A stretch of 64,000 nucleotides of DNA, taken from the NCBI GenBank assembly GCA_029856145.1, contig JAHQWK010000001.1, positions 320,001-384,000 on the forward strand, written 5' to 3'. Under the pieces are notes generated by a model. The model was not told the DNA's origin and searched no databases. It worked only from the letters and a program-made list of their open reading frames with translations. Shown here one piece after another: positions 1 to 64,000 of the stretch. Both the position numbers and the translations under genes were made by a program. The stretch's first letter is position 1; each line of letters begins with the position of its first letter. This DNA comes from Promethearchaeia archaeon (GTDB taxonomy: Archaea; Asgardarchaeota; Lokiarchaeia; Sigyniarchaeales; SOKP01).

Positions 1-1914
1 AATCTCCTTCTATGTAAATTGGTCGATGAAATTAATAAAAAGCCCGAAGAAGAAGTAGATTTTTGTATTAGAAATGGTGAATCTGATAAAGAACTATATA
101 CCCGAATTCAAGCCTTTTTCAATGAGAATGTACGAGAAAAATACAAAGATGTTATGGATGAGAATGAGCAAATCACATTGAATAAGGAACTTATTTCTTT
201 AATTGTAAAAGAATTAGAATATATTTCACTTCTTCAATCATCTAAAGATATTTTAAGTGATGCTTTCGAAATTTTTGTTAGTAAGATTTTAAAAGATGAA
301 GCAGGACAGTTCTTTACTCCACCTAATATAGTAAAATTTATGGTTAATTATTTAGATCCTAAGGTCGATTCAAGAATTTTGGATCCTGCCTGTGGTCATG
401 GAGGATTTCTACTTGAAGCAAAAGAAGTCTTATGGTCAAAATTAGATTCAAAAAATAAAAGAGTTGAATCAATTTCAAATCTTTTCGGTATAGATAAGGA
501 CTTATTCTTAGTAAAAATCAGTAAATTATATTTAGAAATATTAAGCAACGGAAAATCTAATATTTTTTGTGAAGATTCTTTAGATCCAAAGAGTTATAGG
601 GCCCAAACCCAGGATATTATAAAAAACAACTCTTTTGACTATATTTTTACTAATCCTCCTTTTGGTGTTAAAATTCCTATAAATAATAAAGAAGTTCTAT
701 CAAATTATCAACTAGGGCATATTTGGAAAAATATTGATGATAAATGGGAAATACAAAATAAATTAGTGAAACAACAAGCACCTCAAGTTTTGTTCATTGA
801 ACGGTGTATTCAGTTACTTAATGATGGGGGGAAATTAGCTATAGTTTTACCGGAAGGAATTTTCGGAAATCCTACAGATCGCTATATATGGGAATATCTA
901 ACATCTAATGGTAAAATTTTGACTATTGTCTCATTGGATCAAAACACCTTTCAGCCTTACACATGTAATAAAACAAGCATCTTATTTTTTGAAAAGTTAA
1001 ACACAATACCAAAAGATTATGTAATCAATTTTGCGATTGTAGAAAATGTTGGTCATGATAAAGACGGAAAAGTTTTATATAAACTGAATAAAGATGGAAG
1101 CCGAAAGTTAGACTCTGCTGGGGATCCAATAGTAAATGATGATCTAATAGGTTTGCATTTAAAAATTAGACAAGCTGAAGAATTCAATTATTTGAAGGAA
1201 CAAAAAATCTTTAAGATTAAATATAGTCAAATTAAAAATAAGGTTTTCATTCCAATTTATTATACCGGGGTAGAAAAGACTTTAAAAAAGCTTGCCAGTG
1301 ATAAAAATTTCACACTTCTCACTATTAAAGATCTCGCGAACAAGAAAATAATTTATACTAATAAAGGTGGGTATCTTCCTCGAGGAGATGAAATTGGTTC
1401 ACATGTCTATGGTTTAGGTGATATTCCATTTATACGAACTAGTGAAATTAACAATTGGGAAATAAATTTGGATTCTTATAAAAAAACTAGTGAAGAAGTG
1501 TATGAGCAATATAAACTTAAACAGAATATCGAGGAAGGTAATATTCTACTAGTCAAGGATGGTGGTCCAAATCTGATTGGGAAAACAGCTTACATAACAG
1601 ACTTAGATACCAAAATTATAATTCAAAGTCATATATTCCAAATTAAAGCCGTAGAAAATGATGAATTCATAGATTCTTACCTTCTATTGCACCTATTAAA
1701 TTTGGATATTGTTCAAAAACAAATACAAGCAATTACTTTTGTTCAAGGGACTATTGCAACCATTGGAAATCGAATAATGGAAGTCGTTTTACCAATTCCT
1801 TCTGATATGCATAAACGAAAAGAAATCTCGAGACAAATTAAAAATATTATAGAAGATAAAAAGAAAATTCGTAGACAAATCAGAAGTCTATCATTAAAAT
1901 ACTCATTAGATTAA
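1..1914 (+). CDS. N6-adenine DNA methyltransferase fused to a C-terminal target recognition (HsdS-like) domain; type IIG/type I-like R-M protein, 5'-partial
   Basis: Motifs GQFFTP, DPACGHGGFL (SAM-binding motif I) and NPPF (motif IV). The C-terminal ~200 aa are TRD-like (IPFIRTSEI, ILLVKDGG, VVLPIP). The frame is open from base 1 (NLLLCKLVDE), so the gene starts upstream of the window. Confidence 0.85.
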   Translation, partial: NLLLCKLVDEINKKPEEEVDFCIRNGESDKELYTRIQAFFNENVREKYKDVMDENEQITLNKELISLIVKELEYISLLQSSKDILSDAFEIFVSKILKDEAGQFFTPPNIVKFMVNYLDPKVDSRILDPACGHGGFLLEAKEVLWSKLDSKNKRVESISNLFGIDKDLFLVKISKLYLEILSNGKSNIFCEDSLDPKSYRAQTQDIIKNNSFDYIFTNPPFGVKIPINNKEVLSNYQLGHIWKNIDDKWEIQNKLVKQQAPQVLFIERCIQLLNDGGKLAIVLPEGIFGNPTDRYIWEYLTSNGKILTIVSLDQNTFQPYTCNKTSILFFEKLNTIPKDYVINFAIVENVGHDKDGKVLYKLNKDGSRKLDSAGDPIVNDDLIGLHLKIRQAEEFNYLKEQKIFKIKYSQIKNKVFIPIYYTGVEKTLKKLASDKNFTLLTIKDLANKKIIYTNKGGYLPRGDEIGSHVYGLGDIPFIRTSEINNWEINLDSYKKTSEEVYEQYKLKQNIEEGNILLVKDGGPNLIGKTAYITDLDTKIIIQSHIFQIKAVENDEFIDSYLLLHLLNLDIVQKQIQAITFVQGTIATIGNRIMEVVLPIPSDMHKRKEISRQIKNIIEDKKKIRRQIRSLSLKYSLD

Positions 1915-2024
1915 TTATTTAATCCTTTTTTAGTCTAAGTTCTGTTAAGCAAATTTTAGAAAATATTAGTATTTTAACCTAAAAATTACTAAAATTCAAA
2001 ATTCTTAAAAATTAACTATCTCCT

Positions 2025-2462
2025 ATGAAGATCGAAAAATTCTCTATGGAATCCTATGATGATATTATTACACTTTGGAGGAAAGCGGGAATTAATGTAG
2101 GATCTACAGACACGAAAGAAGAAATCGAAATAATGGTTAAACGAAATCCTCAGCTTTTCTTAGTAGGAATTTTAGATCAAAAGTTGATAAGTGTAGTTAT
2201 GGGTGGATTCGATGGGAGAAGAGGGTATGTCCATCATCTTGCCGTTGATCCGGATTATCAGAAAAAAGGATATGGGAAAATGATGATGGATGAGTTATTA
2301 GTTAGTTTTCGTAAAATGGGAGTACATAAAGTTCATTTATTTATAGAAAAATATAATAAAGAAGTCGTTAAGTTTTACCACAATTTGGGTTGGGAGATCA
2401 GAGATGACTTAATTATGATGAGTTATATTCCAGATAAAAATTTATATAAAATGAGGATTTAA
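2025..2462 (+). CDS. GNAT family N-acetyltransferase (YpeA-like)
   Basis: MGGFDGRRGYVHHLAVDPDYQKKGYG acetyl-CoA binding motif A; N...FY..LGW motif B. Confidence 0.9.
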   Translation: MKIEKFSMESYDDIITLWRKAGINVGSTDTKEEIEIMVKRNPQLFLVGILDQKLISVVMGGFDGRRGYVHHLAVDPDYQKKGYGKMMMDELLVSFRKMGVHKVHLFIEKYNKEVVKFYHNLGWEIRDDLIMMSYIPDKNLYKMRI

Positions 2463-2583
2463 CATAAATTTCAATTCTGAAATATAATTAAAATTATATC
2501 TTTCTATACCAATTTATTAAAAGTTTTAAATAATATTGAAATGAATAATATTACATATTTCTAAAAAACATAATTGATAGGAA

Positions 2584-4383
2584 ATGAATATTGAAATGAG
2601 TCAAGAAGATCTAATAAAATTTTATGGAATAAATAAGAAATGGCCAAAAGAAACGCCAAGACATATTGAATATGATACGATTCCTTTAGGAGAACTTTTA
2701 AGTATGACGGCTCTAAAATATCCTGATTCCGAAGCCATATATTTTGAGGGTTTTCGTATGACATATTTAGAATTAGATACTCTTGTAGATCAATTTGCTA
2801 CCGCATTATCTAAATTAGGAGTAAAAAAAGGAGATGTTGTATGCATTGATTTACCAAATATGCCCCAATACGTTATTGCTCATTGGGCAACTGTCCGAAT
2901 TGGTGCAACTTCTAATCCAATACTTCCTGTAAATCGATATGTTGAGATTGTCCATCAAGTAAATGATTCAAAATCTAATACCTTGTTAATATTAGATTAT
3001 TTGTATAAAGAATACCTCCTTGGTAAGGATCTAAGTAAAATGCCTACATTAAAACAAATAATTTTAACTGGATCAGCAGAATACTTACCACCAATGAAAG
3101 CTAAACTAGGGACCGCATTAGGTAAAGTTCCTAGAATGAAAGAATGGCCAGAAAAAGTAGGAACTATCACATTTCATAAATTTCAAGAAGTATTAAAAGA
3201 TGGACTTCCAATAAACGTTCCAAAAGTAGATATAAATCTTAAAGAAGATATTTCTGTTTTAATATATACGGGAGGTACTACTGGTGTTCCAAAAGGAGTA
3301 ATGACGTCTCACTATTCGATGGTAATCAACGCCCTTCAGGTAGATATCTGGGCTTCTACACAATTACCAAAAATGAATGAGCTAAAAGGTAAAGGGGGAA
3401 TGATGTTAGTAGTACCACTTGCTCATTCTTTTGGTAACATTGGTATGACAGTTTCTGTATTAGAAGGCTGGAAAATGATCTTATTACCACGACCTCCAGA
3501 AAAAATATCAAACATACTAAAAATAATGATGAAGGAGAAAGCTACATACATGCCGGGAGTCCCTACGCTTTATATAAAAATAAACGAAGATCCTAATTCC
3601 AGTAAATATAAAGGCAAATTAGACACACTTATAGCATGTATAAGCGCAGCTTCAGCAATACCTGAGGAGGTTAAAAATGAGTTTGAAAAACTAACTGGTG
3701 TGAGTATTGTAGAGGGGTATGGAATGTCAGAATGTTCTCCAGTAGTTTCTTTAAACCCATTTAAAAAATCACTTCAAAAAGTAAATACTGTTGGTTTACC
3801 TCTCTCTGATACAATACTTAAAATAGTAGATGCTGAGACTGGTACAAAAATACTATCTCCCTGTCCAAATGAAAGTTGTGAAAATTGTGGCGAAGATGAG
3901 CTACAATATATTGGAGAAATATGTTGTACAGGTCCGCAAATTATGACCGGATATTTAGGAAGAAAAGATGATACAGAGTATGCAATAAGAAAAGACTCTA
4001 AAGGGATAAAATGGTATTATACTTCTGATATAGGATGCATTGATAATGATGGTTATTTACGTATTAAAGATAGAAAGAGAGATATGATCAAAAGAAAGGG
4101 TCATGCTGTGTTTCCAAGAGAAGTCGAAGACTTTATTTATATGCACGAAGCAGTAAGTGAAGTAGGCGTTATCGGGGTACCCGATCCAGAAACGGGACAA
4201 GAAATTAAAGCATTTGTTTCACTTAAACCTGAGTACAAAGGAAAAGTAACCAAAGAAGAACTCATAGAATGGTGTCAAAATAATATTAGTCCTTATAAGT
4301 ATCCGAGAATGATTGAGATTGTTCCTGAATTACCAAAATCTGTCATAGGAAAAATTTTAAGACGTGAATTACGTAAAGAATAA
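2584..4383 (+). CDS. Long-chain acyl-CoA synthetase (AMP-forming)
   Basis: YTGGTTGVPKG P-loop, EGYGMSE, DRKRDMI hinge, LPKSVIGKILRR. Confidence 0.92.
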   Translation: MNIEMSQEDLIKFYGINKKWPKETPRHIEYDTIPLGELLSMTALKYPDSEAIYFEGFRMTYLELDTLVDQFATALSKLGVKKGDVVCIDLPNMPQYVIAHWATVRIGATSNPILPVNRYVEIVHQVNDSKSNTLLILDYLYKEYLLGKDLSKMPTLKQIILTGSAEYLPPMKAKLGTALGKVPRMKEWPEKVGTITFHKFQEVLKDGLPINVPKVDINLKEDISVLIYTGGTTGVPKGVMTSHYSMVINALQVDIWASTQLPKMNELKGKGGMMLVVPLAHSFGNIGMTVSVLEGWKMILLPRPPEKISNILKIMMKEKATYMPGVPTLYIKINEDPNSSKYKGKLDTLIACISAASAIPEEVKNEFEKLTGVSIVEGYGMSECSPVVSLNPFKKSLQKVNTVGLPLSDTILKIVDAETGTKILSPCPNESCENCGEDELQYIGEICCTGPQIMTGYLGRKDDTEYAIRKDSKGIKWYYTSDIGCIDNDGYLRIKDRKRDMIKRKGHAVFPREVEDFIYMHEAVSEVGVIGVPDPETGQEIKAFVSLKPEYKGKVTKEELIEWCQNNISPYKYPRMIEIVPELPKSVIGKILRRELRKE

Positions 4384-4389
4384 GATTAA

Positions 4390-4465
4390 ATATTTTTAAT
4401 TTTCTTTTTAATTTTATAATTTAATCATAAACTATTCTTTTAATGAAAAAATAAAAAAATGAAAA
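4390..4465. terminator. Probable bidirectional oligo-T terminator region between convergent genes
   Basis: T-runs after the ligase stop on + and A-runs (T-runs on -) after the FabK-like stop. Similar T-runs follow other stops, e.g. ~17240, ~19201, ~42975, ~57305. Confidence 0.5.
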
Positions 4466-4476
4466 TTAGTATTTGT

Positions 4477-5499
4477 TCATGAGATATTTGAACATAACTT
4501 CTTTAACATTTTTTCAGCTTTGTTTGTAAAACCTGAAACTATATCGCTGACGTCTAATATGGAATCGATTAAACCACACGTTTGTCCTACTGGAACAGCT
4601 CCATCAACGGTATCACCTTTTGTATAGACTATTTCATAAGCAATAAGATCTTTTAAATAAGTATCCATATCATAAGCTAATTCTTGAGAAATTTTATCTT
4701 CTTTAGTCATTGTTTCACCATGTTCTAGGCAATACTTATTTTTCAATAGTCTAATCGGTCCAAAACCTCCGGTAGTAAGCATAGTATCCCGTGCTGTAGC
4801 AGGAGGAATAAGGTCTTTATATTTTTGATGAAATTCGCTCTCATTACAAGCAATAAATCGTGTTCCCATAGCTATAGCGTCTGCTCCCATAGCCAATCCT
4901 GCAGCAACACCCTCTGGGGTGGCAAAACCTCCACATCCTATTAGTAATTTATCAGGATATTTTTGGGCAACTTGTTGTAACAATACTAATGTTGTTACCT
5001 CTTCGTAACTTTGATGACCACCGCCTTCGGTACCTGTTGCTACAATCCCATCACAACCGGATTCTACTATTTTATCAACAAGCCATAAAGCTGGCCCAAC
5101 ATGAAAATGATACATATCAGGTGCTTTTGCTTTCCACATTTTTCCTGCAACTCGAGGCCCTCCAGCACTAGTTAATGCATAAATTAATTGTTCTCTTAAT
5201 TTAGGGTTTTCTTTACGCCATTGGGGGATTTTTCTTAACAATACCTTATGATCAGTTTGGATTCGAGCAACACGCACATTTATGCCAAAGGGTTTATCAG
5301 TATGTTCTACAACATAATCTAATTGCTCTTTAAAATCCTTAACTGAATTCTTCCCTCGTAATGTAGCATGACTTACAACGCCTAATCCACCTGCTTCTGA
5401 AACTGCAATTGCTAATTTAGTTGTATAGAATGGACCCATAGGAGCACTAATAATAGGATACTTTATCCCAAATTTTTCAGTTATTCTTGTTTTAATCAA
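4477..5499 (-). CDS. FabK/nitronate monooxygenase-family FMN oxidoreductase (possible enoyl-thioester reductase)
   Basis: YPIISAPMG, AVSEAGGLG, PFGINV, GTEGGGH, GADAIAMGTRF. Confidence 0.85.
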   Translation of the reverse strand: MIKTRITEKFGIKYPIISAPMGPFYTTKLAIAVSEAGGLGVVSHATLRGKNSVKDFKEQLDYVVEHTDKPFGINVRVARIQTDHKVLLRKIPQWRKENPKLREQLIYALTSAGGPRVAGKMWKAKAPDMYHFHVGPALWLVDKIVESGCDGIVATGTEGGGHQSYEEVTTLVLLQQVAQKYPDKLLIGCGGFATPEGVAAGLAMGADAIAMGTRFIACNESEFHQKYKDLIPPATARDTMLTTGGFGPIRLLKNKYCLEHGETMTKEDKISQELAYDMDTYLKDLIAYEIVYTKGDTVDGAVPVGQTCGLIDSILDVSDIVSGFTNKAEKMLKKLCSNIS

Positions 5500-5620
5500 T
5501 TTTTATTTCACTTAAAAAACTAAAATTATGATAGTTTAATCTTGCTTTTTAGAAGTAAAAAAGTTATCTAAATTGAATCTATTGGAAAAATAGACTAATT
5601 AAAATTTTTCTTCACATTTT

Positions 5621-5755
5621 TTACAAACTGTTTATGGGGCTAATGCTCCTGACTATAATATTGGAATATAGGGATCCTTGACACGGTCTGGTATACGTTA
5701 GATAATGGAATAACAATATAATAATAAATACATTGAAAGGTACAATTGATTTCTA
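5621..5755 (+). pseudogene. Degraded fragment of an Ig-like surface-protein repeat
   Basis: Manual translation across frames gives YGANAPDYNIGI*GS, then LDTVWYTLDNGIT, then TLKGTID. It has an internal stop and frameshifts, and resembles the AP.(F/Y)N...LDT.WYTLD.G.T repeats I recall from Lokiarchaeia extracellular proteins. Confidence 0.5.
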
Positions 5756-6043
5756 ACATTAAAAATTAAAAGAAAGGAAGCAAAAAATTCATGGGTTTTC
5801 GCAAATACTTCTAACAATTGGAACTCTTTATCAGTCAATTCATTCATTTGAATTTTTGAAATCCTTCAGCATCTAATCGGTCATTACACAATTTATCGCA
5901 TTTTTGCTTTTGGGGGGGCCATATAACAGAATTTTGACGTGTTTTTTTCATAATATCAAGGTTTATTAAATTTAAAGATATTTCTTATATACTTGAAATG
6001 AGAAATTCAAAAGTCTCAAGTATAGAATTAAAAATTAAAATTT

Positions 6044-6048
6044 GGTGA
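6044..6048 (+). promoter_or_regulatory. Archaeal Shine-Dalgarno site (GGTGA)
   Basis: GGTGA 4 nt upstream of the ATG at 6053. Confidence 0.6.
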
Positions 6049-6052
6049 AAGT

Positions 6053-6193
6053 ATGTCTAATAGAAGGTATGGTAATAGAACGATGCATAAAGCCACATGT
6101 GCCGACTGTGGAAACGAGTGCGAAGTTCCATTTGAGCCTAAGGAAGGCAGACCTGTTTATTGTAGAGATTGTTATCGAAAGCATAGAAGATAA
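6053..6193 (+). CDS. CxxC-x17-CxxC small zinc-ribbon protein (46 aa), not in the ORF track
   Basis: MSNRRYGNRTMHKATCADCGNECEVPFEPKEGRPVYCRDCYRKHRR*; exact CxxC-x17-CxxC spacing with VPF.P...RPVYC; GGTGA RBS at 6044-6048. Confidence 0.92.
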   Translation: MSNRRYGNRTMHKATCADCGNECEVPFEPKEGRPVYCRDCYRKHRR

Positions 6194-6490
6194 TTAAGTT
6201 TATTTTTTCTAAGTTTTGGTTACGACTAATAACTTACTTTATTATAATTTAAGAAGAATCTCTATTCAAACACGATTTTAACAATAAATGCATATTTGGA
6301 TATATTAGCAGAAAAAAGGTCAGTAACCAATAAGATTACTTATTCAAAAAATTTTTTTTTTATAGTAAAAAAGCTTTCTAAATTAAATTTATTAAAGAAC
6401 CAATTTTCAAGTAAGTAATTAATTCAGATGATTCTGGAATTGTCTAATTTTAATCTAAATATAATAAAAATAATAAAAATATAAAATTAA

Positions 6491-7072
6491 TTAAAACGTT
6501 GTACCACACTTTTTACACACATTGCTCTTTCGGTACATAGGTGAATGGCCAATATAGCCAAGGACTTTGCTTTTATCTTCTTCAACTTTTAGATCCTTCC
6601 CTCTCGCACCACATTTTGGACAAACCAAGCGTTCTTCACTAGTGTATTCTGTTGGTTCGGTCTGTATTAATGCTGATAATTCTGTTTCAGTTTTTTCTAA
6701 CTTGCTTTTTTGTTCTTCAATAATTTTTTCTTTTCCAGCTAAAATTTCATTAAGATCTGTTATTTTATTTTCTTTTTTGGCAAGTTCGTCACTTAATTCT
6801 TCAGTTTTTTGTTTTAATTCATCTACTTCTGCCTTTAATCCGTTAGCTTGATTTTCTGTTATAGTAACTGTTTTTTTTAAATCATACACTTCAGAATCTA
6901 TTTTTTCTACTTTAGAACTTAATTCCTTGTTAGATTTTGTTAAATTTTCCAATTCTTCATCCTTCTTTGCGATTAATTGTTCCAACTCATTGATTTTAGC
7001 AGAATATTCCTCAACTTTATTTTGTAATCCTTTTACAATTTTATTGTCCAACCCTTCAGTTAGGTCTTTCAT
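6491..7072 (-). CDS. Coiled-coil protein with C-terminal zinc ribbon
   Basis: ~130 aa of E/K/L heptads followed by CPKCG...DKSKVLGYIGHSPMY...CKKCG. Confidence 0.8.
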   Translation of the reverse strand: MKDLTEGLDNKIVKGLQNKVEEYSAKINELEQLIAKKDEELENLTKSNKELSSKVEKIDSEVYDLKKTVTITENQANGLKAEVDELKQKTEELSDELAKKENKITDLNEILAGKEKIIEEQKSKLEKTETELSALIQTEPTEYTSEERLVCPKCGARGKDLKVEEDKSKVLGYIGHSPMYRKSNVCKKCGTTF

Positions 7073-7323
7073 CTCATCTTGAGAAACGACTTATACACCT
7101 CTTTCTTATCTCAAATAGTAAATATAATTATAGTAAAAACTCAGAATTTGAATAATTGAAATTATTAGCAATATAGAACGATTTTTTACATAAATTTTAT
7201 AATAGAATTTATATTTAAGCTTTTATTTTATGATATTTTGAGTTTAAAAAAAGGAAAATTTGATTTTAATATCAAGAACTTATAATAAATATGTTTTAAA
7301 AAGATATATCAGAAATTAAAAAT

Positions 7324-8490
7324 TTATAATTTTTTTATTAAATCTCTAAAACCTTTTAATTCAATTTCATGCGAAAAGTTATTAAAGACATATTTTTTAG
7401 CTAAATTTTGTAATCTTGACAATTTTTGATGATCCTTTTCCCAGAATCTATAAATTTCAAGTATCTTTTCTTTGATTTCTGTAGGCCTTAATTCATTAAA
7501 AAAGAACGCAAATTCTTTTCCTTTTAATAATTCAATAGAACCAATTGTTTTACTACATATTATAACTAAATTTCCCGCTAAAGCCTCCATAAGCACTCTA
7601 GGAAAAGGTTCTCTACGGGAAGAAAATAAAAATACATCATTTCTTTTATAAATTTCAGGAATTACATCATTGCTCACATATCCATGATATTTTACGTAAT
7701 TAGGAAATTTTTTTTCTAATTCTTTTAATTTTGATTCAAGAGGGCCAAGTCCGCAAAATTCAAAATATACTTTTAAATTTTTATTTTCCTCTAAAAATTG
7801 GTTAATACCGTTTATAAGAACACCAAATCCCTTAGGTATTTCTATTAATTCACCTACATAAAGAAAATTTAATACATCTTTTTGTTTCTTTGTCAGTTCA
7901 TCATCAACAAAATCGTCAAGTCTAATACCATGAGTAATATGAATAACTTTTTCTTGAGGATAAAAATTTTTTAAAAACTTTTTCGCATGAAGAGAAAGAG
8001 CATGATGGTATACTCTCTTTTTAAAAAGTGAAAGTAAAAGGAGGGAACCCCTGTATTTTAGATTATAAAGTGAAATTTTTTTTTTACTATATAAAGGTTT
8101 TCGATATCCTATTATTAATTTTGTTTTTCTATAAATTAAATTACTTAATATAAACATTAAACTGGTTTTTAAGTCTGAATAAGAAATATAGATAATATTA
8201 TTCTTCTTTATTTTTCTAAATAGTCTTAAAACTTCCCAAGGGTAAGGAAAACTAAAAGTCCAATGACCTAAATGAAGTGTTGCATACTTCATTTGACTGC
8301 GATTTTTTATACCGTGTAGCTTTTTATCTATTGCTTCTTTTGATAATAACTTTTCACCCGGAGAGATATTTGTATCCATAAAGCTTACGTTATAATATTT
8401 ATTTAACCCTGAAGCTAATTCCATTGAAGAAATCTCCCCACCTCTTCCAAATCCTACTATATTTGGAGAAAAGACTAATAACTTTAACAT
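7324..8490 (-). CDS. Glycosyltransferase family 4 (GT-B)
   Basis: GGE N-terminal motif, KGFGVLI, DVFLFSSRREPFPRVLMEALAG (Ex7E). Confidence 0.88.
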   Translation of the reverse strand: MLKLLVFSPNIVGFGRGGEISSMELASGLNKYYNVSFMDTNISPGEKLLSKEAIDKKLHGIKNRSQMKYATLHLGHWTFSFPYPWEVLRLFRKIKKNNIIYISYSDLKTSLMFILSNLIYRKTKLIIGYRKPLYSKKKISLYNLKYRGSLLLLSLFKKRVYHHALSLHAKKFLKNFYPQEKVIHITHGIRLDDFVDDELTKKQKDVLNFLYVGELIEIPKGFGVLINGINQFLEENKNLKVYFEFCGLGPLESKLKELEKKFPNYVKYHGYVSNDVIPEIYKRNDVFLFSSRREPFPRVLMEALAGNLVIICSKTIGSIELLKGKEFAFFFNELRPTEIKEKILEIYRFWEKDHQKLSRLQNLAKKYVFNNFSHEIELKGFRDLIKKL

Positions 8491-8776
8491 ATTAACTCTT
8501 CTCTATCAATTTTTAAATTTTTTATCTTGAAACCTCTTTTATGCAAATAATTTTTTATTTGACTTTCTCCATATCCAAAATTAAGATTATATACATTATT
8601 ATGACCTAAGAATTTAAAGATATTAAGAATTTCATCGGTTATCAATGCTTTCGTGAAAGATATATTGATTAAAAATCATCTATTTAGTATAAATTTTTTT
8701 AAAAAATTAATTAAAATAAAAACAAATTAATAATTATCCAAAAAAAAAGAAAAGAAAATTATAAAAGTAGGGAATT

Positions 8777-10033
8777 ATGCAAAAAGTCGCAATAATAGGA
8801 ATAGGAATAACCCCCTTTAGGGCAAGATATCTTGATAAAACTTATTTTGAATTAGCCTTTGATGCTACAAAATTAGCATTAGAAGATGCTAATAAAAATG
8901 GGGCAGAGATCACACATAAAGATCTCCAATCAACAGTTTATGGAATTTATAATGAACTTTTTGAACGTCAATTTATGCCAGATATTTTTACTAATTCATA
9001 TCTAGGTATGAATAATAAGCCAGGAACCAGAGTTGCCACAGGTGGTGCTACAGGCGGATATACAGTTCGAATGGCATTTGCGGAGGTCGCGTCAGGGTTA
9101 TCAGATTTATGCCTTTGTATAGGTCTTGAAAAATGTAATGATTGTTATGATGAACAGACGGGAACTACCACTCCAGAGGTTCTAAATGCCATTGCTTATT
9201 CGGCGGATATGACTTATGAGTATCCAATGGGGATGATGGCTGCAAGTTCTTATGTATCAATGGTAAATGCACATTATGAAGAATTTGGAAACCCAACTGA
9301 GGAACAAATGGCTTACGTAAGCGTTAAAAACCATGGAAATGCTATTAATAATCCAAAAGCACAATCTCCAATGAAATTAACTGTTGAGGATGTTATGAAT
9401 TCAAGAATAATATGCTATCCATTCAAAATGTTAGATTGCTGTTTATATTCAGAAGCATCTGCAGCGTTAATTCTAGCAAGTGAGGAAAAAGTAAAAGAAT
9501 TAAAGATTGAAAAGCCAATTTGGATTACTGGCGTAGCAGCAGCAAATACAGATTGCTTCATAGGAAATAGAGAAGATATGGGACGCTTATACTCAAATAT
9601 TTATGCGGCAAAAGCAGCTTATAAGATGGCAGGATTAGATTATAATAAAATAAAAAGTCAAATAGATTTAGCGGAATTACACGATGCTTTTAGTGGACAG
9701 GAAGTTATTAGTTATGAAGAACTTGGATTTGTTCCATTTGGAGAAGGGGGTCCTTGGATTGAAAAATCTTTTGAAAAACAAGGAGAAGGCCCATGGATAG
9801 AAGGGGAATTGCCATGTTGTCCTTCCGGAGGGTTAATAGGTTGTGGACATGCCGTTGGTGCAACGGGAATTATGAGTACGGGAGAAGCTGCTCTTCAATT
9901 AAGAGGAGAAGCAGGAAAACATCAAGTCACAATAGAAAAGGGGCGAGCAATTTCGCATTCTATAGGAGGACCTGGAGCAGCATATGCTGCTGTTATTGTA
10001 ATGGCAAATAAGGAGGGTTTGATGAAATCATGA
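8777..10033 (+). CDS. SCP2-type thiolase-fold protein lacking the nucleophilic Cys (putative aldolase)
   Basis: KNH.NA..NPKAQ, ELHDAF, PSGGLIGCGHAVGATG, HSIGG; VATGGATGG in place of VExACASGG. Confidence 0.88.
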   Translation: MQKVAIIGIGITPFRARYLDKTYFELAFDATKLALEDANKNGAEITHKDLQSTVYGIYNELFERQFMPDIFTNSYLGMNNKPGTRVATGGATGGYTVRMAFAEVASGLSDLCLCIGLEKCNDCYDEQTGTTTPEVLNAIAYSADMTYEYPMGMMAASSYVSMVNAHYEEFGNPTEEQMAYVSVKNHGNAINNPKAQSPMKLTVEDVMNSRIICYPFKMLDCCLYSEASAALILASEEKVKELKIEKPIWITGVAAANTDCFIGNREDMGRLYSNIYAAKAAYKMAGLDYNKIKSQIDLAELHDAFSGQEVISYEELGFVPFGEGGPWIEKSFEKQGEGPWIEGELPCCPSGGLIGCGHAVGATGIMSTGEAALQLRGEAGKHQVTIEKGRAISHSIGGPGAAYAAVIVMANKEGLMKS

Positions 10034-10524
10034 GTAAAGAATTTCAAGATCATCAAATAAGAGATGTAATAAGGATTAACTACAAATACACAATGGGAGG
10101 ACATTCAAAATTTTTTATTGAATTAATGAATAACAAGAAGTTATTAGGTACAAAATGCAATAAATGTGGAAAGACTTGGATGCCTCCTAGGATAAATTGC
10201 TCTGATTGCTATGCACCAGCAGATTGGGTTGAGCTTAAACAAACTGGAACAATAGAGGTCAGCACAATAGTGTGGTATACCACTTCCGCTTTTATTAAAG
10301 CAATACCTTATGGAATTGGGTTTATAAAACTTGATGGCGCGGAAACAGCTTTACTTCAAGGTATTTTCTCTGAGAATTTAGTTCCTTCAAAAATAAAAAA
10401 GGGGAAAAAAGTAAAAGCGGTCTTTAACAAGAAGAGAGAGGGTAAAATGACTGACTTTTTCTTTGTTCCCGAGGACGAGTATGAAAATTGGATATCAAAA
10501 CCAGAATATGAAGGAGGAGAATAA
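10030..10524 (+). CDS. DUF35/ChsH2-type Zn-ribbon + OB-fold protein
   Basis: LLGTKCNKCG...PPRINCSDC, OB-fold; ATGA overlap with the thiolase stop. Confidence 0.9.
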   Translation: MSKEFQDHQIRDVIRINYKYTMGGHSKFFIELMNNKKLLGTKCNKCGKTWMPPRINCSDCYAPADWVELKQTGTIEVSTIVWYTTSAFIKAIPYGIGFIKLDGAETALLQGIFSENLVPSKIKKGKKVKAVFNKKREGKMTDFFFVPEDEYENWISKPEYEGGE

Positions 10525-10526
10525 TA

Positions 10527-10898
10527 ATGGGACAAGCAAAAGAAAGTTTAAGAAAGATAGTAAAGAAATTAAACACGATTCCAAAAGCTCAAGCAGTATT
10601 TATCACAAACATCGCTGGAAAAGATGTTGATTGGGAGATGTCCTTTCAGTTTAACCTTGATAATGAAGATCTATTCTTTTTAGAAATCAAGAATCGTAAA
10701 GCTATTATATCTGAAGGTACTAAATCGGGTGCAATCATCGTGATGTCGGGAAATTCTGATGTAATCGTGAAGATTTGTGAAGGAAAAGGAGATTTTACTC
10801 ATGCAATCTCACGAGAGCAAATAACCGTGGAAAAAGGAAAAGTAATGGATGTCATACGTCTTACGAGAGCAATAACAATTGTTTTAAAAAATAAATAA
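10527..10898 (+). CDS. SCP2 sterol-carrier domain protein
   Basis: 123 aa with FQFNL..FFLEIKN..AIISEG...AISREQITVEKG SCP2 pattern; 2 nt after the DUF35 gene. Confidence 0.7.
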   Translation: MGQAKESLRKIVKKLNTIPKAQAVFITNIAGKDVDWEMSFQFNLDNEDLFFLEIKNRKAIISEGTKSGAIIVMSGNSDVIVKICEGKGDFTHAISREQITVEKGKVMDVIRLTRAITIVLKNK

Positions 10899-10919
10899 TT
10901 ATTTTTCTATTATTTTTTC

Positions 10920-11051
10920 AGTATCATAGGATACGGAGTTAATAAAGTGAAATATTTGAAATACGGAGAACAAAAACAGCTTGGTACAGCAAATTTAGAT
11001 GAAATTGAAATAATAGGAAACTCAAATGATGAAGTTTTTCCTAAATTTTGA
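10920..11051 (+). pseudogene. Start-less C-terminal fragment resembling a DUF362 (Fe-S protein) C-terminus
   Basis: SIIGYGVNKVKYLKYGEQKQLGTANLDEIEIIGNSNDEVFPKF*; no start codon after the upstream TAA (10896-10898). Confidence 0.5.
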
Positions 11052-11148
11052 TTTTTCCTATTCATTTTTCTTATCCTTTTTTTGTCAAACTTTTTTATTT
11101 TTATGAAACATTATAGAGATTTAATAACTGATAAAATCTTGATTAATC

Positions 11149-12207
11149 TTGAGAATTGTTGATTTACGTTCTGATACCGTAACCAAGCCATCTCCAGAAA
11201 TGTGGGAAACACTAAGATCATTAGAAAACTCTGATCTTGGAGATGATGTTGAAGGAGAAGATCCAACAGTAAATAAGTTGGAAGAAAAAGCAGCTAAATT
11301 GATTGGAAAAGAAGCAGCGTTGTTTGTGACTTCTGGAACACAAGGTAATTTAGTTTCACTCCTCTCACTAACTAATCCTGGTGATGAGATTCTTTTAGAA
11401 GAATTAAGTCATATCTACAAAAACGAAGTAGGGAGTGCGGCTCGGATTGGAGGATTAATGATTAGAACTTATCCCTCAATAAAAGGTGTTCCTTTATTTG
11501 ATCAGCTCCAAACATTAATTCGTGATAAAGAGGATATACATGAACCACCAACGACTCTTTTTTCTGTAGAAAATACTCATAATTATCATGGAGGTGTGAT
11601 TGTTCAACCAGAAGTACTTAAGGACATGAGGGATTTTTCAGAAAAGAATAGTTTAAAATTACATTTGGACGGCGCAAGGATATTCAACGCAGCAGTAGGT
11701 TTAGGAGTTCCTGTTACAGAATTTACTAAACATGTTGATAGTGTTATGTTTTGCTTATCCAAAGGTTTATCATGTCCAGTCGGTTCAATTGTTGCGGGTT
11801 CAAAAGAATTTATTAAAAGTGCCAGGAGATACCGAAAAATGCTTGGTGGAGGTATGCGCCAAGCAGCAATAATTGCTTCTTTTGGTTTAATTGCGCTTGA
11901 ACCAAAATGGATTAAAAGACTTGAGGAGGATCATAAAAATGCTAAGTTACTTGCTGAAGGGATTGAATCTTACGATTTGCCCATAAATATAGATAAACCA
12001 GAAACTAACATTGTAATTGTTAAACTTTTGCAAAAAACCCGTATAGTTAAAATATTAAATCAACTTGGAAAAGAAGGCATATTATCATTCAATATTAGTA
12101 AAGAAAAAATAAGATTTGTAACACACTACGGAATAAATGAAGATGACATTCAGTTTTCTGTTCAAAAAATAGGCAATACTCTAAGTAAATTTTTAATTTA
12201 TAAATGA
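11149..12207 (+). CDS. ltaE: Low-specificity L-threonine aldolase (PLP)
   Basis: DLRSDTVT, GDDV.GEDPTV, SGTQGN, ENTHN, HLDGARIFNA, CLSKGL, GGGMRQ. Confidence 0.93.
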   Translation: MRIVDLRSDTVTKPSPEMWETLRSLENSDLGDDVEGEDPTVNKLEEKAAKLIGKEAALFVTSGTQGNLVSLLSLTNPGDEILLEELSHIYKNEVGSAARIGGLMIRTYPSIKGVPLFDQLQTLIRDKEDIHEPPTTLFSVENTHNYHGGVIVQPEVLKDMRDFSEKNSLKLHLDGARIFNAAVGLGVPVTEFTKHVDSVMFCLSKGLSCPVGSIVAGSKEFIKSARRYRKMLGGGMRQAAIIASFGLIALEPKWIKRLEEDHKNAKLLAEGIESYDLPINIDKPETNIVIVKLLQKTRIVKILNQLGKEGILSFNISKEKIRFVTHYGINEDDIQFSVQKIGNTLSKFLIYK

Positions 12208-12273
12208 AATATAACCAGAAAATAGCTTAAATATATTCTTTTAATTAGAGGAATAAAAAAATAAAAAAAATTA

Positions 12274-12804
12274 TTAATCCTTACGTAATTCTAAATCTTT
12301 TGAGTCATCTTCAATTGCATCGTAGTATTCAAGATCCATTAATCCACCCTGTACATCTTCTGCCCAATGAACTTTTATAGGCATACCTATGTAAGTATCC
12401 CTAAATTCGATATCAGGATCTAACTGTGCAGGATATGATGTGTCTGCTCCATCTAATTGTACACAAACTATAGGTCGTTCTAAAACTTCGCCAGTTTCAG
12501 GATCTTTTAAATAAGTAACAGTATATGAAACTACTTTCCCAGTTTCACGTAAATCCACCCACCTATCAGGTTTAACGAGACATTTACCGCATATAAGTCT
12601 AGGTGGAAAAAATATTCTATTACAACTTGAACATTGGAGTCCTACCAGCTTTTTCTGCTTTAATTTTTCTAAAAAGGGTTTCATATGAGTAATATTAAAT
12701 TTGAATTTATAACTGGACAAATACCAATTTGTTGGCATAGTTCTTGTTCTGATATATTCTTTTTTAATATATTCCATAGATTTTCTTAATGTTCTTTTAG
12801 ACAT
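12274..12804 (-). CDS. DUF35 Zn-ribbon + OB-fold protein
   Basis: CSSCNRIFFPPRLICGKC, GKVVSYT, IGMPIKVHW. Confidence 0.9.
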   Translation of the reverse strand: MSKRTLRKSMEYIKKEYIRTRTMPTNWYLSSYKFKFNITHMKPFLEKLKQKKLVGLQCSSCNRIFFPPRLICGKCLVKPDRWVDLRETGKVVSYTVTYLKDPETGEVLERPIVCVQLDGADTSYPAQLDPDIEFRDTYIGMPIKVHWAEDVQGGLMDLEYYDAIEDDSKDLELRKD

Positions 12805-12823
12805 ATTATATTACCTCAATATT

Positions 12824-14071
12824 TTATTTAAGTTTTCTAGCTGGTTCATCAGCCATAACCATCATGGTTATCAAATTAACATATCCTCCCCAACCATGTC
12901 CCAATGCTGTGTGTACAGTCTTAGGAACTTGATTACTAGCCTTTCCCATAATCTGTAAAGCTGCAACAGCAGGTCTTTCCATTGCTGATGCTCCTATAGC
13001 ATTTGTGGAATTAACCCCTCCTGAACAATTAATAGGTAATTCACCATTTAAGGCAGTTATTCCAGTTTTATACATTTCTGGTGATGTGTTTTCTTCGAAT
13101 AAACCCAATTTTTCCACCCACATAAGTTCTTGGTTAGGAAATGGTGAATATACCTCAGCATAATCTACTTCTTTCCTTGGAAAAGAAATACCCGCTTGTT
13201 TAAACGCCAAATCAGAAGTTATTTGCGCGCCAAGTTGCTCAGAAAGATCTAACTGCGCTGAACCACTACCATCGTAACCAATTAGTGCAGTTTCATTTGC
13301 TATGCTACCTACTCCGTTAACATATACAGGAATATCACATATATCTTTTGCCTTTTCCTCAGTTGTAAATAACATTGCACATGCTCCATCAGACGCGGGG
13401 CACACCATTCCATATCTTAGTGGATATGAAATGTAAGGTGTATCTAAAACATCTTCAATAGTAAGATCAGGCATCTTAAGGTGAGCCCACCATGTTTTTG
13501 CTGCATTATGCCTATTCTGGACGACAACTCTAGCTAAATCTTCTTCTGTAATTTTACTTTTTCGCATATAATTAACCGCTTGATAAGACGCAATTCCTAT
13601 TGCAGCACCACCAGATAAAAGGAGTGTTAATTGATCATAAGGGATTCCTAATGAATTCATCACAGAAATTTCTCCATATGCTACACTGGCAAGTCCTACA
13701 CTTGTATCACCTTGGCTTTGCTGTTCAAAAGCTATAGCTAGAACAGTATCTACCTCTGGTAAACCTGCAGCTACAGAATAATAACCTGATATAGCCACAG
13801 AACCACCAGTTGTACCTCCTGTAGTAACTCTCATTAAGGGTTTATTTCTAGCACCCATCCAATCTGTCATCCATAATTCTGGGATATTTGAGCCTTCAAA
13901 TGCAGGCATATTCCCGTTTACAAAAGCATCAATATCTTTAATTTCAAGACTAGGAACTCTTTTCAAACAATCTTCTATTGCTTCACTTACTAATTCAGGC
14001 ATATTTACATCAGAGCGCTTTGAAGCATGCTCACTAAAACCAGCACTTGCAATACATACTTGTCTTCCCAT
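12824..14071 (-). CDS. Ltp3-like thiolase-fold protein (putative retro-aldolase catalytic subunit)
   Basis: GARNKPLMRVTTGGTTGGS (no Cys), CPASDGACA, AEVYSPF...MWVEKLG, STNAIGAS, HGWGG; these match the Ltp3 pattern as I recall it. Confidence 0.85.
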   Translation of the reverse strand: MGRQVCIASAGFSEHASKRSDVNMPELVSEAIEDCLKRVPSLEIKDIDAFVNGNMPAFEGSNIPELWMTDWMGARNKPLMRVTTGGTTGGSVAISGYYSVAAGLPEVDTVLAIAFEQQSQGDTSVGLASVAYGEISVMNSLGIPYDQLTLLLSGGAAIGIASYQAVNYMRKSKITEEDLARVVVQNRHNAAKTWWAHLKMPDLTIEDVLDTPYISYPLRYGMVCPASDGACAMLFTTEEKAKDICDIPVYVNGVGSIANETALIGYDGSGSAQLDLSEQLGAQITSDLAFKQAGISFPRKEVDYAEVYSPFPNQELMWVEKLGLFEENTSPEMYKTGITALNGELPINCSGGVNSTNAIGASAMERPAVAALQIMGKASNQVPKTVHTALGHGWGGYVNLITMMVMADEPARKLK

Positions 14072-14073
14072 TT

Positions 14074-15216
14074 TTAATTACCTCCTTCTAATACATAGAG
14101 AATATTGTTTTGTGCACACATACCTATTTGCCCCGAGGCAATAGCTTTTTTAACATCCTTAACTTGATGACCTTTTGCCTCTCCTCTAATTTGCTTTGCA
14201 GCTTCAATAATCCTAATTAAACCGGTAGCGCAAGGAGGATTCCCGCCAAGAGCACCTCCAGAAGGATTGATAGGGAGATCACCGCCGATTACAGAATTTA
14301 AGCTTGCTCCTTGACCTCTCTCTGTAAATCCTAAAGCTTCTGTAAAAATTAATTCTTCATGCGCGTACCCTTCAAAAATCTCCGCCACATCGATTTCATG
14401 TTTAGGATCTTTGACTCCAGCAGCATTAAATGCCATTTTCCCAGCTAATTCCATAGATTTACTCGCTGATAAATCTCGATCTCCAAGATAATATGTTTCT
14501 TGATTATATCCTACTCCAGTAATCCAAACTGGATTATCTGTTATTTTCAATGCCTGTTTTTCTGGAGCTAATAATAAAGCTGCTACACCATCACAAGGTT
14601 GAGCTACCATTAATTCTGTAACTGGATCAGCATAAATCTCAGAATTTAAGACATCTTGAACTGATAAATTTGGATTTTGAGCTTCTGCTAAAGTTAATGC
14701 ATTTTTTGCGGCATTTTTTCTATTTTTAACAGTAACATGAGCAATATCTTCAGCACTCACTTTAAATTTTTCCATATATGCTCTCATCTGGAAACCTGCC
14801 GAAGTAACATCATTCACATACGCAACTGGTCGCTCCCAGGTAGGATCTGTCTCGTACAACCGAGCAGAATGGTACGGAAAACATGATGCCATACTTCCTC
14901 CCCATACCACAGCTAATTTATGATTACCAGATAAAATTCGCATTAATCCATATAAAACAGCATGAGCTCCATCCATTTCTACTTTTGATTCGTCTGCTAA
15001 GTATCCCCCTCCGACTTCTACAGTTAAAGCATTTGAAATCGTACGTCCATCATAATAATCATTTGTAGCTGAAATGACTGTAGTTATATCTTTCTTTTTT
15101 AACCCTGCATGATCTAAAGCACTACGCACGGCTTCATAAATCATTTCATAACGACCATAATCTGCATCTGAATAAAGCTTTACTTGATTATATCCTACAA
15201 TACCTAATCTCTGCAT
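14074..15216 (-). CDS. Ltp4-like thiolase-fold protein (putative partner subunit)
   Basis: DYYDGRTIS and ESKVEMDGAHA (Ltp4-type VEMD), INPSGGAL. Start reassigned to the ATG at 15216 (MQRLGIVG, GAGGTGG RBS) to remove the overlap with the upstream DUF35 gene. Confidence 0.85.
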   Translation of the reverse strand: MQRLGIVGYNQVKLYSDADYGRYEMIYEAVRSALDHAGLKKKDITTVISATNDYYDGRTISNALTVEVGGGYLADESKVEMDGAHAVLYGLMRILSGNHKLAVVWGGSMASCFPYHSARLYETDPTWERPVAYVNDVTSAGFQMRAYMEKFKVSAEDIAHVTVKNRKNAAKNALTLAEAQNPNLSVQDVLNSEIYADPVTELMVAQPCDGVAALLLAPEKQALKITDNPVWITGVGYNQETYYLGDRDLSASKSMELAGKMAFNAAGVKDPKHEIDVAEIFEGYAHEELIFTEALGFTERGQGASLNSVIGGDLPINPSGGALGGNPPCATGLIRIIEAAKQIRGEAKGHQVKDVKKAIASGQIGMCAQNNILYVLEGGN

Positions 15217-15230
15217 ACTTTGAGCCCACC

Positions 15231-15695
15231 TCACACTCTTATGAATCCCTTTATATCTGAAGGGTCTCCCTTTGTTTTCTCTTCCCATTGGACTTTAACT
15301 TTCATACCTATCTTCACTTTTTCAGGTTCAATATCTAATAAACGGTAAACTATTGCTGTATTGCTTCCATCAATTTGTACCATACCAATAATTTGTGGTT
15401 TTTTCACTTTTCGGCTAGCTCTATCATTTATTTTATAATAAGTTATTGTATAATTTTTCAGAACTCCTGCATCTGGTAAATCTACCCAGTTTTGGTCTAA
15501 AGGAATCGTTTTATTACATTTTCCACATATTTTCCTTGGTGGAACAAAGACATCTCCGCATTTAGGGCATTTATTTCCAATAATTTTCTTATTTTCAAGA
15601 GCATCATAGAATTTATCCATATATTGACCAACCCAAAATGCAAATTCTGCTCTTACAAGCCCCTTATTAGCAACAACTATTTTCTCTTCACTCAT
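15231..15695 (-). CDS. DUF35 Zn-ribbon + OB-fold protein
   Basis: GNKCPKCG..FVPPRKICGKC, KIGMKVKVQW. Confidence 0.9.
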   Translation of the reverse strand: MSEEKIVVANKGLVRAEFAFWVGQYMDKFYDALENKKIIGNKCPKCGDVFVPPRKICGKCNKTIPLDQNWVDLPDAGVLKNYTITYYKINDRASRKVKKPQIIGMVQIDGSNTAIVYRLLDIEPEKVKIGMKVKVQWEEKTKGDPSDIKGFIRV

Positions 15696-15934
15696 ATTTA
15701 TTTTCTTTTATATTAATTTTAATATGATTATTAATATGATTTAACCATATAAATAATTTTGAAAACATGGAATCCTCTTTATTTCTGACATATTAGCTAA
15801 TTTATCTTATCCATTCAATTGTTAGAGAAATAAATTGCCAAAATTGGTTTATTAAATAGATAAGTCAATTTTTTTCTAAGAATATTTAAAAAATTCAATA
15901 TTACCATTCAAAGAATTAATTTAAATTTTAAGAG

Positions 15935-17224
15935 TTGATTGAATTGGTTAATAAAAAAGGTCAAGTGCAATGTATTAATGATGAGATACTTGAAAAACTT
16001 TCTTTAAAAAATCGGTATAAGTTCTTGAATTACAACTTAATGTCTTATTTACCGAAAGAACAATTAGATTTTCTTAAGAAAGCTCAGAAGTTTTTCATAG
16101 GGTTTGAAAAAAATAATAATATCACCCATAACGAAGATTTTTATGAGTGGATTCCCGAGATTGGTAAAGAAGGTATGGTCACTCGGTTAAATAAATTCGA
16201 ATTTCTTGATTTAAATTATGAACCATATGGATTAACAACTGAATTTATGAGAACATTAGCTTCTGATTTTTTTGATCCCCAATTTACAATGGGAATGGGA
16301 GCTAACATTTTAGCAATTAATCCACTGTTGGCACATCATGAGGATATTGAGATTCGTCTCAAAGTATTGAAAGAATTAGTTACTGGGCAAAAAAATGGGT
16401 GTATATGTATCACAGAACCCGAAAGAGGGTCTGATGCAGTTCATATGTTAACCACTTGTGAGGAACAAGAGGATGGAAGCTTTATTCTTAACGGGGAGAA
16501 AATCTACCAAACAAATGGACCTAAAGCAGATTGGGCAATAATTTATGCTGTTAGTGAAAAAAATACTGGTAACACAATGGCTCAATTCTTGGTTAACACA
16601 TCTTGGGACGGCTGGGAAGTAGAGAGGATCAATATTCCTTGGACTCCAAGAATTTTCATAGGTAAAGAAACTTTTACAAATTTAAAAATCCCTCCAGATT
16701 ATGTTATAGGTAAACCAGGAAAAGGGAGAGAGTATTTATTTGAAGGACTAAATTTAGAACGATTAGGAATTGTGCTTCTTAACGCAGCAGAAGCTTGGAA
16801 TGCAATATCTCATGCTGTTATTTATGCTAATATGAGAAAGCAATTTGATCAAGAAATTTTAAAATATCAAGGTGTTGGATTTCCTTTATCAGATTTATGG
16901 GCTGAAACTATGAACCTTACATTATCAACTTTAAATGTATGCCAAATGGTTGATAAAAAAATAGAACAGTTTGGAACCCTCCCTAAACAATTTAGTCTAG
17001 CTTTAATGGCTACAGCATCCCAATTAAAGTCTATAAGTGCCAAATTGAGTGAAAGAACAGCTTATGAATGTGCTAATCTGATGGGTGGTGCAGGGGTCTG
17101 TGATAATACATTAATGCAAGATTTATTAGGGATAACTAGAATACAAGAAATAGGAGGCGGTACAAGACAAATTCAGCAATATATTATGAGTTTAACTTTA
17201 AGACAATTATTTAAATTGCTCTAA
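15935..17224 (+). CDS. Acyl-CoA dehydrogenase (IVD/LCAD-type catalytic Glu position)
   Basis: CITEPERGSD, LNGEKIYQTNG, LNLERL, RKQF, GGAG, EIGGGT. Confidence 0.9.
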   Translation: MIELVNKKGQVQCINDEILEKLSLKNRYKFLNYNLMSYLPKEQLDFLKKAQKFFIGFEKNNNITHNEDFYEWIPEIGKEGMVTRLNKFEFLDLNYEPYGLTTEFMRTLASDFFDPQFTMGMGANILAINPLLAHHEDIEIRLKVLKELVTGQKNGCICITEPERGSDAVHMLTTCEEQEDGSFILNGEKIYQTNGPKADWAIIYAVSEKNTGNTMAQFLVNTSWDGWEVERINIPWTPRIFIGKETFTNLKIPPDYVIGKPGKGREYLFEGLNLERLGIVLLNAAEAWNAISHAVIYANMRKQFDQEILKYQGVGFPLSDLWAETMNLTLSTLNVCQMVDKKIEQFGTLPKQFSLALMATASQLKSISAKLSERTAYECANLMGGAGVCDNTLMQDLLGITRIQEIGGGTRQIQQYIMSLTLRQLFKLL

Positions 17225-17472
17225 TATACTTTCTTCTATTTCTTTTTTTATTTTTAATTTTAAATTTTATAATTTATTACATTTTCTGAAATAGAAATAC
17301 AAATTTAATAATAGTATTAAGATTCTTTTAACTTTGTTTTAAGAAGAGACATAAATCAATAATCCTCCAAAAAAATGTCAATTTTTATAAACTTTCAAGA
17401 AGATAGTAAATAATTACTCAATATAATTTAAAAAAAAATTACTCAAAAGTAATAATTTGGATGAGTTAACAA

Positions 17473-19182
17473 ATGAATAATGAAAAAATTTGGTTAAAAT
17501 CCTATGATGATCATGTTCCTCCAACTTTAACGTATTCAACAGAAGATATTGGGACTATTTTAACACAAAATATGACCAAATTTGCTGATAAAGTAGGTTT
17601 ACACTTTATGGATAGCACCTTTCTTTATAAGGAGATATTAGAACATTCACAAAAATTTGCTACATTCTTGCAGAAAAATGGTTTCGAAAAAGGTGATGTA
17701 TTAGCAATTTGTCTGCCTAATACTCCTCAATATCTGTTCTCTGCTTATGCTACATATATAGCAGGAGGTGTTGTTACTGGATGTTCAGCACTGTTGAGTC
17801 CAGAAGAAATGGCATATCAAATGAAAGATTCGGGGGCTAAATTCTTAGTTACTATGGATATTCTTCATGAAAAGGTTTTTTCAAAAATTTATGATCGCTT
17901 AGATAATTTAAAAGTAATAGTTCCAACAAATATAGCGGAATTTATGGGTTTCGGGGGATTTAAAGTATTTATGGGAAAATTAATAAAAAAGATCCCGAAA
18001 GGTAAAATGATACCTTGGCCAGGAAAAACAGTAATTCCATTTCTAGAGGCATTAGAAACTGAAATTGATTTGAAAAAAGTTGATATTGATCCTAAAAAGG
18101 ATTTAGCGCTAATACAATATACTGGAGGCACAACAGGGCTTCCTAAAGGAACAGATATTGTTCACTCGAATTTGGTATCAAATATGCATCAATTTGATGT
18201 TTGGCTTAAGAGAGAGAAAGGAAAAGAGATACTTCTTTCTGCATTTCCTTTCTTTCATATTGCGGGATACTTCATTGGCCTTTTCTTAAATTACATAGGA
18301 GGTGCACAAATCTTAATAGCAAATCCAAGAGATACTGATCATATCATAAAAGAAATTATTGATAAGAAACCTACCAGCTTTGGAAATGTACCTACTCTGT
18401 TTTTAATGGTTCAAAATAATCCACTGTCTAAAACGATTCCGTCAGAGGTATTAAACAACATATCATTATATGTAAGTGGTGCTGCTCCTTTTCCTCCTGA
18501 AGCAATAAAGGAATTTGAAAAACAATTCCACAGTGAAAATAAATTTGTAGAAGTATATGGAATGACTGAAACAGCTGTACTTGCAACTGTTAACCCTATG
18601 TATGGGGAGAAAAAAATCGGAACTGTCGGATTAGCATTGCCAAACACTGATATTAAGTTAATCGATACAGAAACTGGGGCAGAAGTAAAAGAGATTGGAC
18701 AACCAGGTGAAATTTTAATAAAAGGACCTCAAGTAGTAAAACAATATCATAACAAACCCGAAGCTACAAAAGCTACGTTCGATAACGAGGGATATGTGCA
18801 CACAGGTGATGTTGGTATTTTTGATGAAGATGGTTATCTAAAAATCGTAGATCGTACTAAAGACATGCTTATAGTAAGTGGTTTCAAGGTGTATAGTGTT
18901 CATGTTGAAGAAGTGATGACTAAACATCCTGATATTCAAATTCTTGCGATAATAGGAATTCCTAATCCCGATAGGCCTGGAGCTGAAATTGTAAAGGCAG
19001 TTATTCAATTAAAAGAAGAAGTTGAAGCTACTGATGAAGTCAAGGAGAGTATTAAAAATTATGCAGAAAAAAATCTCTCGAAATACGAGGTTCCAAAGAT
19101 CTGGGAATTCAAGGCAGAACTTCCTTTAACTACTATTGGTAAAGTATTAAAAAGAGCACTTAGAGAAGAAGATTCAAAATAA
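17473..19182 (+). CDS. Long-chain acyl-CoA synthetase
   Basis: QYTGGTTGLPKG, VYGMTE, HTGD, DRTKDMLIVSG, LPLTTIGKVLKR. Confidence 0.92.
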   Translation: MNNEKIWLKSYDDHVPPTLTYSTEDIGTILTQNMTKFADKVGLHFMDSTFLYKEILEHSQKFATFLQKNGFEKGDVLAICLPNTPQYLFSAYATYIAGGVVTGCSALLSPEEMAYQMKDSGAKFLVTMDILHEKVFSKIYDRLDNLKVIVPTNIAEFMGFGGFKVFMGKLIKKIPKGKMIPWPGKTVIPFLEALETEIDLKKVDIDPKKDLALIQYTGGTTGLPKGTDIVHSNLVSNMHQFDVWLKREKGKEILLSAFPFFHIAGYFIGLFLNYIGGAQILIANPRDTDHIIKEIIDKKPTSFGNVPTLFLMVQNNPLSKTIPSEVLNNISLYVSGAAPFPPEAIKEFEKQFHSENKFVEVYGMTETAVLATVNPMYGEKKIGTVGLALPNTDIKLIDTETGAEVKEIGQPGEILIKGPQVVKQYHNKPEATKATFDNEGYVHTGDVGIFDEDGYLKIVDRTKDMLIVSGFKVYSVHVEEVMTKHPDIQILAIIGIPNPDRPGAEIVKAVIQLKEEVEATDEVKESIKNYAEKNLSKYEVPKIWEFKAELPLTTIGKVLKRALREEDSK

Positions 19183-19299
19183 TCAACAAATAATTTAGTC
19201 TTTTTTTTATTTTTTTCTTTCAATCAATAATAAACTTAGATTTAAATATTCTAAAATTCAAAAATTATTCAATATTAAAAATTTAATTTAATTTCAATT

Positions 19300-20115
19300 A
19301 TGCGAATAGAAGATTTTGAAGATACTATTTATAAAAAGGAAGATAATGGTATATATACTGCTACAATTTCAAGACCTGAAGCAAGAAACGCCGTAACTTA
19401 TATAAGTTTCTTGGAATTATATACTGTTTTAGAGGATATGGAACAAGATAGAAATGCTAAGGTGCTCATCCTCACAGGAGATCCTAAGGGAAATGCTTTT
19501 ACATCTGGAGGTTATTTTAAACCAGAAATGATGGAACAAATGAAAAAATATCCAGAAATTGACCTTATGGATATCGCTCAAAAAAAAGTATGTATGAAAT
19601 TTTGGAATTTCAGTAAACCTGTCATAGCCGCTATTAATGGAATGGCTATAGGAGGTGGAATTACTATGCCCCTAGCTTGTGCTGATTTAATATATATGGC
19701 AGAAGATGCTTGGTTAGGATTTTTCTTCTCAAAACGGGGAATTATTCCGGAATTTGCTTGTTCATTTCTTTTACCATTACTAATTGGTTTTCAAAAAGCA
19801 AAAGAAATTTTGTATTTTGGTAAAAAAGTAACTGCGCAGAAAGCATATGAACTTGGGCTTATAAATAAAGTTCTACCAATAGAAGATTTAATTCCATATG
19901 CTAGAAAACAAGCATTAAAATTAATCCCACCAAAAGGTCCAAGTTTATCATTAAAATTGATGAAAAAAACTATGCATTCGTATTTTAAAGATATATTAGA
20001 TAGAACCTTAGATTTAGAAAATAGGGGATTAAGAAAAGCTCTTACTTCTAAAGATTTTAATGAATCGATGAAAGCTATTAAAGAAAAAAGAGATCCTGTG
20101 TTTATTGGACGTTAA
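19300..20115 (+). CDS. Crotonase-family protein, probable delta3,delta2-enoyl-CoA isomerase type
   Basis: AFTSGG, KPVIAAING.AIGGG, F..RGIIPE; lacks both hydratase glutamates. Confidence 0.85.
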   Translation: MRIEDFEDTIYKKEDNGIYTATISRPEARNAVTYISFLELYTVLEDMEQDRNAKVLILTGDPKGNAFTSGGYFKPEMMEQMKKYPEIDLMDIAQKKVCMKFWNFSKPVIAAINGMAIGGGITMPLACADLIYMAEDAWLGFFFSKRGIIPEFACSFLLPLLIGFQKAKEILYFGKKVTAQKAYELGLINKVLPIEDLIPYARKQALKLIPPKGPSLSLKLMKKTMHSYFKDILDRTLDLENRGLRKALTSKDFNESMKAIKEKRDPVFIGR

Positions 20116-20260
20116 TTAAATTTTTCAATGAACTCCATAGATTTAAAATTTTCATTTATCCAAATACAAATATTTATTTTCTTTTCTCTTATTTGCTAAA
20201 AATGGAATTTTGTAAATTAAAATCTATACTTTTAAAAGTTATCTAATAGAATTATTTTTT

Positions 20261-21814
20261 ATGAATGATAGTATTTATGATGAAAGTAGGGTAATAGACA
20301 CTTATCCTGTCATTGTTATTGGAGCGGGACTCGGAGGTCTTGGTGCTGCATGTCAACTTGCCGCAGTAGGAAAAAAAGTATTACTACTCGAAAAACATAA
20401 CGTTCCTGGCGGTTTTGCTTCTTCATTTGTAAGAGGTAGATTTGAATTTGATAGCGCTTTACATGAATTGAGTGATATTGGGACAGAAGACAATAAGGGT
20501 AGCTTATATCGATTTTTAGAAAGAATTGGGGCGATTCCTGATAAAATCCAATTCAAGCAAATTCCAGAATTTTATAGAAGTGTATTTTTGGATGGATATG
20601 ATGTTACGATACCTCTTGGTTTAGAGAAATATACTGAGAAATTAATTGAATTATTTCCTTCGGAGAAAAAGGGAATTGAAGAATTTATAGATATGTGCCA
20701 AAAAGTATTAGAAGGAATTGAATTTATGGTAAAAAGAAGGGGTCAATATTCACCTGCAGAAATCCTTAAAGAACATCCATGGCTTATAAGAGTTTCTGGT
20801 ATTACATTATCAGAACTTTTTAAGAAATTCTTTACTAATAAGCGATTGATTTCAGTAATAGCACATTTATGGGGATATCTCGGGGTACCTCCTTCTAGGG
20901 TAAATGCATATGCCTATATAGCAATGATAATTACATTTTTAAAATGGGGTGCCGCTTATCCAGTTGGGCGATCGCATGCATTAACAACGGCCATGGTTAA
21001 AACCCTTGAAGAATTAGGTAGTGATATAAGATATAATGCCTTAGTAAATAGAATAATTGTTGAAGAAGGGAGAGTTAATGGTGTTGAACTTCTTAACGGC
21101 GAGATTTATCAATGTAAGACTGTAATTTCAAACGTCAATCCAATATGTACGAATATGAAAATGCTTCCTAAAGATATTGTTCCAGATAGTTATAAAAAAC
21201 AAATATATGCTCCTGAGATAGGACCATCAGCATTTTCAGTGTATTTAGGTCTAAATGCTTCGTATAAAGAATTAGGATTGCATGCTCATGAGATGACTAT
21301 AAGTGAAACAGATGATATGGATAAAGCATATGAAACATTTGCAAAAATAGAAACACCAAAATATATGGTAGCTGGTTGTTATAATCATATATATGAAGAT
21401 ATATCTCCTCCGGGAACGACACAACTTTGTGTTACAACATTACAAATGGGCAAATTATGGCAAACAATTTCACCTGATCAATATTTTAAAATTAAAGATT
21501 ATCTTACTGATAAAGTAATTGAGTTAATTGAAAAGACAATTTGCCCAAATATTCGTGATCATATAGAAATAGTAGAGGCCGCAACACCTTTAACTTATTA
21601 TCGATATTCAAAAAATTTAGAAGGAGCAATATATGGTTATACCCAAGATCTATTAGATGGCCCCAATCTTAGATTAAAAAGTCGAGGATCGATTCCAGGA
21701 TTATATCAGTGTGGAGCTTGGACAAATATAGGTGGTGGATTTTCAGCGAGTATCCTTAGTGGTAGAATTGCTGCAGGAATGTATTTAAGAGATCTTAAAG
21801 AAGGGAGGTGGTAG
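20261..21814 (+). CDS. CrtI/phytoene desaturase-like FAD oxidoreductase (COG1233; retinol saturase/prolycopene isomerase-like)
   Basis: VIGAGLGG dinucleotide fold, LLEKHNVPGG, RGRFEFD, ATPLT..RY....GAIYG, GLYQCG.W..GGG. Confidence 0.85.
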   Translation: MNDSIYDESRVIDTYPVIVIGAGLGGLGAACQLAAVGKKVLLLEKHNVPGGFASSFVRGRFEFDSALHELSDIGTEDNKGSLYRFLERIGAIPDKIQFKQIPEFYRSVFLDGYDVTIPLGLEKYTEKLIELFPSEKKGIEEFIDMCQKVLEGIEFMVKRRGQYSPAEILKEHPWLIRVSGITLSELFKKFFTNKRLISVIAHLWGYLGVPPSRVNAYAYIAMIITFLKWGAAYPVGRSHALTTAMVKTLEELGSDIRYNALVNRIIVEEGRVNGVELLNGEIYQCKTVISNVNPICTNMKMLPKDIVPDSYKKQIYAPEIGPSAFSVYLGLNASYKELGLHAHEMTISETDDMDKAYETFAKIETPKYMVAGCYNHIYEDISPPGTTQLCVTTLQMGKLWQTISPDQYFKIKDYLTDKVIELIEKTICPNIRDHIEIVEAATPLTYYRYSKNLEGAIYGYTQDLLDGPNLRLKSRGSIPGLYQCGAWTNIGGGFSASILSGRIAAGMYLRDLKEGRW

Positions 21815-21816
21815 AA

Positions 21817-23013
21817 ATGGAAAAAGAGATAATGAGTGATGTTAAAAAATATCAAAAGCTTGAAAAGCTGAAAAAATGGCGAGATGAGGTTCAACCAATA
21901 CCCTGGTACTTTGATGGATTAGAAAATCTTTGTGATCGAATTCATCCAGAAAAGCAGTTTCTTCAAGTTACAGATATAAAAGAACTATCTAAGGATACTA
22001 AATTATTTCGCTTCACCTCAGCAAAATTTAATAAGCCTTTAGCACCATTTCGAGCAGGTCAATATATCGGACTTATAGTTGATATTAATGGTGTTAGAAC
22101 ATCCCGACCCTTTTCACTTGTGTCATCTCCAAACCAACTTGCATATTATGAATTAGGAGTAAAAAGAAAAGAAATTGGTTTTGTTAGTATTTATCTTCTT
22201 GATAAATTAAAAGTTGGAGATATCTTAGAAGCAACTGAACCATTAGGAGATTTATATTACAATCGAGTATTTCATGGAAAAGATTTAGTTTTTATTGCAG
22301 GGGGTTCTGGGATTACTCCATTTATTTCAATGTTGAGAGATATCACTGAGCAAAACCTGAAATTAAATGTTTGGTTGTTTTTTGGGTGTTTAACTGAAGA
22401 TGATATCTTATTTAGAGAAGAACTTGAAGATATACAAAGACGACGTCCTAATATCAAAATTCATTATATACTTTCAGAACCAGGATTAGGTTGGGATGGT
22501 GCCTGTGGATTTATTACAAAAGAGAAGATCTTAGATGAGATAAAATCAACTGAAAAAAAATTCTTCTATATAGTTGGAAATAGGGCAATGTATTCCTTTA
22601 TACAAGAGCAATTAGAAGAGTTAAACATTTCTAAGTCTCGGATTATTTTTGAATTATTTGGAGTTCCTGATGATGTTACTGAAATAATAGGTTGGCCAAA
22701 AGATATAACAGCTTCAAAAAAGGTAAAGATCACCCTAGATCTTATACAACAAGGAAAAAAGGTCCAAGAAACTATAGAAGCTCCATGTGTTGAGCCATTG
22801 TTAAATAGCCTTGAAAAAGAAATGAATTTAGGAATAATAATCAATAGTGGATGTCGCTCAGGAGCTTGTGCTTTGTGCAGAACTAAACTAAAATCAGGTA
22901 AAATTTTTATGCTTCCAGAAGTAAAAATGAGAGAAATAGACCACGAATTTGGCTTTATTCATCCCTGCGTATCATATCCTTTAACAGATATTGAAATCGA
23001 AATCTTAAATTGA
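21817..23013 (+). CDS. FAD/NAD(P)H ferredoxin-reductase domain fused to a C-terminal [2Fe-2S] ferredoxin (PaaE/KshB-like reductase)
   Basis: FRAGQY, RPFSLVS, AGGSGITP, CRSGACALC...C. The ATG at 21817 follows GGAGGTGG and lies 2 nt after the upstream stop. Confidence 0.88.
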   Translation: MEKEIMSDVKKYQKLEKLKKWRDEVQPIPWYFDGLENLCDRIHPEKQFLQVTDIKELSKDTKLFRFTSAKFNKPLAPFRAGQYIGLIVDINGVRTSRPFSLVSSPNQLAYYELGVKRKEIGFVSIYLLDKLKVGDILEATEPLGDLYYNRVFHGKDLVFIAGGSGITPFISMLRDITEQNLKLNVWLFFGCLTEDDILFREELEDIQRRRPNIKIHYILSEPGLGWDGACGFITKEKILDEIKSTEKKFFYIVGNRAMYSFIQEQLEELNISKSRIIFELFGVPDDVTEIIGWPKDITASKKVKITLDLIQQGKKVQETIEAPCVEPLLNSLEKEMNLGIIINSGCRSGACALCRTKLKSGKIFMLPEVKMREIDHEFGFIHPCVSYPLTDIEIEILN

Positions 23014-23028
23014 AATTGAAATCTTAAA
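22991..23028. repeat. 19-bp imperfect tandem duplication spanning the reductase stop codon
   Basis: ttgaaatcgaaatcttaaa / ttgaaattgaaatcttaaa (1 mismatch). Confidence 0.75.
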
Positions 23029-23107
23029 TTCCTTTTTAACAAATTATATATTTAGAAATATAATTTGAATAAAATAAATTTAAATTGTAAAAAATAAAGT
23101 GAAAAAA

Positions 23108-23509
23108 ATGAGAATTTTAACAGAAGAATGGGTTGAAGCATTTGGTAAAGCTATTAATGAAAATCCAAACTATAAACCATCAGCATTAACATGGGAAGGG
23201 GATATGCTTCTTCTTATTGAACCTAGTGGTAATTTAGATCACGAAGTTAGAGTATTTATCGGATTACATCATGGAGAATGTACGGGAACTAAATTGGTAC
23301 CAGAAGGTGAAGAAATAGAGACAGAATACATCATGGCTGGGCCTTATGATAATTTTGTAGCAGTTACGAAGAAAGAAATTGATCCAATAAGGGCTATAAT
23401 GGCGGGTAAATTAAGGCTTGAAGGGGACATGGCAAAATTAATGCGTCATACTAAGGCAGCTCTAGAAATTGTGAACAGTCTTGGACGCTTTGAATTTGAT
23501 TTTTTATAA
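23108..23509 (+). CDS. SCP2 sterol-carrier domain protein
   Basis: EEWVEAF..AINENPNY...TWEG, LHHGEC, IDPIRAIMAGKLRLEGDMAKLMR; ATG at 23108 preferred to GTG at 23099. Confidence 0.88.
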   Translation: MRILTEEWVEAFGKAINENPNYKPSALTWEGDMLLLIEPSGNLDHEVRVFIGLHHGECTGTKLVPEGEEIETEYIMAGPYDNFVAVTKKEIDPIRAIMAGKLRLEGDMAKLMRHTKAALEIVNSLGRFEFDFL

Positions 23510-23625
23510 AAAAATTCTAATTTGATTTTTTTTATTAGAATGGTTTTTTCAAAGAAAGTTAAGTATTATTAATAGTCTAAGGAATTTACTCAAAATAATT
23601 ATACTAATTTTATAGGAGAAAAAAT

Positions 23626-24825
23626 ATGTGGTATTTCTATAGTCCAAATATAATTTATGGAGAAGATAGCTTAGATTTTATAGAAAATATTAAGGGAAAT
23701 AAATGTTATATAGTCACTGATAAAAATATTGAAGAACTAGGTTATCTTAAAATATTAACGGATAAACTAGAAAAATTTGGTAAGAATTTTCAAGTTTTTA
23801 ATGAGGTTATTCCAGATCCTAGAGAAGATGGTGTATTAAAGGCGAGAGAACAGTGTAAAGGGTATACTCCCGATATAATTATTGCATTGGGTGGAGGATC
23901 TGTAATAGATACTGCGAAAACAGCCTGGGTTCTTTATGAATTTCCAGAATTAAACATTGGTGATATTCATCTATTTAGATCTGATTTGTATGAGACAGGT
24001 AAAAAGGCTAAATTTGTAGCAATACCAACAACTTCGGGAACTGGTTCAGAAGCATCAAATGGAACTATTGTCTCTAAGTTTGAAGATGAGATATGGAAAA
24101 AATTTATATATGCTCATCGGGGAATAACTCCTACGTATGCTATAGTGGATCCTATATTTCCAAAAGGGATGCCTCCAAACTTAACAGTTGATACTGCTTT
24201 TGATGCATTATCACATGCTATCGAAGGTATGGTTTCTAATTGGAAGAATGAATTTTCCAATGGAATGGGTTTAAAAGCTATAGAACTAATTTTTCAATAT
24301 TTACCAATTGCTTATAAAAATGGAAAAGATATAGAAGCTAGGGATTATCTGCATCAGGCAGCAACAATGGCTGGTTTAGCATTTAGTAATTCTCAAGTTC
24401 ATATTGGCCATGGTATGGGTCATAGTTGGGGTGCTGTTTTCCATACACCCCATGGAAGAGTAGTTGGAATTTTACTTCCATACATCTCACAATTTTGCTT
24501 AAATAATCCTGATAAAGATGATGATACTTTAGAAATTTATGCTAAAATTGCTAAACAACTAGGATGGGCAAAATGGGACGATGATGCTAAAAAAGCAGCA
24601 TTTGATGCTATTGATAAAATCAAAGAACTTCAAAAGGTAGTAGGCTTTCCTTCTAAATTACAGGATTTAGGCGTTTCAAAAAAAGAGTTAGAGGAAAATA
24701 TGGATATATTAGTTGCTTGTTGTTTTCAGGATGCTACTAGTGTAATGACCCCAAGATCAATTACAGATGAATATTACAGAAAATTATTTTATTATGCATA
24801 TGAAGGTAAAGATATCGATTTCTAA
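23626..24825 (+). CDS. Iron-containing alcohol dehydrogenase
   Basis: ALGGGSVID, IPTTSGTGSE, DALSHAIE, HGMGH, PHG metal ligands. Confidence 0.93.
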   Translation: MWYFYSPNIIYGEDSLDFIENIKGNKCYIVTDKNIEELGYLKILTDKLEKFGKNFQVFNEVIPDPREDGVLKAREQCKGYTPDIIIALGGGSVIDTAKTAWVLYEFPELNIGDIHLFRSDLYETGKKAKFVAIPTTSGTGSEASNGTIVSKFEDEIWKKFIYAHRGITPTYAIVDPIFPKGMPPNLTVDTAFDALSHAIEGMVSNWKNEFSNGMGLKAIELIFQYLPIAYKNGKDIEARDYLHQAATMAGLAFSNSQVHIGHGMGHSWGAVFHTPHGRVVGILLPYISQFCLNNPDKDDDTLEIYAKIAKQLGWAKWDDDAKKAAFDAIDKIKELQKVVGFPSKLQDLGVSKKELEENMDILVACCFQDATSVMTPRSITDEYYRKLFYYAYEGKDIDF

Positions 24826-24862
24826 AACCAAAAATGAAATTTAAAAAAAAGGGATTTTAATT

Positions 24863-26710
24863 ATGGGTACTTTAAAAGGATTTGTAGGCAAAATTCTAAC
24901 AGTAAATCTTAGTAACAGTGAAATTTCCGAAGAATTACTTAATGAAGAACTCGCAAAAGACTTTCTTGGAGGTGCTGGATATTGTTGTAGGTATCTCTAT
25001 GATTATATCGATAAGGATACCGATCCATTATCTCCAGATAATATTCTAATGTTTATGACTGGCCCGTTCTGCGGTTCTACTATTCCAACAAGCGGTAGAT
25101 TTGTTGTATGTGCGAAATCACCATATACAGGAATTTGGGGCGAGTCTAATTGTGGAGGATATTTTGGCCCAGAGCTTAAGAAAGCAGGGTATGATGGGAT
25201 CATTATAAAAGGGGCTTCAGAAAATCCTGTCTATCTTGATATTAAAGAAAATAGTGTTGAAATTAAAGATGCATCATTTTTAAGGGGAAAAGGGATATTA
25301 GAAACTTCAAAAATTTTAAAGGAACAATCGGGCTCATCATTAACAAGAGTAGCTTGTATAGGTCAAGCAGGCGAAAATTTAGTTAAATATGCTATAATTG
25401 CTTCTGAAGAAAAAGCAGCAGGAAGAACAGGAATGGGCGCTGTAATGGGATCAAAGAAATTAAAAGCGATAACTGTACGAGGGAAAAAAAGACAATTTGA
25501 AGTGGTAGACTCAGAAAACTTTAAAAAATCAGTTCAGAGAGCTTTAAATGATGTAAATAAAGCTTTTACCTCTAGAATGTATGGTGATATTGGTACATCT
25601 GCAGGGATTGACTTATGGAACATGACCGGTGAATTACCAAAAAAATATTGGACTCTTGGTGAAGAATGGGAAGGTGCCTATAATATCTCTGGAATGACCG
25701 CTTTAGAGAAAACTATTACACGTAAATACCCATGTTTTTCTTGCCCAATTGGTTGTGCCAAAAAAGCAATTGTAAGAGAAGGAGAATATAAAACTGAAGG
25801 TGAAGTAGAAGCTCCAGAAGTCGAAGCACTTGAGGGTTTTGGTTCAATGATTTTAAATGATAATCTTGAATCAATCGTAAGAGCAAATGTCTTATGTAAT
25901 GATTATGGAATTGATACTATAAGTAGTAGCAGTGTAATTGCATTTTTATACTATTTGTATAACAATGATAGAATTAATTCTAAAAATCTTGATGGTCTCA
26001 ATCCTAAATGGGGAGATATTAAACCTGCTTTAGAATTCATCAAAAAAATCTCATTAAGAGAAGGAATAGGTGATTTGTTAGCTGAAGGATCGGATGCTGT
26101 GGGAAAAGAATTTAATATCCCTCAAGATGAAATAGCAACTGTTTATGGAATGGAAGTTCCATATCATGATTTACGGGCTAATTTTGGAATGACAATAGCA
26201 TATGCAATCGCTGCTCCTAGAGGGCCTTGCCATAATTCTTGTGATATGTATACAATTTCATTAGGTATTCCACTAGACCAATTTGGAATAAAAACTGTAG
26301 AAAGACACAAGGATGATTCAGAAATGGCTATAATGTGTGCGAGATTGCAAGATTATCGGGCTCTCTATAGTTCTCTACTTATGTGTAATTTTGCAAATCC
26401 TTTACCATCAATAATTACCGAATTAATTCAAACATGTTTAGGGTTAAATTGTGATATAGAAAAGCTCAAAATTATTGGTGAAAGAATCTTCATGATAAAA
26501 CGACTATTTAATCTAAAAATGGGTATTACTCCGCAAGATGATAAATTACCTAAAATATTGCTTAAACCATTAGAAGGAACTGAGAGCGCTGGCAAATCAC
26601 CTAACTTTCAGCATTTAAAAAAGGAATATTATAAATATAGACAATGGGATCTTGAAACTGGAAATCTCAATCAAGAAATATTAAATAGATTGGGTTTAGG
26701 AAACCTTTAA
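24863..26710 (+). CDS. aor: Tungsten/molybdenum aldehyde:ferredoxin oxidoreductase
   Basis: KSPYTG.WGESNCGG, AAGRTGMGAVMGSKKLKA, CFSCPIGC, GIDTIS, RGPCH, DDKLP. Confidence 0.93.
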   Translation: MGTLKGFVGKILTVNLSNSEISEELLNEELAKDFLGGAGYCCRYLYDYIDKDTDPLSPDNILMFMTGPFCGSTIPTSGRFVVCAKSPYTGIWGESNCGGYFGPELKKAGYDGIIIKGASENPVYLDIKENSVEIKDASFLRGKGILETSKILKEQSGSSLTRVACIGQAGENLVKYAIIASEEKAAGRTGMGAVMGSKKLKAITVRGKKRQFEVVDSENFKKSVQRALNDVNKAFTSRMYGDIGTSAGIDLWNMTGELPKKYWTLGEEWEGAYNISGMTALEKTITRKYPCFSCPIGCAKKAIVREGEYKTEGEVEAPEVEALEGFGSMILNDNLESIVRANVLCNDYGIDTISSSSVIAFLYYLYNNDRINSKNLDGLNPKWGDIKPALEFIKKISLREGIGDLLAEGSDAVGKEFNIPQDEIATVYGMEVPYHDLRANFGMTIAYAIAAPRGPCHNSCDMYTISLGIPLDQFGIKTVERHKDDSEMAIMCARLQDYRALYSSLLMCNFANPLPSIITELIQTCLGLNCDIEKLKIIGERIFMIKRLFNLKMGITPQDDKLPKILLKPLEGTESAGKSPNFQHLKKEYYKYRQWDLETGNLNQEILNRLGLGNL

Positions 26711-26736
26711 AAAATAATAAAAATATAAAAAAATAT

Positions 26737-27561
26737 TTATTTCCATCGCCATTTAGGCTTTGTTTTTTGTAAACGGGCAAGTGCTCCTGCTGTAGCATCT
26801 TTAGTTTGAAGTAATTGTGAACTTACAAGTGTTTCTAATTCTAACCCAAAAGCGGTATCCTTACCGTAACAATCATCTATTAACTTTTTTGCAAGTCCCA
26901 CTGCTAAAGGTCCACTGGTCATAAGTTCATCAGTATACATTTTAATAATTGAATCTAATTCTTCATGAGATTTTGCAACCCGGTTCACCACACCTAATCT
27001 ATAAGCTTCAGTTCCATCAAGCTTACGTCCAGTTAAAATGATATCTTTTGTATTTTGGATGCCCACAAGCCTTGTTAACCTAATTGTACCACCAACGTCT
27101 GGGTTCATAGAAATCTTGCTTTCCAACATATGGAATTCTGCTGAATCTGTACAAAATCGAAAATCACAGGCTAATGCTAATTCAAATGCCATTCCATAAC
27201 AATAACCATTTATTTTAGCAATCACAGGTTTCTCCATCTTTTCAATTTTTGTGAATATAGGATGGATCCAAGTATTTGCAAAATATCTAAAATTCCGTGG
27301 GATTCGCAAATCAGGAATGACTCCTTCAGGATCTTTTTCTTGACCGGTTAAAAAGTTTAAATCTATACCTGAACTAAAAAAATCATCTCCTCCAGTAATA
27401 ATAACAACTCTTGCATTAGTTCGTTCAACTTTATCTATAGCTTTCTGAAGACCAACCATTAAATCATAATTCATTGCATTCTTTTTATCTAAACGATTCA
27501 TTTTTATAGTTGTAATTGTTTTATCTTCGTTTTCTTCTATTAATACAGCGTTTTCAGACAT
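26737..27561 (-). CDS. Crotonase-family enoyl-CoA hydratase / dienoyl-CoA isomerase-like protein
   Basis: FSSGIDL, KPVIAKING.CYG.AFELALACD, ESKISMNPDVGG. Confidence 0.87.
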   Translation of the reverse strand: MSENAVLIEENEDKTITTIKMNRLDKKNAMNYDLMVGLQKAIDKVERTNARVVIITGGDDFFSSGIDLNFLTGQEKDPEGVIPDLRIPRNFRYFANTWIHPIFTKIEKMEKPVIAKINGYCYGMAFELALACDFRFCTDSAEFHMLESKISMNPDVGGTIRLTRLVGIQNTKDIILTGRKLDGTEAYRLGVVNRVAKSHEELDSIIKMYTDELMTSGPLAVGLAKKLIDDCYGKDTAFGLELETLVSSQLLQTKDATAGALARLQKTKPKWRWK

Positions 27562-27794
27562 TTTTTTTCACTTATTAAATTTAATTTTTGTATATTATAA
27601 TTTTATTAGGATAAAAAAATTATTTCTTTCCTAGATTTAAACTGAAGCTAATAATTTCATTTATTTTGTAATTTAAATTGCTGTCCTTTTTACTAAAACG
27701 TATAATAAGTAGCTTCCTTTTTTTTAGTCTAATTAGATTTTAATAAATTACCATGTTATTCTTATTAATAACAAAACTATGTTGAGGATTTGAA

Positions 27795-29807
27795 TTGAAG
27801 TTCTTTAAATTGTTTACACCTTTTAAAATTAGAAATATGACGGTCTCCAACCGCATTATTATGCCTGCTTTAAATCTTAATCTTGCCGATAAAGGCTTTA
27901 TAACTAAAAGACTAATTGATTTTTATGTTGAAAGGGCAATGGGTGGTGCTGGTATGTTAATTGTTGGAGGTTGCGCTATAGATCTCTATGCTAGTGGATT
28001 TCCACTCATGATCTCTATTGAAAGCGATGAATATTTACCGAAATTAACGGAGTTTACTGAGGCTATACATAAAGCACGTGATGATGTGAAAGTTGTTTGT
28101 CAATTATACCATAGTGGAGCTTATACATACCCTATCTTTATTGGTAAGCCATCTATCGCACCTTCAGCTGTTTATAGTAAATTCAGTAAAACTACTCCGA
28201 GAGAAATGACTCTTGAAGATATTAAAAGAGAGCAACAAGCTTTTGCTGATGCTACTTTTCGAGCAAAAAAAGCAGGATTTGATGCAGTAGAAATATGTGC
28301 TAATGCGGGTTATTTGTTTTCTCAATTTACATCTCCGAAAACAAATATTCGGACTGATGAATATGGTGGGGATCTTGAGAATCGCTTAAGATTTCCTATT
28401 GAAACTCTTGAATTGATGAGATCAAGTGTAGATGATTTTCCCATTGGATACCGAATTTCTGGGGACGATTTTGTTCCAGAAAGTAATACATATAAAGAAA
28501 AAGCCATTATTGCTGAAAAGTTAAGTAAATATTTAGATTATCTCAATGTTACTGGGGGTTGGCATGAAACTAAAATCCCCCAAACAACCATGGATGTTCC
28601 TGAAGGGAATTATACATATTTAGCTGAAAATATTAAGAATCATGTATCAATTCCGGTCTTTGCTTCTAATAGGATTAATACTCCTAAATTAGCCGAACAA
28701 ATATTAATGGCTGGAAAAGCAGATGCCATTTGTATGGGGAGATCATTAGTAGCTGATCCTTATTTGCCATCAAAAGCAAGAAAAGGCGATTTTCGAGACA
28801 TAATGGCATGCATTGGTTGCAATCAAGGATGTTTTGATGCTATTTTTAAAATGGTACCTGTATCTTGTTTAAGAAACGCTAGGGCTGCAAATGAAGCTAA
28901 AACAGAATTAAAACCTCTTAAAGAGAAAAAGAAAATAATGGTCATCGGTGCTGGTCCTGGAGGATTAGAAGCTGCCAGAGTTGCTGGAATGAGAGGCCAT
29001 GAAGTTCATATTTTTGAAAAAGATGATAAAATAGGAGGATTATTAAATATAATTTGGATACCTCCTGGAAGAAATGAGTTCAAGAGAATAATTGATAACT
29101 ATTCATATTGGATTCAAAAATATGGAATCCAACTACATCTCGACCAGGAAGTTACGATTGATACAGTTAAAAAATTTAATCCCGATATAGTTTTTATAGC
29201 AACTGGTTCAAAACCAATAATCCCATCTATTCCCGGAATAGAGAGAGATAATGTTTATTGGGCTAATGATGTATTTAGTATGGATGCTCCCGTTGGTAAA
29301 AATGACGTCATCATCGGTGGAGGTGCAACAGGTATCGAATTAGCTATATATATAGCTAAATATGGGGCTTTAAATCTTGAGGCGTTTGATTTTCTTACAT
29401 TATATAAAGCTTTAGAACCTGAAGTTGCATTGAAAATGTTACATCGTGGAAGAAATGCAGTAACTGTTTTGGAGCAACTACCGAAGTTGGGTTCAGCTCT
29501 AGGAAAAACAACTAAATGGGTACTTCTTGATAAATGTGATGCATTAGGAGTCAAATTTCATACTAGTGTCATAGTGAAAGAAATTGGAGAGAATTATGTA
29601 AGCTATCTTGATGCAAAAGATAAAGAGCAAATTATTAATAATGTAGATATGGTGTATTATGCTACTGGTGTAGAATCGAATAATCTTCTTTATAAGGAAA
29701 TAAAACAGCTTGAAAGTATTAAAGTAGAGAAGATTGGAGATGCAAGAAGACCAGAAACAGTTCTAGAAGCAGTTCATAGAGCTTACAAATTAGCAAATAG
29801 AATATAG
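27795..29807 (+). CDS. fadH: 2,4-dienoyl-CoA reductase (OYE TIM barrel + [4Fe-4S] + FAD/NADPH domains)
   Basis: NRIIMPAL, N.RTDEYGG, TGGWHE, NRIN, CIGCNQGC...C, VIGAGPGG, GKTTKW. Confidence 0.88.
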   Translation: MKFFKLFTPFKIRNMTVSNRIIMPALNLNLADKGFITKRLIDFYVERAMGGAGMLIVGGCAIDLYASGFPLMISIESDEYLPKLTEFTEAIHKARDDVKVVCQLYHSGAYTYPIFIGKPSIAPSAVYSKFSKTTPREMTLEDIKREQQAFADATFRAKKAGFDAVEICANAGYLFSQFTSPKTNIRTDEYGGDLENRLRFPIETLELMRSSVDDFPIGYRISGDDFVPESNTYKEKAIIAEKLSKYLDYLNVTGGWHETKIPQTTMDVPEGNYTYLAENIKNHVSIPVFASNRINTPKLAEQILMAGKADAICMGRSLVADPYLPSKARKGDFRDIMACIGCNQGCFDAIFKMVPVSCLRNARAANEAKTELKPLKEKKKIMVIGAGPGGLEAARVAGMRGHEVHIFEKDDKIGGLLNIIWIPPGRNEFKRIIDNYSYWIQKYGIQLHLDQEVTIDTVKKFNPDIVFIATGSKPIIPSIPGIERDNVYWANDVFSMDAPVGKNDVIIGGGATGIELAIYIAKYGALNLEAFDFLTLYKALEPEVALKMLHRGRNAVTVLEQLPKLGSALGKTTKWVLLDKCDALGVKFHTSVIVKEIGENYVSYLDAKDKEQIINNVDMVYYATGVESNNLLYKEIKQLESIKVEKIGDARRPETVLEAVHRAYKLANRI

Positions 29808-29938
29808 AATAATCCGATTTCTCTTCTTAATAGATTTTAAATATAAAATTATAAAAAAATATAAGTTAAAAATTTTTAATAATCTAAATTCTTTTTATTA
29901 TATTTTCTTCAAATAAAACTTCAATCTGTAATTCTCTA

Positions 29939-31489
29939 TTAAGAATTAAAAATTTTACCAGTTTTAGCTTCTTCTTCTTCACGTAGTGGTTGCTTCATTA
30001 TCTTTCCTGTAGGAGTTTTAGGTAAATCGTCCCTAAATTCCACATATTTCGGAACTTTAAAATCAGCCAGATGTTTTTTACAATATTCGATAATCTCTTC
30101 TTCAGTAATAGTTTCTCCTTCTTTCAATACAATAAAAGCTTTAGGAAGTTCTCCATAAATCTTGTCCCGTACTCCAATAACTGTTCCTAATGAAACAACT
30201 GGATGAGAGTAAAGTACTTCCTCAATTTCACGTGGATAAATGTTTTCTCCACCTCGTATTATCATATCCTTTTTTCGATCCGTTATGTAGAAAAATCCAT
30301 CTTCATCCATATATCCAATATCTCCGGTAAATAGCCAACCTTCTTTAAGAGTTTCAGCGTTTGCCTCTGGATTTTTGAAATATTCTTTCATAATATTATC
30401 TCCTTTAACAAGAATTTCACCTTTTATATTTGGAGGAACATCTTTTCCATCCTCATCAACAATTTTCATTTCATTTCCAGGTAAAGGTATGCCAATACTA
30501 CCTACTTTTCGTCTATCTTCCGTTTCGGTGGGCAAAGGATTAACTGAAGAGGCACATGTACCCTCTGTAAGACCATACCCTTCCACAACTTTACATTTAA
30601 AGGTTTTTTCAAATTCTTTAAATACCTCCACAGGTAAAGGAGCAGCTCCACAAACAACATATTCTAATGAAGAAAGATCCAAATTTTCGTGCGGCATTCT
30701 AAGTAAGATAGAGAGTACTGTTGGAACACAACTAAAAGTAGACGCTTTATAATTGGCTACAGTTTGCCAATGTGTCTGAGCCGAAAATCCAGGTGTTAAA
30801 ATACAGCTCGCTCCTATTGTAAGTGGTGCCATAACTGTAACTATTTGAGCATTAACATGGAATAAGGGTAAAATTAGCATATATCGAAAATGTTCCTTAG
30901 CATCCGTGAAATCTCGTATCATTTCAGCATTTCTCCTAATATTAAAATGAGTCTGTAATACACCTTTTGGAAATCCAGTAGTCCCTGATGTATATAATAT
31001 AGCAGCAGGATCTTCTTTTTCGTCAATCTTCACCTCAGGAGGGGATTCAACTGAAGCATTTTCCATCAATTCCCCAAAATTTAAGGTTCCTTCAATAGAT
31101 TCTCCGATCACAATTATATGTTCTAAATTGGGAAGACCAGATTTAATTTGATTAATTAAATCCATAAATTTTGGAATTGTAACAATAATTTTAGCTTCTG
31201 AATGTCCGACTACAAATTTTACTTCTCTCGGTTTAAACAACGCATTTACAGGACCAGTAACAGCTCCTATTTTAGGGATACCTAAATATAAATACACGTA
31301 TTCAGGCATATTTGGTAAATAAACACTAACTTTATCACCTTTTCTGATACCTAAATCGTATAAAAAATTCCCTACTTTATTTGTAAGCTCATTCAATTGA
31401 GAATAAGAAATTGTTTTATCTTTCCAATATAAAAACACTTTATCCTTATACTTTTTTGCTTGATTTTCGACTAATTCTCTAAGATTCAT
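29939..31489 (-). CDS. Long-chain acyl-CoA synthetase
   Basis: YTSGTTGFPKG, EGYGLTE, TGDIG, DRKKDMIIRGGENIYP, LPKTPTGKI. Confidence 0.93.
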   Translation of the reverse strand: MNLRELVENQAKKYKDKVFLYWKDKTISYSQLNELTNKVGNFLYDLGIRKGDKVSVYLPNMPEYVYLYLGIPKIGAVTGPVNALFKPREVKFVVGHSEAKIIVTIPKFMDLINQIKSGLPNLEHIIVIGESIEGTLNFGELMENASVESPPEVKIDEKEDPAAILYTSGTTGFPKGVLQTHFNIRRNAEMIRDFTDAKEHFRYMLILPLFHVNAQIVTVMAPLTIGASCILTPGFSAQTHWQTVANYKASTFSCVPTVLSILLRMPHENLDLSSLEYVVCGAAPLPVEVFKEFEKTFKCKVVEGYGLTEGTCASSVNPLPTETEDRRKVGSIGIPLPGNEMKIVDEDGKDVPPNIKGEILVKGDNIMKEYFKNPEANAETLKEGWLFTGDIGYMDEDGFFYITDRKKDMIIRGGENIYPREIEEVLYSHPVVSLGTVIGVRDKIYGELPKAFIVLKEGETITEEEIIEYCKKHLADFKVPKYVEFRDDLPKTPTGKIMKQPLREEEEAKTGKIFNS

Positions 31490-31719
31490 ATTTTATTTCC
31501 TCATTTATTTTAAAAATATCATATGAGAATTTAAACAAGCAAAAAATATTTTCTCTATTATATAAATTTTATAATATTTATCGAATTTCATTTAGGATTT
31601 ATTCAACGCTACTGAATAAATTTCAATGTGAATATGTAACATATTAATATGAAAAAAATCTAATTTCCATAGTAATCTAAATTTAAAACTCATAAAACAA
31701 ATTTTATAATGTGATAAAA

Positions 31720-32613
31720 ATGTCAGAAGAAGATTTATCAAACAAATTGGTTATAAGTGCTGCTCTTACTGGAGCTGTAACTAATAGAGCTCAGAATCCG
31801 AATGTCCCATTTACAGCAGAAGAATTCGGGGATGAAGCAAAAAAATGTTATGAAGCTGGAGCAGCAATAGTCCATATACATGCAAGAGATCCCGAAAAAG
31901 GCAATCCTACACACGAACTAGATATAATTGGAGCCATAATTGACAATATAAAAGAAAAAGCTCCAGGTCTACTAATTAATCTTAGTACTGCAATAAGCAC
32001 AATCGTCACCCCTAAACAAAGAATTGCGCCGATTGAAACATTTAAGCCACCAATAGCTTCATTAAATTCTAATTCAATGAATTTCGCAGTAGGAGATCAT
32101 AAAACTGGGCGGGTTGGACTAGGTGCGAAAACTATATTTGCAAATACGTTTGATACTATTCAAAAATTTGCCAAATCAATGAAAAAAGCGGGAACTAAAC
32201 CAGAAATAGAAGTTTACGATTTTGGTGGAATGTATAACATTTTACACTTAGCAAAACAACAACCCAAAGTACTTCTTGATCCTCCACTCCATTTTCAATT
32301 TGTGTTTGGTGTATTGGGAGGAGTACCATTTTCTTATGAAAATCTAGCGCATTTTATAAACCTAAAACCTCCAGATGCTAGTTGGAGTGTTTGTGGTGTA
32401 TCTAAAAATCAATTTCAAGCAGCAATGTGTGCAGCAGCTATGGATGGTCATATAAGGGTAGGATTAGAAGATAATATTCGCATGCCTGATGGTAGCTTAG
32501 CTAAAGGAAGTTGGGAACAAGTAGAATGGGCTGCAAAGGTTACTCATATCGTAAATCGCGAAGTTGCTACTCCTGATGAAGCTAGAAAGATCTTTAATCT
32601 ATACCAACGGTAA
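31720..32613 (+). CDS. Beta-keto acid cleavage enzyme (BKACE/Kce family, DUF849)
   Basis: AALTGA, NP.VP.T.EE, AGAAIVHIHARD, KPEIE, HIRVGLEDN, ATPDEAR; ATG at 31720 preferred. Confidence 0.9.
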   Translation: MSEEDLSNKLVISAALTGAVTNRAQNPNVPFTAEEFGDEAKKCYEAGAAIVHIHARDPEKGNPTHELDIIGAIIDNIKEKAPGLLINLSTAISTIVTPKQRIAPIETFKPPIASLNSNSMNFAVGDHKTGRVGLGAKTIFANTFDTIQKFAKSMKKAGTKPEIEVYDFGGMYNILHLAKQQPKVLLDPPLHFQFVFGVLGGVPFSYENLAHFINLKPPDASWSVCGVSKNQFQAAMCAAAMDGHIRVGLEDNIRMPDGSLAKGSWEQVEWAAKVTHIVNREVATPDEARKIFNLYQR

Positions 32614-32689
32614 ATGATATCTAATCGTTTTATTATATTTTTATTTTTTCCTATCTTTATTTTAATTATTAATTGAATAATTTTGATTA

Positions 32690-33826
32690 TTGAATTATAT
32701 AATTGTTGGAAAATATGAAAGGTGGATTTATATCAAACCTAATTTTATTCCAGGATTAAAATTATCTGAACTTTTTTATAATGATGTTATAAAAGAAAAA
32801 CTTGAAAAGGAATATCCTGAGTTAGAATATGCCGCTGCTTTAATAGGTCAAGGTTCTGAAATTCTTGGTTTTGACGATAAGATGTCTACAGATCATCACT
32901 GGGGTCCAAGATTACAACTTTTTTTGAAAGAAGATGATTATGACAAATATAATTTAATAATTAAGAAATATTTCAGCAAAATTTTACCTTTTACCTTTCT
33001 TGGATATTCTACAAACTGGAGCGAACCAAATGAGAAGGATGGAATGAATCAATTTTTGGAACTAAAAACAAATGGTCCAATTAATCATAGAATTGAAATT
33101 TATACTGTTGAACGTTTTTTAAAACTCACTCTTGGCCTTGAATCTCTAGAGCTTAATGAAAGTGATTGGTTTACTATTCCGGAACAGCGGCTATTAGAAT
33201 TTACATCAGGTAAAGTATTTTATGATAATTTTGGAGAATTAACACATGTTAGAAAACATATAAACTATTATCCTGATTCTATTTGGAAATTAAAGATTAT
33301 CGTACAATGGGATCGTATTTCTCAAGAAATGTCATTTGTTGGAAGGATTGGTGGGAAAGGAGATGATCTAGGATCCAGAATAGAAGCATCTCGTTTAGTG
33401 AGATACATTATGGAGATGGCTTTCATTCTTGAAAAGAAATATATTCCATATGAGAAGTGGTTTGCTATAGCTTTCAAACAATTATCTATATCCAAAACTT
33501 TAAACCCTCTATTATTAGGCATACTAAAAGAAAATAATTGGCAACAACGAGAGAAACTCCTTCTTGATGCTTATTTACAACTAATTAAAATGCATATAGA
33601 ATTAAGCCTAATTCCTAATATTAAAATAGAACCCATGCAATTCCATAATCGCCCCCAATTAGTAATTCCTCTTCAAAATGTTATTGAAGAATTAAAGAGG
33701 GGAATTAATTATTCTTTTAGCCAAGTATCATACTCCCTCGGAACCATTAACCAGTTCATTAATATTTGTAATAATTTAAACCCTAAACTTTGCAGAAGAG
33801 CACAACTATTCTATGAAGAGATTTAA
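32690..33826 (+). CDS. DUF4037-like protein (nucleotidyltransferase-like N-terminus)
   Basis: AALIG.GSEILGFDD.MSTDHHWGPR, PEQRLL..T.G.VF.D, YIPYEKW; start uncertain. Confidence 0.75.
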   Translation: MNYIIVGKYERWIYIKPNFIPGLKLSELFYNDVIKEKLEKEYPELEYAAALIGQGSEILGFDDKMSTDHHWGPRLQLFLKEDDYDKYNLIIKKYFSKILPFTFLGYSTNWSEPNEKDGMNQFLELKTNGPINHRIEIYTVERFLKLTLGLESLELNESDWFTIPEQRLLEFTSGKVFYDNFGELTHVRKHINYYPDSIWKLKIIVQWDRISQEMSFVGRIGGKGDDLGSRIEASRLVRYIMEMAFILEKKYIPYEKWFAIAFKQLSISKTLNPLLLGILKENNWQQREKLLLDAYLQLIKMHIELSLIPNIKIEPMQFHNRPQLVIPLQNVIEELKRGINYSFSQVSYSLGTINQFINICNNLNPKLCRRAQLFYEEI

Positions 33827-33854
33827 AAAAAATAAAATAAAAATTAGTTAAAAT

Positions 33855-34334
33855 TTATACTTCTTCCCAATAAAGGATGTCTTTAATTGTTCCTTCTCGT
33901 TTATCATGTGGACGTAAGATTGCTTTAAGTTTTTTACCTGTAAAATCATTATCGAGATTATTAGTATTGATAATCCCTAACATCGAATCATCTGTTCCTT
34001 CGATATTTATGAAAGCAACAACTTTGGGTTTTGCTAAGTTTTTACCATGGGCATTTAATTTAGCTACGGTGAATACTTTTACTGTACCTACAGTTGGTAC
34101 TTCTTTCCAATTACTATCAGGTATCTCTACAAAACAGTCTTCGCAATACATACGAGGAGGACAATAAATTTTACTACATTTTGCACATTTACATGCTAAA
34201 AAGGTATCATTTATCTTAAGATGCTTGAAAAATTTATCACCTGCTATTCCACTTGGATAAAAATAATCTGCTTGCATATCTCCGCGCCAATGCATGGGAG
34301 TGGTTGGATCTGTTTGTTTCTCTAAGAAGCCCAT
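33855..34334 (-). CDS. DUF35 Zn-ribbon + OB-fold protein
   Basis: CAKCSKIYCPPRMYCEDC, REGTIKDI. Confidence 0.9.
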   Translation of the reverse strand: MGFLEKQTDPTTPMHWRGDMQADYFYPSGIAGDKFFKHLKINDTFLACKCAKCSKIYCPPRMYCEDCFVEIPDSNWKEVPTVGTVKVFTVAKLNAHGKNLAKPKVVAFINIEGTDDSMLGIINTNNLDNDFTGKKLKAILRPHDKREGTIKDILYWEEV

Positions 34335-34873
34335 TAATCTCCACCTCCAGTTAATGGTTTAAAATATTTAATATCTGTAATTGAGCCTTCTCTTTCATTC
34401 TCTGGTTTCCACACGGCTTTAACTTTCATTCCAATCTTAATTTCATCCTTAGTCATCTCTGAGAAATAATGCATGAATCCATGATGTGGAGGCGTACCAT
34501 CGAGATCAACTACACCAACTAGAATTGGCTCTTCGATTCTCCTAGCATCAGGATCGAGATATGAAATTGAAAATGTTTCAATAACTCCTGTATCTGGTAA
34601 CTCAATCCATTCTTCAGTGGGACCATAACAATATTCGCAAAACATTCTTGGAGGTACAATGACTCGCTTACATCGTTTACAATGTATCCCATAAATTTTG
34701 CCTTCTTTTAAGCCTTCTAAGAATTTGCTCATCGCAGGACCTAAAGACCAACTGTATTGAACCTCTGGTTCCCACCAAGTATATGTAATCTTTTTATCTC
34801 TTATATCACTTTCACGAACATGAGTACCTGGAGCATATGGTGGCCATTCTTTATAATCTTTCTTTTTTACCAT
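34334..34873 (-). CDS. DUF35 Zn-ribbon + OB-fold protein
   Basis: CKRCKRVIVPPRMFCEYC, GVIETFS, IGMKVKAVW, REGSITDI; ATG at 34873 with GGTGA RBS; 1-nt overlap with the next gene. Confidence 0.9.
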   Translation of the reverse strand: MVKKKDYKEWPPYAPGTHVRESDIRDKKITYTWWEPEVQYSWSLGPAMSKFLEGLKEGKIYGIHCKRCKRVIVPPRMFCEYCYGPTEEWIELPDTGVIETFSISYLDPDARRIEEPILVGVVDLDGTPPHHGFMHYFSEMTKDEIKIGMKVKAVWKPENEREGSITDIKYFKPLTGGGD

Positions 34874-34894
34874 TTTTTTTATCACCTTTTTAAT

Positions 34895-36058
34895 TTAACC
34901 CCTCCGAAGGAGTATAACTGTGCCCATTTGCATGATATCACCCCAAGCTTGTGCGACACCGATTCTTGGGTCTCCTGGAATTTGTCTTTTACCAGCTACA
35001 CCTTTTAGTTGCCAATATAATTCACATACTTTTTGACCCATTGTGGCAGCGATCGGGTTCCCTACACCCAGCAGACCACCAGAAGGACAGACTGGAAAAT
35101 CACCATCTCGTTGTGTAACTCCTTCTCGTGTAAGAATAGGGGCTTCACCTTTTTTGCACAGTAAAAGTCCTTCAAGATGATGCAATTCCTTATATGAGAA
35201 TGGGTCATAAGGTTCAGCAAAGTCTATTTCTTTTCGTGGGTTTTCAATTTTAGCCATTTTATAAGCCATCTTAGCTGCTTGTGCTACATAACGAGGAAAA
35301 GCTAGGTCTCTATTAGTCCACATTGTACTATCTATGTTCCATCCTGTACCTGCTACATAAATTGGATCATCTGTAAATTTATGTACAATATCTTTATTAC
35401 AGAATATCAATGCTGCTGCTCCATCACTAGGTGGACTGATATCTAATCTGTTCACTGGCCAAGCCATTATCTCAGAGTTTAAAACATCTTCAACAGTGAT
35501 GCTAGGATCTGCTAATTGGGCAGAGGGATGACCAACAGCATTTCTTTTATTTTTTACTGAAACTAAAGCAATATCTTCCTTCTTAATGTTATAAGTGGTC
35601 ATGTAGCGGTTCATTTCCATTGCAAATAACCATACTAGATTAGGTGTAAGGGGTCTATCCAAGATTGGATCCCATATATGTCTAAAAGCTGTTTGTGGAT
35701 GAGGGTAACAATTACCCATCTTTTCTTCACATACAACTAAACATATATCGGCGACTCCAGAGGCAACATGCCACCATCCAGCAATAGGAGCAAAGACTCC
35801 TGTACCGCCTCCATTAAAGACTCTTACATATGGTTTGCCTACTGCCGCTGCCCCATCTATAAGATTTTCACCTTTCATATGAATTCCATCAAATGCATCT
35901 GGAGCACTACCCATTACTACCATGTCAATATCATCCTTTTCTAAGCCAGCATCTTCCATTGCCATTTTCGTAGCTAAAAAGGAAAGTTCTTTTCCAGTTT
36001 CTAATAAATGTCTACGAAATAGGGTCATACCGGCTCCTAAAACTGCTACTTCTTTCAT
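34895..36058 (-). CDS. Thiolase-fold protein lacking the nucleophilic Cys, Ltp3-like (YDPF)
   Basis: APDAFDG, KPYVRVFNGGGTG, SDGAAA, EPYDPFSY, GVGNPIAA, QAWG. Confidence 0.87.
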   Translation of the reverse strand: MKEVAVLGAGMTLFRRHLLETGKELSFLATKMAMEDAGLEKDDIDMVVMGSAPDAFDGIHMKGENLIDGAAAVGKPYVRVFNGGGTGVFAPIAGWWHVASGVADICLVVCEEKMGNCYPHPQTAFRHIWDPILDRPLTPNLVWLFAMEMNRYMTTYNIKKEDIALVSVKNKRNAVGHPSAQLADPSITVEDVLNSEIMAWPVNRLDISPPSDGAAALIFCNKDIVHKFTDDPIYVAGTGWNIDSTMWTNRDLAFPRYVAQAAKMAYKMAKIENPRKEIDFAEPYDPFSYKELHHLEGLLLCKKGEAPILTREGVTQRDGDFPVCPSGGLLGVGNPIAATMGQKVCELYWQLKGVAGKRQIPGDPRIGVAQAWGDIMQMGTVILLRRG

Positions 36059-36073
36059 TTTTTTGACACCTCC

Positions 36074-37321
36074 TTATCCCCTCCTAAAAATTGCTACTGC
36101 TCCACTTCCTGAAGGAATTCCACGCCAAGCTTGAGCAAGTCCGACTTCTGCATCAGCAACTTGTCTTTTAGCAGCATGGCCACGAAGTTGAGTAACAATT
36201 TCTAGAGCTTTTTGCAATCCAGTAGCTTCAAAACAATTTCCTACACCTAGACATCCTCCAGATGTGTTTGTAGGAAGTGAACCATTAATTTCTAAGGCTC
36301 CTTCTTCAATTAATTGTTTTGCTTCACCAGGTCTAGCAAGACCTAAAGCCTCAAGATGTTGAAGTTCTTTAAATGAAAATCTATCATCAACTTCAACTAC
36401 ATCAATTTCTTCTCGAGGTTCTGTTATTTTAGCCATTTTATATGCCATCTTTGCTGCTTTAGTAGCATAGCCAGCATCCATACCTCTTGTACCCAGCCAA
36501 GGTGTTTCTGAACAGTATCCAAAACCAGCTAAATATATTGGTTCAATACCTAAATTTTCAGCAGTTTTATCATCAGCAAGTACAAAACACACAGCACCAT
36601 CAACATTAGGGCTGATATCCAATCGTTTAACAGGTTTAAAAAGATATTCAGATTTCATTACATCTTCAATTGAAATTTGGGCTTCATAATCTGAATAAGG
36701 ATTGAAGAATGCATTTTTCTTATTTTTCACAACAACAGCAGCGCATTGTTCCTCTGTAGTTCCTGTTGTTTTTAAATAATGTTGCATTTCTAAACCAGCC
36801 ATAAAATACGGATGAATTCTTTCCTTTTCATCAGAACGCCCTATTAATGGTTTAGGAGCTTCTGGAGTATATCCTGGGCTACCTCCATAATTAGGTCTTT
36901 CAACAGGTCCAGAAACCGGTCTTTCAAATCGAGGATCAAATGCGTGAAGCATAATATCACCAAAAGTTAGCAAATCAGAAATCTTACTATGAGCTTCTAC
37001 TGCTACAACATCTAAACGGCCCGTTTTAATTTGCATATAAGCGTTTGCCAATCCGAAGAGTCCATCCCCACATACAGTACAACAAGGACGTAAAAGTGCT
37101 CCAACTTGGTCTGGTACAAATTCATCGAAAATACTGAAACCTTCCCAATAGTCTTCTGCACATGTTATGAAGCTGTTTACATCTTTTCTAACATCAATAC
37201 CAGCATCTACATAAGCTTTTTTACAAGCTTCATACATTATTTCTTTCCAATGTATATCCGGAGTTATCGAATTAAAGTTGGTAAAACCAACACCGATAAC
37301 GCATACTTGTCTATCTGACAT
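36074..37321 (-). CDS. Thiolase-fold partner subunit (degenerate catalytic motifs)
   Basis: EDYWEG.SIFDE, VCGDGLFG, VEAHSK, EVDDRFS, SGG.LGVGN, QAWRG. Confidence 0.87.
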   Translation of the reverse strand: MSDRQVCVIGVGFTNFNSITPDIHWKEIMYEACKKAYVDAGIDVRKDVNSFITCAEDYWEGFSIFDEFVPDQVGALLRPCCTVCGDGLFGLANAYMQIKTGRLDVVAVEAHSKISDLLTFGDIMLHAFDPRFERPVSGPVERPNYGGSPGYTPEAPKPLIGRSDEKERIHPYFMAGLEMQHYLKTTGTTEEQCAAVVVKNKKNAFFNPYSDYEAQISIEDVMKSEYLFKPVKRLDISPNVDGAVCFVLADDKTAENLGIEPIYLAGFGYCSETPWLGTRGMDAGYATKAAKMAYKMAKITEPREEIDVVEVDDRFSFKELQHLEALGLARPGEAKQLIEEGALEINGSLPTNTSGGCLGVGNCFEATGLQKALEIVTQLRGHAAKRQVADAEVGLAQAWRGIPSGSGAVAIFRRG

Positions 37322-37533
37322 TTTTTACCATCATTTTAGGTTTCTTTTTTTTTAATTTGAATTTTTAATATAATTTATTAATAGATCTTGGTTTTAATAT
37401 AGATTTGATATTTTATTGTTATGTTTTATTTTGATTAAAAATTTTCTAATTGAATGAATTAATATGGATGGGAAAAAAATCCTATTTGAGAGAGAAGAAA
37501 ATTTAAAATCATAAGAAAATTGTCTTATTTATT

Positions 37534-38823
37534 ATGGATACAAGACTCCCGGAATTTCCAAAATTAGAAATCAGTCGAATTATTCCTGAATTGGATTTAT
37601 TAAATAACCCAATACTAAATGTAAAAGAAAAGGAATTTTTAGCTGAGTTTTTTGAATATATGGAAGAAAATCTTGAAAAACATTTGAAAAACTTAGAAGA
37701 ATTAAATTATTCGGCTGAGGAACCAATTCAAGAAAAGAAACGTGAAATAGTAGCTAATTTTATGAAAAAACTAGCAGAAAAGGGATACTATAGTACTGTA
37801 ATAGATTTCGAAGACCATGATGTTGGAAATGTTACAAGAAATGCTCTTATAGCATTAGCCTTATGTGGAGGTTTTTGGTCTCCAAACAGTGATAGATATA
37901 TAAATGGGAATTGGAGTATTGAAATGGGTAGATTATCAGGAGGAACACTTTATTGCAATCCAGTGAATTATAAAGCTAATAATTTTCAACGAGAGAAATA
38001 TCTTATCCCTGTCGTAAAATATGGTTTAATGGCTGCCTCTGCTATGACTGAATTCATTGCTGGTAGTGATATTGCTAGAATCGAGTTAAAACTTGATGAT
38101 AAAGGAGATAAAGTAATCGCAAATGGAAAAAAACTTTTTATAACAAATGGCATGTTAGCAGACTATATTATTCTTTATGGGCGATTAAATAGTGGAAGAT
38201 TGGGTGGTATTATAGTAGATACAGACCATCAACAATTGAAAAATTTTGAATCTTCGAGAGTCAGAACTTATGGAATGAATGATGCTTTTGTCAGTCGTTT
38301 AGTATTTAAAGATACTGAACTTCCTAAAGAAAATCTTCTAGAAGGTGATGGTTTAGACATTATGTTTCATCAACTGACTGAAGAGAGATTAGTCATCAGT
38401 GCAGAAGCTATAGGTGATTGCATTAAAAAACTATTCTTTTCCCATAGTTTCGCCCTTCAACGTGAGCAATTTAAGCACAAATTGCATCAATACCAGATTA
38501 TTAGATTTCCAATTGCTGAAAATATGCGTCAAACAAATTTATTCATTTCAGCATTAATAAATTACGCACGGGAGATTGATAGTCGAACACAAATAGCTAG
38601 TTCTAAAATAATGGCTTCTCAGATAATGGGACTAAAAATTCAAACGTGTGAATTGGCATTTCAGAGTTCCATTGATTTATTTAGAACAATGGGAGGACGT
38701 GCTTTCACAGAGCAATATTGCAATGAAATGGGACTTCTTGACGCATTCTGTATGGTTCATGGTGGTGGAAGTCATTATGTGCTAGGAGATGCTGAATCAA
38801 GAAGGTTCTTTAAAACTAAATAA
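37534..38823 (+). CDS. Divergent acyl-CoA dehydrogenase
   Basis: AMTEFIAGSD, NGKKLFITNG, LTEERL, REQF, MGG, VHGGGS. Confidence 0.87.
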   Translation: MDTRLPEFPKLEISRIIPELDLLNNPILNVKEKEFLAEFFEYMEENLEKHLKNLEELNYSAEEPIQEKKREIVANFMKKLAEKGYYSTVIDFEDHDVGNVTRNALIALALCGGFWSPNSDRYINGNWSIEMGRLSGGTLYCNPVNYKANNFQREKYLIPVVKYGLMAASAMTEFIAGSDIARIELKLDDKGDKVIANGKKLFITNGMLADYIILYGRLNSGRLGGIIVDTDHQQLKNFESSRVRTYGMNDAFVSRLVFKDTELPKENLLEGDGLDIMFHQLTEERLVISAEAIGDCIKKLFFSHSFALQREQFKHKLHQYQIIRFPIAENMRQTNLFISALINYAREIDSRTQIASSKIMASQIMGLKIQTCELAFQSSIDLFRTMGGRAFTEQYCNEMGLLDAFCMVHGGGSHYVLGDAESRRFFKTK

Positions 38824-38942
38824 TTAAGAAGCAAAATCCAGAGAATAATTAAAGATATCTAATAAATTGAATATATTCTAATTTTACTATAAATCTTAAG
38901 AGAATGCATTATTAAATAAAATATCTTAATTAGTTATAGATA

Positions 38943-39908
38943 ATGGATTACTACAAATTCGAAAGCTTCGATATTACACCGTTAGTAGAAGAACATCAAG
39001 GAAAAAGACTAGAAGATTTGTATCAAAATCATCGTATTATTAAAAATGACATGGGTGAATTCATTGAATTTTTCTGGGAACAAGGAGATATTCCAAATGA
39101 TATAAATTTATTTAAAACACAGAAAAAATTGTTGTATAACCTTAAAACGGTAAATTATATTGGAGAATTCATTGAGGAAAAATTAAAAAAGAGAGGAGTA
39201 AAAACTCTAACAGATTTAAAATTTAATTTAAATTTTAGTGGTTCAGCTAATCAAATTTTAAACTTAATAAAAAATAAGGATTATAAAACTCTAACAAAAA
39301 ATAGATATATTAACGATTTAGATGTGAGTTTTTGCTTTAATATCGAAGATTTCTTATTTTTAGACATCGAAACCTTAGGTATAATTGATAGCCCTGTCAT
39401 TATAGTGGGAATTGGCTTTTTTAAGAATGAAAAATTTAAAATCCACATATTTTTCACAAGAAAACTTGAAGAAGAAATAGCAATTTATGAGCATCTTAGA
39501 ACTGAAATATTCCCGAATTTTAAATGTTTCATTACTTATAATGGGAAAACTTTTGATATACCATATTTGGCAAATCGATTTTTATATTTTTTTGATAAAA
39601 ATCCGATGCTTTCAGAGGATGATCCACCATATGAAAAATGTAATACAAAGTTTCATCATATTGATTTATATCATCATTGTCGCCGCTTATTTAAAGGAAT
39701 ATTCAATACATATTCCTTAACAAATATGGAAGAAAAATTGTTGAATTGGACAAGAGAAAATACACTGCCAAGTAATCTCGTTGGTCTTTGTTATCGAAAA
39801 TATAATGAAAATGCTGAAAGATATATTGGATTAATAAAGGAAATCATTGAGCATAATTTTTATGATATTTATTCAATGCCATTAATTCTAAAAACACTTT
39901 TAATTTAA
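38943..39908 (+). CDS. YprB-like RNase H-fold (DEDD) 3'-5' exonuclease
   Basis: FLDIETLG, TYNGKTFDIPYL, HIDL, HN.YD. Confidence 0.85.
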   Translation: MDYYKFESFDITPLVEEHQGKRLEDLYQNHRIIKNDMGEFIEFFWEQGDIPNDINLFKTQKKLLYNLKTVNYIGEFIEEKLKKRGVKTLTDLKFNLNFSGSANQILNLIKNKDYKTLTKNRYINDLDVSFCFNIEDFLFLDIETLGIIDSPVIIVGIGFFKNEKFKIHIFFTRKLEEEIAIYEHLRTEIFPNFKCFITYNGKTFDIPYLANRFLYFFDKNPMLSEDDPPYEKCNTKFHHIDLYHHCRRLFKGIFNTYSLTNMEEKLLNWTRENTLPSNLVGLCYRKYNENAERYIGLIKEIIEHNFYDIYSMPLILKTLLI

Positions 39909-39936
39909 AAAGAAAAGAAGTATTTTTTTTTTCAAA

Positions 39937-40317
39937 TTAGGTATTTAAAAACCGTTCAATCGTTCTATAGAGATCCTCATCTTTGAATGGTTTCTTTATG
40001 TATTCTTTTGCTCCTTTCCCTAAAGCATCAGTTATTGTGAGCTCTTGTCCCATTGCACTTACTACAACAATTTTAGCTTTATTATCAATCTTTATGATTT
40101 CTTCAATGGCTTTTATTCCATCTGACTTTGGCATTATAAGATCCATAGTCACTAAATCTGGTTTTAATTCCTTGTATAGTGTTATAGCTTCATCTCCATT
40201 TAAAGCTTCACCTATGACGTCGGCATTTTCAATCTTTTCAACTACTTTTTTAATCCTATTTCTGATAAATTCGGCATCATCGACAATTAATACTTTTTTC
40301 TTCCCAGATTTTGGCAT
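39937..40317 (-). CDS. Single-domain response regulator (CheY-like)
   Basis: IVDD, PDLVTMDLIMP (phosphoacceptor Asp), VSA, KPF. Confidence 0.9.
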   Translation of the reverse strand: MPKSGKKKVLIVDDAEFIRNRIKKVVEKIENADVIGEALNGDEAITLYKELKPDLVTMDLIMPKSDGIKAIEEIIKIDNKAKIVVVSAMGQELTITDALGKGAKEYIKKPFKDEDLYRTIERFLNT

Positions 40318-40511
40318 CTTTAAACTTCCATTTTTGATTCAAAAATTAATAGTACTTATATATGAACTTAATTTTTTATTTTAAATCTTTACATTTCGAA
40401 AAGATCTGTATTATCCACACGAAAAACTGAATTTTTAAAATTCTCTTATTATGTATTTCAGTATTTTAGAAATATTAGGCAAAATTAATTTAATCTTAAA
40501 AATTCTTTAAA

Positions 40512-42206
40512 ATGATAAATATGGAAGTTTTGGATAAAAAATTATTTGATCAATCATGGAATTTTAAGAACAGAGATAAAATTATTCACAAATTCAAAGA
40601 AACTAATTATGATATTTTAGTTATTGGAGCGGGTATTACAGGAGCTGGAGTTGCAAGAGAAGCTTCTATGAGAGGTTTGAAGGTTGCATGCGTTGATATG
40701 CAGGATTTTGGGGCAGGGACATCCTCAAGGAGTTCAAAACTAGCTCACGGAGGTATACGATACTTAGCTCACGGTGATATGGATTTAGTTAGAGAATCTT
40801 CAACGGAAAGAAATTGGATGCGAGCACATATTCCCCATTTAATAAGACCAATTCCATTTCTATTTGTTGCTTTAGAAAGTGGAAAATATAAAAAACGAGA
40901 TATAGTAGGTGCTTGTAAAATTTATGACTTTTTAAGTGACGACAAATCCGAATTTAAAAATTATAAAAAATATAAGTGGTATTCTCCAGAAGAAATCTTT
41001 GAAATGGAACCTGAATTTATTAGAGAAGGAAATAAAGGTGGAGCAGTATATTACGATAATAATGTAGATGACGCAAGATTAACTATTGAAGTTCTTAAAG
41101 AAGCAGTAATTAGGGGAGCAGATGCATTAAATTATTGTAAAGTTATAGGTTTTATTAAGGATAATGGAAAAATTATTGGTATAAAGTGTAATGATTTAGA
41201 AAAGGATAGTAACTTTGAAATTAGAGCGACATTAATCATAAATGCAACTGGTGTATGGACTGATCAATTATTAGAAAACTATCCCGATGATATTCCAAAA
41301 CCTCTTATCCGTCCAACCAAGGGAGTACACCTACAGTTCAAACGTAAAGACGTAAAAAATAAAATGGCTACAATTATTCGCTCCATTACAGATGATCGCG
41401 CTTTTTTCGTATTACCACGAAATGAAAAATTTACAATTATAGGGACTACAGATACGGATTATAAGGAAGATTTAGCTAATCCGTTTTGCGATAAAGAAGA
41501 TGCTGATTATTTAATTGAATCAGTTAAACACTATTTCCCTAAAGTAGAATTAGATTATGATAAAATTATTTCTGCTTATGCGGGATTAAGACCTTTAATT
41601 ATGCAAAAAGGCAAATCTGAAAGTGAAATTTCTCGAAAACACATAATCTTTTTCTCAGGTGATGGTTTGTTAACAATCACTGGTGGAAAATTAACAGCCT
41701 GGAGGAGTATGGCCGATGATTTATTTAAAAAAGTTGAAGAAAGAGAATTGTTTCCAGATATTGGGAGAAAGAAAGAATTTTCAAAACAGAAATTTATTAT
41801 AAGTTTAGAAAAAGAAGAATGGTTAGATATATTTGATAAATCAAAGATAGGATTAGAAAGTGATATTGCTGAGCTTATATATCAACAATATGGTAAAGGT
41901 GCTATTAAAATCCTTGAAATGATAAAAGATGATGACTCATTGAAAGAAAAAATCATTAAAGACAATGATTTCATAAGAGCCGAAATTCTCTACTGTTTAA
42001 GATACGAACCGACTCCTCATTTAATTGATGTTTTTTGTAGACGAACTGAAATGTCTCTATGGATAGATCACAAAATAACTTTAAAGGCAGCTAGAAAGGT
42101 TGCCGAAATCATGGCAGATGAATACTCTTGGAACGAAAATAAAAAAAATCAAGAAATTGAGTTATATATGGATTACATTAAAAAAACAGTCTCATTTATT
42201 ACCTAA
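40512..42206 (+). CDS. glpD: FAD-dependent glycerol-3-phosphate dehydrogenase/oxidase
   Basis: IGAGITG, GTSSRSSKLAHGGIRYL, DDARL, KGVH, IGTTD, AGLRPL, GGKLT, RRT. Confidence 0.9.
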   Translation: MINMEVLDKKLFDQSWNFKNRDKIIHKFKETNYDILVIGAGITGAGVAREASMRGLKVACVDMQDFGAGTSSRSSKLAHGGIRYLAHGDMDLVRESSTERNWMRAHIPHLIRPIPFLFVALESGKYKKRDIVGACKIYDFLSDDKSEFKNYKKYKWYSPEEIFEMEPEFIREGNKGGAVYYDNNVDDARLTIEVLKEAVIRGADALNYCKVIGFIKDNGKIIGIKCNDLEKDSNFEIRATLIINATGVWTDQLLENYPDDIPKPLIRPTKGVHLQFKRKDVKNKMATIIRSITDDRAFFVLPRNEKFTIIGTTDTDYKEDLANPFCDKEDADYLIESVKHYFPKVELDYDKIISAYAGLRPLIMQKGKSESEISRKHIIFFSGDGLLTITGGKLTAWRSMADDLFKKVEERELFPDIGRKKEFSKQKFIISLEKEEWLDIFDKSKIGLESDIAELIYQQYGKGAIKILEMIKDDDSLKEKIIKDNDFIRAEILYCLRYEPTPHLIDVFCRRTEMSLWIDHKITLKAARKVAEIMADEYSWNENKKNQEIELYMDYIKKTVSFIT

Positions 42207-42322
42207 TCCTTTCAAACTTTATTTTTTAATTATTGGACTCCATTAGAATTTAATAACAAAATAAATATATAATAACAAAATAAATTCAACATAAACTTAT
42301 CAAATTAAAGGAGTGAAATTTC

Positions 42323-42970
42323 GTGATTTTTCAAACATTTTTGGAACTCTTAGGACAAATGGCTGGGTTCTTTGTTTTGATCTTGGGAATTATGTGGTTA
42401 ATTTTCGGTGTGTACGAAGCAAAGAGAAGGGGGTCTGTAAAAAAGAGGAAGACGGAGGATTGGGATATGAAAGTAACAAAATTTCTTAAAGTTCTAACTT
42501 ATTTGGGTATTGTTCTTGGTATCTTTTGCATAATAAGCGGTGTTAGTGGATTAATGTATAACGTACCACCAAGTATAGCCTTTCTGAGTGGAGAAGTTAG
42601 TATTTTTACATCTGCGTTACTGATTATTTTTGGAATTCTTACACTTTTAAAACCCTTAAATGACCTTCCGATTGCAAGTGTGGTTGGGCTCTTAGCAGGA
42701 AGTGCTGTAGTAGCAGTTCTTGTAATGGTAATGCCCGCAGAAGCTTATGTAGTCATTGGATTATTTATGAACCCCACAGTATTTTTTGTTATATTATTTA
42801 TAATCATCTTTGCGATTATTGCTCTCACAGCAAAATTTTATATTGGAGGGTTAATGAAAATTTCAAAATTTATATCATGGCCTCCTATAGCCTTCATAGT
42901 TGCTGGATTCTGCTTAATTCAAGGATTCTTAGTCTTAGTGTTCGGAGTTTCAATAGGTTATCTGTTCTAA
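42323..42970 (+). CDS. Integral membrane protein of unknown function (~6 TM)
   Basis: Multiple long hydrophobic stretches; AGGAG RBS upstream of the GTG. Confidence 0.75.
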   Translation: MIFQTFLELLGQMAGFFVLILGIMWLIFGVYEAKRRGSVKKRKTEDWDMKVTKFLKVLTYLGIVLGIFCIISGVSGLMYNVPPSIAFLSGEVSIFTSALLIIFGILTLLKPLNDLPIASVVGLLAGSAVVAVLVMVMPAEAYVVIGLFMNPTVFFVILFIIIFAIIALTAKFYIGGLMKISKFISWPPIAFIVAGFCLIQGFLVLVFGVSIGYLF

Positions 42971-43031
42971 ATCTTTCTTTTTTTTATTATTTTTAATACA
43001 AACAAAATTGAATTCTAAAGGGTTAATCAAT

Positions 43032-44144
43032 TTAGAAGAAGACAAATCTGTGTGAAGGGTGTTTATTAATTTCACCAACAATATCATTATTTAATTCATA
43101 AGAGCAATTAGGACATTTTTTTTCATCAGTTACATCGATCTTTTTGAAACTATAACCCCTTCTTTCCAGTAATAAATGATTACAATTTGGACAATAAGTA
43201 TTACCTCCCTTCTCATGAGCTATGTTTCCTACATATGGAAAATATAAACCTGTTTTTTTAGCAATGTCAGATGCCATATCTAATGTTTCATAAGGAGTAC
43301 GTTTCCTTGATGGCATTTTGAAATCAGGATGATATGCAGAAAAGTGAGTTGGAGTATTTTTCCCTAAATCTTCAACAATCCAATCACATAATTTTTGAAT
43401 ATCTTCCTTACTGTCATTTAAATCCGGTATGATTAAGTTAGTGATTTCTACATGAATACCATTAGATTTAAATCGTTTAGCCGTGTCTAAAACAGGCTGA
43501 ACAGATTTAACTCCACATATTTTTTTATAAAAATCATCAGTCATTGCTTTAATATCGATATTTGCAGCATCGATTCCTACTTCAATCAGTTCTTTTGTCG
43601 CTTCTGGAGTAGAATATCCATTCGTTACTAAGATCGTTTTGATATTATGTTTTTTTAGAAGAGGTACTGTGTCCATAATCCATTCGTGCCATATTAATGG
43701 CTCATTATAGGTATAAGCAAGAGTTTTTGCTCCACTCTTCACTACTCTCTTTTCTAATTGCTCTGGAGTCATTTCAACTAACGACATTCCACGACCTTCA
43801 TAACCTTTAAGGTCATAAAATCCATTTTTTCCATTATCTGTTGGATTTGCCTGTGATATATTCCAATTCTGGCAATTTTGGCACTTAAAGGAACATCCTA
43901 TTGATGCAATTGAGTATGCGGTAGCACCTGGCCAGAAATTATAAAGAGGTTTTTTCTCAATAGGATCTAAACTACCTGAAGAGATCATTGAACCATAAAT
44001 TAAGGTGTATAGTTCTCCATTAAAATTCTTTCTTGTTCTACATATTCCCACCTTATCTGGTAGGATGATACACTCATTAGCGCACACATGGCAATTAACC
44101 TTATTATCATCAAGTTTATCAAATAATCTTGCTTTAAGTTTCAT
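43032..44144 (-). CDS. amrS: AmmeMemoRadiSam system radical SAM enzyme
   Basis: N-terminal CHVC...C...G.C..R, DPIEKKPLY.F.PG, CSFKCQNCQN (CxxxCxxC), YTYNEP, C-terminal CPNC pairs. Confidence 0.92.
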   Translation of the reverse strand: MKLKARLFDKLDDNKVNCHVCANECIILPDKVGICRTRKNFNGELYTLIYGSMISSGSLDPIEKKPLYNFWPGATAYSIASIGCSFKCQNCQNWNISQANPTDNGKNGFYDLKGYEGRGMSLVEMTPEQLEKRVVKSGAKTLAYTYNEPLIWHEWIMDTVPLLKKHNIKTILVTNGYSTPEATKELIEVGIDAANIDIKAMTDDFYKKICGVKSVQPVLDTAKRFKSNGIHVEITNLIIPDLNDSKEDIQKLCDWIVEDLGKNTPTHFSAYHPDFKMPSRKRTPYETLDMASDIAKKTGLYFPYVGNIAHEKGGNTYCPNCNHLLLERRGYSFKKIDVTDEKKCPNCSYELNNDIVGEINKHPSHRFVFF

Positions 44145-44266
44145 ACATATTACCTTGGTAAATTAATAATTTGCTTATTGTATCACTAGATATATAATAG
44201 ATATGAGATTTTATATTTCTTATACATTGAAATTGTAATATTCATATAAAAAAGGAGTTATTCGAA

Positions 44267-44701
44267 ATGTCTGGAATAGATAAAGCAATTTCTTCCTTTA
44301 GAGGAGATTTTAATTGTGCTCAATCAATATTGAGTTCTTATGCCACTCAATATGGGCTAGATCGAGATACAGCTCTAAGATTAGCAACAGGATTTGGAGG
44401 GGGAATGGGTCGATTACAAAATACATGTGGTGCTGTGTCTGGAGCTTTTATGGCGATTAGTTTAAAATATGGTATGGGAATAAATGGCGATAAAGAAGCG
44501 AGAGAAAAGACGTATCAAGTTATAAGAGAATTTTCAAATCGTTTTCAAGAAATTCATAGATCATTAATCTGTAGGGAATTGTTGGGTTGTGATATTAATA
44601 CACCTGAAGGAAAAGACTTCTATGATCGAAATGATTTTTTTGAAAAGAAATGCTTTCAATATGTAAAGGATTCAGCAAAGATTTTAGAACAAATATTATA
44701 A
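44267..44701 (+). CDS. C_GCAxxG_C_C family putative redox protein
   Basis: FNCAQS, GFGGGMG, TCGAVSG, CRELLG, KC. Confidence 0.9.
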   Translation: MSGIDKAISSFRGDFNCAQSILSSYATQYGLDRDTALRLATGFGGGMGRLQNTCGAVSGAFMAISLKYGMGINGDKEAREKTYQVIREFSNRFQEIHRSLICRELLGCDINTPEGKDFYDRNDFFEKKCFQYVKDSAKILEQIL

Positions 44702-44741
44702 ATGGATTAAATAAAGCAGATATAATTTGCACTTAGTTTTT

Positions 44742-45659
44742 ATGACAGAGAAGGAAACACAGCTTAAAAAAGAGGAATTACTAAGTTTATTAAATAATAA
44801 ACTGGAAAATTTAAAAAATATAGAAGAAATTGGTAAAAATTTAAACTATATTAAAGAATTAGGTGATATTGCCCTAATCCAACTACAATTGGAAAAATTT
44901 AGAGACTCAGAAAAAAATTATCTAATCTGTTTAAACCATTTTAAAAAACAAAAAGACAGGTTAGGTCAAGCCGCTGTTTATGGTGTGCTAGGTACTTTAT
45001 ATTTTAAAGAAGGTGATTATGAAAAATCTACTGAATCTTATGAAAAAGCATGTAGTATTTATGAGGAATTAAAACAAGTTCAAGAACAAATTACTTGTTT
45101 AATAGGAATAGGAAATAATTATGTTAAATTGAATAGATTTGATGAGGCTTGCGATATTTTTTTGGATTGTAGCGCAATTTGTTCAGATAATAATGATATT
45201 TATAATTTACTAGATTGTTTAGGAAATTTAATTTACATTCATGAAACTGATGAAAGATGGGATGTTGTTTTTGAACTTTACAAAAAAACATTAAAAGCGT
45301 TTAAAGAAATTAAAGATGATAAAGGAAAAATCACTTCATATTTTAATTTGGGAATCCTCCAAAAGAAAAATAACTCTCTTGAAGAAGCTCTCAGATACTT
45401 TAAAAAGGGAACTAATGTGGCAATTGATAGGAACTACGCAGAACTAATAATCCGTGGACTTAGCTACGTCGCTGAAACACTATTTTATTTGGGAGAAATT
45501 AAAGAAGCTAAAAATCAATTTATAAAAGCTCTACATATTGCTAAGAGTGTTAATGCTAAAAATGCAATTGTTCAACTCCGAATTCTTTTACTATCACTAG
45601 GTTTGCAAGATCAGCATATAAATGAAGAGCTTAAAGAGTTTGAAAAAACCCAAAAATGA
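44742..45659 (+). CDS. Tetratricopeptide repeat protein
   Basis: ~40-aa repeats of LG.LY...G.Y..S...Y..A; ATG at 44742 preferred. Confidence 0.85.
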   Translation: MTEKETQLKKEELLSLLNNKLENLKNIEEIGKNLNYIKELGDIALIQLQLEKFRDSEKNYLICLNHFKKQKDRLGQAAVYGVLGTLYFKEGDYEKSTESYEKACSIYEELKQVQEQITCLIGIGNNYVKLNRFDEACDIFLDCSAICSDNNDIYNLLDCLGNLIYIHETDERWDVVFELYKKTLKAFKEIKDDKGKITSYFNLGILQKKNNSLEEALRYFKKGTNVAIDRNYAELIIRGLSYVAETLFYLGEIKEAKNQFIKALHIAKSVNAKNAIVQLRILLLSLGLQDQHINEELKEFEKTQK

Positions 45660-45713
45660 ATTTACTTTAATAAAGAAAAAAAAATAGTTTTAACAAAAAT
45701 AACCCTGTTACTT

Positions 45714-45860
45714 TTATTTATGACTTTTATAATCCTTATTATTAGCGTTCCTTAAAGATTTTTCACCACATTTGTCGCAGAAGTCGTGTAATGTGTGTGA
45801 AAATTCATTACAATCGTTACAAATGTAAGGAAATGTTTTTTTAAATAATTTAAAGTCCAA
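45714..45860 (-). CDS. Small zinc-ribbon protein (48 aa), not in the ORF track
   Basis: TTG start preceded by GTGA; MDFKLFKKTFPYICNDCNEFSHTLHDFCDKCGEKSLRNANNKDYKSHK* (CxxC-x10-CxxC). Confidence 0.75.
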   Translation of the reverse strand: MDFKLFKKTFPYICNDCNEFSHTLHDFCDKCGEKSLRNANNKDYKSHK

Positions 45861-46089
45861 TATACATCACTTTTCTTAATATCTTATTCTAATTGAGAAA
45901 TGATATTGATCCTTTTTATTGCTTATTCTTTAAAAAACTAAGTGTCGGGGTTTCTTGAAATATAGAAAAGAATTGTTCATTTTTTAAATAGATAAAAATA
46001 GTAGTTTTATTTTCAGTCATTAATTATAAATAACGTTATTTTCATTTTTAATTTAAAAGTCTTTAATATTGACAAGTGTTTTTACACTT

Positions 46090-47511
46090 ATGAAAACATG
46101 CCCATATTGTAAAAATCCTATTCAGGAAGATTGGTCTTATTGTAGGAATTGTAACAATCCCTTAGTCGTAAATCTGGAGGATGCTTTATATAGAAACGTG
46201 AGATTTTCTTATGATGAACCTGAGATTTATCATCTAGATCTGGAAGAGGAAAATAGTGAATATGAGACAACTATTATAAAGGACGAAGATATAGATCAAA
46301 AAATAAAGAAAATTGATGAAACTTTAGAGCGTAAAGAAATTCTTGGAGAATCAATACCTGGCTCATTATTATTAGAAAAATCAGGTTTATACTATAAAAA
46401 GAGAGATTTGCCAAATGCATTAAAAAACCTTGAATTAGCGTTAAAAAACTTTAAAGAGGAAAATGATCTACTTAATGAAGCTATCTGTCATAATGAGTTA
46501 GGTATAATTCAAGAGGATAATGGACTTTTTGACCAGGCAATTTATCACTTTAATAGATCTCTTGAAATTCTAGAGGAATTAGATGATAAACCTAAAATTA
46601 TCAAAATTTTCAACAATTTAGGAAATATTTATTTCTTATTTAAAGATTTAGAACATTCATATAAATATTATCAAAAAGCATTTAAGCTTTCTAAACAAGA
46701 AAAATTAATCTTTGAAGAAATAAAATCCTCAAGTAATTTGGTAGAAGTTCTTTATTTATTAAAGGACTATGATCGAATTAAAAAAATATTGGAAAGGAAT
46801 ATAGACTTCTTTAAAGAAAAAGAGGATATATATGGAATTATTCAAACAGAGATAAAATATGGAAAATTATATTATTTAATGGATGAAAATTATGATGAAT
46901 CATACCATCATTTAACAAAAGCATTAGAATTAATTAATACAATAAGGGAAAATATATCAATTTATATTAAAGGTAAACTTGAATGGGAATGTTATCTATA
47001 TCTTGGAAAAATTTATCATTTACAAGATAATAATTCTAAAGCTGAAAATTTATATCTACAAAGTCTAGAGGCTGTACGCGTTTTTGAAATTAGTGATAGT
47101 ATTAAAGAGGGTGCGATATTAGAAAACTTAGCAGAATTATATCTATCAAAGGGGGATATAAAAAAAGCAATTGAATATTATGATTTATCTCGTGAGATTT
47201 TTTATAAATTTGGTGATAGTAATAAAAATGCAGAGCTCAAATTTAAAATCGGAAAAATATATTTGGAATATGAAGAGGATACAACAAAAGCCATAGATTT
47301 TTTCGAAGAAGCATTAGAAATTTATGAAGATTTAGAATATTTTAAAGAAAGTGCTATAATCCTCCACAAATTAGGTGATATTCACCTTCATAAAAGAATG
47401 ACTGAAACCGCTATTTCATATTTCGAGAGAGCTCGTACCTATTATCAAAACATCCAAGATGAATATAATATGAATTTATTAACTGAAAAAATAAAATCAT
47501 TGAATATTTAG
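46090..47511 (+). CDS. N-terminal zinc ribbon + TPR repeat protein
   Basis: CPYC...WSYCRNC, acidic linker, then many TPRs (NELG, NNLGNIY, LG.IY); ATG at 46090 preferred. Confidence 0.87.
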   Translation: MKTCPYCKNPIQEDWSYCRNCNNPLVVNLEDALYRNVRFSYDEPEIYHLDLEEENSEYETTIIKDEDIDQKIKKIDETLERKEILGESIPGSLLLEKSGLYYKKRDLPNALKNLELALKNFKEENDLLNEAICHNELGIIQEDNGLFDQAIYHFNRSLEILEELDDKPKIIKIFNNLGNIYFLFKDLEHSYKYYQKAFKLSKQEKLIFEEIKSSSNLVEVLYLLKDYDRIKKILERNIDFFKEKEDIYGIIQTEIKYGKLYYLMDENYDESYHHLTKALELINTIRENISIYIKGKLEWECYLYLGKIYHLQDNNSKAENLYLQSLEAVRVFEISDSIKEGAILENLAELYLSKGDIKKAIEYYDLSREIFYKFGDSNKNAELKFKIGKIYLEYEEDTTKAIDFFEEALEIYEDLEYFKESAIILHKLGDIHLHKRMTETAISYFERARTYYQNIQDEYNMNLLTEKIKSLNI

Positions 47512-47517
47512 AATTTA

Positions 47518-48204
47518 TTACTCAGTATTGTAAATCTCAAAATCTTCCTTCTTGTATATCTTTGTATCATATTCTTCAAAACCTATCCCTTTTATAAATA
47601 AATATGATACTTTATTATCTCTATATACTTCACACCTAATTTCTTTCACATTTGGATATTGCTCTTTCAGATATTGCCAACTTGCCATCCCTAGAACTGA
47701 ACCAACACCTCTTCTTTGAAATCTAGGGATAACTGCTAAAGCAGCTATAATAGCATATTCATTATTTTCACCTTCAAAATCAAGAAGAAGAAAAGCAGCA
47801 TCTACTCCATATACTTTTCCGATGAGAAAAACTGTTTCAGGATATTCAAGAATTTTTTTTAAGTCCGTTTTAGTTATAGGGCGGAATGGAGTGTTTGAAG
47901 TCAACCAAGCGCGATTATAGATATTTTTTAAACTATCAAGGTCTTCTTTGTTAGCTTCTCTAATCTTAGCTTTAACAATACTATGTTCTATTTTATCCTT
48001 TAATTTATTTTCAAATTCTTTTGTAATTTTCTCGACAGAAAGTCTCATTTGGATATAAACCATACCATCTTGATAAAGATCCTCTACTTCCTTATCAACT
48101 TCTGCTTTTTGTTTTTTCTTTGTTTCAATGGATAAAAAGAAGGCTCTTATCTTTCTTTTTTTCAGATCAAATCTTTTCTTACGCTCTAATTTTGGTTGTG
48201 ACAT
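47518..48204 (-). CDS. GNAT acetyltransferase with basic N-terminal extension
   Basis: IREA, LAVIPRFQRRGVG, N..S..F....GF. Confidence 0.85.
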   Translation of the reverse strand: MSQPKLERKKRFDLKKRKIRAFFLSIETKKKQKAEVDKEVEDLYQDGMVYIQMRLSVEKITKEFENKLKDKIEHSIVKAKIREANKEDLDSLKNIYNRAWLTSNTPFRPITKTDLKKILEYPETVFLIGKVYGVDAAFLLLDFEGENNEYAIIAALAVIPRFQRRGVGSVLGMASWQYLKEQYPNVKEIRCEVYRDNKVSYLFIKGIGFEEYDTKIYKKEDFEIYNTE

Positions 48205-48228
48205 GATTAAAAGGAGAAATATGTGGTT

Positions 48229-49863
48229 TTATACTAAAAAATTTAGATTTTCTCGAATTATTCTCTCTGTTGTTTCATTTAATAACATTTTTTCTCTTAA
48301 TTGTGAAATACCTAGCTGTATTCTCTTTTTTATGTTTGGATCTTTTATTAGGTTTTTCCTTTCGCAGGAAAATTCAAAATTTGAGCGAGTAGCCATATCA
48401 TTTTCAATTCTTTCATTTAATATATTCTTTAAATTAATGAATGCATCAGAAACATCTTCATAGATATTACTAGGGTCAATAGTGATAAATCCTGGGAATA
48501 CAATATTCATATATTCTTCCATGTTATCTTCATCTTCAATAAACATCGCATAAACGGGGATATAGATCCATTGTATAGGTCTTGAAAATAGATCTGATTG
48601 ATTATCATTGAGGGACCATCCAATTAATGCTTGAGCTTCTTGTAGACATATGTTTTGCTTTAATTGTATAATTTCCTTAATTTTCTCAAATGGGTTTTCT
48701 ATTTGAGTTTTCAAATTCTGTAACTCCGATATTTTTACTTGTTTTTCACTCTCAAATTCAGTTAATTGTTTATCTCTATCTTTTAGTTTTAAATGTAAAG
48801 ACTCCCTAAACTGCTCTAATTTTTGTTTTGTTTCAATATCAATTTGAGAAGCCCGGGTTTTTAACTCATAAAATTTTTGTTTTAGCGTTGTAAGGGCTTC
48901 CAAAAACTTATTTCCCTCTTCTGTTAGATAAGTAAATTGATTTTCAAAATGAGGTACGAGATCTTCGAAAATTCTACTTCTTAAAGAATCACTACTAGTA
49001 AAAAACTTATTTTTTTTAATTATTTCTTCAAGTTGTCTTTCAAATGTTTTAAATAGAGTAGATATATTTTCGATTATTCTCTTCTTTTCGTTAACATTCC
49101 ATTGATCAATTTTATCCTGCTCTAATTTTGTTTGTTCATCCACTTGAAATGTATCAATTGATGTGGATGTTTTGGAAATTTGACTAGAATACCTTGTATC
49201 TATATCCTTCAATTGAACATTCAGATCAATAAGCCATTTGCTCACTTCTTTATTTATTAATTCAATTTGAGTTTTCCATCTTAATGAGTTTCCCTTCATT
49301 GTATTTATTACTTGACGGTATTCTTCTGAGATATTTAATGCATTTTCCGTGGAAATATTTGCATCTAATACAGTGTAATCTGCAATTGGTTTATATTCAA
49401 TTAGAGGAATAATAGTTAATAACGTTTGAAGAAATTCTGGGTTAATTAAACCATCTATTTTAAGAGTGTGAAATTCAGATTCTTCTCCTTCACCAATTTC
49501 TTCAGCTTCTTTATCTTTATATGTTAAGATATCACTTAGTATATTCAATTGCTCAATTTTAGTTCTATTATCTATGTTTCTAAGAATATGACCAATTAAA
49601 GGTTGACGAGGAGGGTTAGAAAATCTCCCTAAATTCTTAAATAAATTCAAGCCATCTAGCATGATATGTGTACTAATTACTCCTTGGATACTCAAAATTG
49701 GCCAGAGAAGTCTTGAAAAGGAAATAATCTTTTTATTTTTCTCTAAATCTTTTGATAATAAATAAAATGCGAGAGCTAATTCATCATTACCTTGAATTGA
49801 AAGGGGAAGTGCTCCCTTTCTAATAAATAATGGTAATAAATATTGATTTCCGTGAACTGTCAT
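48229..49863 (-). CDS. Hypothetical protein with long central coiled coil
   Basis: 544 aa ORF; heptad-rich over roughly aa 175-410, with globular-looking termini. Confidence 0.75.
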   Translation of the reverse strand: MTVHGNQYLLPLFIRKGALPLSIQGNDELALAFYLLSKDLEKNKKIISFSRLLWPILSIQGVISTHIMLDGLNLFKNLGRFSNPPRQPLIGHILRNIDNRTKIEQLNILSDILTYKDKEAEEIGEGEESEFHTLKIDGLINPEFLQTLLTIIPLIEYKPIADYTVLDANISTENALNISEEYRQVINTMKGNSLRWKTQIELINKEVSKWLIDLNVQLKDIDTRYSSQISKTSTSIDTFQVDEQTKLEQDKIDQWNVNEKKRIIENISTLFKTFERQLEEIIKKNKFFTSSDSLRSRIFEDLVPHFENQFTYLTEEGNKFLEALTTLKQKFYELKTRASQIDIETKQKLEQFRESLHLKLKDRDKQLTEFESEKQVKISELQNLKTQIENPFEKIKEIIQLKQNICLQEAQALIGWSLNDNQSDLFSRPIQWIYIPVYAMFIEDEDNMEEYMNIVFPGFITIDPSNIYEDVSDAFINLKNILNERIENDMATRSNFEFSCERKNLIKDPNIKKRIQLGISQLREKMLLNETTERIIRENLNFLV

Positions 49864-50078
49864 GGATTTAATCTTGAATTTTTAATTATTTTCTTTATTA
49901 TATAATTCAAATATATTAAATGTAAAGATCTTCAGTTTTAAATTTTTAATCTTTTTTTGTTTAGGTTTACAAAAACTAGTGCATATGAAATAATTACTGC
50001 TCTGAAAGTTTATTTTTAATTAAATATCAGAAATATAATTGATTAAAAATAATTAAATGAATAAAAAAGAAATAAATT

Positions 50079-50939
50079 TCATTTAAGTTGTTCGTAATTA
50101 TTAGCTATTACCAATATAAGGAGTGCTAACAATATGATTAATGGTGGTAATATTGCTCTTACATGAGGTAAAGCAGCTACATCAAGCGCTCCTTGTAAAA
50201 GTCGTCCTCCGATAAAATAAAGAATAAATCCAATAGCATTTAAAGCATAAGATTTTCTTAACACACCAAAAGTTTTCCAAGCAAGATATAGAAAGATAAA
50301 CGGAATTAACGCAAGAAACGAAGGCATGAAAATGAAATTAAACAAAAATCTCCCTAAAGGATATTCCCAACCAAAAATATTTACTGTTATTAAGCTTGGA
50401 AGCGACGCATCAGGATAATCACCTACGAAATCTGGATCCATAAAAAGTCCATCCGATAATATCAATGCGAGTATTCCAATTATTATTGGAATTACTATTA
50501 GACTGATTCTAAGTAATATTCTTATATTATTTTTATTTTTTAACCAATCTTTCAATGAGAATCTTTTCTCTCCAGTTTGCTCTAATTGAGTATCGGGAGG
50601 AAATAAGAGAATTCCTAATACTCCAACAGCACAAGCAGTTCCTATCCAAGTAAAGAATGTAGCAAATCTGTAATTTAACATTAAAAATGCGACAACATCA
50701 TCACCGTTAGTACCAGTATAGAGTTCTGGAGCGAAAAAATAGTATACTATGAAGAATACTCGTGCAATTCCAAAACATAGAAAGAATAAGCTAAAAAATA
50801 ACCAATATGATTTCCTTGAAGTTCGAAATCTTATAAATAGGAAGTAAAAAAATAGTAAAAAGAAATATCCTACTATCACAAAATAAAGCCCCATTTCTAG
50901 TACTTCCCAGAAACTATATTGGAAATCTTGAAATATCAT
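50079..50939 (-). CDS. Polytopic membrane protein (~7 TM)
   Basis: About seven hydrophobic segments by inspection. Confidence 0.78.
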   Translation of the reverse strand: MIFQDFQYSFWEVLEMGLYFVIVGYFFLLFFYFLFIRFRTSRKSYWLFFSLFFLCFGIARVFFIVYYFFAPELYTGTNGDDVVAFLMLNYRFATFFTWIGTACAVGVLGILLFPPDTQLEQTGEKRFSLKDWLKNKNNIRILLRISLIVIPIIIGILALILSDGLFMDPDFVGDYPDASLPSLITVNIFGWEYPLGRFLFNFIFMPSFLALIPFIFLYLAWKTFGVLRKSYALNAIGFILYFIGGRLLQGALDVAALPHVRAILPPLIILLALLILVIANNYEQLK

Positions 50940-51069
50940 AATCAGTCAATTTTATTTTTAACTTTAAAAAAAATATAATAATATTATTATATTCCTATTA
51001 TAAAAATTTATTTTTATTTACTTGTAATATCTTAAAATACAAATATTATAATACACTTTTTAATATTGT

Positions 51070-52569
51070 ATGAAAATTGAGGATAACATAGAAACATTCA
51101 ATTCATTAGTTAAACGACGAGGATTTATTTGGGGGCCTTCCCCAGAAATTTATGGTGGTCTCGCAGGCTTTTATTCTTATGGCCCAGCTGGAATGTCTCT
51201 TAAGAATAATATATTAAATCTATTTAGGCGAGAATTACGTTATTTTGGATTCGGAGAAGTTGAATGTCCAACGATTTTGCCTGAAATTGTATGGATAGCA
51301 TCTGGACATTTAGAACGTTTTATTGATCCTGTTATTAAATGCGATAAATGTAGTACCCTATATAGGGCGGATAAATTCCTTCAAGAAAGGCTTCCAGATC
51401 TTATGATAGATGGCATATCAATTCAAGAGATGGAGGATTTAATTCAGAAAAACAATTTATTATGCCCAAAATGCGATACTGCTTTTACTAAAATAGAAGA
51501 ATATAATCTAATGTTAAAAACACAAGTGGGAAATAACGTTACTGCGTATTTAAGGCCAGAAACAGCCACAACAACGTATTTATTATTCAACCGTTTAGAT
51601 CAAAATGCAAGACGACAATATCCAATTAAAGTTTACCAATTTGGAAAAGTTTATCGGAATGAAATCTCTCCACGACAAGGTGTTCTTCGAATGAGAGCAT
51701 TTGATCAATTTGAACTGCAGATGTTTATAGGTAAACAACAAGAAATGGCATTTGAAGATTATGAGGAATTTAAAAAGGAAACTTTACCACTATTAGATTG
51801 GCAACTTCAAGAGAAGAAAATTGATAAACCGCAAATAATTTCACTAGAAAAAGCAATTAAAACTAATCTTCTTAAAAAGCCAGCATACGCATATTGTCTT
51901 TATGTCACTTACTATTTAACTAAAATACTGGGGATTCCAGAAGAGGTTATTAGATTTAGACAGCATTCAATAAACGAACGCGCTCACTATGCTGATGATG
52001 CTTGGGATTTGGAAATAAAAACAAAACAATTTGGATGGGTCGAAATTTGTGGGGTTCACGACAGGACAGATTATGATTTAAGAAGACATGCAGAATTTTC
52101 GAAGCAAAACTTTGAAGTGAATATAAGTCCTGATTCAAATGTTAAAGAAATCCCCCACGTTCTTGAAATCGCATTTGGAATTGATAGAATTATCTACACT
52201 TTACTTGAAACATCTTTTAAAGTAGAAGAAGGAAGAATTAATTTGAAACTAAAACCACCGTTAGCTCCGAATACCGTGGCTGTCTTTCCACTCGTTAAAA
52301 ATAAAGAAAATATTAGAACCTTGGCCTTAAAAGTTCATAGAGATTTATTAGAAAATCGTATCAACTCATTTTTTGATGTTGCAGGTTCTATAGGAAAAAG
52401 ATATCGAAGACAAGACGAAATTGGTACAACATATTGTATTACAATTGACTATGAATCTTTAGAAGATAATTCAGTAACTATTAGATTTAGAGATTCAATG
52501 AAACAAGAACGAGTTAAAATTAATGAATTGGTAGAGATCTTGAGAAACAAACTTAGAACCTTTAAGTAA
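51070..52569 (+). CDS. glyS: Glycine--tRNA ligase, alpha2 (archaeal/eukaryotic type)
   Basis: EIYGG, SGH..RF.DP, LRPETA, RNEISPRQG.LR.R.F.Q.E, AHYA, SIGKRYRRQDEIGT anticodon domain. Confidence 0.96.
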   Translation: MKIEDNIETFNSLVKRRGFIWGPSPEIYGGLAGFYSYGPAGMSLKNNILNLFRRELRYFGFGEVECPTILPEIVWIASGHLERFIDPVIKCDKCSTLYRADKFLQERLPDLMIDGISIQEMEDLIQKNNLLCPKCDTAFTKIEEYNLMLKTQVGNNVTAYLRPETATTTYLLFNRLDQNARRQYPIKVYQFGKVYRNEISPRQGVLRMRAFDQFELQMFIGKQQEMAFEDYEEFKKETLPLLDWQLQEKKIDKPQIISLEKAIKTNLLKKPAYAYCLYVTYYLTKILGIPEEVIRFRQHSINERAHYADDAWDLEIKTKQFGWVEICGVHDRTDYDLRRHAEFSKQNFEVNISPDSNVKEIPHVLEIAFGIDRIIYTLLETSFKVEEGRINLKLKPPLAPNTVAVFPLVKNKENIRTLALKVHRDLLENRINSFFDVAGSIGKRYRRQDEIGTTYCITIDYESLEDNSVTIRFRDSMKQERVKINELVEILRNKLRTFK

Positions 52570-52797
52570 GTTAAGGTAACGAGAATTCTTCCTTTTAAAA
52601 ATTCTAAATCTTTGTTAATTAACTTCAATATATAAATCTATATTATAAAGAAGAGAATCAAATCTTAAACAATTGATAAATATTGTGATCTATTTGAAAC
52701 TGTCAGAAAAAATTTTAAAGAGAAGGAATTTTTTACAAATATAATTTAAAAAGTAAATTTCAGTAAATACTTATTTGATTTCTTTATTTACAATAAA

Positions 52798-55584
52798 ATG
52801 AAATTTTTTAATTTATTCGATATTGGAAAGAGAAAAAACCAGAAAAAGCAAGGTATAAAATTATTAATTTGCTTATTTTTTACATTTATAATTTTACTGA
52901 ATTTTTTATTTATTACCAATAATAATCATAAAATTATATCTTCCGAGGAGAACTTCTTCCCAAATAATTTCAATAACAATTCAACTATTAATAACCTACA
53001 AACAAGCTCCCCAATTTCAATCCTTCAGGACCCATTTACAAAAAATTTTGATCAAGTACGCCAATTTTTCGAGAATAACTATCAATCAAGTTTAGATTTT
53101 GATATTTCTATGTATTATAGATACGGAGATACTGATGGCGATATTACTGACGATAGAATTTTTTCAGAAGATAATTTACTCTATTATAAGTCATTAATGC
53201 AAACGGAAATAAATGATATTGAAACATATGAGATTTATTTAGATTTAAAAGATACTACTCTGTGGTATGAGGGTAATACTGATGAATACAAATATGGCTT
53301 TGTTAGATCGATTGATGATACTGGGGAAATAAAGAACGACAAAAGGTTTTTAAATGATAATTTAATGCCAATTTTCCTGTTAATTGAAAATATTGGTGAT
53401 GATATTAATAGTTTCGCTGTTAGGGGAACAATTCCAAGGCATTCCATTAATGAAATGTTCCATCTAGTAAATTCTTCTCAATTTTGGGATGATAGATATA
53501 ATTATAATGGATTTTACAATTACAATTCTTCAAATACTAAGTATGCTGAAAGTAATTTTTATGCCATTCTAGCAAACCTCTTAATTCATCGAAGTTACCA
53601 AAATCTCGGTTTAGAACAAGTTATTCGAGATCGTGCTTATGAACTAGCAAATCTAACTATAGTTGACATGGTTGACAACGAGTATATGTGGGACGCATCA
53701 TATAAAGCCTTTTACCATGATGCTAATAGTAATTGGGATACGTCTCTTGCGGGACAAAAATCTTATCACTTAAGTACAAATGCTTTAGGTATAATTACAT
53801 TATTAGAATTTTGGGTTGAATCTGGTATGGCAAATGATTCAATATATTATGAAAATGCTATTGATCTTTATAGAAAGCTTGATTATTTATATGATAACGG
53901 TCTTTATAAGAAAATTGCTACTCCTCAATGGACTAGTATATCTGACCATAATAAAGACCTTGCAGATAACGCTTTGATGATGAGTGCTTGTTTGAAGTTA
54001 TTTGAAGTTACAGGAAATATAACATACTATAATAGGGCATTAAAAATATACAATTCTATTGAAGATAATCTATATGACAATATTAATACTGCTTATAATT
54101 TTTCTTTTACAAACACTACTAAATCATTTCACTCAAATCTTAAATTGGGTGATACATATTTAGATGCTTTTATGATCTATAGTAGCACAGTTTTAAACAC
54201 CGTTTATAATGTATCAGGAGAAGTACCCGATTTTATTTTTAATCAAGATAATATGAATTTAACTTCGGTTTATTCATTTAAAAAAATTGGTCAATATTTT
54301 AACCCAGAAAATGGCTCTTATGGGCTTTATACCGTACGATATGATCTTACTAACTTTAGTATTAATTATATTTTTAAATACCCTAATGGGACTTTCTTTT
54401 ATGAGTTTGGAGATTTTATTGGAGATCCTGAAACTTCCTATACTCTTTTATATGACATTGAGGACACTCTCCCTATAAGTGATGGATATTTTATTTATTT
54501 GTGGGCCAACACATCTTATTTCAAATTGACTGATACCATAAAACACTTTAATGTTATTTCTGGATTATTTAGTGAGTCAATTCAGGGATTACCACGAATT
54601 CTATATCATGGACCAATTGTGAATGTATCTATAAATATCAACTATAACCGTAGTGAAGAATCAGTATTGACAGCATCTTTAGAAGGGCAAGATATTGTAA
54701 ATTACCCATCTCAAGAGATTAATTTTACAGCTTTTCAAGAAACTCGAATAGATTTTAACCTCACAGCTAAATTTGATGCTGAACCCGGAAGTAGTGAAAT
54801 ATCTTTCAAAATTAAAAAGGGTAATGTAGTTTATTTAGAAATAATAAAGATAATAGAAATTGGATACTCATTTGATTATAGCAACTTTCTTTATCAAAAT
54901 ACAGTAGTTAAAGGAGATATTATATTTTTATCTATGACATTGAAAAATTTTCTCCCAAATGCAACCCAATCTTTAAATGTGAGTTTTACAGGAATTACAG
55001 AAGACTCCATTGAAGATTTTATACAAGAGGAAACATTAAGTGAAAATGAAATAAGAACTGTGTCATATTACTTAAGAACTTTAGAATCTATATCAAATAA
55101 TACAATTAAGATAAAAATGGAAATTTTAATTAACGCTACGAAATATTATTCGAGAATCTTTAAAGTTGAAATAATACCAAAATTTGAGATTTTAAGTACT
55201 ACTTTCCCTGATACAATACCTCAAGGCGAAACGGCTTATTTAATTGTTATTATCCAAAACAATCAAGCAAACCCAGAAGTATTTTCATTATATATAAATA
55301 ACGTAAAACAAAGAACTAATATTGTTGAGTTGAATACAGGGGAAAACATAATTATAGCAAGTTTAGTACCCACTATTAATCCTTATGAATTTGGGATAAA
55401 GAAATATAGAGTTGTTTTAAAGGATAGTAAAGATGCCGAAATTGCTTTACTTTATTTTGAACTAACTCTTGAATTATCAAGTTTAAATCTAATTTTATTC
55501 TATATCTTGCCTATTGTAGCACCTATCGGAATTATTTTGTATTTTAAAAATAAATATATTAAACATAAGAAATTAAGAAGATGA
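52798..55584 (+). CDS. Large membrane-anchored extracellular protein: (alpha/alpha)6-like N-domain + beta-rich Ig-like domains + C-terminal TM
   Basis: N-terminal hydrophobic segment, repeats such as FWD...GFY, MWD...AFY and L.DNA, beta-rich C-half, C-terminal TM + KKLRR, many NxS/T sequons. Confidence 0.72.
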   Translation: MKFFNLFDIGKRKNQKKQGIKLLICLFFTFIILLNFLFITNNNHKIISSEENFFPNNFNNNSTINNLQTSSPISILQDPFTKNFDQVRQFFENNYQSSLDFDISMYYRYGDTDGDITDDRIFSEDNLLYYKSLMQTEINDIETYEIYLDLKDTTLWYEGNTDEYKYGFVRSIDDTGEIKNDKRFLNDNLMPIFLLIENIGDDINSFAVRGTIPRHSINEMFHLVNSSQFWDDRYNYNGFYNYNSSNTKYAESNFYAILANLLIHRSYQNLGLEQVIRDRAYELANLTIVDMVDNEYMWDASYKAFYHDANSNWDTSLAGQKSYHLSTNALGIITLLEFWVESGMANDSIYYENAIDLYRKLDYLYDNGLYKKIATPQWTSISDHNKDLADNALMMSACLKLFEVTGNITYYNRALKIYNSIEDNLYDNINTAYNFSFTNTTKSFHSNLKLGDTYLDAFMIYSSTVLNTVYNVSGEVPDFIFNQDNMNLTSVYSFKKIGQYFNPENGSYGLYTVRYDLTNFSINYIFKYPNGTFFYEFGDFIGDPETSYTLLYDIEDTLPISDGYFIYLWANTSYFKLTDTIKHFNVISGLFSESIQGLPRILYHGPIVNVSININYNRSEESVLTASLEGQDIVNYPSQEINFTAFQETRIDFNLTAKFDAEPGSSEISFKIKKGNVVYLEIIKIIEIGYSFDYSNFLYQNTVVKGDIIFLSMTLKNFLPNATQSLNVSFTGITEDSIEDFIQEETLSENEIRTVSYYLRTLESISNNTIKIKMEILINATKYYSRIFKVEIIPKFEILSTTFPDTIPQGETAYLIVIIQNNQANPEVFSLYINNVKQRTNIVELNTGENIIIASLVPTINPYEFGIKKYRVVLKDSKDAEIALLYFELTLELSSLNLILFYILPIVAPIGIILYFKNKYIKHKKLRR

Positions 55585-55591
55585 GGATATT

Positions 55592-57289
55592 TTGGTAACA
55601 AGACGAGTTCAAAATAAAGCTTTAATTTTATTCATTGTCATGAGCTTTTTTTTAGGTTTTGCAAGTATTTCATTAAATAATTCACAAGTAATTAATTATA
55701 CTCAAAATATGGAACAAAAAATGCCTGAAATTGCTCAACCCGCCTTATCATATGGGGCGATATCGCAAAATGCTACAAGAATATATCGTTTGTTTGAATC
55801 AGTTAATTTCACGATAAATACATTTAATTTAGGTGATTCAGATTACGCAAAAATGCAAATATCATTTAGCAATAGTTCAACTAAATTTTTCGACATGATA
55901 TTTATAGGTAATAATAAATTCAGGTGTGAATATAGACCAGAGTACAATGCACCGTTAGGATTTCAGAACGTAAGTTTTCTAGTTTATAATGACACTCAAT
56001 TAATAAATTCACATACTACTTACACGAATTTCACAATTGATACAAATTATATGGTAAACCTTTATGACGAATTATATGAAATTAGTTTTGAATATTACAT
56101 TGAAGACATATTAAATGCACATATAAAAGTGTGTAATTTAAGTAATTATGACTTTACTTGGAATACAACTATTGTTGATAGTTTAGATGAATCAGTTCAA
56201 AATAAAACAATAAGTTTTGAGAGAAATATTGTTCAGTTCACTGTTCCGTTAAAAAATGAGACTTTCAGAAAAAACCAATTCTATTATATCCAATTAAATA
56301 TGACTGATAAAAATTTGGGGAGAAAAAAAACTGCCTATTTTCCTTTTTATGTAAGAAATAATCAACCAATAATTGCTTCACCTATCAATTTGTCTCCTGA
56401 AGAAGTATTTAGAACAGATGATTTTACAATCTCATTTAATGCCACCGATATTGAGAGTAAATCAGAAGATCTGATACCATGGATGTATATTTATGATGCC
56501 GAAGGTGAACTAGTACGTCATAATAGAATAGCATTTGATAGTAATAATTTTTTCTCAGAAACTTTTAATATTCCTGCAGATAGCCCTATTGGTAAATATA
56601 GAGTTAACGTGACACTTACTGACACACATGGCGCATTTTCATCAAAAGTAATTTTTCTTACTGTTAAAAATAACGCACCTGAAATTCATTCTTATAGCAT
56701 TAATGGATTAAACATGGATCAAACTATTTCTATATTTTATGGCAGAAACTTAGTTTTTTCTTTTAATGTATCTGACACTGAAGGAGTAGCATATGTTAAG
56801 GTTGCCTTATTAAATGAAAATAATGAATGGTTTAATATTACACGAACCTATATCGGAGAAAACACTGAAATTACTATTAGAACTTTCGATTTAATTGATG
56901 GGATTTGGTATGTATATATTTATGTCATAGATTCAGATGGTACAGTTATAAGTCTTACTGATGACTATGATAAAGCGCCTCAAGGAATAAGAATAATCCC
57001 AGATATTATAAGTTATTATTTACCATGGATCTTATTTTTTGGTGGAATAAGTTTTGGGCTCCTTTTGGGTATTGTTGCTGCCTATAGTTATTTCAAATCA
57101 AGAGGAGAACCTCAAAGAATTACACCTAAGAAGAAAGAAATGTCCGCTAAAAAGCCAAGTATTAAGAAAAAATTAAAAGCAAAACCTATTAAAGAGGAAC
57201 CTGAGAAGAAAGAAATTGAAGAATTGAAACCTGAGAAGGAAAAAGAAAAAGAAGAAGTTCCTCAAAGAAAAATAAAAAGAAAATTATAA
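55592..57289 (+). CDS. Membrane-anchored Ig/cadherin-like surface protein with K/E-rich tail
   Basis: Signal-like N-terminus, V.NN.P domain linkers, SFNATD.E / SFNVSD.E, G.Y.V...D..G, TM near aa 475-500, highly charged tail. Confidence 0.75.
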   Translation: MVTRRVQNKALILFIVMSFFLGFASISLNNSQVINYTQNMEQKMPEIAQPALSYGAISQNATRIYRLFESVNFTINTFNLGDSDYAKMQISFSNSSTKFFDMIFIGNNKFRCEYRPEYNAPLGFQNVSFLVYNDTQLINSHTTYTNFTIDTNYMVNLYDELYEISFEYYIEDILNAHIKVCNLSNYDFTWNTTIVDSLDESVQNKTISFERNIVQFTVPLKNETFRKNQFYYIQLNMTDKNLGRKKTAYFPFYVRNNQPIIASPINLSPEEVFRTDDFTISFNATDIESKSEDLIPWMYIYDAEGELVRHNRIAFDSNNFFSETFNIPADSPIGKYRVNVTLTDTHGAFSSKVIFLTVKNNAPEIHSYSINGLNMDQTISIFYGRNLVFSFNVSDTEGVAYVKVALLNENNEWFNITRTYIGENTEITIRTFDLIDGIWYVYIYVIDSDGTVISLTDDYDKAPQGIRIIPDIISYYLPWILFFGGISFGLLLGIVAAYSYFKSRGEPQRITPKKKEMSAKKPSIKKKLKAKPIKEEPEKKEIEELKPEKEKEKEEVPQRKIKRKL

Positions 57290-57319
57290 ATTCTTGTTTA
57301 ATCTCTTTTTTTATTTTTG

Positions 57320-58231
57320 TTAACTTAAAATATCGTAAAGTCGATATTGAAATTTACCAAGTGTTCCCCCGTAATTACCTGCGGATATACGATTTATCCC
57401 TGAAACTTTTACTGCGGCTTCAATTCCTAATTTTATTGCTTTTTTAATAGCTTCTTCAGTAGCGCCATCAAGAACAATTTCGTAAACACAGTTATCTCCT
57501 TCTCTTAATTCTGAATCTTCTATTTTATTTTTAAGAGTTGGACAATACTTTTGATTAGTAGAAGCCCGCATAAATTCATACTTTGATCCAACTTTAGATC
57601 CAGAACGTACAATACCACCAGGGAATGGCGCAATTACATTAGGAATATCTTTAATTGCTTCCATTGAATTTTCAGCTGCTTCTAAAGCAGAACCTTGATC
57701 TTTTCCAATAATTAAGAAATTACCACCAGCTATTCCTTTTCCCACTTTAAAAGAGCTTTGAACAATAAATTCACCCTCCATAACGGGAATTTTAAAAACT
57801 TCAAATGGATAAATACCTTCAAGTTTTTCTTGGAATCCATCACCAAAAAATTTTAAATTATTACCAGATTTTACTTCAAATTCCTTAGAACGATCAAGGG
57901 AGTCAATTAGAGCATCAAAACATGCAGTTGTAGGGCAGGTTAGAACACATTCACCAATTCGATGTGTTAAAACCATACTCATCTCATCTTTTTTGTTCTT
58001 AAAAAACATTAATATTACTCCTGGGCGTTTATCTGGGGTATTTTCCGCATTAACAAAAAGATCAATTCCAGCTTCAGCATCGCAACCAATTGTTGATGTA
58101 CCATACCCAGTTGCTTCCTGAGCAGCTATCGTAGTCCATCTCTTATTCCTTGCTGTCACTAAAACTCGAGTAAAAACAGTTCCAAAAGCTTCACAGAAAG
58201 TATCTTCAATCTCCACACCATTAATCTCCAT
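57320..58231 (-). CDS. ftr: Formylmethanofuran--tetrahydromethanopterin formyltransferase
   Basis: IEDTFCEAF, TPDKRPG, RIGECVLTCPTT, GGNF, PFPGG.VRSGSKVGS, ISAGNYGG.LG. Confidence 0.95.
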   Translation of the reverse strand: MEINGVEIEDTFCEAFGTVFTRVLVTARNKRWTTIAAQEATGYGTSTIGCDAEAGIDLFVNAENTPDKRPGVILMFFKNKKDEMSMVLTHRIGECVLTCPTTACFDALIDSLDRSKEFEVKSGNNLKFFGDGFQEKLEGIYPFEVFKIPVMEGEFIVQSSFKVGKGIAGGNFLIIGKDQGSALEAAENSMEAIKDIPNVIAPFPGGIVRSGSKVGSKYEFMRASTNQKYCPTLKNKIEDSELREGDNCVYEIVLDGATEEAIKKAIKLGIEAAVKVSGINRISAGNYGGTLGKFQYRLYDILS

Positions 58232-58402
58232 TTTGAATAATTCACCTTAAAATTGTAATTTTTTTTTTTTTTATATAATTTGTATTTACTAATAGAGTTC
58301 CTTGTTTTATAAAATTTAAAACAAAAAATAAAAACATTGAAAAATTGTAAGGTTATATAACTTAAATTTTAAAATTCGAATTAATAAAAAAGCTTGTTAA
58401 AA

Positions 58403-59248
58403 ATGAGCGAAGAAGAGAAAATACTTAAAATCGGTATCCTCAAGAATGGTACCATCGGCTCATCAGTCCTATTGGCTTTTCTCATGGACGAAAGGGCTGA
58501 ATCCACAAGAATTAATGTATATGAAGTAACATCTGGAGCGAAGATGCACCCTCCATCCGTCTGTACTGCAACAATGGAAGATTTATTAAAATGGGAGCCA
58601 GAATTAATAATAATGTCTAGTCCAAATGCTTCTTTACCGGGTCCTAAAGCAGTTAGGGAAATGGCAGGAGCGATCCCTACTATAGTAATTTCTGATGCCC
58701 CTGCTAAAAAATCTATTGATGAAATAAAAGAAAAGAATATGGGGTACATATTAGTGAATTGTGATAGTATGATCGGAGCACGCAGACCTTTTCTTGATCC
58801 CGTTGAAATGAGTATTTTTAACTCAGATTTATTAAAGGTGCTTGCAATCACAGGAGCGCTTCAAGTAATTGCTGAAGAATTAAATAAAGTCATAATGGAT
58901 ATGCTTGAGAATAGATCAACCTCTTTACCTCAAATTATCATCGATGCGAATATAGCTACAGAAGCTGCTAAATTTTCTAATCCTTATGCAAAAGCTAAAG
59001 CGATCGCTGCATTTGAACTAGCAGCTTCAGTTTCTAAAGTTACTGGAAAAGCGTGTTTCCAATTAAAAGAAAGACCTGACTATATGCCATTATTAGCGGC
59101 AGCCCACGAAATGATGAGGACTGCAGCTCTCCTGTGTGATGAAGCAAGAGAAATTGAAAAATCTAATGATACAGTTATAAGAAGACCACATCATGCAAAA
59201 CAACAAAAATTCTTAACAAAAATTGGGTTAGATGATAAAGAACAATAA
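58403..59248 (+). CDS. mtd: F420-dependent methylenetetrahydromethanopterin dehydrogenase
   Basis: K.G.IG, DERA, SGAKM, SPN...PGP, DSMIGARR.FLDP.EM, FSNPYAKAKA, AAHEMMR, R.PH. Confidence 0.94.
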   Translation: MSEEEKILKIGILKNGTIGSSVLLAFLMDERAESTRINVYEVTSGAKMHPPSVCTATMEDLLKWEPELIIMSSPNASLPGPKAVREMAGAIPTIVISDAPAKKSIDEIKEKNMGYILVNCDSMIGARRPFLDPVEMSIFNSDLLKVLAITGALQVIAEELNKVIMDMLENRSTSLPQIIIDANIATEAAKFSNPYAKAKAIAAFELAASVSKVTGKACFQLKERPDYMPLLAAAHEMMRTAALLCDEAREIEKSNDTVIRRPHHAKQQKFLTKIGLDDKEQ

Positions 59249-59315
59249 TAAAATACTAAATAATCATAATTTTTTAAAAATCTAATTTTTTATTTTCAAT
59301 CTTTTAAACTTCTAT

Positions 59316-60281
59316 TTAAAAATCAGAAGATTTCAAATAAAGTATTAAGTTTTTAAATTCATCGCCAGTTAACGCATTCATGACACTTGAAAATACTTCA
59401 GTTTGTTTGTTTCTTGTTACAGCCATTAAAACTGCTCCGTTACTAACTTCTTTCACTAAAATCCAACAATTATCCGATTCATAGACGATAGTAGATAATG
59501 ATAAAGGAGAAAGATTTGAAACGCTTTGAAGTTCCATAATTTGCTGATAAATACTATAAATATTAGAATCTAAAGTCCCAATTTCAAATTTCATAAATTT
59601 TAATGGTTTTGATTCAAATTTACCAAATGTAGAAGAAATCAATAATCCATCGGGTTGATTGAATAAAAGGTATTCTGATAAAGTATTGAGCTTTAATTCA
59701 TCCAATAAATGACGTATTTTTCCTAAACGTTGCAAAGACAAAGTATTCTTTTGAATTTCATAATCAAGAATTTCAATTAATCTATGTTGAGCACTCCCTT
59801 CTTTAACAGAAACAGGAGTAAATGAGAGTTTTGATATTAAACCATTATTCATATCCTTTGTTAGTATTTCATAGAAATTATCTTCCTTTGATTCTTTTAG
59901 ATCAATTTTATTTAGTAAAACATAGACTTTATCAATCTTAGGAGAGAATTCAAGGATATACTTCAAAAATTTATCAAAAATATCACGTACTTCAGGATCT
60001 ATCGCAGCAGAATCAACCATAAAAACAGCCGTGGCTGCCTCCGAAAATATCAGTTCCCGTTGGGATTCTGAGAAGTATCTTTCCATGTAGCGTTCTTGAC
60101 CGCCTAGATCCCAGACATTCAGCTCCATAATGCCACGGAAGATAAAGTTTTCCCTCGAAACCCCTTTAGTCGGTTTTAAGTTTAACACCTTCATAAAATT
60201 ATATCCAAGGCATGTTGTTCGCATTAATGACGTTTTTCCTGCTCCAGCTGGCCCAAAAAGTAAGATTTTTATGATTAACAA
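59316..60281 (-). CDS. Rag/Gtr1-like small GTPase with C-terminal roadblock-like domain (eukaryotic signature protein)
   Basis: G1 GPAGAGKTS, G2 PT, G3 WDLGGQERYM, G4 NKID. The C-terminal ~130 aa follow an alpha-beta-beta-alpha-beta-beta-beta pattern (LLFNQPDGLLISS ... WILVKEV..GAVLMAVT). Confidence 0.85.
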   Translation of the reverse strand: MLIIKILLFGPAGAGKTSLMRTTCLGYNFMKVLNLKPTKGVSRENFIFRGIMELNVWDLGGQERYMERYFSESQRELIFSEAATAVFMVDSAAIDPEVRDIFDKFLKYILEFSPKIDKVYVLLNKIDLKESKEDNFYEILTKDMNNGLISKLSFTPVSVKEGSAQHRLIEILDYEIQKNTLSLQRLGKIRHLLDELKLNTLSEYLLFNQPDGLLISSTFGKFESKPLKFMKFEIGTLDSNIYSIYQQIMELQSVSNLSPLSLSTIVYESDNCWILVKEVSNGAVLMAVTRNKQTEVFSSVMNALTGDEFKNLILYLKSSDF

Positions 60282-60504
60282 CTCCTATCTATAACATTCG
60301 ATGAATTGAATAATAAAATTTTCATTTATATGCAACCCGATTTAGTATTTATTTTTTAATTACTTTTTATATATTTTTTATAAATTTATTTTTTATATAT
60401 TTTGCTTTTGTATGAATTTGATCTAATGACGATTCAATTAAATATCATTTTTAATTAATTTAAATAAATTGTATTCGAAAATTAAAAAGATAAAATGAAT
60501 TTAA

Positions 60505-61032
60505 ATGAATTTAGAAGATTATATAAGGAACGTACCTGATTTCCCTGTTGAGGGAATTCAGTTTAAAGATGTTACAACATTAGCGAAAGTACACTCAGCC
60601 TTTAAAGAATCGTGCGATAGAATTATTAATTACTATAGAGATAAAGGAATTACTAAAGTAGCAGCCATTGAAGCACGGGGATATGTGTGGGGTGGGGTTA
60701 TAGCTTATCAATTAGGTACTGGATTTGTTTTAATGAGAAAACCAGGTAAATTACCATATAAAACTCTAAAAGAAACTTATGAACTAGAGTATGGGACAGA
60801 TAGTATTGAAATGCACGTTGATGCAATTGAAGAAGGAGATAGAGTATTAGTTTTTGATGATTTATTAGCTACTGGAGGGACCGCCAAAGCAGCATGTAAT
60901 TTAGTAGAGAAGGCTGGTGGCGAAGTAATAGGAATAGCGTTTGTAATTGAATTAACAGGAAGTTTACATGGTAGAGATAAATTAGAAGGTTATAATATTC
61001 TTTCTTTAATTGAAATTCCAGTTGAAGAATGA
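60505..61032 (+). CDS. apt: Adenine phosphoribosyltransferase
   Basis: PDFP..GI.FKD, EARG, RKPGKLP, YELEYG, DDLLATGGT. Confidence 0.96.
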   Translation: MNLEDYIRNVPDFPVEGIQFKDVTTLAKVHSAFKESCDRIINYYRDKGITKVAAIEARGYVWGGVIAYQLGTGFVLMRKPGKLPYKTLKETYELEYGTDSIEMHVDAIEEGDRVLVFDDLLATGGTAKAACNLVEKAGGEVIGIAFVIELTGSLHGRDKLEGYNILSLIEIPVEE

Positions 61033-61089
61033 AATAATCTCAACGCAACGCAAACTTGTTAAGGACATTTTTAAAAAACAATAATTTTT

Positions 61090-62088
61090 TTATATTCTTT
61101 CTAATTCTGGTGGAATATAGCCAAATGTATTAAAAAATCTTTTCCTTACCATATCGCTATTAAAATTTTGAGTTTGAGCTCCAGTTGTTTCCACTACAAA
61201 AGATCCAATTATTGCGCCTAATCGGCATGCATCCAATAGAGTCATATCTAAAGTTAAACCCGTTAGTATTCCAGCACGATATCCATCTCCTGCACCAGTA
61301 GTATCTTCGATCTTATTGGGGGCCGCAATAGGAATATGAACTTTAAAAATCTTATCATTCTCATCTTTATAAATCAATTTAGATCCTTTAGATCCTTCTG
61401 TTATTATAATTGCTTTGACATGTTCAAGAATATTCTCTTCAGTTAACTCGGATTTCTCTTTTATTTGATTTATTTCATGATTATTTCCAATTAATATTTC
61501 TGATTTCTTGAGCAGTTCTATTAAATTATCTTTTTTGAAAAGTGGTGTCACTTGGCCAGGATCAAATATAGAGGGGATTTTTAAATCACTTAACTGAAGA
61601 GCAAAATTAGCCATAGCTTCTACACTCTGTGTTGAATTTATAGCATAAACAAACTCTTCTGGATTTGAAATTTTCTCTTTTAGATCAATATCCTTACATT
61701 TATCTAAAGCACCACCATGAAAAATAATCATTTGATTAGATTTAATATCATTAACTATGTAACAAGCAGCAGTGAAAAGATCTTCATGCACATCAATGAG
61801 TAATTCAACGTTTTTAAATTGTTTTAAATGTCCCATATATCCCAAACTCTCAAAATCATCTCCTACCGAACCAAATAAAGAAACTTTTGCAATATTTAAA
61901 AGCCCTAGATTATAAGCAATATTACCGGCAGTTCCTCCAAAAAATTGATAACGACTGTCTGCTGTAACAGTACTTTGATATTCTTCCTTATCGTGATTGA
62001 TAGATACCGCGTTAATAAAATTCTCTTTAAAGGCCATAATATAATCAAAAGCCAATGATCCAAGAACCAGAACTTTGTTTTTTACCAT
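61090..62088 (-). CDS. PfkB-family nucleoside/adenosine kinase
   Basis: GSLAFD, FGGTAGNIAYNL, FDPGQ, N..E, DTTGAGDGYRAG. Confidence 0.88.
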   Translation of the reverse strand: MVKNKVLVLGSLAFDYIMAFKENFINAVSINHDKEEYQSTVTADSRYQFFGGTAGNIAYNLGLLNIAKVSLFGSVGDDFESLGYMGHLKQFKNVELLIDVHEDLFTAACYIVNDIKSNQMIIFHGGALDKCKDIDLKEKISNPEEFVYAINSTQSVEAMANFALQLSDLKIPSIFDPGQVTPLFKKDNLIELLKKSEILIGNNHEINQIKEKSELTEENILEHVKAIIITEGSKGSKLIYKDENDKIFKVHIPIAAPNKIEDTTGAGDGYRAGILTGLTLDMTLLDACRLGAIIGSFVVETTGAQTQNFNSDMVRKRFFNTFGYIPPELERI

Positions 62089-62239
62089 GAAATATTAAAT
62101 TAATTTTTAGAAATATATTTTACACTAATCAATATTATGTTTAAACTTTATAGAATTTGGCAGCAACGAGTAAGTTTAATAACAAATAATTTATAAAATT
62201 TTAAATTTAATACTTTAAAAACTGCATAAGTTGAAAATT

Positions 62240-62989
62240 ATGGCAAAAATAGGAATAATTGGTGGCTCAGGATTAGATAATCCCGACATTTTAAAGAGTG
62301 CTATAGATATACATGTTGATACACCATATGGAAAGCCTACTTCCCCTTTAAGAATTGGGAAGATTAATGATGTTGATGTGGTTCTCATAGCAAGACATGG
62401 AAGAGAGCATATAATTCCTCCCACACAAGTAAATTATAGAGCTAATATACAAGCATTAAAAGATCAAGGGTGCTCCCATATCCTTGCAACAACTGCTTGC
62501 GGGAGTTTAAGAGAAGAGATAGATAGAGGTGATCTAGTTATTCTCGATCAATTTATAGACTTCACCCGTCTCAGAAAAATATCTTTTTTTGAAGAATTTG
62601 CCCCTGGAGATATGAAGCATACACCAATGGCTGATCCTTATTCAGAAAAATTAAGAAAAATTCTTATTGAAACTGCTAAGGAGCTGAATCTTAAACATCA
62701 TGAAGCTGGAACAGTTGTTACCATTGAAGGTCCTAGATTTTCTACAAGAGCAGAATCAAATATGTTTCGGATATGGGGTGCTGATGTGATAAATATGAGT
62801 ATCGCTCCTGAGACTATTTTAGCAAACGAAGCCGGTATTCCATATGCCGCTGTTGCTATGTCTACAGATTATGATTGCTGGAAAGAAGATGAAGCTCCAG
62901 TTACTTGGGAAGAGATATTAGAAATATTTGGCAAAAATGTTGATAGTGTTATCGCTTTATTAACAAATGCTATTAGTAAAATAAAATAA
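62240..62989 (+). CDS. mtnP: S-methyl-5'-thioadenosine phosphorylase
   Basis: IGIIGGSG, TPYG, RHG..H..PP, TACGSL, DQFID, EGPRFSTRAES, NM, TDYDCW. Confidence 0.94.
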   Translation: MAKIGIIGGSGLDNPDILKSAIDIHVDTPYGKPTSPLRIGKINDVDVVLIARHGREHIIPPTQVNYRANIQALKDQGCSHILATTACGSLREEIDRGDLVILDQFIDFTRLRKISFFEEFAPGDMKHTPMADPYSEKLRKILIETAKELNLKHHEAGTVVTIEGPRFSTRAESNMFRIWGADVINMSIAPETILANEAGIPYAAVAMSTDYDCWKEDEAPVTWEEILEIFGKNVDSVIALLTNAISKIK

Positions 62990-63176
62990 CTATTAACTTT
63001 CTTGGTAACTGTTTCCTATTTTTTTTCTTCTTGAACCAATAATGATTAATTAATATAAAAAAGAAGTCTTTATTGCTATTTTTAGGAATTTTTAAAAAAG
63101 TTGATATTTCTTAATTGTTTTTTTAAAATAATATGTTTTTATGATATTTAGAGCTAATTTTTAATTTCTTTAAAAT

Positions 63177-64000
63177 ATGACAAAAATATCCTTTTTGGGA
63201 AGTTGCAGAGAAGTTGGGCGTTCATGTATTTTAGTTGAATCAAATAGTGGCTCAAAATGCTTATTAGATTATGGTATTAGATTCAATAACGATAATAGAC
63301 TACCACTTAAAGCAGATTTATCTAATTTGAAATCAATTGCTCTTACTCACAGTCATGTGGATCATTCAGGAGCATTACCATTTATATATAAAACACATAA
63401 AGTTCCATTCTTTACTAATTCAATTTCACTAGAAATTGCTGAACTCTTAATAAGAGATATGATAAAAATTTCAAAATTTCCATATCCATTTGGTTTCAGA
63501 GAATTAGATCTTTTAAGGCAAAATTCTTATTTTCTTAAGAATGGTATTCGTCAAAAGATAGATGATAATTTTTTTATAACTTTTATTGATGCTGGGCACA
63601 TACCTGGAAGTGTTTCAATTTTACTTGAAGTCGATAATAAACGTATATTTTATTCTGGAGATATAAATACTCAAAAAACTAATTTAATCAATCCTGCTAA
63701 TTATATGGATGTACCTGAATTGGATGCTTTGATTATTGAGTCCACTTATGCTTTAAAAGAACATCCCCCAAGAAAATTACTTGAGGAAAAATTTATAGAG
63801 AAAGTTATTGAGATTACTGAAAATGGTGGGAAAGTCTTAATTCCTGCCTTTGGTGTTGCTCGTTCACAAGAAGCGTTGTTGATTTTAGAAAAATACAACT
63901 ATACTGGTAAAATTTTTATAGATGGACTAGCTAGAAAAGTCTCTAACATCTATTTAGAGTATCCAGAGTTTATTAAAGATATAAAAGCTTTTAGAAAAAT
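63177..64000 (+). CDS. Metallo-beta-lactamase/beta-CASP ribonuclease (aCPSF2-like), 3'-partial, not in the ORF track
   Basis: MTKISFLGSCREVGRS, LDYG, THSHVDHSGALP, AGHIPGS, YSGD, IESTY, LIPAFGVARSQE; frame open to the window end. Confidence 0.9.
   Translation, partial: MTKISFLGSCREVGRSCILVESNSGSKCLLDYGIRFNNDNRLPLKADLSNLKSIALTHSHVDHSGALPFIYKTHKVPFFTNSISLEIAELLIRDMIKISKFPYPFGFRELDLLRQNSYFLKNGIRQKIDDNFFITFIDAGHIPGSVSILLEVDNKRIFYSGDINTQKTNLINPANYMDVPELDALIIESTYALKEHPPRKLLEEKFIEKVIEITENGGKVLIPAFGVARSQEALLILEKYNYTGKIFIDGLARKVSNIYLEYPEFIKDIKAFRK

Follow-up and report, generated by a model that had tools for sequence, protein, structure and literature searches.

The region from 8777 to 38823 of a Lokiarchaeial (Asgard; Promethearchaeota) genome window, the window being the whole 64-kb stretch that was analysed, contains a core of three DUF35-docked systems built from Cys-less proteins of the SCP2-thiolase fold, two of which are of the Ltp3/Ltp4 type. 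We see about an even chance that the region is a composite island, i.e., an older aldolase-like core to which a block of lipid-type genes has been added. Our best reading of the sequences is that the core encodes aldolase-type lyases for branch points and bulky chains, which would not be a general replacement for beta-oxidation.

Gene content of the region

Features were called by a Pfam profile search of the reading frames, and Pfam is the evidence below unless other sources are given. The DUF35 proteins were also checked for the motif CxxC...CxxC, which is present in all five. The first system, on the forward strand, consists of Thl1 (8777-10033; Pfam, PDB alignment, MAFFT and tree), an SCP2-type thiolase fold with Gly at the nucleophile position, its partner DUF35a (10030-10524), a zinc-ribbon and OB protein, and a weakly SCP2-like protein of 123 aa, p123 (10527-10898). 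It is followed by a PLP Beta_elim_lyase that is threonine-aldolase-like (11149-12207, forward). The second system, on the reverse strand, is DUF35b (12274-12804; in 77 of 80 loci), Thl2 (12824-14071), an Ltp3-type candidate catalytic subunit placed by alignment, tree and invariant residues, Thl3 (14074-15216), an Ltp4-type partner subunit with a VEMDG motif placed by alignment, tree and orthologs, and DUF35c (15231-15695; in 78 of 80 loci). The open reading frame of Thl3 extends to 15288; the ortholog starts correspond to the Met that gives 380 aa.

A variable block of ~16 kb opens with ACAD1 (15935-17224) and continues on the forward strand with AMP-forming acyl-CoA ligase 1 (17473-19182), crotonase 1 (ECH_1; 19300-20115), a flavoprotein of the CrtI/carotenoid-isomerase family (20261-21814; NCBIfam matches below curated cut-offs), an FNR-like reductase with a 2Fe-2S domain (21808-23013), an SCP2 lipid-carrier-like protein (23099-23509), an iron-type alcohol dehydrogenase (Fe-ADH; 23626-24825; also NCBIfam) and a tungsten-type aldehyde:ferredoxin oxidoreductase of the AOR family (24863-26710). 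Crotonase 2 (26737-27561, reverse) and an OYE plus Pyr_redox_2 flavoprotein of the FadH/enoate-reductase type (27795-29807, forward) come next, and AMP-forming acyl-CoA ligase 2 (29939-31489, reverse; Pfam and synteny) closes the block.

Beyond it lie a beta-keto acid cleavage enzyme, BKACE (31711-32613), which is assigned to the older island, and a DUF4037 protein (32690-33826), both on the forward strand. The third system, on the reverse strand, comprises DUF35d (33855-34334), with a zinc ribbon found by Pfam and an OB half recognised only through full-length homology to the other four DUF35 proteins, DUF35e (34334-34885; Pfam and homology), Thl4 (34895-36058), a Gly/Tyr/Asn-type subunit with YDPF and GNP motifs (alignments, tree and NCBIfam), and Thl5 (36074-37321), a PRK06066-like degenerate partner of the Ltp4 type with DDRF and GNC motifs (alignments and tree). 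ACAD2 (37534-38823, forward; Pfam and PDB alignment) ends the region; a third AMP-forming ligase is found outside it, at 2584-4383.

Most of the inventory in an earlier note on this DNA is confirmed by Pfam, except for its second SCP2 carrier, as p123 matches SCP2 with an E-value of 0.008 and 17 bits, under the 21.3-bit cut-off. The Beta_elim_lyase, the CrtI-family flavoprotein, the FNR-like reductase, BKACE and the DUF4037 protein were omitted there. The note was also right that the window holds no 3-hydroxyacyl-CoA dehydrogenase (HAD): Pfam detected no 3HCDH or SDR protein in the 59 scanned frames, out of 62 listed frames of at least 90 aa (the other three are short and overlapped by longer scanned frames). 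The organism is not free of HAD and thiolase, since elsewhere the genome has four 3HCDH (HAD) genes, the nearest 8.5 kb beyond the window end (C9:392528-393760), and two thiolases in which the Cys/His set is complete.

Loss of the thiolase catalytic residues

The catalytic columns were read from MAFFT and PDB alignments. The nucleophile column in MAFFT is occupied by Gly in Thl1, Thl2 and Thl4 and by Glu in Thl3. In Thl5 a Cys falls near this column, a few residues away at most depending on where the gaps are placed; an ortholog with 84% identity has Ser instead, and relatives have Pro or Ala. Both catalytic His are missing in Thl2, Thl3, Thl4 and Thl5, while Thl1 keeps both (HDAF, CGH) and has neither catalytic Cys. 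Thus a working thiolase catalytic set is absent from all five proteins, as had been proposed for the canonical Cys. Thl2 and Thl4 have Tyr where SCP2-thiolases carry the His of HDCF. Gly86, Tyr308 and Asn357 of Thl2 are invariant across 31 family members at 30-93% identity, and the Thl2 motifs are unchanged in 80 orthologs.

Thl3 and Thl5 are degenerate partners that would complete a thiolase-type dimer beside the Gly/Tyr subunits Thl2 and Thl4. For Thl2-Thl3 a heterodimer is predicted with a score of 0.94 (best of three controls 0.00), with at least 90% contact agreement between model runs and a partner pLDDT of at least 91; among 80 solved complexes 58 attain this score mark, as do 2 of 110 mismatched pairs. 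This model-supported dimer may owe its score to resemblance to solved thiolase dimers.

Relationship to known aldolases

Judged by sequence, DUF35c-Thl3-Thl2-DUF35b and DUF35d-DUF35e-Thl4-Thl5 represent the Ltp3/Ltp4 type of alpha/beta heteromer. The top tblastn matches of Thl2 in plasmid records are actinobacterial Ltp3-like proteins; identity is 36-38%, and the alignments cover 98-99% of the protein. Their operons encode a tandem DUF35 protein, to both halves of which the DUF35 proteins align, and thiolases of 354-359 and 388-390 aa. The Tsukamurella copy is surrounded by genes for a crotonase, an AMP-ligase, an NMO, an F420 oxidoreductase, a P450 and a steroid thiolase, a layout that we take to be the fadD19-echA19-Rv3521-ltp4-ltp3 gene order of M. 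tuberculosis. Alignment and tree group Thl2 with Ltp3-like and Thl3 and Thl5 with Ltp4-like subunits. Thl4 lies within a G/Y/N clade, Thl1 forms part of a separate G|H|H clade, and the Cys/His/His thiolases are basal. In NCBIfam, Thl3 matches PRK07937 'lipid-transfer protein' and Thl4 matches PRK06065 with 662 bits, above its cut-off.

The earlier note likened the Cys-less proteins to the retro-aldol enzymes Ltp2 and Sal, and this stands in part. In both of these proven aldolases Gly occupies the nucleophile position and the Tyr of YDHF (Ltp2) or YDCY (Sal) serves as catalytic base (PMC12329534), and the two Ltp3/Ltp4-type systems share this Gly and Tyr signature. However, neither general acid is conserved in the window proteins: they have Asn at the GH-His position, with which Tyr344 of Ltp2 aligns, and Pro in place of Cys304 of Sal, so neither mechanism can simply be copied. 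Neither sequence nor fold brings Thl2 closer to Ltp2 or Sal than to true thiolases. According to Wilbrink 2012, as cited in PMC6593523, ltp3 and ltp4 are reported to be aldol-lyases that sterol side chains with a C24 branch require. We found no in vitro assay of any Ltp3/Ltp4-type complex in the literature; the aldolase label of the family rests on genetics.

Other Ltp3-type pairs occur with MaoC hydratase, ACADs, CoA-transferase, SCP2 and Fe-ADH in a Dehalococcoidia locus, and with MaoC, ACAD, ligase and BKACE in another. The catalytic Glu of ACAD2 takes the IVD/LCAD position, being aligned at 255 of its best PDB match 1egc, with Gly at 376; 1egc is presumably the MCAD E376G/T255E double mutant. 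A base of this type is typically seen in enzymes that act on branched or bulky substrates.

Distribution of the core operon and the AOR block

The DUF35-Thl3-Thl2-DUF35 operon occurs in 94 of the family's 127 genomes, with its components in 77-80 of 80 fetched loci. The trio Thl1-DUF35a-p123 is found in 10-16 of these loci. The core operon stands alone or beside amino-acid-type genes in the majority of the 80 species; its surroundings mostly lack lipid genes, including those for ACAD, hydratase, ligase and AOR. The genes that most often neighbour it are either unrelated (SepF, nitroreductase, amylase, PAP2) or of amino-acid type (Beta_elim_lyase, BKACE, polar amino-acid ABC transporter). Beta_elim_lyase is the top metabolic neighbour and directly adjoins DUF35b in 24 of 80 loci. 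The native substrate of the core operon may therefore be a small amino-acid-derived acyl-CoA rather than a lipid.

The block (ACAD-ligase-crotonase-CrtI-FNR-SCP2-ADH-AOR-crotonase-FadH-ligase) is flanked on either side by an aldolase operon in 13 of 80 species, with ACAD1 beside the core in 13 of 80 loci. BKACE adjoins the core in genomes that lack the block, and the ACAD2-RNaseH flank is conserved between genomes. AOR orthologs with at least 73% identity were found only within the genus itself. The close ones (74-89% identity) share one gene order, Thl3-DUF35c-ACAD-ligase-ECH-CrtI-FNR-SCP2-ADH-AOR-ECH-FadH-(extra Thl pair)-ligase-BKACE. Thl2 and AOR are 10.7-12 kb apart on one contig in seven genomes of the genus (G000 and six more), and in three further genomes the block runs up to contig ends or to the Thl4/5 side. 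Within this one genus, genes for ACAD, ligase, crotonase, ADH and AOR thus consistently accompany the aldolase operons. The single thiolase-independent system proposed earlier is only partly supported, as the cluster is not one conserved unit.

Proposed pathway

We infer the following scheme, which covers the aldolase chemistry, the substrate, what AOR does and the direction in which flux runs. The complexes would act as retro-aldol C-C lyases, splitting a 3-hydroxyacyl-CoA into acetyl- or propionyl-CoA and an aldehyde or ketone, where dehydrogenase and thiolase cannot act, i.e., at tertiary or branched beta-carbons and on bulky chains. A hydrophobic, probably isoprenoid-like alcohol would be oxidised to the aldehyde by ADH and to the acid by AOR. 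A ligase would then form the acyl-CoA, ACAD the enoyl-CoA and crotonase the 3-hydroxyacyl-CoA for the aldolase. An alcohol-to-acid entry of this kind fits the adjacency of ADH and AOR just as well as the aldehyde oxidation within a cycle that was suggested earlier. Such neighbours also form the classical electron-sink pair that turns acids into alcohols in Pyrococcus and acetogens. Should cleavage release an aldehyde, AOR and the second ligase could feed it into a second dedicated round. The same logic is known from Proteobacteria, with the hydratase Shy, the aldolase Sal and the aldehyde dehydrogenase Sad, followed by re-ligation (PMC8399759).

General iterative chain shortening, as suggested earlier, is not supported. 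Such a cycle would cost one AMP-forming ligation per C2 unit, an objection also raised in the bile-acid literature, and a pathway with every step in duplicate fits two rounds instead. On our best reading of the sequences, the lyases would in one genus have been joined to a pathway devoted to one isoprenoid-like alcohol or acid, which makes the island a plausible but unproven candidate route for cutting branched lipid chains.

Catalytic residues of the thiolase-fold proteins

The five thiolase-fold proteins of the cluster, Thl1-Thl5, were aligned with the three other thiolase paralogs of the genome, with PDB thiolases and with actinobacterial relatives. A canonical SCP2-type or archaeal thiolase has a nucleophilic cysteine, the histidine and cysteine of an HDCF motif and the histidine of a GH motif; Thl2-Thl5 lack all of these and Thl1 has the two histidines only. 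The nucleophile column holds a glycine in Thl1, Thl2 and Thl4 and a glutamate in Thl3. The counterpart of HDCF reads HDAF in Thl1, YSPF in Thl2, FEGY in Thl3, YDPF in Thl4 and DDRF in Thl5, and the GH histidine is kept in Thl1 alone, the other four having an asparagine. Thl5 has a cysteine within a few residues of the nucleophile column, shifting with the placement of a three-residue gap, which is a serine in an 84%-identical ortholog and a proline or alanine in relatives. Thl5 was considered as one true thiolase and rejected, as this cysteine is replaced in orthologs and relatives and both catalytic histidines are missing. The statement of the earlier note that all five proteins are non-conventional is borne out by these columns, which show Gly, Glu or a non-conserved Cys and no full thiolase set.

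Thl2 and Thl4 carry the Gly/Tyr signature of the Ltp2 and Sal aldolases, i.e., G86 and Y308 (of YSPF) in Thl2 and the glycine and YDPF in Thl4. In Ltp2 the base is Tyr294 of the YDHF motif and the acid Tyr344, and in Sal the base is Tyr302 of YDCY, the acid is Cys304 and a glycine takes the place of the nucleophilic cysteine of thiolases (PMC12329534). The 50 residues from Tyr294 to Tyr344 of Ltp2 match, by alignment count, the spacing between the HDCF and GH histidines in the genome's own thiolase. The general acids of Ltp2 and Sal are absent, Asn357 standing at the Tyr344/GH-His position and a proline at that of Cys304. G86, Y308 and N357 are invariant in 31 aligned Ltp3-type proteins of 30-93% identity. 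Both TTGGTTGG and AEVY(S/A)PF are constant across the 80 Thl2 orthologs, as is the EMDGA core across 80 orthologs of Thl3. These unvarying motifs in Thl2 and Thl3 indicate an active site under selection, and the residues make aldolase chemistry plausible for Thl2 and Thl4.

Elsewhere the genome encodes a sixth non-canonical thiolase paralog (G000:C12:26024-27256, i.e., L022:6724-7956) with a proline at the nucleophile position and HDAF and GH kept. It groups with Ser/Asp/Pro variants in a tree without PDB chains, and no adjoining ORF of at least 100 aa could be a DUF35 protein. In the PDB alignment the thiolase-like ST0096 of Sulfolobus tokodaii (4yzo) has a serine at the nucleophile position.

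Structure models and comparison with Sal, Ltp2 and true thiolases

The best fold matches of the Thl2 model (pLDDT 86) are DUF35-using SCP2-type thiolases; Ltp2 is found at rank 24 and Sal at rank 49, behind true thiolases, and the search does not separate aldolases from thiolases. PhlABC, MucABC and SLPs are also among the fold neighbours. The DUF35-using true thiolases, which are the best matches both structurally and among PDB sequences, resemble the window proteins in fold and dimer interface and likewise use DUF35. However, they possess the Cys nucleophile, HDCF and the GH histidine, and the genome's own copies are located on contigs C19 and C30, outside the cluster.

A complex of Thl2 and Thl3 is predicted with a score of 0.94, compared with 0.00 for the best of three controls. 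The mark is attained for 58 of 80 complexes of solved structure and for 2 of 110 mismatched pairs, and the pass may come from likeness to thiolase dimers that have already been solved. At least 90% of the contacts recur between runs, the partner has a pLDDT of at least 91, and the predicted interface is the usual thiolase dimer interface, in which Thl3 residues 79-81 touch Arg81 of Thl2.

The Shy-Sal-Sad system of Pseudomonas and Comamonas and the Ltp2-ChsH2(DUF35) complex resemble the window proteins in having a DUF35-docked thiolase fold, a glycine at the nucleophile position and a tyrosine base. The Shy-Sal-Sad pathway also matches the window in its order of ligase, ACAD, hydratase, aldolase, aldehyde oxidation and re-ligation. 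However, the general acid of neither enzyme is conserved in the window proteins. Further, Sal and Ltp2 each form a homodimer, with a DUF35 that is part of a MaoC hydratase fusion (ChsH2, Shy), while the window encodes heteromers and, according to Pfam, crotonase-type hydratases and free-standing DUF35 proteins. The aldehyde is oxidised by an NAD-dependent ALDH in the case of Sad, while the AOR of the window is ferredoxin-linked; AOR is an analogue of Sad and not a homologue. In both sequence and fold, Thl2 is no closer to Sal and Ltp2 than to true thiolases.

Relation to Ltp3/Ltp4 and the actinobacterial operons

When Thl2 is searched with tblastn against plasmid records, the best matches are actinobacterial three-gene operons with an 'OB-fold' protein of 309-339 aa and thiolase-domain proteins of 354-359 aa and 388-390 aa. 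Thl2 is 36-38% identical to the larger (388-390 aa) protein over 98-99% of the length, and the OB-fold protein is a tandem DUF35, both halves of which are matched by the DUF35 proteins of the window. The neighbours of the Tsukamurella operon are a crotonase, an AMP-ligase, an NMO, an F420 oxidoreductase, a P450 and a steroid 3-ketoacyl-CoA thiolase, and the first three are neighbours in the window too. We take the Tsukamurella layout to be the fadD19-echA19-Rv3521-ltp4-ltp3 order of the M. tuberculosis cholesterol region.

In the alignments, Thl2 and Ltp3-like proteins share the glycine at the nucleophile position, AE(V/I)Y(S/V)PF and SGGVxSxN(A/P)IGAS, and Thl3 and Ltp4-like proteins share VEMD(G/A)A. 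In a FastTree phylogeny of 118 family members, in which all supports are local SH-like values, Thl2 belongs to an Ltp3-type clade (support 92) of mostly Gly/Tyr/Asn proteins, Thl3 and Thl5 in an Ltp4-type clade (support 89) without the tyrosine, and these two form a joint clade (support 94). Thl4 belongs to a small Gly/Tyr/Asn clade and Thl1 to a separate Gly/His/His clade, while the Cys/His/His thiolases are basal. Against the NCBIfam models both Thl2 (349 bits to PRK08313, cut-off 514) and Thl3 (192 bits to PRK07937 'lipid-transfer protein', cut-off 419) stay below the cut-off, Thl4 is above that of the archaeal model PRK06065 (662 vs 455) and Thl5 resembles PRK06066, its numerical neighbour. 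Judged by sequence, Thl2 and Thl3 are distant relatives, not equivalogs, of the actinobacterial Ltp3/Ltp4 models.

The window has the gene content of an Ltp3/Ltp4-type operon, two adjacent thiolase-fold genes with DUF35 partners in one operon. The likeness to Ltp3-Ltp4 with its tandem DUF35 (the Rv3523, Rv3522, Rv3521 type) thus lies in the thiolase-fold pair plus DUF35 and extends to relatedness subunit for subunit; the actinobacterial Ltp3-type subunit and Thl2 both have Gly, Tyr and Asn in place of Cys, His and His. The form of DUF35 differs, as two separate genes flank or precede the pair in the window, in contrast to one fused tandem protein in actinobacteria. The host differs as well: it is an anaerobic archaeon, and genes for degrading sterol rings are not in view, while Ltp3/Ltp4 belong to actinobacterial sterol catabolism. 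Unlike the actinobacterial sterol operons, the core operon of Lokiarchaeia (DUF35c-Thl3-Thl2-DUF35b) mostly stands alone. The passage of PMC6593523 that cites Wilbrink 2012 gives ltp3 and ltp4 as aldol-lyases required for C24-branched sterol side chains. An in vitro study of Ltp3/Ltp4 was not found in the literature, where the actinobacterial pair is known from genetics only.

Gene content of the window and the genome

The assembly (G000) consists of 3.55 Mb in 32 contigs, and the window spans C9:320001-384000. The close homologs of the window proteins are found in MAGs labelled Promethearchaeota or Lokiarchaeia, so the Asgard assignment holds. In the window flanks, a Gtr1/RagA-family GTPase, a eukaryote-like signature protein, adjoins the genes of the H4MPT pathway enzymes FTR and MTD (59316-60281, 57320-59248).

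The Pfam scan covers 59 of the 62 listed window frames of at least 90 aa, and the remaining three are short and overlapped by longer scanned frames. It confirms the gene inventory of the earlier note apart from the second 'SCP2', a 123-aa protein (p123, 10527-10898) whose match is sub-threshold (E 0.008). Pfam further identifies a PLP Beta_elim_lyase (11149-12207), a CrtI-family flavoprotein (20261-21814), an FNR-like 2Fe-2S reductase (21808-23013), a BKACE protein (31711-32613) and a DUF4037 protein, which that inventory did not list. Two AMP-forming ligases are in the cluster and a third is upstream, and an enoyl reductase-like NMO is encoded at 4477-5499. No 3HCDH or SDR protein is present among the 59 scanned frames, in agreement with the claim that the window holds no 3-hydroxyacyl-CoA dehydrogenase (HAD), and no Cys-thiolase was found within the window either.

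The Thl3 ORF (14074-15288) encodes 404 aa from its first start codon and its orthologs are called at 380 aa; a start at 15216, which removes the overlap with DUF35c, is likely. ACAD2 (37534-38823) has its best PDB match in 1egc, presumably the human MCAD E376G/T255E double mutant, and aligns a glutamate at position 255 and a glycine at 376. The catalytic base of ACAD2 would thus be at the IVD/LCAD position.

Outside the window, the genome contains four 3HCDH genes. One is located 8.5 kb past the window end, where a 410-aa 3-hydroxyacyl-CoA dehydrogenase directly follows a presenilin-family protease homolog (G000:C9:391441-393760, i.e., L017:7441-9760); of the others, one neighbours a crotonase, one a second BKACE gene and one is near an aminotransferase. 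The two full Cys/His thiolases on C19 and C30 possess the nucleophilic Cys, HDCF and GH, and both have DUF35 partners: one is followed by a DUF35 gene and the other preceded by an HMGCS-like DUF35 fusion. The description of the system as thiolase-independent is therefore valid for the cluster but not for the cell.

A search of sequencing runs listed none with this sequence that is on record as RNA. One study includes four runs from marine sediment that contain 7-13% of the sequence words; their label is metatranscriptomic, with the flag 'probably DNA'. Over 10000-29999 these same runs yield short contigs only, of about 110-660 nt, scattered over Thl2, Thl3, ACAD1, ligase 1, CrtI, ADH, AOR, ECH2 and FadH.

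Gene order across Asgard genomes

A scan with one genome per species gives 80 loci with Thl2 orthologs of 79-97% identity. All are labelled Asgard except one record titled as a bacterium: the contig L077 (DATKTW010000129.1), whose Thl2 ortholog is 82% identical, bears the name 'Candidatus Nanopelagicaceae bacterium', probably through a binning or labelling error in that MAG. The core operon is present in 77-80 of the 80 loci and the remaining gene content is variable. About half of the loci have SepF on one side of the core and amylase, nitroreductase or PAP2 genes on the other, with no metabolic partner. In a second layout, seen in about 25, it is part of a larger island, RNaseH-like-ACAD2-Thl pair-BKACE-(sometimes SDR)-core-Beta_elim_lyase-polar amino-acid ABC transporter-p123-DUF35a-Thl1, which has no ligase, crotonase or AOR. 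The third layout, that of the window, occurs in 13 loci and adds to this island the ACAD1-to-ligase 2 block (about 16 kb), placed between DUF35c and BKACE. Beta_elim_lyase directly adjoins the core in 24 loci, and 14 have BKACE nearby. Twenty of the 80 species have a pair of 2-hydroxyglutaryl-CoA-dehydratase D-component (HGD-D) genes no more than 10 kb from the core (e.g., L041:3657-4694 and L069:5205-6467). Seven species (L100:2083-2970 and six other loci) have a 295-aa short-chain dehydrogenase (adh_short) between BKACE and the core operon, which could be a hydroxyacyl-CoA dehydrogenase of SDR type acting beside the aldolase-like complex.

Among 151 genomes of the class, Thl2 orthologs are found in 97. 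The share is 94 of 127 genomes for the family and 36 of 51 for the genus, and four of the five other families sampled yielded no ortholog. Some of the absences in the genus coincide with contig ends. A core housekeeping function, considered for the 79-97% identity, was rejected, as no ortholog was found in 15 of the 51 genomes of the same genus nor in most other families.

The loci of 10 kb on either side of Thl2 are too short for ADH and AOR, which are more than 9.5 kb away, and AOR-centred metagenome and genome-wide scans were added. Across the same 151 genomes, AOR orthologs of at least 73% identity are confined to the window's genus (19 genomes). AOR and Thl2 are on the same contig, 10.7-12 kb apart, in seven genomes including G000. 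In three genomes where no Thl2 was found the block reaches a contig edge on the Thl2 side, and in two of these it also abuts BKACE-thiolase gene(s)-ACAD2. Metagenome contigs with close AOR orthologs keep the whole order, while more distant AORs keep ADH alone. A look-up of the exact protein gave no record for Thl4; for AOR every contig returned was from the species itself and had an identical gene order, a result uninformative on conservation.

Two metagenome loci (L116:14994-18300 and L118:15856-19200) have an extra DUF35-DUF35-Thl-Thl set after the FadH-like gene, with 37-39% identity to Thl2/Thl3, which by sequence would be a third Ltp3/4-type pair in the block. An AOR paralog of 64-66% identity has one in-frame TAA in seven genomes of the family (e.g., G038:C154:9969-11807, G070:C68:12040-13878 and G009:C7:26535-28370); that it recurs points to a gene split in two, to read-through or to an assembly feature in common, and not to random decay.

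The arrangement of the cluster is thus conserved within part of a single genus, on top of an island that is older and far more widely distributed; elsewhere the core is mostly alone, and the block is present in only 13 of 80 loci. Because the block is restricted to one genus, it may have been gained. Independent Ltp3-type loci, one in Dehalococcoidia with a MaoC hydratase, three ACADs, a CoA-transferase, SCP2 and Fe-ADH and another with MaoC, ACAD, ligase and BKACE, give some support to the pathway logic beyond this genus.

A possible pathway and its alternatives

A ligase, an ACAD, a hydratase, a putative aldolase and an aldehyde-oxidising enzyme are encoded together in the window, in an arrangement that is conserved in one genus. 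We suggest a chain in which ligase, ACAD and crotonase would act in turn before a Cys-less thiolase-fold aldolase, whose aldehyde product would be oxidised and passed to the second ligase. ADH and AOR may serve as an alcohol-to-acid entry, as the outlet for the aldehyde, or as both. By analogy, this chain has the logic of the Shy-Sal-Sad pathway, where aldolytic cleavage releases one acetyl-CoA and an aldehyde, which is then oxidised and activated again (PMC8399759). The same review notes that aldolysis wastes ATP that thiolysis would save.

As the earlier note proposed it, the system would be a general iterative cycle independent of thiolase and HAD, with retro-aldol removal of C2/C3 units, oxidation by AOR with reduction of ferredoxin, and re-ligation. 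Every enzyme type needed is in one cluster, with two ligases and a third upstream and neither HAD nor Cys-thiolase in the window, the block and the aldolase operons are co-located in the genus, and the same logic serves for one round in Proteobacteria (Shy/Sal/Sad; PMC8399759). However, each turn would spend one AMP-forming ligation for one acetyl-CoA, and such a cost in an energy-limited anaerobe that owns four HADs (one by a crotonase) and two full Cys/His thiolases with DUF35 partners argues, we infer, against an iterative general cycle. The aldolase operon also mostly occurs without AOR, ACAD or ligase, and two copies per step point to two dedicated rounds, which leaves the iterative cycle quite improbable. 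A dedicated pathway of one or two rounds, acting on a substrate that is hydrophobic, branched and probably isoprenoid-like, fits the two ligases, two ACADs, two crotonases and two heteromeric complexes, as well as the CrtI-family enzyme with its own reductase, SCP2, the FadH-like reductase and an ACAD with an IVD/LCAD-type base. In its most specific form, the Ltp3/Ltp4-type aldolases and the ferredoxin-linked AOR of this genus would remove C2/C3 units from methyl-branched isoprenoid or sterol-like chains without oxygen or thiolase and yield reduced ferredoxin, which would parallel, in an anaerobic archaeon, the bacterial degradation of sterol and bile-acid side chains; we put this forward as speculation that is unlikely to hold.

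The complexes and the block could also be juxtaposed without a shared pathway, the former serving amino-acid fermentation by acting on its small acyl-CoAs, in concert with Beta_elim_lyase, BKACE, ACAD2 and the amino-acid ABC transporter, and the latter being an independent alcohol, acid or lipid module. This is rather unlikely, and we keep it as the main rival because the core operon is often isolated and its neighbours are of amino-acid type, both of which speak against a lipid role: about 25 of the 80 species have the island without ligase, crotonase or AOR, the block is found in 13 only, and the core is adjoined by Beta_elim_lyase in 24, with BKACE near in 14 and HGD-D dehydratase genes near in 20. 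However, the block, where present, is always between two aldolase operons, it supplies the ligase, ACAD and hydratase steps which an aldolase needs and which are otherwise missing from the island, and unrelated Ltp3-type loci (Dehalococcoidia and others) also have ACAD, hydratase, SCP2 and Fe-ADH. Adjacent AOR and Fe-ADH form the known acid-to-alcohol route of anaerobes, and their position side by side here would suit a reverse direction, in which AOR reduces an acid to the aldehyde with reduced ferredoxin and ADH makes the alcohol as an electron sink, or the complexes elongate aldehydes by aldol addition of acetyl-CoA without a Claisen thiolase. Such an addition should be thermodynamically easier than thiolase condensation, and enoyl reductase-like genes (FadH-like, NMO) are present. 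Yet AMP-forming ligases and ACADs are typical of catabolism, no gene of the cluster marks a biosynthetic product, and the relatives Ltp2, Sal and Ltp3/4 are all catabolic, making this direction very unlikely. That the Cys-less proteins are non-catalytic scaffolds, or perform other thiolase-fold chemistry such as decarboxylation or acyl transfer (as PhlABC or the trypanosomatid SLP), is hardly credible. It would agree with the missing general acids of Ltp2 and Sal, with PhlABC, MucABC and SLPs being close in fold, and with Thl1, whose two histidines without Cys are a signature unlike the others, but the PhlC cysteine is absent from the window proteins and 79-97% identity across 80 species with invariant G86, Y308 and N357 argues for a selected active site.

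Novelty and significance

This enzyme family and aldolytic pathways of this type have precedents in bacteria. No description of a DUF35/thiolase/aldolase system in archaea or Asgard was found in the literature searched, which likewise gave none of the Asgard occurrence, the four-gene form with split DUF35 or the link to a ferredoxin-dependent AOR. What the window adds is the AOR-containing block and its position. Database sources label these proteins 'acetyl-CoA C-acetyltransferase', and Lokiarchaeia are routinely described with a complete beta-oxidation pathway (e.g., PMC8027215); going by their active-site residues, at least five such thiolase-labelled genes in this genome cannot be thiolases.

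For biochemistry, the archaeal operon is a compact, soluble-looking four-gene version of the Mycobacterium Ltp3/Ltp4 system. If the Ltp3/Ltp4-type complexes are aldolases, Asgard archaea would own a widespread and strongly conserved C-C lyase, linked in one genus to a module built around AOR and potentially able to break down branched lipids anaerobically. This would bear on carbon turnover in anoxic sediments and on the lipids that are processed by the closest archaeal relatives of eukaryotes.
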